Positions 1 through 64,000 of a DNA stretch of 64,000 bases are shown here, one piece after another. Made by a program: the position numbers and the translations under genes. The notes beneath the pieces were generated by a model, which did no database searches, was not told where the DNA came from, and was given only the letters and a program-made list of their open reading frames with translations. The first letter of the stretch is position 1, and each line of letters opens with the position of its first letter. Source of the DNA: Ginglymostoma cirratum (Eukaryota); assembly GCA_024137785.1 (NCBI GenBank), contig JAHRHZ010000264.1, positions 27,871,763 to 27,935,762 on the forward strand, read 5' to 3'.

Positions 1-109
1 CCTTCATCAGAAATCATTTCTGATGAAGGGTTTGGGCCCGAAACGTCAAGTTTTCCTGCTCCTATGATGCTGCTTGACCTGCTGTGTTCATCCAGCCCCA
101 TGCTTGTTA
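1..109 (+). mobile_element. Penelope-like terminal-repeat fragment in an inverted (palindromic) arrangement, truncated by the window start
   Basis: 1-14 (ccttcatcagaaat) is the exact reverse complement of 16-29. This is followed by a hammerhead-like core and the tail 'gatgctgcttgacctgctgtgttcatccagc', which resembles the tail after the GIY-YIG relic at 9917-10010. Confidence 0.75.
16..51 (+). ncRNA. Minimal type I hammerhead ribozyme motif with an intact core
   Basis: Stem I attt(16-19)/aagt(48-51); CTGATGA at 20-26; extra A27; stem II gggt(28-31)/gccc(36-39); GAAA at 40-43; palindromic ACGT; GUC triplet at 45-47. Confidence 0.65.
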
Positions 110-1550
110 TGGCAGAAATCAGAAAGCTGGAGAGTGAATGTATCATCAAGCTAATCCAGTTTGCACAATGGGCAGCACCGGTTGCACTGATTTTGAAGCC
201 TGTTGGGATTTTAAACAAACAGTAAACTGCTTTTCACTACTGGAAAAGACCCAATCCCTTGGATAGAGGACTAATACACAACACTGGCAGCGGGGGAGCT
301 GTGCTTTACAGAGCTGGACATGAACTATCCATATTTGCAATTGTGGTTAGATGAGGATTCCCAGATGTATGCAACAATTAATACCCATAAGGGTTTGTAT
401 CAATGTACAAGACTGCCATTTAGGGTATTGTCAGCCCGTTCGATTTTTCAGTGGACCACAAACATTTTGCAAGGTCTATCCCAGGTTGCCATCCATCTCG
501 ATGACATGCTAATAACAGAAAAAACTAATAATGAACACATAGAGAACTTGGACTTAATTCTAAGGTGTTTTTTCCAAAGTGAATATTTGCCTCAGAAGGG
601 AAAAATGTGGGTTCCAGGCCCGTCAAGTGACCAACTTGGGCTATAAAATTATGAGGGAAAATTCATACATAACCTGGCCTCCATCTTTGCATCAACTCCT
701 AAAAATGGGTTATCCTTGGAAATGGGTGCATAGACAAGCGCTAGCTTTCAGTGAAGTAAAGAAACAGCCACAATGATCCAAAGCAAGATCTGGTATTGAC
801 ATGCAATGCCTCCATACAAAGTGTCAGGGTAATATTAGCTCACAGGTGGCCCAATGGAGGGGAATGACCAACCGCGTATGGATCCAGGACTTCAGCTAAT
901 GCAGAGCATAAATACATTCAGATAGAGAAAGAAGGATTGGCGGTCATATTTGGAGTCAGGAGGTTCCACCAATACCTTTATACTGAACATTTGTGACAAT
1001 AATGGACCATAAACTGCCGACTTGGTCTGCTGAAAGAGGTCAAGGCAGTGCCACCCATTGCTTGGGGCCACATTCAGCGGTGGGCTATAATACTAAGTGC
1101 TTATATTACAAGTTAATACGCTGTCCAGGAGGCTGAGTAGCAAACGCAGATGCATTGGGCCACTTTCTGCTGGCAGGTACACTCCTGGTATTACTGCCAC
1201 TTAAAGAGTCTGTAATGGTTTTAAGTCTTCTGGTCACACTTCCAATCACAGCTGGCAATATCAGACTTTGGACACAAAAAAGACCCAGTCCTGTCAAAAT
1301 TGAAACAAGGGAAAACCAAAGGGCAATCGCAACAAGAATTGATATCTTTTTGGACCCAGATAGACCAGTTCACAGTAGAGGATGGCATATTATTATGGGG
1401 AGTAAGACTGATTGCCCAGAGCAAATGTAACTGAAAAATACCGGCTGAACTCTACCAGCGCCATCCAGAGATCTCCAAAATAATGATGGTGGCGAGAAGT
1501 TATGTCTGGTGGCCAGGATTGGATGCAGACTGCATTGGTGAGCAGTTACT
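110..1550 (+). mobile_element. Degenerate Gypsy/Ty3 LTR retrotransposon pol fragment (RT, RNase H, integrase zinc-finger region)
   Basis: ORF 320-646 reads ATINTHKGLYQCTRLPF...IFQ...IHLDDMLIT, a YxDD-like RT motif. ARSYVWWPGLDAD near 1490-1530. Many frameshifts. Confidence 0.85.
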
Positions 1551-1755
1551 GACAGATAGAAAGGGGAGTGTCAGAGATTCTGACACTCAAAGCTGACTCT
1601 GAAGAGGCAGTACTAGGATCAATGACACTTTATGCATAAATAAAGGGTGACTTGGTGACAGGATACTTGCCTCTGTGAAGTTATTTCAACTAGAGTCAAC
1701 GGAAATCAGAGAAAAGCTCTCCGTTCATTAGAAGCGTACATGATACAAAGAAAAA

Positions 1756-2710
1756 ATGGTTAATGTTATTAGAGGTCAGTCATTGCAGTTGAAAGATGAA
1801 GTTCCGCAGGAAAGTATCCTAGGCCCAACTACCTTCAGCTACTTCATCAATGACCTTGTCCCCATCATAAAATGTCAGAAATGGGGGCATGTTTGCTGAT
1901 GATTACACAATGTTCAGCACCATTTATGACTCCTCAGATACTGAAGGTCTGGGCAATATTTAGCTTTGGGTTGGCAAGTAACATTTGTACTGCATAAGTT
2001 CCAGACAATGATCTTCTCCAACAAAAGAGGATCCAACCATCACCTCCAGTGTCGCCTTTGCTGAATCTCCCACTATCAAAATCCTGGAGCTAACAATTGA
2101 GCAGAAACTTAACTGGGCTCGGCATATAAATACAATGGCTTCAAATGCAGGTCAGAGGTTAGGAATCCTGCAGCAAGTAACTCACCTCCAGACTCCCAAG
2201 AGCTTATCCAATATCTGCAGACAACAGTCAGGAGTACGATGGAATACTCCCACTTGCCCAGATAAGTGCAGCTCCAATATCACTCAGGAAGGCTAACATC
2301 ATTCCTAGATAAAGCAGTCGACCTGATTGGCACCACATCCATAAGCATCATCTCCCTCCACCAGTAACACTCCATAGCAGCATTGTGTACCACTTACAAG
2401 ATGCAATGCAGAAATTCACCAAGGCTTCTTAGACAGCACTTTCAAACACATGGCCACTTGGACAAGAGCAGCAGAAACATGGAAAAACTGGAAGCTCCCT
2501 CCAAGATACTCACCACCTTAACTTTGAAATATATCACTGATCCTTCACTTCCACTGGTTTAAAATCCTAAAATTCCCTCCCTAATATTATTGTAGGTCTA
2601 CCTATAGCATGTGGACAGCAGTGATTGAAGAAGGCAGTTGACCTGCACCTTCTCAAGGGCAATTAAAGCTGGCCCAGCTAGCAGCATCCAAATCCCATGA
2701 ATGATAAAGG
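1756..2710 (+). mobile_element. CR1/L2-clade LINE, RT region through the 3' tail, decayed
   Basis: VPQESILGP-like motif at ~1801 and MFADD at ~1889. The 3' tail 'ctcaagggcaatta...atcccatgaatga' is shared with 21810-22710 (-) and with the SINEs at 7500 and 37760. Confidence 0.8.
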
Positions 2711-2779
2711 ATTTTTCTTTTAAAAGACGTTGGATCACCAACTTCAAGGCAATAGTGCATGACAGAAAAAATTACACGG

Positions 2780-3400
2780 AAGTATGAGAAAATAGTGTTG
2801 GTGTGGTTGGCTTTTGACTTTATTAGCTGAGGCATAGAACACAGAGCAGGTAGGTCATGCAGAAACTGTATTAAATACTGGTTACGCCACAACTGGAGTA
2901 CTGCATGCAGTTCTGGCCACTCTATTTTTGGAAGGATGTGATTGGAGAGGATGCAGGGGAGATTTACCAGGATGTTGCCTTGCCAGGAGGGTCTGAGCTA
3001 TAAGGAAAGAATGGATGGGCTGAAGGTGTTGACCTTAGAGCAGTGAGAATGAAAGTGGGCCTGATAGCGGTGTCGAAGATTATGAGGGGTGAAGATAGCG
3101 TGGATAGGAAGGAACTTTTTTCCATTCATCAAGGGGTCAATAACCAGTGGGATAGACATAAGGTAGAAGGCTAAGAGGAGAACTGAGGAGATTTCTGTTT
3201 CACCCAGAGTGTGGCAGAGTCTGGAACTGACTATCTGAACGGATGGTTCAGTCAGACAGTGCTGAAATATTTAAATAGTATTTCGATGTTCACTTGCATT
3301 GCCACAGCCTCCAGCGCTGTAAGCAAATGGCTGGAAGATGAGATTAATGTAGTCAGAACATTGATTACTAGCACAGACCTGATGGGCCAAATATCATCTA
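2780..3400 (+). mobile_element. CR1 LINE 3' fragment
   Basis: LVxPQLEYCxQFWP-like segment at 2880-2920, then the typical CR1 3' end (ttcacccagagtgtgg; gatgggccaaat). Confidence 0.8.
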
Positions 3401-5928
3401 TGAAGATTGAAGCTTTTATGCATTTGGTTTTGTTGAATAGCTTACTGTCAAACATCGTTAAAGTTTGATGATGTGAACTGGATCCATCTTCCAGTATATT
3501 ACTAGGAGAGTGCTTTTCGGTTACAAGTCACAAATGAATTTCTTCACTTGTGGTGTTTTCAGTTGTTTACCTGGCTCAGAGCTGGTTATTGTCTGCTTGA
3601 AATTTTGATGAGCAAAAGTGACCTTATAAAACTTGCATATTAATAACAGGACATTAAACCAACTCTAATTAGAGTAAGCCTATTGTGGCAGTGACACTCC
3701 AGAGTTTCTCCTTAAATAGCTTTGTAATATCTAAAGATGTTGCTTCAGGCTATCTGAAAGAAAAACAATCATGGATGTTTCCACAGCAACTTAAGAGTTT
3801 ATTGGAAATACTGTTCAAATTCATTTCTAATAGCGCATTTAACTGTGTGTGATGCCTGATTGTTATTTTTATCCTGCCTTCCCAGAAGAAAAAGTAAAAC
3901 AAGAAAATGACACATTGGTCCAATTCATTTTGTATACCTCCCAGGGGAGATCTGATATGACCAGTGCGTTCATTTCTAAGTATTACTTTTTTTTTTCCAG
4001 TGTTTCCCTCTGAGTTGCAGTTCCTTTCGCCCATGTGTTCAGTTAATTCTATTTGGCAAGCATTATATCCCAACGCAACCTGGAATAAATATTGTTAGGT
4101 TTAATTATCATTAAAAACACTAATTCTCAACGGAGGCAAGCATACTGTGGTTTAGTCCCATAAAACCAGAATCGAATTTGCTTGATATCCAGCCTGTGAT
4201 GAATCAGTTATCATCTCAGCAATGTCAGCTATGGTTCAGATGAGAATCTGATCATGCTCTTTGGGTCATAAGTTGTGGGCTCAAGCCCCACTTCAGTGAC
4301 GTAAACATGGGTTTTAACTATTGAGTCAATAACACCTTTCAGGTTCAAGTGAGGGTCCTGACCTGTCACTGTGACAGAGCCAATCACCTGGCAGTGGGTT
4401 TCCATGAATTGGCCTTTTAGTGGCCAGAGGCCAAGTTCACTGACTGCTTTTGAGAGTTTTCCTAGCTTCATGGAGACAGGTTTTGGCCTAGCGGGGGTGA
4501 CGATGAGGGAAGTAAGTTGCAGAGAACTCATTTAGGATAGTTCCCTGACCTTGTGAAGCCTTCTGTTGCACTTCTATAATCTGGGCTGCCTCTGGAATTG
4601 CAAACCTGCTGAATGAAATTGGACAGACTTTTAACTTATTTAAGGACTTCATTAAGTACCAATTCCTGAGAGTGATAACATGTGGAAGGCATTGCAGATA
4701 GTCACACAATTGTGAGGCTAGGAAATTATTTTTTCAGGACTAACATTTGAGTCTGAGATTCTGTCTGCATTCTCGATTAAGTTGTATAGGTGAATAATGG
4801 AAAAGTGTATGAAGAGCTGTGGAAATGTGTTTAGATTTATTTGCTAACCCAACAGTAAATCAACCCAGACTAGTTAGATCAAATGGCCCATTCTGTTGCT
4901 GTAACTTCTACGTGTTTCTAAGTAAATCTATTAATATAAATGCGGATCTATGTTAACACTGATTTTTAAGTTCTGAGGGGAAACATTGCTATAAGAAGAA
5001 GAAGAAAGCCTCGGAATTGCACAGGCTCATGGAAATGAAGGACCTTGATGGGGATAACAAAAATTTTAGGTTTGCCTTGGGTACTATGTAATATCTAGAG
5101 ATTTGATTTAAAGTGCGTCCATGCTTGAAAAACTTGAAAATGTCAAATGAACTGGAATCTTAGATTAGTTTCTGACTTGAAATAATTCCTTTGCTTCGTG
5201 ACTCCATTGGCAACTCTGCTGCTTGCTTTGTTCAAGCAGTTTGACATGAATCTCTGGATATTTATGAAGAAAGGAATTAAATTGATCAGAGATCACTACG
5301 TCACTAAATGTTTAATTTTGGACCACTGCATATGTTCAGTGGGTAGAGGCATGCGCTGGTTTGTAACAGTGACAAATTGCACACTCAGTTTTAGAAATAC
5401 ATTGCAACATCTTGAAAATGGAAATGTAATTATGCAAATAGATGGATATTGCTGTGCAATCATTTCCAAATATCTTGGAGTTTAAAATATTCCAGGGAGT
5501 ATTCATTAATTTTAAGTCTTAGTTTTTATTTTACTCAAACGGAAGTATTTCTACCACAGAACTGTCAATATTGTAAGCATTCTCTGCGGACAATAACACT
5601 TCTAAATTACTTACCAACCAAATCTAATTTGAATAACATACTGATTGGCTACAAGGCAGTTGATTGAGCATACTGGGGGATGTTCTAAAGAAATTTGGAT
5701 CAAATCTTAAAAATGTCATGTGGCAGGCAGAGGGTTGATGATTATATTACTTTCATTTGTTAGCCATCCAATTATTTCTCGAATTGTGAAAATAGAAGGC
5801 AGGTGTATCATTAGATCTCAATCACAATTAACATGTTCATTAGATTTTAATTTTGTAACTGATTTTGTCGACAATGAATGTCTTTTACAGTTAGCAGTAA
5901 GACAAAAGAAATTAGATATTTGCCACAT

Positions 5929-6115
5929 CATCATAGAATCCCTACAGGCAGGCCATTCAGCCCATCAAGTCCACACCGACCCTCCGAAGATCATCCCACC
6001 CACATGCACCCCCTCCCCACCCCCCCCCCACCCCCCCCCCCGCCTACCCTATCTCTGTAACCCTGCATTTCCACCTAGCCTACACATCCCTGGACACCAT
6101 GGACAATTTAACATG
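5929..6115 (-). mobile_element. HE1-like tRNA-derived SINE, 3' part, with an expanded C-rich tract
   Basis: Reverse complement of the 3' half of the SINE at 55150-55470 (atcatagaatccctaca...gcccatcaagtccacaccgaccctc). Confidence 0.75.
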
Positions 6116-6249
6116 CCATCTGATGGAATTAAATAAAACAGCAAAACATGAGAACCATTATATTATGATTTGCCACTTAATCATCTTTAGCATTCAAACA
6201 TGAAAGAGCTGGGTAAGTTTTTAAACTTGAACCAGCATTAAAAGAAGAG

Positions 6250-6600
6250 AGAGGCATAGATTGGGTGAATAGCCAAGGTCTTTTTCCCAAGGTAAGGGAA
6301 TCCAAAACTAGATGGCAGAGGTTTAAGGTGACAGGGAAAATATTTTAAAGAGACCTAAGGGGCACCTCTTTCATGGAGAGAGTGGTGCATGTATGGAATG
6401 AGTTGTCAGAGGAGGTGATGGAGGCTGGTACAATTACAACATTTAAAGAGCATCTGGATGGGTGTATGAATAGGAAGAGTTTAGAGGGAAGTGGGCCAAA
6501 TACAAGCAAATGGGGCTAGATCAATTTAGGATATCTGGTCGGCATGGATGAGTTGGACCAAAGGATCTGTTTCTGTGCTGTACACCCCTGTGACTCTACG
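6250..6600 (+). mobile_element. CR1 LINE 3' end
   Basis: Typical CR1 terminal motifs: gtggtgcatgtatggaatgag, acaacatttaaagagcatctggatgg, gtttctgtgctgta. Confidence 0.8.
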
Positions 6601-7499
6601 CCTCAAAGAGGCTGACATGGCAAAAATTATCAAGGTGTAAACAATGAGGTAGCAAGGTTCTGTATAGATAAATGTAGAACATGAAAATGTGCTGGATTAA
6701 TATGCTAGTTTACACAAATTTATGATGGAAAGCCATTTCTATTGTGTACATGGTAGGGTGGAATTTGACTTCCTTTGCCTGGCATTAACAGGGCAACTAT
6801 GGTCTCCAAATGCTATGTAGCCAACTGCATTTCAAAAGGGTCCCACTGCCAGGTGTCCAAAGTGGCAGCCTGTCATTTCATCATTTCAGATATAGACTCC
6901 CTTTAAGCCAGAAAGTAGGGTCCTGCGACATGGTAATGGAAATAAAGAAGTTTGCCACAAGTTAACAGTCAGTTATTTCTGTGGGCTGCACAACAGCAGC
7001 TGTCCTGCAACTGCCTCGCCAGATTCAAATAAGATTGGAGCCTCAAATCACTGGAAGCTGTTTGCTTCCTGAAAGGGTGACTGTGCATTCTGCAATTCAC
7101 TCACTCAAAAGTGAAAAAGACCCAATGGCCTTTGCTGCACATACCCACTGAACACCCTGGGGTGGGTTTGCCCCCTGAATATAACAATGCTGTGAAAGGT
7201 GACTGCTCAATTCTTTGAACAGGAAAACTTTTCTTTTAAACTTGTTTGGCTGATTTTCAAAGATAAGTTTTTTTTTCATTTTTTGTCTTATAATGATACA
7301 CACCCCAATATAAGTGGCCACTTTTAGCAGGATATCCAAGTGGTGATGCTGGTTGTCAGGAGACAGTGGAACATTAACTGACCTGAGATAAATGGATAAA
7401 AAGCAGCAGAATATAAAACGTGTACATACAAGTTCAGGTTCCATGTCTGACCCTGGCGGATCTCTGCTAGCTGTGAAGAGCTATACAGGATTGTAGGTT

Positions 7500-7845
7500 G
7501 GGGCTGGTGATGGCCTAATGGTATTATCACTGGACTGTTAATCCATTGACTCACTGTTCTGGGGACCTGTGTTCAAATCCTGCCATGGTAGATGGTGGAA
7601 TTTGAATTCAATAAAATATATGGAATTAAGAATCTAAGATGACCATTGTCAGGGGAAAAACCCCTTTGGTTCCCTAATGCCCTTCAGGGAAGGAAACTGC
7701 CATCCTCATCCGGTCTAGCCTACATGTCACTTCAGACCTACAGCAATGTAGTTGACTATGAACTGCCCTCTGGTCAATTAGGGATGGGTAGTAAATGCTG
7801 CCTGGCCAGTGATGCCCTCATACCATTAATGAATTTTTTTAAAAA
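7500..7845 (+). mobile_element. tRNA-derived SINE with a LINE-shared 3' tail
   Basis: A-box-like tggcctaatgg and B-box-like gttcaaatcc. The tail 'caattagggatgggtagtaaatgctg' matches the LINE tail at 21810-21870 (-). Second copy at 37760-38050. Confidence 0.8.
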
Positions 7846-8357
7846 GTATAAATGAATTGCATGAGATCTGTGCCATGACAGCATGATGGGAAATAGGTTT
7901 GTTCTGAATAAATATATTAGATATGTTAATAAATAATTAAATACTCATAGCTCTGAATGTTCATGTCAAATCCATGCCATATTTTCCTGCAGATAAGTTA
8001 ATTTCAGGTTTTACATGTATTTTTTCACTGATTAACAGGCAATGTTTAAGGCCTGGTCAGGAACACCATGTAGAGGTCACCACATATTCCTCACTCCATG
8101 ACACTGCAGTCGTCACTTGCATTCTGATTGTGTTGTATTAGGCAATGGCTCTGGAAGGGCTAATGTTTGAGACTACATTACGTGCCACCCAATCAGATGA
8201 TGTCACACAATCCTGGTGGAGGGGATCAGGGAGTCCAGCTTTAGATCCTAATGAAGCAGATGTGTCAACCCTGGCTCCTCGTTGTGTTTTTAATTAAGTC
8301 AAATTAGCCAATTTAAATTGTACCTGTTGCTATGATGCAAATGCAAAAATCCTCAGC

Positions 8358-8462
8358 TTGTGGCACAGTGGTAGTATGTCTACCCCATGCCAAGAAACCC
8401 AGGTTCAAGTCCCACCTGCTCCAGAGATGTGTAATAATATCACTGCACAAGAAGAATAGGTT
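8358..8462 (+). mobile_element. Short tRNA-derived SINE head
   Basis: tggcacagtggtag...ggttcaagtcccacctgctccaga...gtgtaataat. A similar copy lies at 37270-37355. Confidence 0.6.
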
Positions 8463-9359
8463 AATTTTTTTTAAAAAAGGGGAAAAATGTCTATCTTAGC
8501 AATAGGTAGTGGAGTCAGCGCAAGCACTTCAGCTGATTGCCATTGCTGCAAAATAAATAAACCACACATTGTTGTGAAGACTAGTGCCTCTTCTTGTTCA
8601 GACCTGCAAGTAGTTCACAGTCTCTGACTAACCAAACAGACTCTTAGACATAGTTCAGAAAGGAGAATTCGTTGGAACAGTCTACCCCCAACTACAAAGT
8701 ATCAATAGTTGGTTCCACAAACATACAACTTTGAATCATCAGGAGCATTCTCCATTTTGATTCAAATGATATCAACTGATTGTCACCTTGTCCCAAAATG
8801 ATGTACTATACTAAGAAAACAACAGATGTCAGTCAGGTCAGACTAGAGCATTTTGTGATGCTGTCTATGTTATCCAAGTGAACTGAAAACATCATTCATC
8901 TCCCAGTGCTGGTATAACAACTCTGGAAAGAGTAAATGTCAACATGTAATACATCTCAGTCAGGCTGTCTGGTGGAGATGTTAAGTCACTCATCAAGATA
9001 GATGATGTGATGTCAGAAGAAAGGCACTAGGAGCCGTTTTTGAACATTTCAGAGAGCATACGATATAGTTCCTGTAAACGTCTGACAGCAGTTTGCTTGC
9101 TGACCATCCTGACAGAGGCATATTCCATTCTAGCAGCAGGAGCTGCACATTAGCAATTGCATGAAGATCAAGGCACTGATTGCAATCACAACAATGATAA
9201 TGACAACAAGGAACACCGGATTAGAAGAAAAAAACACTAATTTTCAATGAATTGCCCTTTACTGAAAAGCAATATAATTACTAAATCACAGAATTGTTAC
9301 AGTGAGGAACAATGTCATGCATTATGTGTGGACCAACTCTCCAAAAGAGCATCATGACT

Positions 9360-10012
9360 TTATGGTCTCTTCTGCGTTGGAGAGATGAAAAGCAGACTTT
9401 TCATCTGCTTTGCAGAGACCACTTTGCAGAACACCTCCATTCTCTCCATGAAAATGACCCGAACTTCCTGTTGCCTGCTACTTCAACATGCCATCATGCT
9501 CATTGGCTAAAATTTCTACCTTGGGCTTGCTGCAGTGCTCCAGAAAAGTTCAGTACAAGTTGGAAGAACAGCATCTCATTTTCCTCTAGAGGACTCTGCA
9601 ACCTTTAGAACTCAATATTGAATTCAATAATTTTGGGGCCTGAGCACCTTCTCCCATGTCCTTACCCCAACCCCAACACACTAGGCCTTGTCATCACAGA
9701 GGGTGTTACCCACAAACACTCCATTGTCAGCTACTAATGGTTCCCATTAGCAGCTATTCATTCTCCCAGGCTGACCTTTACCCATTCCTTTGTCTGTCCA
9801 ACTGATTTTCTCTCTCTGGGCTCCATCTCCTACTATCAGTTACTTGTGTTTCCACCGCTCCGCCTCCTCACCCACCTTCAGCATATATATCAACTTTTTC
9901 CTAACTACAATCAGTTCTGAAGAAGGATCACTGGACCTGAAACATTAACTCTGCTTTTTCTCCAAAGATACTGCAGACCTGCTGAGTCTTTCCAGAAATT
10001 TCTATTTTTGTT
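9360..10012 (+). mobile_element. Penelope-like retroelement 3' portion: GIY-YIG endonuclease relic plus terminal repeat with a hammerhead core
   Basis: Frameshifted GLFCVGEMKSRL / DHFAEHLHS / LPVACYFN / LEEQHLIF / TLQP / LNIEFNNF, the usual end of a Penelope ORF, followed by ctgaagaaggatcactggacctgaaacattaact. Confidence 0.85.
9913..9950 (+). ncRNA. Degenerate minimal hammerhead ribozyme motif
   Basis: Stem I agtt/aact; CTGAAGA at 9917-9923; imperfect stem II; GAAA at 9939-9942. CATT replaces CGTT, consistent with CpG decay. Confidence 0.5.
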
Positions 10013-10039
10013 GCTGTTGATCCTGACTTATTGCCACTC

Positions 10040-10510
10040 TGTAACCCTTTCCTGTAATCTGCCACATTATTTCTATTTAAATCATCATCTAATACCTTTT
10101 TGAATGCCTTAAGTGGATATGACTTCACAACCTTTCCTGGTTGTACATTCTTATGAAAACATTTTTCCTCACAATACATTTACTTTTATTGCAAATCACT
10201 TTAAATCTGTGCCCTCTTGTTCTGGATCTGTTTACAAACAGGAATAATTTCTCCTTGTCAGCTCTGTCCAGACCCCACATGACTTTGGAAAATTTCAATC
10301 AAATCTCCTCATAGCCTTCTTCTCACCAAGGAGTCGCAACTGCTCCAATTTATCTTCTTACCTTGGGTTTCTCGTCCCTAGAACCATTCTTATAAATATC
10401 TCCTACAGTGTCTCCACAACATTCATATCCTTCCTGAAGTATGGCACACAGAACTGTATACGGTATCTAACTAGTATCTCATACAGGTTCCGTATGATCT
10501 CTTTTCTCTC
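10040..10510 (-). mobile_element. CR1 LINE 3' fragment
   Basis: Reverse-strand CR1 motifs (ctctgtccagacccc, aatcaaatctcc, cagaactgtata). Similar to 35040-35700. Confidence 0.7.
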
Positions 10511-11209
10511 ACACTCTTGTCAACGCAACAAACGTGGTTTTAACTGGCACCTTATCAACCAGCACTCTTGATAAACTGGCAAAAATATGGACCTCAAGTA
10601 CCCCAATCTACCGTGATATGTGAGTATTTATGTTGTAAATAGAGTATAACATTGATGTGTATACCCCATGCATTACATTTCTGTTACTTTGTTGATGTCT
10701 TGAAGATTTGCTTGGCCATGTTTTACTGTGTTATGCATATATCTTGATTTTCTGGAATTTTTGATCAGCCAGCGTACTCCTGGTCTTATAGGAGCCTGTT
10801 AATGAAATGTTTGCTGTATTAACAAATTTTAGAATACCGCATACACTATTAACTGCTTTCTCCACTTATCTTGTCACCTCAAATGGCTAAGGGACACTCA
10901 CATTCAGGTCTCTCTGCTGTGACCATCTGATAATGATAATTATAAAGTATTTATACATGCCCCTGCTTCCATGTGTAAATCTTTTCTTTGGTCCGTAATT
11001 GACCCTACTCCTCCATTAATTATCCTTTTACTACTCATATGCCTGCAGACGACTTTGGAATTCTCTGTATATTAGCTGCCAGTCTTTTCTCACATTCCCG
11101 CTTTGCTTCTCTTATTTGCTTTTACACTTCCACTCTGAACATTTTGTATTTAGCCCGGTTCTGAATTGTACTTCCTACCTGACACCTGTCATAAGCACGA
11201 AATTGCCCT

Positions 11210-11590
11210 TGAGAAGTTAGTACCCTGGGTGAGCTGGTTTTGAATGACAGCAATCCATGAGGAACAGGTACACACACACAGCTGAGATTGAGACAGTTCC
11301 AAGATTTTGACTGTGCAAGTGAAGGAATGGTGTTATAGTATCAAGTCAGGATTGTTTGTGACTTGAAAGAGAACTTATAGGTCATTGTTTTTCTATGCAT
11401 CTGCTGCCATTGTCTTTCTAAGTGTCAGCTGCATTGTCCTGGATGCTGTCGAATTCCTTGAGTATTGTTGGAACTGCACTCAGTCAGACAAATAGAGAGT
11501 ATTCCATCACACTCCTGACTTGTGCTTTATTGATGGGGGACAGGCTTTGGGGGATTTAGGAGGTGAGTTACTGTGGCAAGATTGAGACCA
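11210..11590 (-). mobile_element. CR1/L2-clade LINE fragment
   Basis: gagtattccatcacactcctgacttgtgc and aggtgagttact match 22270-22350. Confidence 0.7.
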
Positions 11591-12419
11591 TTCTCTTGAG
11601 TGAACATTAACAGACCTCATTAAATATTACTATAAATAAGCAATGTTAAGAGAGGACATCTTCTGGAACGCCACAGGCTCAGTTTTCATTTCCGTATGAT
11701 CTGATGTCACAATGAAGGAGCAAACAGCCAGCTGCTTATATACATGCTCGGTAGATATTGCTGAAGTAAAGGCATAGGTAAAACTCATTTCTCCAAATCT
11801 AACCACCATTTCCCCAAGTTCTTTCACAGTGCATTAAACATTTAAATTTAACTATGAACATTTAAGTCTTCACTAATGCTCCCTGTAAACTGCACAGTGG
11901 TCCATGTGTTCAGTCTCTCTAATGCACTGACTTCCAGTTCTGGAATTTTCTGCTGCACATGGCCCCCAGACACCCAGGCAGTTAGTAAGAAAATTAGAGG
12001 GACTACCACGGTTATCTCTCACCTTCCCAACCAGCCCCCACCTCCCCAACAGACTTAGTCTAGTTTGCCTTGAACATTAATCTCCAACAATGTTTCCAGC
12101 TCTGTTGGAGATTATGTGTGCCCTATCTTGTCATTACTGTGGAAAAGGAGGAGAGATGGGGATTGGGACAACAGTTTCAAAGAACAACCGGTTCTCGGGC
12201 TGTACAGCAGGGAAGATCGATCAGGGAAATCTTCTTTTCTCCAAGGAGTCCCAACTTCTCCAATTTATCTTCATACCTGGAGTTCTCATCCCATTCTCAT
12301 AAGTATCTCCCACAGTCTGTCCACTACATTCATTATCTTTCCTAATTAGTGTCAACCAGACTGAAGGAGCAAACAGCCAGCAAGTGAACTGTCATAAACC
12401 CTTGAAGAAGAAGACAACA

Positions 12420-12965
12420 AACTCACATTCTGTATTTGTGTTACAATGGGCAATTAAAAAACTACCAGGAGGAGAAATTTCCACAAACATTCCCATTCCT
12501 AGTGATGGAGGAGCCCAGTGCATTAATGCAATAGACAAGGATGAACTGGTTGCACCCATCTTCAGCCAAGAAGACAGAATAGATGATTCATCTCCGTTTC
12601 CTCCTCAATTCACCACTACCATAGATGCCAGTCTTCAGCCAGTTTGATTCACTCCATATGATATAAAGAAACAGCTCAGCACATTGGATATAACAAAGCT
12701 TGCAGAACCTGACAGTATTTCAGCTCCTGTATTGAAATCTGCAGCAGATGAATGGGAGCACCCAGTATCTATAAATTCCTCTGAGTCATACACCATCGAG
12801 ACTTGAGAACTATGTCGTCATTCCTAAACTGTTTGATTGAAATGCCAAAACTTTCCTCCCAACAGCATTCTGATATATCTTCGGAACATGTATTGTAGGG
12901 GTTCAAGTAGAGTTCTCATGATCACCTTCTCATGTGTAATTGGGGATGGTCAATATGTGCTGACT
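12420..12965 (+). mobile_element. CR1/L2-clade LINE fragment, decayed with internal deletions
   Basis: GGEISTNIPIPSDGG...IFSQ...DASLQP in ORF 12384-12647. Tail-like ggggatggtcaatatgtgctg at ~12941. Confidence 0.6.
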
Positions 12966-13409
12966 TTGTCACCAAATTCGATGAATGATTCTGCCAAATT
13001 GCTTGGAAGCTCTTGAGAACTTCAATTGACACTGAATATTGGGCTCAATCTGCTTGTAAAGCCAGTCAGCTTAAATTCATTAGTTTTCCACAGCTTTCGA
13101 GCAAACATTCAATTTTAAACCCTTCTTCAGAGATGTTATCAATATTCTTCCTTCTTGTGAAATCACCAAAAGTTATGAACCAAATATTACTCCCAGACGA
13201 CCCTCAGCAACACGTTTAAAGTATAAAACAATGTAGAAAGAAACAACTGAAAAATACAGAGAGAGGTGTATAGTGAGGTGGCAGCTGCTTGATGCAATCC
13301 CTGACAAAGTCAGGGATAGAAGGGTAAGGAGGATTACAATGCTCCTGAGGAACTTGGGCCTGTCAAAGTGGACTGTGAAACAAAAACAGAAGAAAAACAT
13401 TTTTCTACT

Positions 13410-13465
13410 TAACAAGCATGGGGCTGGATGAACACAGCAGGTCAAGCAGCATCATAGGAGCAGGA
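13410..13465 (-). repeat. Perfect 56-bp inverted copy of positions 54-109
   Basis: taacaagcatggggctggatgaacacagcaggtcaagcagcatcataggagcagga is the exact reverse complement of 54-109. Confidence 0.9.
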
Positions 13466-15799
13466 TTTGTCTTTTAATGGTTGGGCTATGTGCATAAAGA
13501 AATAAACCCATGGAATGTTTATATAATGCAACAGTCGTAATACGAATTGCATCACAATTCACCATGCTTAAATAAAACAACTTAATTTAATATAAACTAA
13601 GAGCTGACTGTAAATTCTGCAATCATACAAGCTAGACTATATCACAGCAATTATCTCCGATCAACATATAATTCTAACTAAGGTGCAAAACAATTAAAGA
13701 ATGAATTTTCAACTGCTATATTATCTCACGAACCACAATCTAAGATATATTTTCTCCTTCTTGCACCAGTTTTCAAAGTAATTGAATTTACCTGTTATCA
13801 GACGTTTATTTCAACCACTTAGCAGAAAAATGTTCTTTGGTGGCAGAATGGAAAGGAAGTAAAAGCAGAAAATTTATTCAAGATTAGACTGGAATCCATT
13901 GGGAGACAGAAAATCATGTAGTTAACATGAATATTTAACATTAAAATGCACACTAAGTCCTGCTATTGTGGATTTTACTTCTTTTAGCGACCTAAAAATT
14001 AACATAACCATAGAATTCAGTGTTTTGCCAGCTATTTTCCTATTATCCACTCCGCACTATAACCTGTGCTGGTAGAATAGGCATTCCTTTGGGAATTTCT
14101 CTTCCCATAGGGAAGCTTGAAGATGAAGGGGAATTAGAAGGAAATAAGCAGAGGAATGTGTGCTTGTATCTGAGGGTAAATTTACCAACATAAAAATGTA
14201 GAACCACAGATCCATTTATGATACTTGGACATGTCACAGATGATGCATCTTTGTATCTATTCTTTATCAAGGCAACCTTGACTGACATCTTCCAGCAGAA
14301 AAATAATTTTTTGGAGAAGTTAAAATTTGAAGCTTGATCTCTCTACTTGTGCACTAACAGAAATGTCAACAAATGAGCCATCATTGTTCAGCAGCTGATG
14401 GAAAAATGTGAATGAGGCCTGGCTGTTGGCTATATAGCGTAACTGGGAGGTAAACTAGCTGTTACTGTGCAATGGGAGAGCAATGACAGAGCTGGTAATT
14501 TGTGACAGATTCCAAAATGGACAAGCAGTAAATATGAGGCAATAGCCTTAAATTTACAACATGACTAAAGGGCTTCACGTTTCCATGATGCTAAACATAA
14601 AAGAAAGACAGGCAACAAGGACCCAAAATGTGACACATTAGCTAAAGAGGCCATAGGGTAAAAATTGGTCCATGACATGATTTGTTGACGGGCGTAAAAT
14701 CTGCAGAACAGGACTTATTTTGGGACATTGTGACTCCAATCTGCAAAGTTTCCAAGTAAAATTGGATTGGACATATCTCAGGCGTCCACCTAAAACATCA
14801 ATTAAGTATATACTAATTACAGGTCTAATCCTGTTGATGGGCCCTTACCAGAAACTGGACTGCAGGCTTTGGGATGTGGATGTAGTCAAGACTGCCAAAC
14901 AAGGGAAGTTAAGAAGAACCTGAAACTGTAGGTGGACTGAGGATATTGGCAATTATCTGCCCGAAGACATTTCTACCTTCATTCTGCAACAAGGAAAGCA
15001 ATGGGTCAGGACATTATCAATGATTGCAACCAATACAAGGATTTGCCTAGGCATTATTCTGCACCACTCTCCTGCTATCAAGCCAACTGTGCCAATATTT
15101 GATGCTCAGTGCAGTTGAAAAATCACCGAGCATGAAAAGATTCGATAGACAAGGGCTGCATTTTGTAATCATGTTCAGCAGGTTAGATAACTTGTGTGGC
15201 TGATTGAATAATCTGATTATTTTATTGGATTTTTTTTATACCAAATGAATTGATTTAAAAATTAAACAGATCAAGCTTCAAATCATTTAGTAAGAATTGA
15301 AAGTGAAATTTCTAGTGCAAAGCATCTCAATGACAACATTTTATTCCGTGTTTCATTCCATTTGTTATTAAGTGAAATTTGATGCACTTACCAAGTGGTA
15401 AGTCAATAATGAATTGATTTTTGTGCTGGCTAATAACTGTGGTTATAAACTATAAATGTTAAGTGATTGTATTATGGATATTATAACGAATTTCTTGTTC
15501 AGTACAAGAGGCTCTTCTAGTTAACTATTAAAAGGTTATCCTCTACCAAAGAGAAAGCAGGCCTTGTAGATGCCTCCACTTAGACAATTATAGCAGCAAG
15601 CCTACCATATGGTGAGGTGCAGACTCTATTTGGTGGCACCTACATGAGGGGAATGGGAACCAGTGGGGAAAACAGGAGGAGACTGGGACCAAAGTGTGAA
15701 GGGGCAAAGTGAGTGGGAGAAGAATTGGGGGTAGGGAAGAGTGAGGAAATCAGAGGGGTAAGAGTTGAGGGAGTTGGAAGAATGGGACTGAAGGAGGAG

Positions 15800-18100
15800 T
15801 GCGAGTGGGGAAAAATTGTGTGGTGACCTAGGAATTAATTCAGGAGGTTGGAATTTACAACGGTAACCTATTTCTACTAACTCAGCGAAGATAAAGAAAT
15901 TAAATGTTCTACTTGAACTTGCATCTTCTCAGCATCTGAATCAGATTTAAATCTGCCATCATTTCTGTTTGCCAATCTGTGATGAAGAATGAGTTGAAGG
16001 TTCTTAAATGAACTCAAGTCGGATACACTGCTCATTTCCATTCACATTGCTTATACTTCTTTGCAAACTTTGCTGATACTTACAGTCTGAACTCCATTCA
16101 CTGATAAGAATAGAAAACATTCCTCCAAATGCTGTTTCGTTGCAGGTTTCACAAAGTGTTGTGAGCTCATAAGTGATCTCAGGTCACCACACCAATGACC
16201 AATCTCTGGCACCGCCATTGTCATGTCTTAATCATTGCTGGTGTATACTTTCCAGGATATTTGCCCAACAGTGAAATTGGAATAATCATTTTTCCATCAT
16301 ATACCAGCAAGTCATCTACAACTGTGAAATGTTATTGGTGCTCAAGCCATATGTTGGACTGAGGTGGACAAAGTCAAAAGTTGCAGGACACCAAGTTATA
16401 GTCCAACAAATTTATTTGAAATCACAAGCTTTCATAGCACTGCTCCTTCGTCGGGTGAAGAGTTCACTCGGCAAAGGGGCAGCGTTATGAAAGCTTGTGA
16501 TTTCACATAAGCCTGTTGGATTATGACCTGGTGTCTTGTGTGACTTCTGACTTATGTTCATGACTAACACATTGAACCTTTGGTGCGGCCATCCTTCCAC
16601 AAAATACCAAGAAATGATGACATATTCAATTTGCTTCTCCGCCCTTGTTATAATTTGATGGAGCTGATTAAACTGGCAGGCCACCATCTCCTATCAACTC
16701 GATAATATAACTAGTTACAATGGATTCTGTCTTCTATCTGGGTTCCACAATGGGTCTAGGAAGCCCTATGAAATCTTCTTCCTGTTGTCCAATGACCAGT
16801 TATTCAGGAACTGAAATGTCTTTGACCAGTACTTCCCTGACTGTTGTTCCTTGAACAGTTGCAGTTTGACTATAACTAGTTTAACACCTTCCGCCATTTA
16901 CAGAAGGTTGAGGTAAAGTACATATGTGCTGAATTAAGAATTCAAAATTCTGAAATAGATGCCTATGCTCCCCTATTTTACATCCCTTTTTGTTGTAGAG
17001 ATTCTTGCAGTATACCTTTAATCTTAAGTGGTATACCTCCTGAACCATGCAGTTGTGCAGTTGCTATTGTAGGTTGTAAACAACGTTACTTCATTCACTG
17101 AACCCCAGCTGATATTATGGTGACATTTGTTGTACATCAAACTTAAAATTAGTGAGGTGTTCATTAACATAAAAATGATCTTGCCAAAAATTGAATTCTG
17201 GATGATCCATTTTCCCTAGTAATACCTGCAGCTATTCTTTTATTGCAGCTTGTTCAACCACATGAACTATTTTGTGTGTAACTGTTTAATTCTTATTTAT
17301 CTTGATTTAGTTCTAGTTTGACACATCTTCTGGAAGTGACCTAGTGACTTCTGGAAAAAGCATTCTTTTTAATAACTTGACACTACTTAAACTTGTGAGC
17401 TTTTTTTCGCTCCACGTTGCTGACACTACTTGCAGTATCTGCCATATAGCCTACATTCTGTATTGGCTTCTCATGTGGGTCTTTCAAGCTTTTGTACCTT
17501 AAGAAATAAATAGATTTTGCTGTTCTATATAATCTTCTCCATTTAGGATTGATATGTGTTGTTTCTAGATTTCTGCTTTGCCCCTCATCTGAATGGCTGT
17601 TACCAAAGTCAAATTTTCCTTTTGAATGTATTAAATCTAACAAAGATTCCCTTATCAGGAATTTCAACTACAATTAATTCTGACTTTCAAGCTCTGTGGT
17701 CACTTTTCTCCACTAAACTGTAGAGATTATTAAAGATGCCATCTGTATTCCCTGAACTCTTCTATTAAATCTTGCTCTTTTCAGAATTTTATTTTATGTA
17801 ATGTTAACGTAACAGTCTAAAACATGCATAACTTCAAGTATTTGTTGCTTCTCTTATGCCTTGGTAAGTTATTAATCTTGTCAGCTGCAAACTTATTTGG
17901 ATATAAATGTTTTATTTATTTGTTCAGCTTCTGATTTAGTATCCACTTTGAACACAATTCTATAGCTTAAGAATAATTTTCTCAAGGAATATGCAATTAT
18001 GTGTTATACTTGGCTCTTTTCTGAAATTATATCTTCCTGGAAATTTTATTTCTGCTGTCATATATTCCTAATGTAATTATACATTTGCCTCTGAGGCAGC
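15800..18100 (-). mobile_element. Highly degenerate Gypsy LTR retrotransposon (gag, protease and integrase relics)
   Basis: Minus strand: protease-like TNFKFD..NVTIIS at ~17110-17157; GGIPLKIKG at ~17015-17042; QIEYVII...EGWP at ~16590-16640; integrase-like ISEWSS..AKFAKKY at ~16040-16110. Confidence 0.6.
16365..16560. mobile_element. Palindromic Penelope-derived short element (~95-bp inverted arms) nested in the Gypsy relic
   Basis: Arms 16365-16459 and 16463-16560 are imperfect reverse complements around a 3-nt centre. Each arm has a degenerate hammerhead-like segment ending in tatgaaagcttgtgatttca. Confidence 0.75.
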
Positions 18101-20113
18101 TGACTTAAAGTATAACTATGCTGCTGCTGTGTACTGGAAGCATTCTTCATGTTTATGTGATCAAATGGAAAATTCTACTTCGTGCAAAAATTCGTGTCTC
18201 TAGCAAGTAAATTGATGTTTCCCTTCTTTTGTGACTTCTCCAAGTGAATCCCATTAATTGTGGCCCCAATAGACAATACCCTTTTCCTCAATTGTTTTAC
18301 TGAGTGATTTCCATTATCTGTGTCTTTAGTAAATGATTCCTCTTCTCTCAATGACAATACTGAATGAATCCAATTCTTTGTATCTCGATAAGATAAATCC
18401 TGTACTTTCACAGATTTCTTAAGATGATTTGTGCTGTTTGCAGTGCTCCTAAAAAATATTTATTTGTTTACATTTTTTTTTCCTGGATAAGTGCTGCTGT
18501 GAGTAACTTTAAAAAATGCTTCCTACCTTTCCCATGATTTGAAATAATGGATCTCCAGCTTTTTCTGTGGCCCCAATAATGTCCTAAACTTTTTTCTTCC
18601 ATGAGATCCTATCTGACTCTAATATCCCCCTTTATCACTTTAATTCTGGCTGTGCAACAATGTCTGTGACCAGGTTTAAACTTAAACTTAATTCTTAAAT
18701 TTAATTTACTTCCATGTTCCTTGGCTTACCTACTGCAGTCGGTCCTCATGGTGCCCAATCAGTATGGCAGTGACACTGGATCTAAACTATAAGCACTTCA
18801 CCTATTTCTAGCGATTATAACCTGTGCCCATGCTGTTTTTACAGTTTTACCCTTGCCAAACAGGGATTTTACACTTTACTCACAAAGCCTCTGATGACTG
18901 TTTGCTCACTGACTGAACTCCAACATGGGAATACTCCCACACTCAACTGCCTGTATCTGCTTTGGAGTTACTAACTCTCCAGTTCCAGGCAGTTGCTAAT
19001 CATCTCTTACCAGGTCTGAAATACTTTTTGCAATTGATTGCAGATTCTGCCTTGAAGAATCTTGCCACAAATTGCTCTTCTGTTGGGTTCTTAAAAGCTA
19101 GAAGCCTTAACGCTGTGTCTGAAAATTCTTTAGACCGCCACCACTTGCTATCTAAATGTAAGATGAAGTGATACCCACACTGGTATCATGTGGCATGATG
19201 CATCTTCACTATAGCTCATCATAGTATGAAGTACAACTGGTACATATCCCGCCACCATCCTCTTTACTGGTACAAATTCTCAGTGCCTGGCTAGTCTAGT
19301 GTTGCAGAGGAAAAGAACTTGGTAATATAATAAGAGGCTCTTGTCTTAAAAAAGATGCATTTTATTACATGATAGTAAGGTGTACTGGTATGTTAGACAT
19401 TGTTACTAAGGGGGTCCTTGAAGTTAGATTTCACTGCTTTGAGGTCCAAAGCTGTTCTCCTGCCTCAGTTTGTATATCATCAGGTTGGTCAATGCTTACT
19501 GTACACCTTGGCACTAACCCTTTCAAACCCTTACACTCTTAAATGAAGAAATAAAATACTTTGGATTTCATTTCTGGATCAGTGCCTGAGTTTCTAACTC
19601 ATATTGCCACCCACCTGTCAGAACACAGTTAGATTTAAGCTTATTCCTGTTATTAAAAATCTTTTGGCTAACATTTTAATATATATTCTATCATTTTCTT
19701 TTGTAGTATTTTTCATGTTAAAGGATCTGAATGATGATCTTCACATATGCATTAGATTCCTTTAGACTTATTGCTTGTTCTAAAATAGGCAAGGCGAAAT
19801 ATAAACAAAATCAATTCTATTTTAATGTCCTTATCAGCCAATTAAATCATTGCAAAGTTTTTTTTCAAAAAATGCATCACAGTTGTAAAGTTTTTAAACA
19901 GTTTGCTAATGGTTTTGATTAAATTACCACTGAATATTCACTGAGGCTAGTGGCCAAAATGGCCATTTTAAACTTACACTTCACCGATGTAGTTTTACTT
20001 GTCCGAATACCTGTCTTACCCCAGCCCTAACCTCATGCACATTAACGTCCTGCATTTCTCATGATTCCTATAAATCGAATAAAATTGCAGGATCCGAACC
20101 TGGCCTCAACGTA

Positions 20114-20132
20114 CACCGCCATCTGGTGGTTA
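20114..20132 (-). promoter_or_regulatory. Candidate CTCF binding site
   Basis: Minus strand reads taaCCACCAGATGGCGgtg, a close match to the CTCF core CCASYAGRKGGCR. Motif only. Confidence 0.4.
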
Positions 20133-21809
20133 AAATATATATCCTTCTAGTAATATAGGAAGCAGCATTTCAAACTTGGCTCCTCATTTAATTGATAAAA
20201 ATATCAATCCATTACTGTCCTGTCTGCCCCAAAACTTGCTCTATATTTCTAATGTTACTTTCCTATGCTATGATTCCTTGCTCCTTCTTTGATTTGCCTC
20301 CATTTCTTTTGAATAATCATTTGGGAAACAAATAATCCAAACTCTTTTCTCCATAACATGCATCTTTTCAAACCCCTTTCACCCCATCCCTTCATTATTG
20401 CTTCGAACACTAAAGAGAAAGAGCTTGTTCATCGCTTAAGATCATCTATGCGGCTGTGACATGCTACCTCTCCCACCTCTGCTTCCCTGACCATTGCTAA
20501 CCTATCACTCACTCAAAACTTGACCTTCCATCACTCCGCAGCGTCTAGTCCCTTACAAAGCTGCACATTGTGTTAAGGGTGTGATATAAATGCAACTTCC
20601 TGTTGCTGAGTCAGACACACCATGTGTGACTGACTGTGTCTCAAGCAATCCATGTGGCCACAGGTCTGCTTACCAGAAGCCAGGTAGCAACGACAACCTT
20701 CCTTTAAACAAACATACTTTCTGAATTTGCGTACACATTACAGTATCATTACCAACAAAAGTAAGTTACAAATTGTCTTCTGTAACTTTAGTGCTAATTA
20801 TCTGCTTTGCATATAACTTATTAAATTGTCATCCTACACTCATTCCAGAATCCTCATCATTGTACACTATAATTTATATAGAAGCTGATATTTGGAATAA
20901 TTGCAATAGCCTAATAGATAAAGACATTCTGTGGTATAGACCAAGCGGTGCCATCAAACCAGCTCACTTTTTGATTATTATTCCTAATTCGAAGACTATG
21001 CTGAGTGAACTGACGTAACTAAAACATCCAGTGGTTACTAGAAAATACTTCAATTCCCTGAAGATAGGGACTGAACACAATGAATAATCCTGGTGTTTCA
21101 GTAGACATCGGGCAGAATTTAATGCCCTGCCCTAGGGCAGGTTTGGAAGTGTAGAGATATTTATGCAGCTGTGTGGGATCCCACCACCTTCCTGCCTCAG
21201 CCCCAGTGAAGCCCAGTGGCAGACAGGCTCTTGGTTCTTCCTACTTCACTGCCGATCGATCCGTCACCAACATTCATAACTTTTTTGGGGGATGGGATTC
21301 TGCATTTCTACTGTGTTCTGTGTGAAAGTGAGCATCCTGACTTCACACCTTATACCGCTTTGCTCTAACTTTAAAATGACATCCTGTCATAACCATGGAT
21401 CACCGATGGCCCTATTGCGCTTTAACTAGAACATGTTTCTTTTTCTTTAAATCAAAGAACTATTGCAAAAGTGAGTGCTGGTCTAAATTTAGTGACTGCC
21501 TTGAGAGAGAAGAGAGAGAGAGAGACTTTGAAGTGTCATACCTCACGAGGTGTCAAAGAAGGGTCACAGGGAGAAAACACACTATAACCTGAATGTGTAC
21601 ACTCCTGGAGTATCTCAGACTATGAGCATAATGTTAAAAAAGTAGTGAGAGATCTGCTTGCATTTTCCCACTTTCAAGCACACACAGGATTTAGAAGTGA
21701 GTTTCAACCCTGATCTATGTATGTTAGTGGCCTGATGTCTTGTTATGTGGATTAGTATGCTGTGAAGGTCACAGCTCAAAGAACATGTAATCATCCATGC
21801 ATTTCTATT

Positions 21810-22710
21810 TTCAATTGTGGGATGTGGGCATCGCTGGCTGGCCAGCATTTATTGCTTGTCCCTAGTTGCCCTTAAGAAGGTTGTGGTGAGCTGCCTTCTT
21901 GAACTGCTGCAGTCCACCTGTGGATTGATCTTTAATGCCTTCAGGGAAGGAATTCCAGGATTTTGACCCAGCAACAGTGAAGGAACGGCGATATATTTCC
22001 AAGTCAGGATGGTGAGTGGCTAGGAGGGGAACTTGAAGGTGGTGGTGTTCCCGTGTATCTGTTGCCCTTGTCCTTCAAGATGGAAGTGGTTGTGGGTTTG
22101 GAAGGTGCTGTCTGAGGATGTTCTGAGGTGATGTTCTGCAGTGCATCTCGGAGAGAGTGCACACTGTTGCTACTGAGCGTCGGTGGTGGAGGGAGTCAAT
22201 GCGAGCTGCTTTGTCCTGCATTGTGTCAAGCTCCTTGAGTGTTGCTGGGGCTGCACCCATCCAGGCAAGTGGGGAGTATTCCATCGCACTCCGGACTTGT
22301 GCCTTGTAGATGGTGGACAGGCTTTGGGGTCTCAGGAGGTGGGTTAATTGCCACAACATTTCTAGCTTCTGACTTGCTCATGTAACCACTGTGTTTATGT
22401 GGCAAGTCCAGTTGAGTTTCTGGCTAGTGGTACCATCAGGATGTTGATAGGGGGGATTTAATGATGGTAACACCATTGAATGTCAAGGGCAGTAGTTAGA
22501 TTGTCTCTTATTGGTGATGGTCATAGCCTGGCATTTGTGTAGCATGAATGTTACTTGCCACTTGTCAGCCCAAGCCTGGATTTTGTCCAGATCTTGTTGC
22601 ATTTGAACATGAAATGCTCCAGTATCTGAGGAGTCACGAATGGTGCTGAACATTGTGCAATCATCAGTGAACATCCCAACTTCTGACCCTATGATGGAGG
22701 GAAGGTCTTT
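21810..22710 (-). mobile_element. CR1/L2-clade LINE 3' ~900 bp (RT C-terminus and tail), relatively well preserved
   Basis: ORFs 22483-22674 (MFTDDCT...QAWADKWQVTF) and 22075-22359 (IYKAQVRSAMEYSPLAW) followed by the 3' tail. Confidence 0.9.
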
Positions 22711-24221
22711 GCAGGTAAAGCAAAGGAAAAAGACAGTCTCTCACTCTGGAGAAAAGAATCAGGAGAAAACAATTTCAATCAATCTCCAAAGCCAAGAATT
22801 TCAGAATTGATTGTTCAACTGTGAATGTTAATACTACAGGAAATCTCCACCATATCAGTCACAATATTGCTCTTAATGAACAATTCAGAGACAGATTTTT
22901 TATTTTTACATTTTTACTGAACTCGTATCTTTTGTCCAATCTGCATATTTAGGCAGAATCTTACAGGGGCCTGTTAGTCTGGGCTATGGCATGAGAAGTG
23001 CAGTGTGGGAGACCTTTCCCAGTGTCAGGAGCAACGTGGGCATCAAGCTGAGATTCTGTCTAGAGAGCAACAAGATGTCTATTAAAAGGGCCTAATGCTG
23101 GTTTTCAGGCTCATTTAATGCAGATCTTGCCTTATCAATATGCAGCTTCCTGTGTTACCACAACGTGAGGAAATTAAACACTGAGAGATCTAAGAAAATA
23201 CCTTGAGATTCCAGATCACTGCTTCCATACTTGAAACTCCATCTTGGAAACCCAGCAACAGTATCTTAAGGCACACTCATGGGCAGTGACTGCATGTTCC
23301 TACATCCACACACCTTGGCATCAGATAATTGCCCAATTTCATCATCAACATGGCATATCTCCGATCAACTTGAACCATGCTGCTGCACAGCCCTGCTTCA
23401 CCTCAAGGTGCACCAGCAATAATCTTCGCAATGCTGTCACAAGGACATGGAGCACACAGGAACAGTCACCCATATTGGACTAGGCTTCATCTCAGTTCTG
23501 CTTGTTTGCTCTCGTAGACCTCACTCATCTTGAAGCTACCCAAATGCTCACAGCGTCCATTACTTGCCATGCCTTGCTTTTTTGCACATTGCTCCCTCAG
23601 CCAGAGCTACCAGACTCACTGTATTTCCATCCTACCTTGCAGTTTAACACAGACACAAAACCAGGCATCTTGTCATGTTGGGAACAGACCTTAAACAGGT
23701 CAACGGATATAGCCTTCAGTCAGGATGTTCCAGTACAGTAAGGCCTGGGCAGACTCCGATAGGGGCTTGGGCATGGTCAGTCAGCCAATTGGGATGGTCA
23801 GGATCCTCTCCTTGTAAAGGGTGAACAGCCAAATGTCAGATAGCCCTCTATCCACCTTGGTTCTTTCTGTCCTTTGGTCGGCTGTATTCTGGAATAAGAG
23901 AAAGGGATATGAAAGTAGATGGCATAGCTGTTGGTGCTGGTAGATGTAAGTGAATTGTGGTGAGTGCATAGAAGGTGAAGAGTCCATGCATGAATGGTAG
24001 TGTGTGGGTTTGTGAGGGGGTGGAAGGTGAAAGCAAGTGAGCGAGGATGTTGCGTGTGATTCTGAGAGTGATAGAGCATGAGCTTTGATGGGACACTGAT
24101 ACAGAGATTTAGTGAGTGTAAGGAAGCAGCGAGTTTGTTTGGCATAACCAAGTGGTGCATATCCTACCAGCAACTGTGGGTGGGAGAATCAGGCAAGTAG
24201 CATCAGAGAAGGGAGTGCCAC

Positions 24222-24295
24222 ATTGAATTGACTTGAATTGAATTGAATCGAATTGAATCGAATTGAATTGAATTAACTTTATTGTCACAAGTGCA
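24222..24295 (-). repeat. (TTCAA)n pentanucleotide microsatellite, probably a 5'-truncated LINE 3' tail
   Basis: About 10 imperfect gaatt units. The minus strand reads tgtgacAATAAAg followed by the repeat. Confidence 0.7.
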
Positions 24296-25488
24296 GGGTA
24301 AGAAGTTACTGAGGTGACTTCGGGATGATCGCACCAAGTAGCATTGCCCAAAAGAAACCTTCCATGAAACTCAGTAAAAGTTGACACATCCAAAAATCAT
24401 AAAATTCAGCCTTAATTGTTGCATTACTATTTCATCTTACATTTGGAAATTAATAACTTCACTTTTTTGATCATTCAAGAAAGCTTCATTAAACTGAGTC
24501 CTATCAAAATATTAATTGAGTATGAGGGAAAGGTATCCACAAGGGAAGGGATCACATTCTTTGACTAACTAAGGGACACGGTTCGCCCCCTCATTTGGGA
24601 ACTTAAAGGTTTGAGGTGTCCTTTCTGGAGCCATAACAAATTGGGGAACCTGCCAAGGTACCTGGTCATAACAATCTCCACGTTCTGTCTTCACCACGCA
24701 AAGGAAATTGTTTCTCTGTATCCACCCTTCAAATCCTGGACAGGCTGCCAGTCTCCAGGCCTTAAGATCTTTGACAGGACAATAAAATTGCCTTGCCTTC
24801 AAAGGCATGCTTTGCCTAGATGCTTGGTCTCCTCGGATTCTCTATACAGAAGGAAGATCAAGCACAAGGCTCAGAGCCAGCTTTTTCAGGTACAGGTGCC
24901 CCAGCTGTGGAGCACATGGCTATATTATGCTGAATCTTTCTTGAACATTAGCACTATGGATAACATTGGACTCTGGTGCACCATATTCATGCTCAGTGCC
25001 TCATTCATGAAAGTAAGGAAAGCCCCAAACGCCTTTGCATGCCTGATCTTGACTGCTACTCATGATATCTTGGCAATAGTATCTTCTTCTTGAGGATATG
25101 CATGGTGCAAAACTCAGGATAATTGGAAACCATTCTGCCAGGAACAAGTTTGTGAGAATAGCACTCCGGAAGCACTTGTATCATGCAACAGAAATTACTG
25201 CTTGTTTTGTTTTATGTAACATTCATGAGTTGAATTTAATATAATCTGTGTAACTGTGTGAAAGGCTGTTATAATAAAGATTTGAAACAGCAAATTAGGC
25301 TGTGATGGGTATTCATGCGCTAACATAGTTTAACTCGAATTGTAAAGACAACAAAAAGCAAACTTTTCTCCAATACACTGTTTTGGATTTCATTAGCATA
25401 TTATTTACAGACTGGCAAAAGTGTTTCTGTCACCCTCTCTGTGAATTGAGGATATCAGCTCTCAAACATAACCTTCTTTTATTTACAG

Positions 25489-25612
25489 GCTGGAGTCTCC
25501 AACACGTTCTTTGTGCATGGATGCACCAAAAGGAGTTCAGATCAAAGCAAGAGCTGGAAACGTTGAAGCCTCTTCTCAGAGGGACATCGTTTTTCATACA
25601 AGTGAAGGAACG
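25489..25612 (+). CDS. SGCG: Gamma-sarcoglycan, penultimate coding exon (124 bp)
   Basis: ttctttatttacag-type acceptor (AG at 25487-25488) and GTGAGT donor at 25613. Encodes [41 protein letters not shown], matching the sarcoglycan [13 protein letters not shown] motif. Splices in frame to the next exon. Confidence 0.93.
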
Positions 25613-27942
25613 GTGAGTCCAGATAAAATTCACAGCGGTATCTCTAGCACTGCTCAGGGTATCCCTGCAAAAGAATGAACTTTGAAATGTTTGCAAAATG
25701 ACACTGGGTTTCTATTGTAGAATCAGGTTAGGAAGCAAGTAATTAGCACAAATGTGAATTTTGTTTTTAAGTCAGGAAGAATGTTTGTCTTTTTGGTTTT
25801 AAATGATGGGTTTTGCATCTGCACTACAAAAGCGGTTTCAGTTTCATTCTTTTAACCTTGTGTCTAATAATATTGTAGTGCCTGTTTGAACTTTCTGTCT
25901 GGGAGACATGTTTACGAGGCTTCTATTTAGGGAAGCACACATCTCTGAGATCTGAACCTTTGAGGTGAATTCTATGGAATTCCATTACCCATTTTCACCT
26001 CTGCCAAGTCCCATTTTCGCCTCTGACTCTTCTGGTATCCTGAAAGTTACGAATTATGGAGTGCCTCACATATAAGAAACTACAACAGAAGATCAGAGAG
26101 ATAGTTCGTGTCAGCTGAGATTGCTGAATATTTTCCTACACTTACAAAGGAGTCCTGGTTTCCTGGTTTTCCAGGATGCAACAGCCATCTCTGTCCATTC
26201 AAAATTCAAAATAGGTTTCAAGCCACCTGTCCCAAAGTATGCATCTCTGCTGCCATAGGGAGAGAACACTAAGGATAATGTGATAGTTGGGAAGATGTGA
26301 TCTGGTCAGCTAAGCTTTCTTGGGAATTAGAGGTTTATGGCCACTATCCTCAAAGGAAAGACGATCACAGAGAAGCAGATTGGGTACAGGAGCCCAAATG
26401 AGCAGCACATTGGAAGGCCATTTGACAACGTTGTGTTTCAGCATGGAGAAAGTAATAACTGCAGAAACATCCCAAAAGGCACTTTTTTGCTTCCATGCAG
26501 GCCTCAGGTGACACATTGCAGAGAGTGGTTTCCTCCTGGTGTTCTCAGAGCAGGGCGTCTGAGCACTGAGCCTCTGAGTTTATTTGTTTGGTGCTTTGTT
26601 TCCCTTGCAAAATTCCTCATTCACCTCTGACTCTTCTGCAATTGTAAAGACACTAGAGATGAATGTGGATTGCATGGTTGCTTGGCTGGGATCTTGACAA
26701 AATGTACCAGTGACATCAGCTAAGGCTGTAGAGGATAGATTCCTCTCCGTCTGCATGAAGGCTGCTGGAAGTGTAGACATCCCTCACGCAGAGGTATTTT
26801 TGTGTGGCCTTGTGCTTCTGCTCGAAACAAGTTGCACATAAATGACGCCTTTTCTTGTTGATGTACATTCGGGCGTCAACGAGGGAAGTACATGTTTGTG
26901 TGCCATCTATGATTCCTTAGGCCTCAGAGAATCTGGCCAATCAGTGAAATATCAGCACTCTACCGTGTTGCTGCAAGAAGCTGATAAAATTTCTGATTGC
27001 TATAACCAAGGTATTGACAATTTGCTCAATGCATCAGTGCACAGCTCTTTGATCAATAATACTAATGTCCCGTGTGATGGCCTCAAATGATTCCACACAA
27101 GTGAAATGTGGTGGTGAATTTAATAGCTTCTGCTTTATGGTGAGCCAGGGTTGCAGAATCATGTGTAGCATGTGCTTTAACTAAGTGATATCCTGCTTTA
27201 TAAGTTGTAGCCTCTGTAGCAATTGCTTCTCAATGAGATGCAGGTCACTTGTAAATTCTGGCATTGGCAGATATGTCTGTTGCTCTCGCTGGACTGTCTG
27301 TGATCTGTCTTTCTGTTTATTTCAAAGAATCTACACAAATGTGGAATCCCTAAAATAAATCCAAAGTAACCTATTTGGTAAAGGATGAGTTAATCACAAT
27401 CCCAAAACAATAGAATCAGGGTAGCTGATAGAGTGGTCGGTTGACCATTCACCAAGGGAACACAGCACAGTCATAACAGTCATAAGGTTTTAACAGAAAA
27501 TTTGTAAACTAATTCCCTTTAAACTTGCAGGGTAATGACATAAAATTACTTCAAGCTAGTGTATTGTATTCCTTGAGTAGTTTGTAGTGGCGTGATTAGG
27601 ACCTGGCAAAAATGAGGTGGCAGCAACAGAAAATAAACGTATTATCTCATTGCCCTGAACCCACCCAAACTTCCCTCACTCTGGCAGAAATTATCACAGA
27701 AAATTGCTTGGCACTAAAGGAGGCTGTGGCTGTGGAGTCTTTGACTACGGTTAGATCAGAGATGAATAGATTTCTGATTACCAATGGTGTACAGCGTTTA
27801 TGGGAATGGGTGAAGTGTTTAGCAGCCATTGAACTGTGGGGCAGACTTGATGGGCTGAAGAGCTACTCCTCTTTCCATATTCCTACAGACTGAAATATGT
27901 AATTCAGCATAGTTAATTGAACTTTACTTTTTTTTTCAACAG

Positions 27943-28116
27943 GTAATGTTAGATGCTGAGACTGTGAAACTACCCAAGTTGCCTCATGGGGCTCAGGGGG
28001 GATCTGGAAATCCTCAGGGACTTTATGAAGTTTGTGTCTGTCCAGATGGAAAGCTGTACCTGTCTGTCGCAGGAGTGGGATCTACCTGCCAGGAATACAG
28101 CCGAGTGTGCCAGTGA
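27943..28116 (+). CDS. SGCG: Gamma-sarcoglycan, last coding exon (57 aa plus stop)
   Basis: Poly-T tract and caacag acceptor. Encodes [13 protein letters not shown]...[32 protein letters not shown], with the four C-terminal sarcoglycan cysteines. Adjacency to SACS favours gamma over delta or zeta. Confidence 0.93.
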
Positions 28117-28788
28117 GCATCTTGGTGTCTTCTCAAATCTTCTGAGAACTTGACATTTCATCCAGCGATTTTGAAAACGTTTGAATTTTTTCAGTAAATG
28201 CAGCTGCAAGCATCAGTGCCATATAATCATTTTTAAAAAAAAGTGGTAAAAGATTTCCCTGCGCCATTACATTTAATCTGAGACATTAAACAGAAATCCC
28301 TATTGCCCCAGAAAAAACGAAAATAGTCAATTTACAAATGGACAACGAGAGCACAATTCAAACTCTAATTTCAAATAATGGAAGCAGAAATCTAACTCGG
28401 GCTCAATTGTCATTGTTGCACATACAACATTGCTAAACACTCCACATAATGGACTGCAACATGATGTACCAGAAACAGTTGCATCAGATGATCCTCTGAT
28501 TTATTGAACATTTTTATAGGAAAGCTATATGGACTCGGAATTATAAATCGACATTTTCTATCAGTGCATCAAACTAACTACGACATCATCCAAATTGTAA
28601 GCCAACATCTGAGATTCATTTTTTTAACAATTAAAATACATTGTATTAATTCAATTTTGATATACTTACAGCGGGGACTCGGTTGATTTTGACCGGTGTC
28701 CGTTTGATCTCTATGCAATAACTTTTTTTTTCCTGCAATAACACTTGAACCACAAGAGCTGTGCTTTTTGTACAAAACTACAACGTGG

Positions 28789-28894
28789 AATAAAGTACCC
28801 AAAGCTTTACCATCTATATGTAAACCACAGTATTAAAGTTGCAGTACCCTTTCTTAGTCTTTTTATAAAGCTATGTTGAAATGTATGAAATAAA
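28789..28894 (+). terminator. Candidate SGCG polyadenylation signals
   Basis: AATAAA at 28789-28794 and 28889-28894, ending an AT-rich stretch after the stop codon with no recognisable repeat. Confidence 0.5.
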
Positions 28895-29464
28895 AGTACG
28901 CAATCCCTACTTGCATTGGGTGATTTTTCAACGCCTATTACTTAGTAACAAGTTATATTTCATTGCTTTAAACTAGAGATACATTAACCATGAGGTGGCG
29001 AGAGGGTCACTAACAGCAGGCATGGATTTAAGATAATTTACAAAAGAAGAGAGGCAACACAATTGTTTTTTCATGTGACAAGTGGTCATTATGTGAAGTT
29101 CAATGCCTGCAAGGGTAAGGGAAGCAGGTACAATCAGAAGCTCCAAATAAAGTCAAACATATAGGGCTGGATTTTCATCCGAGAGACTTATAGTGGAGTG
29201 GGCGTTGAAACTCGGTGTGCCTTTTTCAGGATTCTTATTCCAAGAGGTTTGGAGCTGGGCCTGCACCCCAGAAACAGTGAAGAGGCAGTCACAGTCCCAG
29301 TGCTTAGATGGCCTGTTTAAAAGTCCCATCTCATTGCTCTGAGACTTCATCCCATTACTTTTATTTACTATTAAGCCACCTGGGTCTCACCCTTCACACA
29401 CAACTCACCGTGTGCTCCCTCCACCGGCCCATACCACACCCCTAACGCCATTCCAACTTCTCAT

Positions 29465-31200
29465 ATTTATAGCACAGGCAGAGGTCATTCAGCCCATCAT
29501 GTCCTCACCAATCAACAATGATCTGGCTACACGAATCCCAATCTCAAGGTTTTGGCACATACCCCTGAAGACTATTGCAACATAAGTGAATTTCTAAATA
29601 TTGCTTAAATGGTATGAGAATTTCTGACTCAACTATCTTCTTAGGCAGTGAGTTCCAGACTCTTACACCTTCTGAGTGAAAATATTTCTCCTCAACTCCC
29701 TTCTTAGTCTTACATCTCTTACCTTACATCTCTTACCTTACCTCTATGTCCCCGATTATTTAGCCCTGTACTAATGAACAAAGTGCTTTCCAATCCATCC
29801 TATCTTTGCCCCTCATAACCTTATACAGCTCAACAAGTTCCACTCTCAACCTTTGCTGTTCCAAAGAAAATAAACCCCATCTATCCAATTCTTCCTCATA
29901 GCTCAGACTCTGCAGCTAGCGGCATCCCGGTAAATCTTCTCTGCACCTTCTGTAGTGCAATCACATTCTTCCTAAAGAATGTTGACCAGAACTGCACAGA
30001 AAACTCCTGTTGTGGAATAACTAGCTGGAGTCCCAGTATCACCTTGCTCTGTATTCTATGCCTTGGCTAATAATAGCAGGTATCCATTATGCCTGCTCAA
30101 TGATCTTACCTACCTGTCCTGCTGCCTGCAGGTATCTATGAATATACAAACTAAGGTCCCTTTGATCTTCAATACTTGCCAGAGTCCTACAGTTCATAAT
30201 GTAATCCGTTGCCTTGTTAGCCCTCCCTAACTCCACTACCTCACACTTTTCCAAGTTGAATTCCATTTTCCAATGCTCTGCCCACCTGACCAGGCCATTG
30301 ATATCTTCCTGAGATTTACAGCTCACTATTTCTCACCCTGTCAATTTTGTGTCATCTGTGAACCTTTTGATCATACCCGCTACATTTAAGTTCAAATCAT
30401 TAACATATACCACAAAGAGCAAGGGGCCCCAGCACTGAGCCCTGCAGCGCCCCACTGGAAACAGACTTTCAGTCTACAGAAAGGTCCTTCTTCCATCACC
30501 ATCCACTTCCTGCCACTCAGCTAATTTTAAATCCAGTATGTCACTTTGCCTTGGAGCCTGTGGACTCTCACTCGCTCGGCCAGTCTGCCATGAGGGACCT
30601 GATTAAAAGCCTTGATAAAAATTTGTCAAACATTACTTTCTCTTACAAATCCACGCTGACTATCCTTGATTAATCCATGTCTCTCCAGATAGAGATATAT
30701 TCTGTCCCTGAGAATTCTTTCTAATAACGTCCCCATCAGCGAGAATAGCCTGACTGGCCTGTAATTTCCTGGTCTATCCCTTCGTTCCTTGTTTTAATAA
30801 TGGACAGCATTAGCAGTCTTTCCTCAAACTGGCTGTCAGGGTTCCTGAATTCTCCTTTCTTTCCCTCTCAACAAACTACAATATATCTCATTCAAGACAC
30901 TAGACTCTTTCATTTTTAAGGCTGCTTAACTGACTATTGCCTCCTATGTCTTTGTTAAAGTTGTCTAATATTTCACAGTCCTCTATCCTGATATCTATGT
31001 CTGCATTGTCCTTTTCCATTGTGAAGACCAGTGCAAAGTTTTCAATGAGGACTGTGCATATATCTTCCAGGTCCACACCACATCACATCTACGGTCGCTA
31101 ATGGGTCTTTCACTAGTTAGTCTGTTGCTTGATTTTCTTTGCATAAAACCCTTTGGGTTTTTTTTTAAATACTAATGAAAGATTGCCTTTCTGATGTCAA
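29465..31200 (-). mobile_element. CR1 LINE fragment (RT C-terminus to 3' end), decayed
   Basis: ORF 30087-30326 reads LVRWAEHWKMEFNLEKCEV...EDQRDL. VPVGALQGSVLGP-like motif at ~30425-30460 (-). Confidence 0.85.
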
Positions 31201-31467
31201 GACAAAAATGTGCAATTTTTCCCTTATGCCTTACTTCTATGCATTTCTATGCAGTTCACTGTTATCTCCTCCTTTGCAAAGAATCCAGATAAAACCAATG
31301 CCAGTACAGAAGTCAGTGTGGTTATCTGATGCCACAGATCACTGCTTGCTTCTCTGGGCCTTTACCCAGCTCCACCCTGATCATTTCTCTGCATGTCCCA
31401 TGGATTCTTCAATCTTACATCCAAGCAAGGAGGCATCATTAAGCCACCAGCCTCACCTCATCAACAT

Positions 31468-31935
31468 GAGAATGGTCCCAGGAATGAGAAGCTTAACATA
31501 TGAGGGACGTTTGAGGATGCTGGGACTACACTCATTGGAGTTTAGAAGGATGATGGGGGATCTAATTGAAACTTACAGAATACTGAATGGCCTGGACAGA
31601 GTGGAAGTTGGGAAGATGTTTCTATGAGTAGGAGAGACTAGGACCCGAGGGCACAGCCTTAGAGTAAAGAGAAGACCTTTTAGAATGGAGATAAGGAAAA
31701 ACTTCTTCAGCCAGAGACTGGTGAATCTATGGAATTCACTGCCACAGAAGGCTGTGGAGGCCAGGTCATTGAGTATATTTAAGACTGAGATAGGTTCTTG
31801 ATTACCAAGGAAATCAAGGGTAATGGCGAGAAAGCAGGAGAATGGAGTTGAGGAACTTACCAGCCACGATTGAATGGTGAAGCAGACGCGATGGGCCAAA
31901 TGGCCTAATTTCCTCTCCTATGTTTTATGCTCTTG
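31468..31935 (+). mobile_element. CR1 LINE 3' end, relatively young
   Basis: RMVPGMRSLTYEGRLRMLGLHSLEFRRMMGDLIETYRIL at the end of ORF 31175-31627, then the CR1 3' UTR. Confidence 0.9.
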
Positions 31936-32989
31936 TGGGTGCTCAACTGCAGGATCAGATGGAATTTGCAAGTTTGACCAGTTCACTCGCTGCTTCAGCC
32001 CTTATGAACTTTGCATAGGTGCTCATGGACACTAATGCCTGGCATGCTTCTGGCTCATTTTGCTCATAGAGACACATTTATCTCATACATCTACACAGTT
32101 TCCTCCCTTTCAGCTCACTTTGAGGCTCACAGCATCTCTAGCTTGCATTGCCTTTTAGTGCTCAATGAGAATTTAGAGGCTTTCAGCACCTCTGGCTTGG
32201 CTTGGCTTTCAGTGCAGACAGACAGGCAGACAGCTTGACATACGTGCTGATATAGCAAACACAGTTCAACCAAATTGCCAAGTCTGAAAGTCACAGAGGT
32301 CTATTTCTTAGTGGGACGAAAGGAGACGCCATCATTCAGAGGGTACTGCCAGAGTTAATTAAGGGGCTCATCTGATTACAATATAAGGAGTTGGCCATAA
32401 TCAATCAGTCAGCCATTTAGTCCTAGCATTGGGGATCATTGTCTTTACTGTCTGGGATTGGGTCACAGTCAGTCCTGCAGGCCAACCCTAACCAGTTGAG
32501 GGATTACCAGGAGGTCACTCAGGGTAATGTACAGACACCAGCCTGGGTCTGGGCCATGATCAGCTTTGACTGTCTCACAAGTCATTCTGGAGATTGATCA
32601 AGGGTCAGTCCTGGGCGTTTGGGTCATTGTGGTCAGTGATTTTAGCAGGGGGCAGTCCACAGAGTACTAGATAATGGGGAAAAATCAAGTCTAGCTGTGG
32701 ACTGTGTTATGTTGTGATGCCAAAGGGATAATGACAATGAGAGAGGCCAATTCCAAATATAAAGGTGACATCTGATACAGCAGAGGGAACATGTGGTACT
32801 GTGGAGGGTGTGTTTTCACAAGGCACTACCCATTCTAGCTTCAATGGGAGGAGAGTGGATTGCTATTGTGGGGATGGCAATGCAGCAAGCCATGGGCTGA
32901 GTGGGAAAAATTAGGAATTTTCACAAATGACAGGGTTGGATGGGAATGTGTGAAGCGTGAAAACTGATAGCGTTAACAATAGCAACAAG

Positions 32990-34860
32990 GCTGGGGTGGA
33001 GAGTTACGCCTGATTTTCAGGTGGGGCCTAGAGCTCACTAAGAAGAGTACAAACTGGACAACATACCATCTTCGACCAAATCTCAACTGCACAATAAGGA
33101 AAAGAAATGGCTGCCAACAGATTCACAGTAAGTGTAGTAAGGTTGTTTTCAGTCTGTGGGGGTGGGTTAACATGTTGGCGATTTGAGATCCCGGGGCAAT
33201 TACCTTCATTGGGCATCGATACATTTAAAGATGCCATACCTCTGCCATCAAACTGCATTTCATGTGCAACTCCTACATTGCCCACGAATGCACAATACAA
33301 ATATTAGCTTCATGCTATCATAACCATTCAACAACATAATTTGTGCCATCTCTGTGAAGCCAATGTGATTACAAATGAACACAAAATTGTCACTTGCATT
33401 CGCCAATGTGCAAACCCATTCCACAGGTTATATTGTGGCACATTGCGTCAGAGCTGCTGTCTTTGCACACTGAATTGTAAGAACATGAACATGTTATGGT
33501 AAGTGGTGCATTTTCTGAGTGCTTTGGGGTGGGATCTTCGTAAACAAGAATGTAGTCCTGCCACGCTTATAACTTCCCAAAATTGTTCAGTGAAATTGCT
33601 TCTTTTACATTACCATCTGATTCAGGCGTCCATGTTGAGCTATTCCATTGCCCTCCTTTTAGGAGACCTCCACACCATTGCATATTGCAGCTTTAGATGA
33701 AGATTTGTTTCTGTTTGATGTCACTCTTGAGGAATTGTATCACAGAAAAGCAATTCTGATATTCCCCCAACAGTTTTAGTGCAGCCATCCCAAATGGATA
33801 TGGCATTGTTACTGTTACAGCATCACACAGACAACACAGAGCAAGATAGCACATCGTTGATAATATTGTTGAACTCCTCTAACCTTTGCTCCAGTTTACC
33901 AAGTGTCTCTGACAAGACTGCCTGCTATTTCTGTGCCTGTCTGTGCATTTGCGCAAAGTTCTTATTGGCCAACACCATGGGGTCATCTGCTGCTTGGACC
34001 TGAACAAGTATCTGGTCTCTGGCAGTCCTGTAAGTGATAGGGGCCTGGGGTATTTCTTCCTCAGCCAGCTGCAGAGACATATCAGTGACGTGCTCAACCC
34101 CAAATTATGTTCCCAAGTCGAGGCTAGAAAGAGAACGCACCAACGTGAAAGTGGCTGAGCTGGTGGAGAATGTGGGAGACAGCCAGTGTACCTTCAAGGA
34201 TCAATAAGCTCCTCCTTAAAGGTGGAGTAGGAGATGGCCTCTTTGGGCAGAGATTACATGGGGGTTGCTACTGCCTGCACAAGAGCGGCTTTTATTTGTG
34301 TAATGTGAGTAAAAATTAATTAACAGTGGTGGGACTGGGAGAACAGCCCAGGACAGCAGAATAAAGCACTCTGAATTGGCTGAACATGAACTTTCAGAAT
34401 CACTGTATAAGTGGTCTTGACTCTTTCCTGCCATCTCCAGGATTTTCTCTTCACGGGGACCAAAGCCAAATATCACCCCAAACTCATCCTTGCCTTCTCA
34501 ACATGCTTGTGTGTCAGCTTCTCCTACAATGAGACAAAAGGAGGGATTGGGTGAGATGAAAATGAATGGATTAATGCCCATAGTGATGCAAAAGCAGGAG
34601 AGGGTGAAGTATCCCTAGTGTGAGTAGAAATTGCAGAGGACAGAAAGCATTAGCAGTTTGGGAAGATGAGGTTGGTTATAAACATTGATTGGAAATGCTG
34701 CATGCAATAGTGCAAGTTGGTGATCATTCACTTTGTGGGCCTTACTTTGCAGGGGCAGAATTAAAGTAGGTGTGAGGTAGCAGTCATATGATGGTGACAC
34801 TGAACCTTAAAGTGCAGAAGACCTTCTTCTTACACTCCTGGACACTTTGTTCTATCTAAG
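32990..34860 (-). mobile_element. Degenerate PIF/Harbinger-like DNA transposon relics (Myb/SANT-like accessory protein)
   Basis: Minus strand QSVQECKKK-like motif at ~34825-34850 and coiled-coil-like LGKLEQRLEE at ~33860-33905. Family assignment is by recall only. Confidence 0.4.
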
Positions 34861-35039
34861 AAATGACTGACTTAGGCAGTTATCTAGATCCATGATGGAT
34901 GGATCTGGATATGTTTCCTCCTTTGCCAATCTACAGGATAACTTTTATATTCATTTATTGAATGTAGGCATCACTGGATGGCTAGCAATTATTGCCTGTC
35001 CCTAGTTGCCCCGAGAAGATACTACACTTGTTCCTTGTT

Positions 35040-35700
35040 CACAGATTGGTATTAGATAGAGGCAATCTCCTGTTTTTATCCCCCATATCCTTGTATATTA
35101 TTTCTAGCAAATAATCAGCCATTTCCTCTTGAATGTCTCAACTGAGCCTACCTTCACTACATTTCTAGGCTGTGCATTTCATATCTGAACAAGCCACTGT
35201 GTGAAAACATTTTTTTTCTCTCACATCACCCTTACTTCTTTCGTAAATCATTTTAAATCAATCCCATCTCATTCTTATTCCTTTTACGAGCGGGAACAGC
35301 TTCTTCCTAATTACTCTGTCCAGCCCGCCCATGACTTTGAAAACCTCAATCAAATCTCCCCTCAGTCTTTTTTTTTTTAAGAACAGTCCTAACCTCTTCA
35401 ATCTATCCTTACAACTGAAACCTTACATTCCTGAAACCATTCTTGTAAATCGCTCCTGCACTCTTTCCAATGCATTCACATTTTACCTGTAATGTGACAA
35501 CCACAACTGAACTTGAGACTCCAGCTGAGGTCCAACAAGCGTTTTGTGCAGGATCAATAAAGTTTTTTGCTCTATGCCCCTATTAATAAAGCAAAGAACA
35601 CTGAATGCTTTGTTAAGTGTTCTCTCAACTGTCCTGCCAGCTGCAGTGATCTGTGTACAAATACACCCAGACGCTCCTGCATCCGCTTTAGAACTGTACC
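35040..35700 (-). mobile_element. CR1 LINE 3' fragment
   Basis: Same motifs as 10040-10510 (ctctgtccagcccgcccatgactttg, aatcaaatctcccctcag). Confidence 0.75.
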
Positions 35701-37759
35701 ATCCATTTTGCTATCGCCCCCTGGATGGGCTTCCTCTTCATCAACTTATCCCTGTTTGAAAAGCCAGTGCGAGCTTTCCCCTCTGGACCATGCCCTCAGT
35801 GTTGGAGGCCAAACATCACAGTGTGAAGGGTATTTCCTGGCCTGCGGAGACTGAAATACTGTGCAGCCATATGGTAACCGTGACATCAATGTCTGAAAGT
35901 CCCGAGAGCAGTGTGCACCCCCACCACTTCCTGCTGCACCACTGCATGAGTTGGACACCACGGTTAATAAGCTGAAGAGCAGACAATTACATGAGAAATA
36001 TAACATGGTCTATGGCAGACCACACTCCCATGAACCTCTCTGAAAATGACACTTGGCCAGGAAAAATGGGAAAACCCAGTCCCATCTTAAAGTAAAGCTG
36101 CAGTAAATTATAAAGGGTTGCTCCTGAATACTTTTGTTGCAACTGTAAATAAAAAACATGGAACACAGGAGTAGCGAGACTGATCCAGGATATGTCGCCA
36201 CACTGGATACATCCCCCATGCCATTCAGTAAGAACAGAGACGCCAAAGTTGCCTGAGGGTACGGATGTTATCAAGATGACCCACAGAAGGAATTGGAAGA
36301 GGTGACCAGTGAAGTCAATTGTTGACATCTGGCCATAAGGACCTCACAGTGATGCCACAGGAAATCTAAAAGCCTTGTGCAGCTGGTTAAGGTCAGTGAC
36401 TTTGCGGTGATAACTGGTCCCTCTCTTGTTCTATCGTTCCTCCAAAGGGGCACCTGGTGGTCAGTGTTTTTGAGAGGTGCCTGGCCTATGCGAAACATAA
36501 AGCCCAGAATTTTACTGTTTCAAATAACCCTCTGCTCTTGTCTTAAATGCTGCAGTGAGCTATGCTTCAAATATTCCCTGTGACGAAACAACACCCACAC
36601 AATTATAACATGTATCCAGGCACGCTAACCAATATGCCACGCAGCATTCTCCTCCTGTAGATAGACCATGCCATATTAGGCTCTGCAGCATTCATTGTTT
36701 ATGTGGGCAATAAAATGTCCCCACACAAAAACAAATCATAAAGAAGCAGTCAAATGTAGAAAGCATATGGAGATGCAGGTAGTCTTCAATTAACACGGTA
36801 GTTACGTTCCTGAAAGTCACATCAAGTGAAACCAATTATTAAAACACATATTCCCCAGAATATCAAACAAGCACAGAGTTAATGTATAAAACACCAAATG
36901 ACATGAAAATATGCAAAAAAAAGTATCTTTAAATGTTCCTTGCCACATATACAAACTCTGGAGTTGGGAAGGCTGTGGATCTTTATCTGAACCATCTGCA
37001 GCTCTGGAAGTTGAAAGTTAAGGATGATCAGCCTGTTGTACTGCTGCTTTGTAGCTGGAGGATTGAGTGTCCTTGGGGACAACTTTTAAAAACTTCTCCA
37101 GCCTTCACTGAGGCAGACAATAGCCAAATTGAGCTAAACAAACTGAAACGTTCCCAGGAACGCTGAGTTTTGCTGCACATTTATTCCTCTGTGCTGCAAG
37201 ATGTCGGATATGAACCACATTATGGAAAATCAAGAGCAAATTATTAGATTCGTAGGTAGCAAAATGAAGACTGGGTTAGTGGTAATGTCCCTATCTCTGA
37301 GCCAGGGGACCCACGCTCAAGTCCCACCTTCTCCAGAATTGTGTAATAATGTCTCTGCAGATTTACTAAATCAAGTTTTGAAACCATTTGAATCAAGAAC
37401 TACCTGCACATATTTAGCATGGCTTCAAAACAAGAACGATCAAGATATTTTGCTACTGAACAGTGTATAGTTGTTTAAGTTATAAAAGGAGAAATGTTCA
37501 CACAACAAGCTTTTCTCTAGGCTGATATTTCCCTTCCTTCATTGCATGCGAATTGTCTTGCTGTGTGAATCATGTTGCACTGATGCCACCTTCAGGCAGT
37601 TCAAAGTATACGAAAGGTGTACATTTAAGAATATTGTAAGATTGGTGTGTAGTTGTGTCAAATGCAATTTGAATTATGGTACCTACATTATCAGTACGTT
37701 ACAAAAATTAAACCTTTTCAGAGTACCAACAACTATCAGAGCTTCACAGCAAAATTGAG

Positions 37760-38050
37760 GGGAGGCAATGGCCTCGTGGTATTATCACTGGACTGTTAAG
37801 CCCAGGTAATGTTCTGGGAACCTGGGTTCACATCCTGCCTCAGCAGATGGTGGTGTTTGAATTCAATAAATATCTGTAAATAAAAGTCTAATGATGGCTA
37901 TGAATCCATCACTGATTGTTGGTTAACAAATGCCCTTTAGGAAAGAAAACTACCATCCTTACCAGGTCTGGTCTACATGTGACTCTTAACTCCCTCTGGG
38001 TGATAAATGCTGGCATAGTCATCAACCCATGAATGAACAAATGGGAAAAA
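37760..38050 (+). mobile_element. tRNA-derived SINE, same family as 7500-7845
   Basis: ggcaatggcctcgtggtattatcactggactgttaa...agatggtggtgtttgaattcaataaa...aaatgctggc. Confidence 0.8.
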
Positions 38051-39914
38051 AAATCACTCATGATATACCATTTTCTATTCAGTCTGAAAAGAATTTTCTT
38101 CCTATTTCTTATATTTAAACATTTGAAATATCCTGTACCATTGGGAGCCCAACACATGTTTCAGGCCCCTTTAACAAATAGAGCACAGTGGAGTGCAATA
38201 TGCAATGTAAACAGGTGGTACAAGCTACCTTGTTGAGGTGAACAGTAGCCAAGCTTTCTGACCTCTGGAAGATGTCATTAAATCACTAAATACAAAATGA
38301 TAACTTTACCAGAATCAGAAGTGACTAATAATGCTAACGTATGTTTGTAATTCATTTTTTAAAAGAAGATAAATACATTTTAAATGTATTCCCATGGCCT
38401 TCAGTTTAAGTTGCATAATTCTTAAGAGTTTAGTTCATGAATCTTATTCATGTGGACCAAATTAAAGTATTTGATGGGGTCTGCACTAGAAATTATTAGT
38501 ACAAGTGACATAATTGGAGGGAACCTTGTGCATGGGTGAGAAATTTGCTGGGAGCTACATGTCAGGCCAAAAAAGGCAGGAACGGGAATGAAGTTGTAAC
38601 GTAGCACATCAACTCGCCAACAAAGAGCATACCCAGCTCTGAGTGATCTTGGCTGAGGTGGGATCAATACAGCTGCAATACCCACCTGGCTGCTGCAGAC
38701 CAACATTAATGGACCAACTGGGGAAATATTCGTGGTGCAATGATGTCCAGGGATCAGCCTTTAACTGGAGGTGGCCACCTTTCACTGGGGGGAGTTGGGG
38801 GGGGAAAGGGACCATTACCACTACCTCTCACTCAACCCAGCACAGACCTGCAGTGATACAGAAAGCTGAAGCTAACATACAAGCTGCAAAGCGTTTCCCT
38901 CTCACACCAATTGCATGACCACAGCTGTCAGATAATACTTTTACTTTATCCTAACATTGCAGAGAACACCTCCTGACAGAGGCACCTTCAATCTCCCAGA
39001 TTGGGGCACCAGCCAGACCTCACTGTGAATCCTCCTCATGCAGACTACCCACCTCCCTGATTCACAAAAAGGCTCCTTCATTGGCACCAATGGAAAGACT
39101 GCAGCTGCCGTTCCGTCATGGCCACTTCTGGCTCCAGCAGCCAACGGGTAAAATTCAGTCTGGATAGTGAGGAAAAAAGATATGCAGTCTCAGGTCTCCT
39201 GGGGATCTCTGCTAAGATCTCAAATTTCCATCATATTTATCAATGACTTGAATGAAGGAATAAAACATTGTATATCGAAGGTCATTCTCGGGATTGAAAA
39301 TGATTGATGGGATGAGAATGTAGTTGCCTATTTCCTACTTGGGTTTAAAGTCTTTCACGTCTTCAACAAAGGCTAGGTCTGGGTAGGTTATAACTTGAAT
39401 GCATTTCATCCTATGTTACTTTACGTAAACAGGGGATTAGGGACCCCAAAATGACTTACCCTATCTATTCCACAGTGTTCCAGTCACTGCTTTCTCAAAC
39501 AGGGCCATCAGGTGAGTCTTGGTACACCAACCCAATCAGAGAATTGACTCTTCACTCTGTTAAGTAAGGTCCTGCGACAGACATAGAATCCCAGCTGCAA
39601 CTTTGACGTCTTTATTGGAGATACAGCAGAAGAGTGATCAAACAGGTACACTTCAGATTTTTTTTGTGAGACCAGAGATAGCCCAAGGCTAATTTCACCC
39701 TGAGTGATTTTCTATGTTTGGGGCAGATGTAGAACTTCCCACTTTCTATCCAATTCTGTAAAGATTATAGAATGATGTCTATCCCGTCACCCCTCACCGT
39801 AATGGAAACAATTTCCAATCGTTATATATATTTATACAGACACCACATTATGAATCTGTTCGGCGTGGAAAGCATTAACACTTGACCTGTGCAAAAGAAG
39901 CATTAAAGGAAGGA

Positions 39915-42900
39915 ACTTTGTGAGCCCAGTCTTTATTAAATGTGGTGGCACATAGTGGAGAAGCTTATTTGGAAAATAACATTTAGAAGCAGCGTAGAAT
40001 ATTGTATTTGTTGTTCTAGTAATTGCAATAATGAAGACAACTTTTTAATGAAGTTATTTTATTGTTGGTACATGGTGCATCAGCTGACAGTGCTAACAGC
40101 TCCAAATCCAGAAGCAGTACTAAAATCATTCTTCCAAATGCATTTCTCATCACAGCAGCCTGTACACAATCTTATCAGCTGCTGGTAAACATCACACCAT
40201 AGTCTTGCAGTAACAGTTCTGTCAAATATACACAACAGTAAAATCGACTCAGACAGTATGCTCCACATGTGATCATGGTACAATGTACCTAAATGGTACT
40301 AAATGTGCTGTTGAATGTCAAGAAAGTATAATGGTTAACTTGCCACACAGTCCTGTCTGTGTTTTGATATCCCGAGTACTGAGCACAATTTTTGCTTTAA
40401 GTCACTGACATTTGTGTTAAGATAGTTGTGACAGCAGTTGTGAAATCCAAACCCAGAGAATAGAAGTGAGCAAATTACAAGAAATAATCAGTGTAACTAA
40501 AGCACCCACGTGTTTCAAATGTCACTATGCTTAGAAAACTTACTGCCAGTATATGTGTTCTTAGAAATCAGCAAAGTGTTACTTTTATCGAATATTGTGC
40601 TTAGTCAGAGGTGATGGCTAACTCTGCCTCAGTTTCTTGTTAAGGAAATAAAAAGTGCTTAAATTATTTCCTCAGAGAGAATGCAACAATAGGATTAAAC
40701 CCATAACAGATGACTGCTGATATACATGAAACACTAGGCATGGGATTCACTGGGTGGTGGGAGTTAACATAAATGGACCATGTCTGCTGCCATGTAGTGC
40801 GGTGCTGAAAAACACGTTCTGTATGGTGAACAAAGTTATCTTTCCAACAGGGAAAAAAAAAATTTTTTCAGCAGAAAAGCTGGAATAGTACTCAAGATCG
40901 GAAAAAAAACCCAAACAATAGTTCTACATGTTTCCAATATTGAAAACACATCTCAAGTCAATGATCTAGGATGCCAAATAAAGTGGCTTATACATACAGA
41001 ATCATAGAATCATTGAATTCCTACAGTGTGGAAGCAGGCTATTCGGCCCAACATGTCCACACTACTCCCTCTGAAGAGCATCCCACCCAGATCCACCCCC
41101 CCTACCCTATCCCTGTAACCCTGCATTTCCCATGGCTAATCCCTTTAGCCTGCACATCCCTGGACCCGATGGGCAATTTAGCTTGGCCAATCCACCTATA
41201 TTTAAAACTAAAACAAAAGCAAATCTTGTTACCACATTCATTACAAACGCAGTAAGGCAAAAATGTTAACCCATCTCTTCAATAAATTCTAGAAATATGA
41301 GGACGTCGTAAACAAAATACACAGAACACATTAATATATAAATGCATACCAGCACCTTTACCATTTGTTCACTAATAAAATACAGTAATATAAAAGTAAA
41401 ACTGAAAACACATTAAAACACACCTCATCTGAATAACGAATAGCAGAAACTGGCTATGAAAATGTCATGTGAAGTAGTCAAAAATATCCCTGTCCATTAG
41501 GTCTCACTGTTGAATTAATGAATAAAGTGTTCTTGGAAAATTAGGGACAGCTAGTACTCAAAACACTTTGAACAACATAAATATTGCACAACACTGCAGA
41601 TACAAAATGAGCTTTTTGTTTTCATCACACAATTAAATAGAATTTATAGGTCTAAAACCTGAAAACAGTTGCTTATATTTCATTAAATCTGTAAAACTAT
41701 GGTGTGAAACACATTGTTATAGTCCACTGCTTGGACCCAGCCCATATTTGTGAATACTTACAGAATGTGTAGTGTCAAGACTTCTATTGTATATATTTGG
41801 CAAAAAAACTTGTTTGCATAATAACAGCCATTGGGAGTTCAACTGCAAGCATTACAGAAAATTAAATCTTAACACACACCTTAACCCCCAAAGAGCACAG
41901 TTAAGTAATTCCTCAATTAATCTAGTGCAAGTTACCATAACCTGTCGCATATATTTAAGGCATTAAAACAATGAAAAGTAAGCTTGCCTGTATATAGGGT
42001 ACAGTTGCTCAATTCCAGCAGCTGTACATACTTCAGCTTTACTCTACACTGCTATGTTCAAGATTATGAAGATACAGCAAACACCACAATATTTCACCAC
42101 TGTTACAATCAGATAATGGATGAAAAGGCTAATTCAATCATGCTTTGCCAATTGCACTGGAAAAATGGAACTATTTTGTCAAAAACAAAGCTTAAACTTG
42201 TTGCTCAAGGCAAATAACAGTAACTTGAAAAGCTTTACTCAATTACGCCAGGGCACAGAAAAGTGCGACAGTCATTTGGAAGTTTTATTTGGAGCCTTAA
42301 GTCACTGGAATAATTTTATCATTAGACTGAACAGATGGCAATGACAGATAAATGATCAGAGTATTAATCTGGGTTAAGCACGTAGCTCTGTATAAAAAAA
42401 ACTACTTAAACTATTTTCCTTTGCTGAAACAAAATTACCTTTCTTAAGATCTTCTTTGTGTATGGCTTATAATTGGACATTCTGACCTTAAATGAAATTA
42501 CATTTATGTATTATGTGCAGCATTGAACCAATTGTGGAAAACAATCTCCTGTATCAAAGGAGGACTGTTCTGTGTTTAGGTAACTTACCAGATAATTTAA
42601 TTGTCTTCAAAACACTTTGCATGATAAAAGCAGTTTTTTTGAGATTTCTTATTTTACAGCAATTTTATATGTACAGTTTGCAGAAAGTAAACTAACTGGT
42701 ATTGTTTGCTGCGTATATTTAAAACTGCACATTCTCCATTACTAAAGCTATTTAGGCCCATGAACCACTGCAGTGCAGTAGTGTTTAGGAAATGCAGTGT
42801 ATTGCTTTAATCATACTACACAATCGACTTTAAATTGCCCCTTTATTCTAATGGAAATTAGATATTTCTTGTTGGAGATTTGGATCTGAGTTCAACTTTC

Positions 42901-43125
42901 AAATATTATCCATTTTATTTCATTAAATAAAAATAATTTAATAGTCTAAATGGACATAACTAAGTGTTAAGATTAAATAAGGAAAATATTCAGATATTCA
43001 TGTCACTCTCATCCCAGAAACAAAACTTAACTGAATTAAATGCTCGGAGCAGATTGGAAGGTGATTGTAATGAACTACTTCCCTGGTTAGAGTTCATGTA
43101 TTTGTGACTCATACTAAGCGTGATC
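39915..43125 (-). other. Probable SACS 3' UTR (distal end uncertain)
   Basis: AT-rich and nearly repeat-free. Minus-strand AATAAA at 42842-42847 and 39932-39937, the latter followed by a U-rich tract. Confidence 0.45.
40997..41200 (-). mobile_element. HE1-like SINE 3' part
   Basis: agaatcatagaatc...cctacagtgtggaagcaggctattcggcccaac is the reverse complement of the 55150-55470 tail. Confidence 0.8.
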
Positions 43126-46100
43126 CTATAGTTTTTGCTGAATGAAATTTTCCAGTTTTATGATGATCCGAGCAGTGCACTCCATCACTCTCATTGCTAC
43201 TTCAGATGTGAATTTATCATTTGGAATTAGAGGAAAAGGGAGGAGGTCTGGATACCGGGTCCTCAATCCATCAACACCATATGCTTCCAGAGTACTTACG
43301 TCAGTTACAAGTCCTACCAGACTTTGACTGTATTCCTCCACTTTCTGTGCAAGTGCAGTTGGTTTAACATCTTTGTCAGACTTTCCTTTCACTGCATATT
43401 CAGCTGCTATCAAAGACAGTTTTGCCGCCAAGTAACACTTAAAGCACACCCATTCATTGGCATTTTTATGCAGGTCATTCCGAGCTGCGGAAAAATTTGC
43501 CCGAGCTTGTCTGAGCCACCTTCGTGCCTCTATGGGATTGCCCACAGTTTTGTAAGTTGGAGGCACAAAAAACCGAGAGGAGTGTGATGAACCTGGTGCT
43601 GACGCAAACCTGCCCTTATAATGCTGCCTCTCCGATTTATGGCTTGTTGCTTCCTGGTTCCATGAAGTATAAAACCGCTGAAACGAAAATTTTTCTGACT
43701 GGAACCGAGCGGATGACGAGGAATAAGTTCTCCTTGATGCACGATCTGTGCTAAAATCAGAACCTCCCAAACCTTGTTTTTCCAGTCGATTGATTTCGTT
43801 TTGCAGATGTTTAAAGACTTCTGTCGCAATCTCCAGATTGTCCGCATTTTTATCAGGATGCCACTTGAGGTATAATCGCCGTATAATTTTTTTCCTTTCT
43901 GGTTCAGGTAGCCTCCACGCCTGCTCTAACACTGCTGTGACCTCTCGAAGGATTTCAGGCAGAGCGTGCAGTTTGATCTTCTTTGGAGACTGGTTCCTTG
44001 AAGTTGGCAGTCTATGACTCTCCCTTCCAGGAAAATGGGGAGGAATTGGCCTGAGACCAGGTGAAAGGCATTCTGTGGGGCTTGTAGGTGTGGTTGGAGT
44101 ACTATCACGTCCTTGAGAACTTTCATCAGGTCTTGAAAATTTGTACAGATCAAGGGAACTTACAATTTTATACTCACTGTAGCCAATATCAATTTGGAAA
44201 TACTTACCTAAAAAGCTAGAATTCTCATCTCCCTCTCTTTCTACTTCTTGTACAATAATGGCATAAGTGTAGGTTGGCTGGTATGATCCATATATGTCAC
44301 CACCTTCAGCATCAACAAGATACCCAACATATTCTCCTGGGTAAAATACATTCATGGGGTCCATGAGGAGTAAGTAATGAATTTCAGCTGGTATAGGTGT
44401 ACCTGGCAAAGGCAGCTCAAGTTTTGAAGGCTCAGTGGAGGAATCATACTTAACTCCTAAATTGTCCAGCTTTTCATTGATTCTGTAGATGTCATTGCAG
44501 CCAAGCATAGCTATCAGGTAGGAGGTATCTAAAATCAAGTTGTCAGTTGCAGTTTTAAGAGTCATCGCTAGAGCTAAGAGAAAATTGATATCCTTGCTCT
44601 CTGCATGCTGGATGTACAGATGTATCACTGCGTTTCCATATCGCTTCAGAAATGCTAATGTTTCACTCCTACTGTGAGGGATTGGGCTACATCCCTTTAC
44701 TCGAAGGCTTGTCTGCAACTTCTCAAAACAGGAAACTTTCAAACCCTCACGCAAGGCCTTGCAGAGTCGACTGGCTTTTTCCTCATTTGCCAGATAGGCG
44801 TTGTCGTTTTCATGCTTCATTATCCGGATGAGACCTGTGATGAACTGTTCAGAAGACAGCAGCAACTGAAGACGACCCTGTAATGAGCAGAGTGCTCCAA
44901 ACTGACATATCTTTGGTGTTTCTTCATCCAGGATCTCCTCCAAGATTCCACTAAGTAGCCTCGGCCTCAATTTTGAAGGAAGTAGCATGATTAGCTTTGT
45001 GTGAAAAGCATGGTCTTTGCCTAGGTAACACTGGCTGAGATCCACAAGCATTAAAACACCTACATTACCTTGCATTCGGCTCTTATAATGTGGGGCATCA
45101 TCAAAAACCAACATGTTTGACTTTGTTAATCTACCATCACTACTTGGAAGATAAAGACCTAATTCTCGAACATTGTCAAGATCAAGTCTGACCTTCACAG
45201 GGTCATTCTGGAGGCTCTTAAATAGGCCAGAGACGACCCTTTTGACAGTTCGCATTTCATTTGGCTCCAGCTGTTTCCCCTCAGATATTTTAAATATACG
45301 CCCAAGAACTTCAACATACTGTTTTGTTGAAACAATATCTTCCGTACCCAAAAGTTTAAACAACTGATGGAAAGTGCCTAGTTCTAAAGGCAGTTTGTAC
45401 AGGTAAGGTTTAAAATCGGACTCATGCTCAAGATTTATTACAACCTCTTCAGGTCTGAGCAGCTTCCAACCATCTTCGACCATAACAAAGGCAACACCTC
45501 GAAGGTGGAAGCGGAAATCTTTCTTCTCTGCATTCAGAAATTCGTAAGTACTGCGTAACACTTTGACCCTTGTTTTTATCATGTCGTCCTCCGGCGCCGC
45601 AATGTTACAGATGTTTTTGCAGTTGCTTATCACTTTGTCCGATGGAGGGTCCAGACTGACATTTAGCATTGCCAGGACCTCCTCTACTTGCTCCTGGTTA
45701 CTAAGTTTGCTATCCTCTTGCTCCTTAATGCTTGAAGGTATTGCTTTTTCTGGGAGAATTGGACATGATGTCCACAGCAATTGCATGACATCAGTTTGCT
45801 TGAATTTGGGATTGACCTGAGAGCCATTGAACTGTATAAGAGGAAGAATCCCATTTAATTCTTGAAATTGAGGATGAAGTTTCAAAAGATCTGCTGGAGC
45901 ACGTTCTGGATAGATGAATGGAATTAATGAAAGCTCCTTAAGAAAACTTCCGGAAAACAAGTCTGTCCTTTCTTGAAATATATGATTTAACAGGATGTCA
46001 ACCTTGTTCTGTGTGGTCTCCTTGGCCCAATTCTCTGACTGAGCACGAGTTCCAATCTCCTTAGCAAACTGTAGCAACTGTTGTTGGGAGACTAAGTACT

Positions 46101-49100
46101 TCAGTCCGATGTTTCGAAAGAATGTTATCCACGACGTAAGGAATGCAGCACGGTTCTTAGGTTTCTCAACTTGTTCCAGCTTCCGAAAAAACTCCTGAGA
46201 AATGAAAGCACTTTCTGGCAGCATAACTTCGAAAACATTTTCTGTCCTATCATAAAAATTCTTTGCAGGCTTTAAGCGGTACAATGGGTCCGGAATAATT
46301 GCGAGACTTTCAAGCTTTTCAAACAGCTTTTCCCTGATTGCCGTTCCTTCCTCCAAGTTAGAAAGTTTCTTCTTCAAATATACCAGATGTTCGATCTTAG
46401 ATGAACTGGACAGGTTATCAAACTTTGGCAGCAAATGTTTCAAATATACCTCAAGATCATCGATAGGCGTACAATTGAGGAAAGCATACAGGTCCTTTAG
46501 ATGGGGATTGTCTGTAAGAAATGCAAAAGCAGTAGACATTGCCCATCTGTCTATTCCAGTTAGAGGAATGCTCTTTGTTAGAACAAAGCATGAGCCATAT
46601 TTGAAAATACTGACGTAGATGCCATTAATTGCTTTATAAAATGGCAGAGACTTCAGAATCCTTACGTCGTCTTGGGCCACCAGTTGTTTCAAATTGCTGT
46701 TAAAGTATATCAGAAGCACCTCAAAGTCATTGTCAGACAAGTGATCGGTCCTGAGCGTCGATGTTCGGACCATATAATCAAGAGCCTTCAGAATGCTAGC
46801 AGGACTCTCAACGTTTGCCATGTGCAAAGCCAGCTGCGAGACTAAAATATTATCTTTCGCACAAATTTTACTCAATGCTAGTTGAATGCAACCTGCTTTC
46901 ATTAGAGTGTTGAAAACTTTTTCATTTTGGCCATTCGGGTAGATAGGGACAGTCATCAAACTGAGAGGTACCAGAACATCACTCTCAGGCACCAGCATCC
47001 TATTGCTGGAAATGGTGAATTTTATAGCAGGCAACAAAGCCCAATCTTTTAATATCTCAGTAATTGTTTCAAATGTTGGTCTAATCTCTGCCTCGCCTTC
47101 CTTAACAGAAATTGTGTCACTGATAAAATGCCAGCAGTTCTTCAACCAGGATTCACTTCCAAAATTGTCTTTCCATTTCACAATAGATTTTGTTCTATAC
47201 TCCCTAGGCAGCACAAATGGTAGCAACTCAGCAAAGCTGCTTATATCAAAAGCTTTTGCAACGCCACAATTGAGCAGGATGTTATTGTATTTCATGTAAA
47301 GTGTGTTCATAAATAATTCTTTACGCGACGGAACCAATTCATGATAGGTTGTCAGAAACTTTGGGCGTTTTGCATCAAACACTTGCAGAACATTATCTTG
47401 AGTAATGAGAAGAGGGAGCCCTTCCACTCGAATCTCATTCTCTTCTGAATCTTTGAAGCAGTAGTCAACCAGAAGTTTTAAGTTGTGAAAGAGCTTCAAA
47501 GTAGTTTGGTGCAATCGACTCGGTAACTTTCCAACATGACAGCTTGAATCAGGAGATGTGAATGAGTGCAAGAAGTCTCGCACATCAGCAGGTGTTACAT
47601 ATTGCACAGGAATTCCTGATTCCTGAAAACAGTGGTAAATGTTGGACGTTTCATCAGAGCTGTACACTAGGTTAAATCCTATGTCAAGAAGCAGATTTTT
47701 CAGCCTGTAAACATTTTCAGCAATGGTTTTCCGTACTGCCATATTGTACTCTGTGTTCTTCATGTGCTGCAGTTCGTCTTGCAGCAAATTATCAAAGAAT
47801 GATCTATTTCGGTTCGCCGTGGATGTATTCACCCAGCTAATAAAAATCGTAGGCTGGAGTTCTCCACTGTCTGCATTTGGTATCCGGACTACTGGTAGAA
47901 GACGCTTGAGATCGTCATGAAGACAACAATAGACAGATTTCACAAGGCAGTACCAATCTGGTTGTATGTCAGACTTATTAGCAGCGAAGAAGGCCATAAA
48001 TTTTTTCATTAAATCTTTCAAAACATGAATGGGCGTATTTTGCAAGACTGTTATGGAAGGGTCAGAACCTAGGAAGTAGCGTTTCCGTACCTGTACCAGC
48101 AACTCCACATAGGCTGGAGCTATCAGCGTCGTCATAAGGTTATTGTTCCAATCACTACGCACTCCAATACCGTTGTCATCACGCCACAAATTTCTCCGGG
48201 CTGAATCCAAAGCAAAGTGCCCATTTACATGGACTGGTAACCCTGTCTCCAATGACAATGGCAGAAAGCAGAAAGCTCTATAAGGTTTTTTGTAATTATG
48301 GCTGATGCAGGCAGCAACTCCTCCTCTGGGGAAAAGTGTTATGTCTTCATTTTTATGAGCTGATATAACAGATTTTGAAACTTTCTCCATGTCTGAGAAA
48401 CCCGATCTGTTGCAAACTAACCAGCTCGTAAGGTTGCCTTCGGAATCTTCAATGTCCATTGTGTACGTAATCTGCTGAACTGGGATTTGGCTAAGTTGTT
48501 TCCGTTTATTGACACTATCAAGTACAGATATGTGAAACTGCTTTCGTTTCAACCTGTCACCATCTGTAATCTTAGCTTTCACAGAATACAGAACATTTAG
48601 GTTCCCAGTTGCCTTTTCAATCTCACAAATGGAAATCTTCTCCATGTGATTTAAAAACATCAGAAGTTCAGCTCCATCGCTTCGCAGTTTGTCCAAAAGA
48701 TTCTGCACCATTTGATCCGAAACAGGAACTTGACAGATTTCAGATATTTTGGCCATCTCAGCGTTTCTTACTGGAAACCGAAACATGGTGGCATTTTCAA
48801 GTTTGAAAAGGGTGCCAAGAAATGGGTTCAGCACATCTGCAAACTGGGTCCTGAAGTCTGAATCCAAATCCCTAAACATGCGCCCAGGACTAACACTGGT
48901 GGATCCGGGAGCATACCGAGCATGGGGATCAAATATGCAGAGTACGTCATTGTCAGAAATAAATGCTGGGCAGTCTGTTATATGATACACAGAATTGAAT
49001 CCTATTCCATATTGCCCAGTTTTACCTGGATTCCCTTCCTTTGTCCCTCTTCCGAGGTTCTGAATGCCTCTAATATCATCTTCTGTGAATGGCTGGTTGT

Positions 49101-52100
49101 TGTAAACACAAATTGCAGGACCTTGAAGGGGTGCCCATTTGTCATCAAAGATTCGATCTCCTGGATGTTCTCTAGGATCAAAGATAAAGTAGATCTCAGT
49201 GGCTTTGGCGTCATCTGCATTTTGGAGTAGTTCTTTCAGCATTTCTTTCTCAGAAGGATAAGCGTTGAGAATGCTCTTAATCCTGCTGGTTAGCTTCTCT
49301 TTCTGTCCAAATTCACTGCCAAGAGTCGCAAAGCAGATATTGGATGCATAACGCTCTAACGCTTTGTGACGCTTTGGGAGTGCTCCAAGTTTAACCGCAA
49401 CCTCTCTCGGTATGTCAGGATGGCAGTATTTCACACTTTTATCACTTACTCTTATCCATGGACAATCATTGTAACACAGAGATTTCGCTGGAACAAGGAA
49501 CCGCTCACCGTCTGGCAACAGAAGCATTCCATACTTTCTCTTGCAATAGTCTCGGTTTTTCTCTCTAATAAGACCCCACACACCTTCACTAATGATTCTT
49601 CGGCAGAGTTGAAAATCAGTCTCGTTCAGGGGTTCCTGGGCACATTCCGTTTTTAGGTCTTGAAGGACAGATGCAAAGTCTTCAACTGTGAATGAAGATT
49701 GGACGCCGAGTTTTTCGAAAAACTCTCGGAAATTGTTTCTGTACTTGTTTGGGAGCTGGTACAGGTAAGGAGTTGCATCAAAATTGAGGTGGAAAGCAAC
49801 CTTCGCTGACTCAACGTAAGTGTTTTCAACCAGAACAAAATTAAAACTCTGAAGTTCCTCATTGATCTGTAACTTTGCAGTTTCATTCTTCAGCATGGCC
49901 TCATGAAGGTATTTGTAACAAGCATTTGTAATGCTCTCTTGGCACAGGGTAATACCATCGAAGCAAGTAGCTACTTTTTTCAACTGACCCAACACTACGA
50001 GAATAGGTGGCTTCTTTAGTAACCCAAAGAACTCTTTAACACCAGAAGATAGGGGACCACATCCCTTACTGGGGGGATTTTCATTTAAAATAGGATGCAG
50101 AAGGCAAACTACATCCTGGTACTCAGCTGTGTAAAGCTCCTTCGCTGCAAACATGGTTTCAGGCTGAAAATCATTTCCTTTCCAGTGCAATGTGAAACCA
50201 GGAGGCTTTTTGAGAAAAGGAAGGAGAGGTATGGATTGAAATTTCTCAGCAAAGTCTTTGGCTCTGTGATCCCGAAACTTCACTTTCTCTTCAATTAAAC
50301 TCAGAATAATGCTGCTACGGTGGCAAGCTGCTGCATGGTCACTTTGATTCAGCGCCGCTACAGATTCTGCCCGCTCTAGTAAATCCTCCCACGAAATGTC
50401 ATCCTTAATCATGCCAAGTTGCACCAGCTTTACTAAACGGACTGGGTTCAAATAGTCTTGCGTAGTTCCATACGGGAATCGCCCATCGCTCGTCTCATAT
50501 AGCTTAGCAACTCGTCCTTCTGGATGGATGAGTCTTGAAGGAACAGATAGCTGGTGGTGCTCCCCTGAAGATGGTATGCAACGGGTAGCACGCAGGAACC
50601 CTGAAAGCTCCAATACTTTTTCATCAAGAACATAAAGCATCAAAGGATCCCTCAGATCTGCCTCAAGCTCTTCAATGTATGGAAAAAATGCCTCTGTAAA
50701 AAACTGCCTTTCAGAAAATGTATTCTCCAACAGTATACCTTTGCATCCTGCCTCTTCAAAGCCAGCTCTGACCCAAGATGGAAGCTCCACAGCACACAAT
50801 GGTTGAGGCTTAGCCTTCTTAAGGAACTTCAAAAGGATCTCGAAAGCCAGAGGTCCGACAATTGATCTGTGCAGCAAAGCATCATCCAAAAATCTTATGT
50901 TTTCAATTGAAACCCACGAAGTGCCATCTGAAAACACTTCTGTCAGTTTTTTTCCCCTTCCTTTGGCAATATCCTCATAGAGGCCTTGCCACACGACAGC
51001 AAAGTCATCATGGACCAAGGCAATATCAGGCCAGAGAGTATAATAGTTGTAATTAACAAGTTCTCCATTAACAGCCATGTCTCGTAACACAGCAAGTGCT
51101 TCTAAATACGCTTGAACAATCACGTGTCTCATAAATATCATGTTCCATCTCCCTTTGGTGTCTGTTTTCCAAATTTCTTTTCGATTGGAGGAAACTGCAA
51201 AGCAACCGTTGATATGCACTGGCAATCCAGTTTTGATTCTCAAAGGTAAATAACAGAACACTTCCCCATAAGCACTGCCATTTGTTTTAATGCTCCACTT
51301 GTTGTCTTCTGTTTCAGATAGCAAAACACTAACAGCCCCACAAGGGACAAGTCCTAATCGTCTCCCACTTTCTTGCAGTGAAAATATCAGAGCTTCTCCA
51401 GTATTCATGCATGAACATATCAACCAAGTAGTGGATTCAGTGACTTTTTGTGGTACGTCTTCATTTACCTTTTTGCTTTGCGCTGTTTTGGCAGAAACTT
51501 CAAAGAAAGGTGTAGTTTCTTCTTCTGGACCTCTGAATAATGGTGACTGGAGATCCACAATCCTTCTGAACACCTGAAAAAATTCATCTACTACAATTTG
51601 TACTATGCAGGCACACCTCGGTGCTTCAGACGGGAGCTGTCTTGTATTAGCAAGTATTTTCATCAGTTTTGCAGCCTCCTTTAAGATGTTCATGGGTGTT
51701 GTCACAGCTTTTGATGAACAAACTATTTTCTTGATGGCGATGATGGTCTGTGCCAAGCCAGGATCGGTTTCATCTGATTTTAGGTATTTTAGCAACATGG
51801 TGTTTACATTCTGAGAGAAGAGGATCAGCCTGTGGCCACACAAGCTAAACTCATCAACCAGACAATAGATATCGGCCGTACTGTAGGACACACTGCTAAT
51901 TTCACTGACTGCTGCCTCCTCCTCCACTCTGAAAGGAAGTCTGAACAGAGTTCCCAAATAGCAGAAAGGCTTCTCAACAGTCAATGGTAAGTCACAACCA
52001 AATACATTCACAAACGGCCTGAACTGATTGGGGAACCTCCTTAACCTCTTTTGGTGTTTGTTCCAATTGATCTTTATCCCAGGGTTTGTTTTGTCACGTA

Positions 52101-54692
52101 TATGCTTTCCCAAATGATTGATATTTGGATCAAACATTATCATAAATTCACGGCTCAAAATTATCGGGATGTCTGTGATGTGGTACACGGAGTTGAACCC
52201 GAGTCCAAATTTCCCAACTTTGTCCACCTCACTCCTCTTCCGTGATCCACCTAGTCTGGTTATGTTTATAAAGTCAGAATCTGTAAAATCAGAGTTATTA
52301 AATGACCACAGAGCAGGCCCATGGCACACGGCCATTCCTGGATCCAGAAGGTTTTCTCGGATGTCTGCATTTCTCCGCATGTCAATCAGGAAGCTGCATT
52401 CAGTTGCCTCAGCATCGTCTGCATTTTGCAGCAGCTCCTTAAAAATGTCTGCAACTGATGGGTATTCTTCAAGAATGTTTCTGATGCGCACTGTGAGTGG
52501 TTCTCTTTGTCCAGACTGCTCAAAGCCCAAGTTCTCTGGGTTAATGAGCCTGGTACTGAGGCATGGCACTTGCAGTGCTTGAGCCATTTTCATAGGGATG
52601 TCCTCATGTACCAAATAGATGGTCTCTAAGGAATCATCAAGCAACTCATTAAGATCATCTACTTTGATGTCACAGTAGCTACAATTGTGAATGGGTTCCA
52701 TTACTAATCTGTTGGGATCTTTACTGCAATGAATAGGTATTGGAGTATCAAGGCTAACTTGGATCTGATTACCATATAACCATCTTAAGATATTCAGTAC
52801 CAGAAGTAGGTTTTGTTTATTTGCCTGTTCATCGATCTCATCAACAGATTGTTGTTTGATAGTCTTGATAATGCTGAAGACATACTCAGTATTTACCTCT
52901 TCTAGTGCTCCAAAGAAGGTAAACAACTTACGATATTTTGCCATGGTTTTTGGAAGGATATGTAAGTAAGGCTCCAGATCAAGCTCTTGAACTGGTTTAA
53001 TAGCTACCTGCTCAGGAACAGAAAAAAGTTTTCCTGTCCACACCCAGGGAAATGTCAATGAACTGAATGCTTCTTTACCTTTCTCCAAATTGTCCTGCAT
53101 ATATTCATAAATATCAAGCAAGAAATGTTGAAACTGGTACCATTCATCATCGTTGAAATCCTGAGATGTATGCCAATCAACCACATTCTTCAAGTGCCTT
53201 AAAACCTGGTTTAAACTGGGCTCTTTGGAAAAACCCAACAATGTTCTCACCTCCAAAGAGATGTTCTCCACAAGGGGCACTGCAGAACCCAATAATACAG
53301 CTTCCGATAAATCTCGCATTTCACATGCCTTGTGAAAATCTAACACATCTCCTTTCCAAGTTAGGGATTGAGGATAATTCAGAGGACGTTTCTTACAAAC
53401 TGGAACCCACTTTAACTTCTGCATTGTTGTCTTTGTTTCAGTCGAAATCAATAAACTCTTTTTTTTGTGCAGAATCACAAGTAATGTTTTAGCTTTTCTG
53501 GTCACCAGATCTTGCTCAAATTTGTTACTGCTCTGCAGTACTTCAATTCTTTTGGCCACTTGTACAACTTCCTTTTCAGTTATCTGATCTTCATTTTTTA
53601 AACCTATTTGCCTCAGAGCATGTAAGATATCTGGCGTTGAGGTGAAGCTGTCTGGAGGAAAAAATGTTTTCTCATCCGCATAAAACAAGTTCTGTAATGT
53701 TTCTATTTCAGGATCAAACAATTCATTAGCTGACATTAATTTTCCCTGAGAAGTAGAAATAAATTTCAAGGACCTCAGCCATTCTATAAACAAAACATTT
53801 TCATCCTTGAGGAAAGCTAAATTGATCAGAATCCAAATCACAATATCTGTGATGTCCTTGTTAGAGTAAAAGTTTTTCTCAATGTCTTGTAATATAATCT
53901 TTAGGCAGTCTGTACTTTTTAATTGTTCAATTTTCAGTAAGGTAACAAGCCGTATTGAAGCTTCATCACTGCAATTTACTACTGGAATGGATAGGCGTAT
54001 GTCTGATGGAAGCTTTGCAGTGTGATGCAAGACTTTACTTCCTTTTAACGCTATAAAACTTCGGCTGCTTTTCTCAGAGGATGGTTCAACTTTGTTAAAG
54101 ATCATCAGTTCCTGAAGAATTTTCTTGTCTCGATCATTCACTTCTGGCAAACTAGCTAAGAAATATCTCAGTGCAACCTTGTGTGTTGGAGGTAGTAACA
54201 TAATCTGACTGAAAATCTTTTGTGGCGCTGCCTTATCCAGGATCTGTAACAAAGTGCTAGGCAAAGGAGAATGGATGTATCTTTTTATCAGAGGGTGCTG
54301 CAAACATGGGTCAAGTTCTTTAATGACAACTCCACCAAGTTTCTCAATTGTGTCTGGGAGGAACTCAGGGAGTTGGGATTCATTGTCAGCTTCTACGATT
54401 ATGGGAGACGGATCTCGGAGCCGTAAAAGACTAACTGTAGTTTGGGTTTCATCTAACGGCATCTTGGGGATCAATGGCAATTCTTCAAACAGAGTCAGGT
54501 CTTCAGGGAAATTGTGATACAAATATCTCCACAATGTTGTCAGCCAAGACATGGGTGGGTGTTTCTTCTGTACATTCCCTGGTGACCACTGCACCATCAT
54601 CTCTCTCCCAGGCCAGCAGGCATTCATCAGTTCCTTAATAAGGCGTGCAGAACGATCGGAGGTCATTATTTGCAGTTGTGTACAGAGCCGAC
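43126..54692 (-). CDS. SACS: Sacsin giant terminal exon (11,567 bp of coding sequence; two Hsp90-like sacsin repeats, J-domain, HEPN). Upstream exons were not found in the window.
   Basis: 3846-aa ORF with two ELLQNADDA / [15 protein letters not shown] GHKL-like modules, a J-domain [10 protein letters not shown] (HPD at ~43852-43860) and a HEPN-type C-terminus ([19 protein letters not shown]). Acceptor atacag|GT at 54693/54692 extends the frame to [10 protein letters not shown]. Confidence 0.97.
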
Positions 54693-55013
54693 CTGTATAT
54701 TAACAGCAGTAAAAACAAGAGTCAAAAGGTGCAATTCATAATTAAATAATAAAAATATTTAACTTAAACATAAAGCCATGGAAATTGTCCTAATGGGAAC
54801 AATACATTCTAGCTCACCATATAAATAGAGAAGAAAAGCTGCATTAACAACTCACAACAATCAGCACATCTAAAATTATGGCAAAATCTGTAAAATGCAC
54901 TTAAACAACAAAATTGCAACTATGGGCAAAATTATTAGAACCGTTGATATATCTATAATCATATTAAATGGTTTAGGCCAGTGCTTCCTTCTTCAAGTCT
55001 TCACTCATTTATT

Positions 55014-55102
55014 ATATTGGGATGTTTCATATCTCTTGACCTGACAAGCTCATGTCTTGAAAATGAGCTTGTCAGGTCAAGAGATATGAAACATCCCAAT
55101 AT
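55014..55102. repeat. Perfect inverted repeat with 40-bp arms and a 9-nt spacer
   Basis: 55014-55053 is the exact reverse complement of 55063-55102. The spacer is gtcttgaaa. Confidence 0.95.
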
Positions 55103-55148
55103 TCGAAAACATTGGAAAACAAAATTATTCTATGTTACTCCTAAACTA

Positions 55149-55472
55149 GGGGCAGCACGGTGGCTCAGTGGTTAGCACTGCTACCTCACAGTGCCAACAA
55201 CCTGGATTCGATCCCACCCTCGGGCGACTGTCTGTGTGGAGTTCGCACATTCTCCCTCTGTCTGCGTGGGTTTCCTCTGGGTGCTCCAGTTTCCTCCCAC
55301 AGTCCAAAGATGCGCAGGTTAGGTCAATTGTCCATGCTTAATTTCCCATAGTGTTCAGGGATGTGTAGATTAGGTTGGTTACAGGGGAATGAGTCTGGGT
55401 GGGATGGTCTGAGGGTTGGTGTGGACTTGTTGGGCCAAAAGGCCTGTTTCCACACTGTAGGGATTCTATGAA
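55149..55472 (+). mobile_element. Full-length HE1-like tRNA-derived SINE
   Basis: A-box tggctcagtgg, B-box-like gattcgatcc, central ctccctctgtctgcgtgggtttcctc, and a CR1-like tail ending ggattctatga. Confidence 0.88.
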
Positions 55473-55621
55473 TCCCATCTGACTACTTTCTTCAGACAAC
55501 ATTTCAAAAAGGTTTCAGGGTAACCTGCAGTTAGTTCTAATAGATTTGTAAATAAACATCAAAATTATAGCATAATTCCATGGATATTCAACAAAGAATT
55601 CTTTGAAAAAAGTGTAATTTT

Positions 55622-58270
55622 CATAGAAATACAGAAAATAGGAGCAGGAATAAGTCATTTGGCCACTTGAGCCTGCTCTGCCATTCAATATGATCACGGC
55701 TGATCTTCCAGTATCTTGGAACTGCTTTCTCTCCATATCCTTTGGTCTCTTTAGCTCTAAGGACTATATCTAACTCCCTCTTGAAAATGTTCAATGTTGT
55801 GGCCTCAACCATTTTCTGTTACAGAGAATTCTCTGGGTGAAAACATTTCTCTTTAACTCAGTCCTAAATGGTCTCCCCCATATCCTTAAATTGTAACACC
55901 TGATACTGAACTTCCCAATCATCAGGAACACCCTTCCTATATTTAACCAGTCTAATCCTGTCAGTATTTTATAGGTTACTATGAGATATCAGCCCCACCC
56001 CACTCTTCTAAACCCCAGTGAATACAGTCCTAACTGATCTAGCCATCCCAGGAGTCAGTCTGGGAAGCCTCTGTTGCACTCTCTCCATAGCCAGAACTTA
56101 GAAATGGAGGCCAGAATTGCACACAGTAATCCAGGTGTGGTCTCACCAAGGCTCTGTTCAATTGCAGTAAGACATCCCTGCTCCTGTGTTCGAATCCTCT
56201 CACTACGAAGGCCAACATACCACGTGCCTTCTTCACCACCTGCTGCACCTGAATTTCTACTTTCAGCAATTGATGTATAAGGATATCCATGCCTTGTTGC
56301 ACTTCCCCCTTCCCAATCAATCACTATTCAGATAATAATCTGTCTTCCTGTTTTTGCTACCAAAATGAATCTACATTATACTTCAGCTTCCATGCATCTA
56401 TCCATTCACTCAACTTGTCCAAAGCACACTGAAGCACCTCTGCAACCTCCTCACAGTTCACCCTCCCAGCCAGCTTTGTGTCGTCTGCAAACTTGGAGAT
56501 ATTACATTTATTTTCCTCATCTAAATCATTGATATACGCTATGAATAGCTGGGGATCTTTGTGGTACCTCACTAGTCACTGGCTGTCACTTGGAAAAAGA
56601 CCCATTTATTCTTACTCGTTGTTTCCTGTCTACCAACCAGTTTGTTATCCATGCCAGTACATTACCTCAATCCCATGTGCTTTAATTTTATACGCTAATC
56701 TCTTACATGGCCCTTTATCAAAAGCTTTCTGAAAATGAAGGTAAACCACACCAACTGGTTTCCCCTTATCAAGTTCCAATAGATTTGTCAGGCACGACTT
56801 CCCTTTCGTGAAGGCATGCTGGCTCTCTCCAATTCTATTAGTGTTTTAGAATCTATCAAATCCTGAAAGATGACCACAAATACATCCACTATTTCTACAG
56901 CCACTTCCTTAAGTAGCCTGGGATGTAGATTATCAGGACCTGGGGATTTATCAACCTTAAATCCTGTCAATTTCCCAACACCATTTCCCTACTAATACTG
57001 ATTTCCCTCAATTCAAATCTCACAAGACCCTGTGCTCCCTAACATTTTGAGGATGTTATTTGTGCCCTTCTTTGTGACAATAGAACCAAAATATGTATTT
57101 AATTGGTCTGCCAAATTTGTTCCCATTATAATTTCCCCTGTTTCTGATTGTGGGGTACCTAAATCTGTCTTCACTAACGTTTTCCACTTCACATACCTAT
57201 AAAAGCTTTTACAATCAGTTTGCATGTTGTTTAGAAGCTTACTCTCATCCTCCATTTTTCCCCCTTTTAATCAATTCTCCTTTGCTAAAATCTAAAGTAC
57301 TCCCAACCCTCAAGTCTACTGCTTTTTTTTGGCCAATTTGTATGTCCCTTTCTTGAATTTGATCCAAGTCCTAATTTCTTTCGTTAGTCATGGTAGGTAG
57401 ACCTTTTCCATTTACTTTTGTGCCAAACAGGAATAAACAGTTGTTGCAGTTCCTTCATGCACTCTTTAAATGTTCGCCATTACTATCCCTTCAAGTAATG
57501 AATAATAGGATTGGTTAGACTGACATTAGTAGTGGGGAATATGCTCAGGTCCATTATAAAAGATACAATAGCAGAGCGGTTGGAAAACACTAATAGAATT
57601 GGAGAGAGCCAGCATGCCTTCACTATTCCCCAAATTATCATAACCAGCCCACATCTCCTACCATCACTGTTTGCTTAGTTTAGATTCAGACCTCTAGTCT
57701 CAGAATCAACCAATTCTTTCGATCTTAATGAACAATTCTATCATATTGTGGTCACTTTTCCAAAAGGAGCCTTACACAGCTAGATTGCCAATTATTCCTT
57801 TCTGATAACACAATACCCAGTCCAGTCTTGCCTGGTCTCTAGATGGTTCCTCAACATGTTAAGCCAGCAAACCATCCCATATAGATTCCAGGAATTCCTG
57901 CTCTACAGTACTGATTTGATTTGACCAATCTATGTGCAGATTAAATTCACCCATAATTACAGCCATACCTTTGTTGATGCATTGCTTAATGCCTTCCCCA
58001 TACACTACCACTACAGCTTGGGGCTTGAACTACAACCTCCAATACTGTTTTCTGCACCTTGATGTCTTGATATCCATATAGGTTCTGCTTCATTACTGCA
58101 ATAATTCCCTCTTTAACCTCAACTGCTTTTTTTTTTCCTTGTCCTTCCTGAAAACTGAATGTTCTTGAATATCAAGGGGTATTCAGTTACTCAGTTCTCA
58201 TCCCTGGTCACCTTGCAGCCATATCTCCAGAATCTCAACTATATTATACCTGTTCATACCTATCTGTACA
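55622..58270 (-). mobile_element. Long CR1 LINE ORF2 fragment (endonuclease to RT to 3' end), frameshifted
   Basis: Minus-strand ORFs give DKSPGPDNLHPRLLKE, YINDLDE...SKFADDTKL and ALVRPHLDYCVQFWPP. Confidence 0.92.
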
Positions 58271-59549
58271 ACTGACTGCATGAAATGTTCCAATCTATCA
58301 AAAGCATTCTAATAGATACCGATGGACACAACTCATCTTTTACCATTGCTGTGTGCTTCCACATTATATATTAAACTTCTACATTGAAATATGTAAACGA
58401 TAACCATAGACAAGTTATAGATAGTTTCAAAGTGCTGTCAATATGGAGCCAACCATCTTACTTAAAAATAAAATACATCCAAAATCAAAGTTGACTAAAG
58501 GAGAACAGGTTTTGTCAAGATATTTACCTCAGATTGATTACCCTTGTTTGGATTATCCTAACAGAACATACAATGCTTGACTATAAATCAAGTTAAAATA
58601 ATGTTACAATAACTGTAGCATTGAACATAACAGAGATGCAGCTTTTCTGAAAACAAATGCTTGTTTTGTGAAAACATGATATTCAATAACAATTTCAGTT
58701 GCAGAAGGGAAAGCATTTACAGCTTAATTCCTAAAGAGCAACTTCTAAAAAAAGATGCTTCAGATCAATAGAAAGCTTACAGCAGTTGGGATAGTGCTTT
58801 CTAAACATAGGCAATGTCTGACTAATACAAGCCTTTACATATATTTCAGCTATGCAAAAACATAAAAGATCACTGGAATTTCAATTTAAAATAAGTCTTA
58901 AAGGAAAATCTTGTGGGGGTGATTTTCATCTCTCTATTGCACAAATATATCTCTGGGCTGCAGGCAAAGGAAAACCGGTAGCTGACTTTAGCTGTTTACT
59001 TTCTCAGATTTTAGGGTGGACCTTGAATTGGGCCACTAGTAGAAACAAGAAAATCAAAGATCAACACTACCAAAACTGGACGTCATGTTTGCATTAAATA
59101 GGTGACTCCTGCAACTAATATTTGTGTCACCTTCCCCATGTTCAAGATCACAACATCACTCTTCTCCCTGCCCATGTTGCTCCTGCCATTTCCTGCTCCC
59201 AACTGAAAACCATGGCTTGTACGAATCAGGAGAGAACCACTTTCTGAGATATTTGACGGGATCCTGAATTGCTACGTACAAAAGTGAGGTAATTTTTTTT
59301 TGCAGGGGTGAGTGGATTTAGCAAACTAGGAAGCCAAATTAATGGGGAGGAGCAGGCCTCATCTGGGGTGTACTAAATTCTTAAAAGGTTTCTGACAGTG
59401 AACATTATCCCTTACGGGAAGATGATCTGAAGATTCCAATCTGGCAAGAGGAACAGAAGCCAAAGCAGCAAGGAAGAGTGAATAAAGCTTCAGTTGAGAG
59501 TGAAAGGGAAGAGAGAATGTTTGCAGGCATTCTTAACTTTCCAGCAGCA

Positions 59550-60290
59550 GGTAGACAGAGGAAAACATACCTGAAATTAATGAAGAGGTTTCATTTCTCT
59601 GGGGAAATCACAGATTGACAATCAAATGCAAGCTACTGTCACAATATTATTTCTTGCATCAAAGGTCATTGCTGTCCTCAACTTATTTGCCTAAAGGTTG
59701 CCTGTCACATCAGCTGGTTTGGAGGTCATGTTTGCATCAAATCGGTGACTCCTGCAACTAATGTCTCTTTCCCGATGTTCATAAGGGAAAATAACTCTGG
59801 GTTTTCTGCCAGCTCCTGAAGTACCCAAATTTAAAGCATCACAATGCATCCATACTGTCCCAAAGGAAAGATGCAAACGATAGCTTACAGTCCTTAGTGT
59901 GCAACTCCTGTGCAATCACCAACAGTGCAGACAAGAGCTAACCTCTACACTCATGGTCTATGATTCTTAACAGAAACGCATACTCAGCTGTTGTACTATA
60001 GTCAAATCCATTATCAAACAAAGGCCTCAGGGAAAATAAAAAGACACTGAAGTCCTCAAAGGTCCAAAATCTGGGGATGGTATTGCTAGGTACTTGCAAT
60101 GCAATCCAGAAACAACAGAATTGCAGATCTGCAAAAGTGACAACACAGTCATCCACCTTCAGATAGGATCATTATCAATTTGGTGAGGATGATATTGGTG
60201 AAAGAGATGAGGAAGAAGACGGCCTCCAACCTCAAAGCTGCTTGTAGCAGCAGGGTAGGCATCTGCAAACCCAGCTGAAGACCCACATCT
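59550..60290 (+). mobile_element. Degenerate Harbinger (HARBI1-like) transposase relic
   Basis: RQRKTYL..RFHFS; ASKVIAVLNLFA (helix-turn-helix region); LNRNAYS (NRKGY-like); acidic tail near 60185-60220. Confidence 0.45.
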
Positions 60291-60689
60291 ATTTGGTTGC
60301 CCAGCCTGCCAAATCCAATTGAAAAGTTTGAAAGTACTTCCATTTTATATTAAGTCCTTAAGGTAAAATGTGAAGTATTAACGTGCATATGTCCACATCA
60401 CATTTCATAAAATTGCAAACCATTAATTGTGCATCTCCAACCCTCATTTTTCACACAAGAAACAAAAACGCAGTGTCAGATTGTCTTCATTAGTCCAGAA
60501 CTTGACAATCTACGCATGAGCAATCCGGACAGATGTTGGGGAATAAGCAGTTCCACTGAAATAACCATACACTCTATGGTTGCCTGCAGGTTGCCAATCC
60601 TATGCATCAGCACCACAATATTGCTGGGTAGAGGGAACCTTCACACTCTGTAGCAGTCCATGAGTGTGTTCAAGATTGTACTCATTAAT

Positions 60690-60955
60690 CCCAGGCCGTG
60701 TTTGAAAAGACCAATACTCCAGGTGAGGTCTCACCAAGGCACTGCACAAGTGCAGCAAGACATCACTGCTCCTGTACTCAAACCTTCCCACTGTTAAGTC
60801 CAACATCCCAGTTGCCTTGTTCACTAGCTATTGTACCTGCATGCTTACTTCCAGCAACTGGTGTACAAGGACACCCAGGTTTCGTTGCACTTATCCCCTA
60901 CCCAATCTATTAATTCAGATAATTGCCTTCCTCTTTTTGTTACTGAAATGGATCA
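60690..60955 (-). mobile_element. CR1 LINE fragment
   Basis: ORF 60600-60824 reads KATGML...FEYRSSDVLLHLCSALVRPHLEYW. Confidence 0.85.
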
Positions 60956-61679
60956 TTTGAAGTTAACCATTACAGAAGTATAAGGTAAGGTGAGGGGGCA
61001 GGTGTTCATGAACTACCATGTTGGTGCCAGTGTGAGGGTTTGTTTTATTTCGCAGCCAATCAGCTAGGCAACTGAACTAAATGATCCCTCCACCATTCAC
61101 TTCTACATTCTCTAAAAGATAATTACATTTAGACCATGCTGAATTTTTACTTATGGAAATTCGGCCCAGTTTCACCAAATTACATTTATGCACACATTCT
61201 TTTGCCTTTGTTTTGTTAGTCCTACTATTTTCAATGCTCCTCTCAGTTTTTCTCTCTTGTCCCACCAAAGGTGAAAATGAGCCAGTGTATTTTTCCTCTT
61301 CTTCCCAAGTTTTACAATGTTGAAATCAGGACCCATTACATACTGCGTGAACAGATGAAAATGGCAGGGCAATCAGTGACCATCTCCTAAACACCCAAAG
61401 CTCACCTAAGGCTATAAAATGTGCCCACAGTAGGTCCACCCCTAGCAGTTTGGACACTGCCTGCATATGCAAATCTGGATCTTGTGTTTCTTCCAAGTGC
61501 AAACAGACAGTGGGTACAGCCCACATGCTTTTCCCATCTGACCAAGGTGGTGGGAGGTCTAACCAGTTATCCTTAAGGAACTGTTGGAATATGCCACCAA
61601 TATGGTCAGAAACATTTCTGGTTGAAAATGACTGTGATCTGTCGCTGAAGGTTGGAATAAACAAACTCACCATTGATCA

Positions 61680-61815
61680 GATCCAAGGAAGGGTCACTCG
61701 ACCCGAAACGTTAACTCTGAATTCTCTCCATAGATGCTACCAGACCTGCTGAGCTTTCCGAGCAATTCCTGTTTGTGTTTCTGATTTACAGCATCCACAG
61801 TTCTTCCAGTTTTTG
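61680..61815 (+). mobile_element. 136-bp Penelope-derived insertion with a hammerhead-like motif and a 12-bp target-site duplication
   Basis: caccattgatca occurs at 61668-61679 and 61816-61827. Inside: gggtc-actc-gaccc then GAAACGTTAAC. The core reads CCAAGGA instead of CTGAGGA. Confidence 0.85.
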
Positions 61816-62343
61816 CACCATTGATCACGTTGGACAACTTTTAAAACTGTTCCATTATTGGAACTGTTGCACTACCAGCCTCACTTAATTTCCCCTTCTT
61901 ACTACAACCTTCTGACTTAAAACCCATCCTTGAGATCATCTACATCGTGACTTGCACTGTTTTCTGTCCTAGTCATTTAAATATTGGTGATATAGTGTAC
62001 ATGACTTCATTCTTTACCATTTATTAAAAAAAATCCCAAGTAAGTTTAAAGGTCAAAGGCACCATTTAGCTTTCAGATTTAAAATGAAACACAATTAATG
62101 ATTACAAAGCAGTATTATGTTCGACAAGATTTAGTTTTGGAGCACCATGACTCACTTCTGAAAGTCCATGACCTTTAAATTCAGTGCCAGACTTAAAGAG
62201 GAGAGCTAAACATACCAGTGTTATGACATTTATTTTTCAAATATAAACCAGCTTTCCACTTTCATTAATAAAATTACTCATTTGTTATTTCAGTTACTCA
62301 TCATCATCATGTGTTATTCCCGAAGGCAGGTCTTTGGCACTTA

Positions 62344-62480
62344 TAAAAACCAAAAGAACTGCAGGTGCTGTAAATCAGGAACAAAAACAAAGTTGCTGGA
62401 AAAGCTCAGCAGGTCTGGCAGCATCTGTGAAGGAAAAAACAGAGTTAACATTTCGGGTCTGGTGACCCTTCCTCAGAACC
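62344..62480 (-). mobile_element. Penelope-derived short element with a hammerhead motif, same family as 61680-61815 but inverted
   Basis: Minus strand reads gtt CTGAGGA a gggtc-acca-gaccc GAAA tgtt aac, then cagatgctgccagacctgctgagcttttccagcaac. Confidence 0.85.
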
Positions 62481-62569
62481 CTTGGCTCTTAGCTGTCTTT
62501 CAGCAGCTCATTCTTTCAGCGCACCATTCTTTTCACTTGTGAATAACTTCCTTCAATTTTCAAGCCATC

Positions 62570-62760
62570 TAGCATTGATAGTCTCTTCCTTCTGCTTCTA
62601 ACATGAGATCTCCCTTGAAACAACATTTTAATCTTACAAGTCCAAACCTCCTAAAGTATGTTCTGCCTGGACTCTGACTTGTCCTAATGCCATTCACAAA
62701 ATTTCTTTGTTCATTTACTCTCCACAACACTTCATCATTTGTTACTAAAGGATCAATTGG
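62570..62760 (-). mobile_element. Old RTE-like LINE C-terminal fragment
   Basis: VTNDEVLWRVNEQRNFVNGIR in ORF 62569-62844 resembles the post-RT region of RTE-clade ORF2. Confidence 0.45.
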
Positions 62761-64000
62761 TCCTTTCCGTTCTGCTCCAAACTTACATTTCAAAGTTATT
62801 TCAGTTACTATCCCTAGCCAAAAGGGAAGAGAATAGCCAGGCACTGGGTGTGCCCTTTAAAAGTAACTGCAAGGAAGTTTTTGCAAGAGATTCTGAAATA
62901 CCTTTCCCTCCTAAAGGATAAGCATCCAACCTCTGCATCCCCCATTAAAAAAGAAAGACAAGATTAGGAATTCACTGTGCTGTAATTTGTTGTGAATTCA
63001 TTGTTTGTGACATCAATGACACATCATGGGCACAGTCTAATGTACAACGGTATTTAATGGAAATCACGGGAGTCTCATCTGTTGCCTGGAAAGCCAGCAA
63101 GAGCATCTTGGCACTTCCTTTGTGAAACACCACTCAGGCACTCGACCAACAAACAGCAGTTGGGATCAAGGATTCCAGGATCAGAGGGTCCAGGGTAGCC
63201 CTAATGAATGGCATTCATGGAATGGCAGTAATAGCCCATTTAAGAGGCACTCAGCTAGTGATTAAGACCATTGTCCAAGAGCTTTGGATGTAATTGGGGT
63301 GGAGGCAGGAAGACATTACAGTCCTCACCTGCCATATTCCTGCCACCAAATTCACTGGTGTATTGGAGAAGGCATTAAATTCCAATTATTATCCCGAGTA
63401 GAAGGTTTCATTAGTAGAACAGCAATTTAGTCGCCCTTTAAAGAAAGCACGCTGCATAACTCGGCATTAGGACATTAGTATTCAAAGCTGAGGTACATTT
63501 GAATTAATGCCCTGTAGACACCACTGAGGTCCAACAGCCATTAAGTTAATTCGACCTTGCGCAAGGTATCACTTCAGTAAGCACTTCACAAAGAAGAACA
63601 TCTTCTGCTGTCAAGTGTTTGGAAGAATTGCACAGGAATAAATAAAAGAAACACTTGTGAATTCTGTCACAGTGCCAGCTGCTGTTCTGACCAGGCATTC
63701 AAACATACTCAGCTGTCTCTGAATGCTGGCTCATACTGTGTTAGCAGCGCATTGCAGGCCGTGATTTTATCAGCAGAAAGCAACTTATCACTCAAGGGAG
63801 AGTAAAGAAAAACCTCGCACACACTCAATAGCTAGAAAGCAAATTGCTCGTCACTTTCCTATATTAGTAACGAAAGGCCTGAGCAAATAAATTGGGTTCT
63901 GTCCACAGCACTTGCCACCCAAACCCAAACTAAGCAAATATTTTAAACCCAAACTTTTCATAAGCAAGATACCAGGCTAATCAATTATCCTCATTGGGGA

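What the first reader, a model, noticed from the sequence alone, without database searches (positions are those of the whole stretch)
1..62480. Dispersed family of tiny hammerhead-bearing Penelope-derived elements, possibly a non-autonomous ribozyme retroelement system
Seen: five loci in 64 kb share the layout CUGANGA-A-stem II-GAAA-(C/T)GTY-tail, at 16-51, 9913-9950, 16365-16560, 61680-61815 and 62344-62480. Stem II loops differ (ttgg, actg, actc, acca) while pairing is largely kept. One copy is still attached to a GIY-YIG ORF relic. The two ~136-bp stand-alone copies both begin within a few bases of the ribozyme core. Inference: these are either repeatedly 5'-truncated Penelope insertions or an independently mobilised SINE/retrozyme-like unit whose boundary is set by the ribozyme. 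I cannot tell whether this family has been described in sharks.
Basis: partly seen in the sequence, partly recalled or inferred. Interest (0 to 1): 0.7.

Follow-up and report, generated by a model that had tools for sequence, protein, structure and literature searches.

The report
Penelope first-copy stubs, not retrozymes
These short repeats are stubs of three families of a known jumping gene (Penelope-like elements) that start at the front edge of the element's small ribozyme motif rather than at its cut site, likely because they are the first stretch the copying enzyme makes before it reaches the start of the RNA and then stops or jumps, which would help explain how these elements rebuild their end repeats.

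Summary
The repeats are real but are not one family. The five loci belong to three autonomous Penelope-like element (PLE) families with RT plus GIY-YIG ORFs, and only loci 1, 2 and 5 keep CUGANGA. They are not an independent SINE or retrozyme: short and ORF-linked copies share subfamilies, and 0 of 47 sampled family-A arms were tandem. Truncation is not random either. 24 of 47 arms start at -4..+6 of an initiator-like A lying 29-31 nt after a TATA-like box (seen in all three families); 1 of 47 starts near the predicted cut site. 3' ends fall near +100 or +136, the known PLE tail. In 15 of 26 young composites, an ORF-start piece joins directly onto a unit beginning at -2..+2; 10 of 21 scorable composites sit inside one TSD. 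Best reading: reverse transcription starts inside the 5' pLTR, runs off the RNA 5' end, then integrates, pairs head-to-head or template-jumps. No RNA 5' end was measured. This scan already noted the start-site pile-up in other genomes; the jump junctions were not found in its notes or in ten paper searches.

The parts
1..14 (-). Inverted arm (+1..+14 visible) of a family-B head-to-head pair; runs off the window edge
   Evidence: Exact reverse complement of 16-29
16..110 (+). Young family-B (B1) stub, +1..+95, intact minimal hammerhead at 16-51, no tail; predicted cut after 47
   Evidence: 99% identical to other B1 copies; 46,214 exact matches of a 39-mer from it in the genome
9417..9643 (+). 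Broken C-terminal GIY-YIG endonuclease coding relic of a family-A PLE
   Evidence: tblastn 9452-9640, 73%, E 1.8e-21; blastn from 9417
9884..9889 (+). TATA-like box (TATATA) at -29 of the predicted start
   Evidence: Sequence; same spacing in family consensus; function inferred
9911..9917 (+). Initiator-like TCAGTTC; predicted +1 = A9913, also the first base of hammerhead stem I
   Evidence: Sequence; 5' ends pile here; not measured on RNA
9913..10016 (+). Family-A pLTR end, +1..~+104, hammerhead 9913-9950 with intact core but decayed stem II/III; no tail
13410..13465 (-).
   Evidence: 100% identical to 54-109
16352..16460 (-). Family-C arm, +2..+110, with part of tail; core broken
   Evidence: 85% to a family-C copy
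16463..16553 (+). Family-C arm, about +3..+91, head-to-head with the arm above; core broken
61668..61679 (+). Left TSD of locus 4 (12 bp)
   Evidence: Repeated at 61816-61827
61680..61814 (+). Family-A solo stub, +2..+136 with tail, ACTC-loop subfamily; core broken
61816..61827 (+). Right TSD of locus 4
62343..62479 (-). Family-A solo stub, +2..+138 with tail; core intact; 96% to consensus; 10-bp TSD with 1 mismatch at 62334-62343 and 62482-62491

Best explanation
The short copies are stubs of autonomous Penelope-like elements that begin at a fixed site just before the hammerhead, likely because they are the first cDNA the element makes: reverse transcription would start inside the 5' end repeat at about +100 or +136 and run off the RNA's predicted start at +1. 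Shown: three families carry RT/GIY-YIG coding sequence; the unit is the downstream part of the pLTR and in long copies runs on into the ORF start; 5' ends pile at +1 and 3' ends at two sites; units occur solo, head-to-head, or behind a piece of the ORF start, often inside one TSD. Inferred: +1 is a Pol II start (TATA at -29..-31 plus initiator); the two 3' ends are RT start sites as in Anolis PAc; after run-off the cDNA is joined to the target (solo stub), joined to a second cDNA primed from the other strand (head-to-head pair), or extended by a jump to another point of element RNA (composite). Uncleaved RNA is the main template, the ribozyme is a passenger in the stubs, and stubs, lacking the TATA box, are probably dead on arrival.
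For: Family A, 678 kb unmasked of 960 kb fetched at fixed coordinates: 47 arms; 5' ends 24 at -4..+6, 9 at +7..+16 (all in pairs), 1 at +32..+38, 0 at -100..-21, 5 beyond -100; 3' ends 21 at +96..+110, 17 at +131..+138. Genome-wide exact counts: 1,133 of 7,825 (ACCG loop) and 30 of 337 (ACTC loop) arms also keep -9..-1 (uncorrected for decay). Young B1, position-ordered: 17 of 60 usable arms start at -1..+4, 10 at +9..+12, 1 at +31..+37; family B in the fixed-coordinate sample 22 of 80 at -2..+4; family C 7 of 13 at -5..+6. TATA-like box and initiator at the same spacing in A, B and C. Copies that continue into the ORF start also begin at +1: 8 of 30 in A at -2..+2, 10 of 30 in B1 at -1..+2. 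Composites: 26 of 30 B1 loci holding the ORF start join a downstream end unit; 15 joints at -2..+2, 1 at +33, 10 at -72..-369, none at -71..-3; TSD of 9 or more matches around 10 of 21 scorable units (swapped-flank control 0.7% with the near-identical rule). In A, 8 of the 15 loci whose ORF piece ends inside the fetched DNA join a unit starting at -6..+2. 10 head-to-head pairs, 0 tail-to-tail, 0 tandem. TSDs in 9 of 34 short units against 0.3% of swapped flanks. PAc nicks and extends both strands, starts RT at two internal sites, needs RNA downstream of those sites, and uses uncleaved RNA (PMC11167929).
Against: No RNA 5' end was measured; only assembled contigs were available and they cannot show a start. 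Family-A homology drops after +2 rather than +1 (G at +2 in 55 of 82, A at +1 in 44 of 82 solo arms). A test for a cap-derived extra G was inconclusive (5 of 29). D. virilis Penelope is described as having a TATA-less internal promoter (PMC2377424). 25 of 34 short units showed no TSD of 9 or more. Labels short/long are somewhat clustered on the tree (38 changes against about 49 shuffled, 0-1 of 500 shuffles as low), and one weakly supported clade is 29 short to 1 long. The composite sample was picked by identity to one composite, which is itself 1 of the 15. PAc is a Poseidon-clade element; these carry the Neptune/Nematis-type linker.
Confidence: 0.66

Rival explanations
1. The +1 boundary is set by RNA structure or protein, not by the RNA end: RT stalls or is released at the base of hammerhead stem I on a longer read-through transcript, then stops or switches template.
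For: Stem I starts exactly at +1 in A and B.
Against: Stem I is only 4 bp and RT copying backwards unwinds its 3' strand first; in family C stem I starts at +4 while ends lie at -5..+6; TATA and initiator spacing in three families is not explained.
Confidence: 0.14
2. An independently mobilised non-autonomous SINE-like unit of 100-136 nt, transcribed from its own copies and moved by PLE protein in trans.
For: Fixed ends, own TSDs, very high number; one clade of 29 short to 1 long.
Against: Short copies are as close to long copies as to each other (median nearest identity 0.934 both ways) and need 38 label changes on the tree; the ACTC subfamily has long members reaching -1159, -1529 and -1572; stubs lack the TATA box and the RNA downstream of the tail that PAc needs.
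Confidence: 0.07
3. Retrozyme-like route: ribozyme cleavage and RNA ligation or circularisation make the template, and RT copies around the circle.
For: 1 of 26 composite joints lies at +33, the predicted B cut product; a few arms start at +34..+38. Two-hammerhead composites of 270-600 nt exist. LINE-1 chimeras are reported to come from RNA pre-ligation (PMC8857657 passage).
Against: 15 of 26 joints lie at -2..+2, not at the cut; upstream partners vary from about +260 to about +1490; 0 of 47 family-A arms are tandem.
Confidence: 0.05
4. Ordinary random 5' truncation of insertions primed at the 3' pLTR.
For: Long copies do end at scattered positions, -118 to -1392; PLE insertions are described as highly 5'-truncated.
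Against: End rate per nt is 0.068 at -4..+6 against 0.0007-0.006 at +17..+70 and 0-0.003 beyond -31; genome-wide counts drop sevenfold or more across 11 nt.
Confidence: 0.04
5. The boundary is a 3' splice site, as the D. virilis intron ends at helix I.
For: Family A reads CTGAC...pyrimidines...CAG|TT just there; Cervera and de la Pena report that geometry.
Against: B and C have no AG at +1; sequence upstream of solo copies is unrelated flank, not a shared exon; where the continuation was found (10 of the 15 B1 joints) none begins with a GT donor.
Confidence: 0.04

Closest known systems
Minimal type I hammerheads in pLTRs of metazoan PLEs (Cervera and de la Pena 2014, PMC4209133; read results and discussion)
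   Same: Short helix I, extra base between positions 9 and 10.1, G10.1-C11.1, palindromic 2-nt stem III insert, mostly single dispersed motifs ascribed to truncated PLEs, pairs on opposite strands.
   Different: No mapping of copy ends to a start site; sharks are not named in the sections read.
EN+ PLE insertion architecture: pLTR, inverted 5'-truncated copy, optional 30-40 bp tail, Neptune/Nematis CX2-5CxxC linker (Craig 2021 PMC8557442; Arkhipova 2013 PMC3846280; passages read)
   Same: All of these features; TATA plus Inr-like motif in a pLTR and TSDs around inverted units were noted in Adineta.
   Different: There solo pLTRs are ascribed to recombination or deletion and head-to-head pairs to self-priming on antisense RNA; here many stubs carry their own TSD and share one 5' end.
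Poseidon PAc of Anolis, internal RT initiation (Frangieh 2024, PMC11167929; main text read)
   Same: Two RT start sites bounding the tail, both strands primed, ribozyme cleavage dispensable.
   Different: Different clade; its ORF starts inside the ribozyme, whereas in B1 the first ATG of the long frame is at +172; run-off stubs and jumps are not described.
Non-LTR retrozymes (Li, Clavereau and Pollet 2026, 10.64898/2026.07.22.740005; read through discussion, supplements not seen)
   Same: Type I hammerhead, pLTR-derived, reported in one chondrichthyan genome.
   Different: Defined by tandem units each with a hammerhead; these copies are solo or head-to-head and are not bounded by the cut site.
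Template jumping by R2 RT (PMC8857657, passages) and retroviral strong-stop strand transfer (recalled)
   Same: cDNA reaches a template 5' end and continues on another template position.
   Different: Not shown for any PLE; the landing points here are scattered, with no fixed repeat-guided transfer demonstrated.

Membership tests
EN+ Penelope-like element | Single ORF with RT and C-terminal GIY-YIG | tested here: met
   Family-A majority sequence gives RT (YIDD) to GIY-YIG in one frame; Pfam RVT_1 E 5e-5 (A copy) and GIY-YIG E 1.6e-3 (B copy), both under gathering cut-offs, 3 of 5 pieces no hit; family C shows the same motifs in broken frames
EN+ Penelope-like element | pLTR at both ends, partial tandems | tested here: met
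   L161 has pLTR-ORF-pLTR; 29 of 30 ORF-start loci in A carry pLTR sequence, 28 directly upstream in the same orientation
EN+ Penelope-like element | Inverted 5'-truncated copy and optional 30-40 nt tail | tested here: met
   10 head-to-head pairs, 8 with the tail on one arm only; long inverted pairs
Neptune/Nematis clade | CX2-5CxxC linker before the endonuclease | tested here: met
   Present in A, B and C translations; definition
Neptune/Nematis clade | RT phylogeny with reference elements | not tested
   No Repbase/Dfam references on hand
Minimal type I hammerhead | Core, stem I/II, extra base 9/10.1, palindromic stem III | tested here: met
   Family sequences A, B, C; intact in 3 of 5 window loci; stem II differs between families with pairing kept (by eye; no R-scape)
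Minimal type I hammerhead | Self-cleavage, as dimer or protein-assisted | not testable with these tools
   Monomer fold gives stems I and II for A; co-folding gave no clean dimeric hammerhead
Non-LTR retrozyme | Tandem monomers each with a hammerhead | tested here: not met
   0 of 47 family-A arms tandem; B1 two-unit composites are made of unequal pieces
Non-LTR retrozyme | Unit ends at the ribozyme cut site | tested here: not met
   1 of 47, 1 of 60, 1 of 26 joints
Non-LTR retrozyme | Unit-length circular RNA | not testable with these tools
   Only contigs were offered
SINE | Own lineage apart from the autonomous partner | tested here: not met
   Tree and nearest-neighbour identity; long members of the ACTC subfamily
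SINE | Internal promoter | not tested
   No eukaryotic promoter tool; TATA-like box lies outside the stub

The most novel reading that the evidence does not exclude
Penelope-like elements replicate through a strong-stop-like first cDNA: RT can start only at the 5' copy of the tail, runs off the capped RNA start after 100-136 nt, and must jump to the RNA's 3' part to make a full copy. This would regenerate the pseudo-LTR tandem, make most insertions stubs, and give the hammerhead the job of cutting the 3' repeat so that the first 32-34 nt form a terminal redundancy like a retroviral R region.
Probability: 0.35. Interest if true: 0.75.

Novelty: new member of a known kind. Interest (0 to 1): 0.48.

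Why it matters
The elements and their ribozyme motif are known kinds. What is open is how PLEs form tandem and inverted pseudo-LTRs; Schostak 2008 states there is no obvious mechanism and Frangieh 2024 leaves later steps unvalidated. A very young family with over 46,000 near-identical ends records intermediates to the base, and points to run-off at the RNA start followed by joining or jumping. That is directly testable with the existing in vitro PLE assay.

Tried and rejected
Rfam scan: no hammerhead hit. A second 5' pile-up at -144 in B1 was an artefact of an indel in my reference; gapped alignment spreads those ends from -118 to -1392. Cap-G test inconclusive. Family-C starts at +30 reflect a diverged reference stem II and were not used. 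A DNA search for B1 returned nothing because its words are too common; a pattern count then gave 46,214. The 100% match between 54-109 and 13410-13465 is not a rearrangement but the youth of B1. Contigs of three runs show loose ends at L161 2519-2521 where +1 is 2520; this repeats the DNA boundary and is no evidence of transcription. No TSD was established for loci 1, 2, 3 or 13410. Extending a family-A consensus to the 5' end failed to overlap. Lunse 2017 was not held, so what it lists for cartilaginous fish was not seen. Paper searches; none listed a paper describing start-site-bounded PLE stubs or jump junctions, but most subscription journals, Repbase and Dfam are not covered.
Full report
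Observation. The five places hold hammerhead-shaped sequence. A minimal descriptor finds loci 1, 2 and 5 only, against 0.01 hits per shuffled window. Locus 4 and both arms of locus 3 have broken cores. BLAST splits the loci into three families: A (loci 2, 4, 5; about 80% alike), B (locus 1; about 70% to A) and C (locus 3). Locus 3 is a head-to-head pair and locus 1 opens with an inverted arm. A sixth fragment lies at 13410-13465. Rfam gives no hammerhead match.

Parent elements. The window lies in a 4.36-Gb genome; its species was not worked out. Long family-A copies give a majority sequence with an RT, a CX4CxxC linker and a GIY-YIG domain, a 3' UTR and the unit. The locus-2 relic matches it at 73%. 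One copy has pLTR-ORF-pLTR, the unit running straight into the ORF start. B and C copies carry the same protein motifs; Pfam hits are weak and under the curated cut-offs. B1 is very young: one 39-mer has 46,214 exact matches, and copies are mostly 95-100% alike. The fixed-coordinate sample (678 kb unmasked of 960 kb) held 47 A, 80 B and 13 C arms, which extrapolates roughly to several hundred thousand arms each for A and B; positions were not truly random.

Where copies start. I number from the A of an initiator-like motif. It lies 29, 31 and 30 nt after TATAAA, TATTTAT and TATAAA in A, B and C (the motif consensuses are recalled). In A and B the ribozyme fills +1..+38 and +1..+36, with predicted cuts after +34 and +32. 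In A, 24 of 47 arms start at -4..+6, 9 at +7..+16 (all in pairs), 1 at +32..+38, 0 at -100..-21; end rate is 0.068 per nt at the peak against 0.0036 around the cut. Genome-wide, 1,133 of 7,825 and 30 of 337 exact arms of two subfamilies keep -9..-1. In B1, of 76 arms 16 were dropped (N at the edge, or the reference); 17 of 60 start at -1..+4, 10 at +9..+12, 1 at +31..+37. A search by the 3' part alone gave the same picture. So the boundary is at the ribozyme's front edge, not its cut.

Where copies end. 3' ends are bimodal: +96..+110 and +131..+138 in A, about +96..+98 and +129..+137 in B1. This is the known optional tail, which in Anolis PAc lies between two RT start sites. Among the 47 A arms there are 10 head-to-head pairs, 8 with the tail on one arm only, and no tail-to-tail or tandem pairs. 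TSDs of 9 or more matches flank 9 of 34 short units, including whole pairs, against 0.3% of swapped flanks; 25 show none. Long copies form the same inverted pairs.

No separate short lineage. On a tree of 113 short and 58 long arms the label needs 38 changes (shuffled about 49, so some clustering; few columns, weak support); nearest-neighbour identity of short copies is 0.934 to either class. One clade is 29 short to 1 long, but that ACTC subfamily has long members: 11 of 12 fetched reach the TATA region and three reach past -1100.

Composites. Copies holding the ORF start can only come from RNA in which the unit runs on into the ORF. They too begin at +1: 8 of 30 in A, 10 of 30 in B1. In B1, 26 of 30 such loci stop within the ORF (about +260 to +1490) and join a downstream end unit; 15 joints are at -2..+2, 1 at +33, 10 at -72..-369. 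One of the 15 is the query's own locus. A TSD encloses the whole composite in 10 of 21 scorable cases. Where the ORF continuation was found (10 of 15) it has no GT donor. In A, 15 of 30 loci run past the fetched DNA; 8 of the other 15 join a unit starting at -6..+2.

Mechanism. PAc needs RNA downstream of its RT start sites. A 3' pLTR ends at those sites and lacks that RNA, so priming should favour the 5' copy (inference). The first cDNA would then be 100-136 nt long and end at the RNA start. Joining it to the target gives a solo stub; joining to a second cDNA primed from the other strand gives a pair (PAc extends both strands); a jump gives a composite, and a jump to the RNA's 3' part would give a full copy with a new pLTR. 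R2 RT jumps templates in vitro, though that paper doubts a physiological need and cites RNA pre-ligation for LINE-1 chimeras. Against: no RNA end was measured, A copies mostly begin at +2, the cap-G test was inconclusive, and a stall at stem I remains possible.

Comparison. Minimal hammerheads in dispersed truncated PLEs are described (PMC4209133, parts 1-2 of 4 read). Inverted pLTRs, tails, TSDs and a TATA plus Inr-like motif are described (PMC8557442, PMC3846280, passages). pLTR regeneration is called unexplained (PMC2377424, passages). Retrozymes are tandem and reported in one chondrichthyan (bioRxiv 10.64898/2026.07.22.740005, parts 1-3 of 5; supplements not seen and may list these families). 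PMC11167929: parts 1-2 of 4. PMC6765202 and PMC8857657: passages. Ten searches listed no paper on start-bounded stubs or jump joints; Dfam and Repbase were not available. This scan's notes already hold the start-site and double-priming readings on other genomes, and one single internally deleted element; look-ups for template jump or strand transfer found none with all words.

Verdict. Real, abundant, known kind of element; the proposed independent ribozyme-bounded retroelement is not supported. The value lies in the end and joint statistics as a testable clue to the PLE copying cycle.

Noticed in passing
window 55014-55102: Near-perfect 89-bp hairpin with about 40-bp arms; weak Rfam MIR5998 match far under its gathering score. 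No match to the three PLE families.
   Followed up: no
window 56808-56847 and 57584-57623: 40-bp perfect inverted repeat about 740 bp apart; possibly the ends of a local inversion.
   Followed up: partly
L031:6847-6983 (upstream neighbour of the window): Another B1 stub 99% identical to locus 1, with a stuttered inverted centre.
   Followed up: partly
L273, L367, L283, L280/L281: Short re-copies of the first 7-20 nt just ahead of +1, as if RT stutters at the template end.
   Followed up: no
L107 and L191: A fourth hammerhead family with a 6-bp stem II and the same palindromic stem III.
   Followed up: no
L355:1937: One composite joint falls at +33, the predicted 3' cleavage product start, with a 1-nt microhomology; a possible trace of cut RNA used as template.
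   Followed up: partly
L346, L365, L370: B1 copies with long open N-terminal frames (289-479 aa) starting at +172 and a Thr/Ala-rich linker; suggests recent activity.
   Followed up: partly
window 1848-2665, 2820-3387, 56124-56371 and others: Other dispersed repeats unrelated to the finding; 120-600 looks like a decayed LTR-retroelement RT fragment by eye.
   Followed up: no
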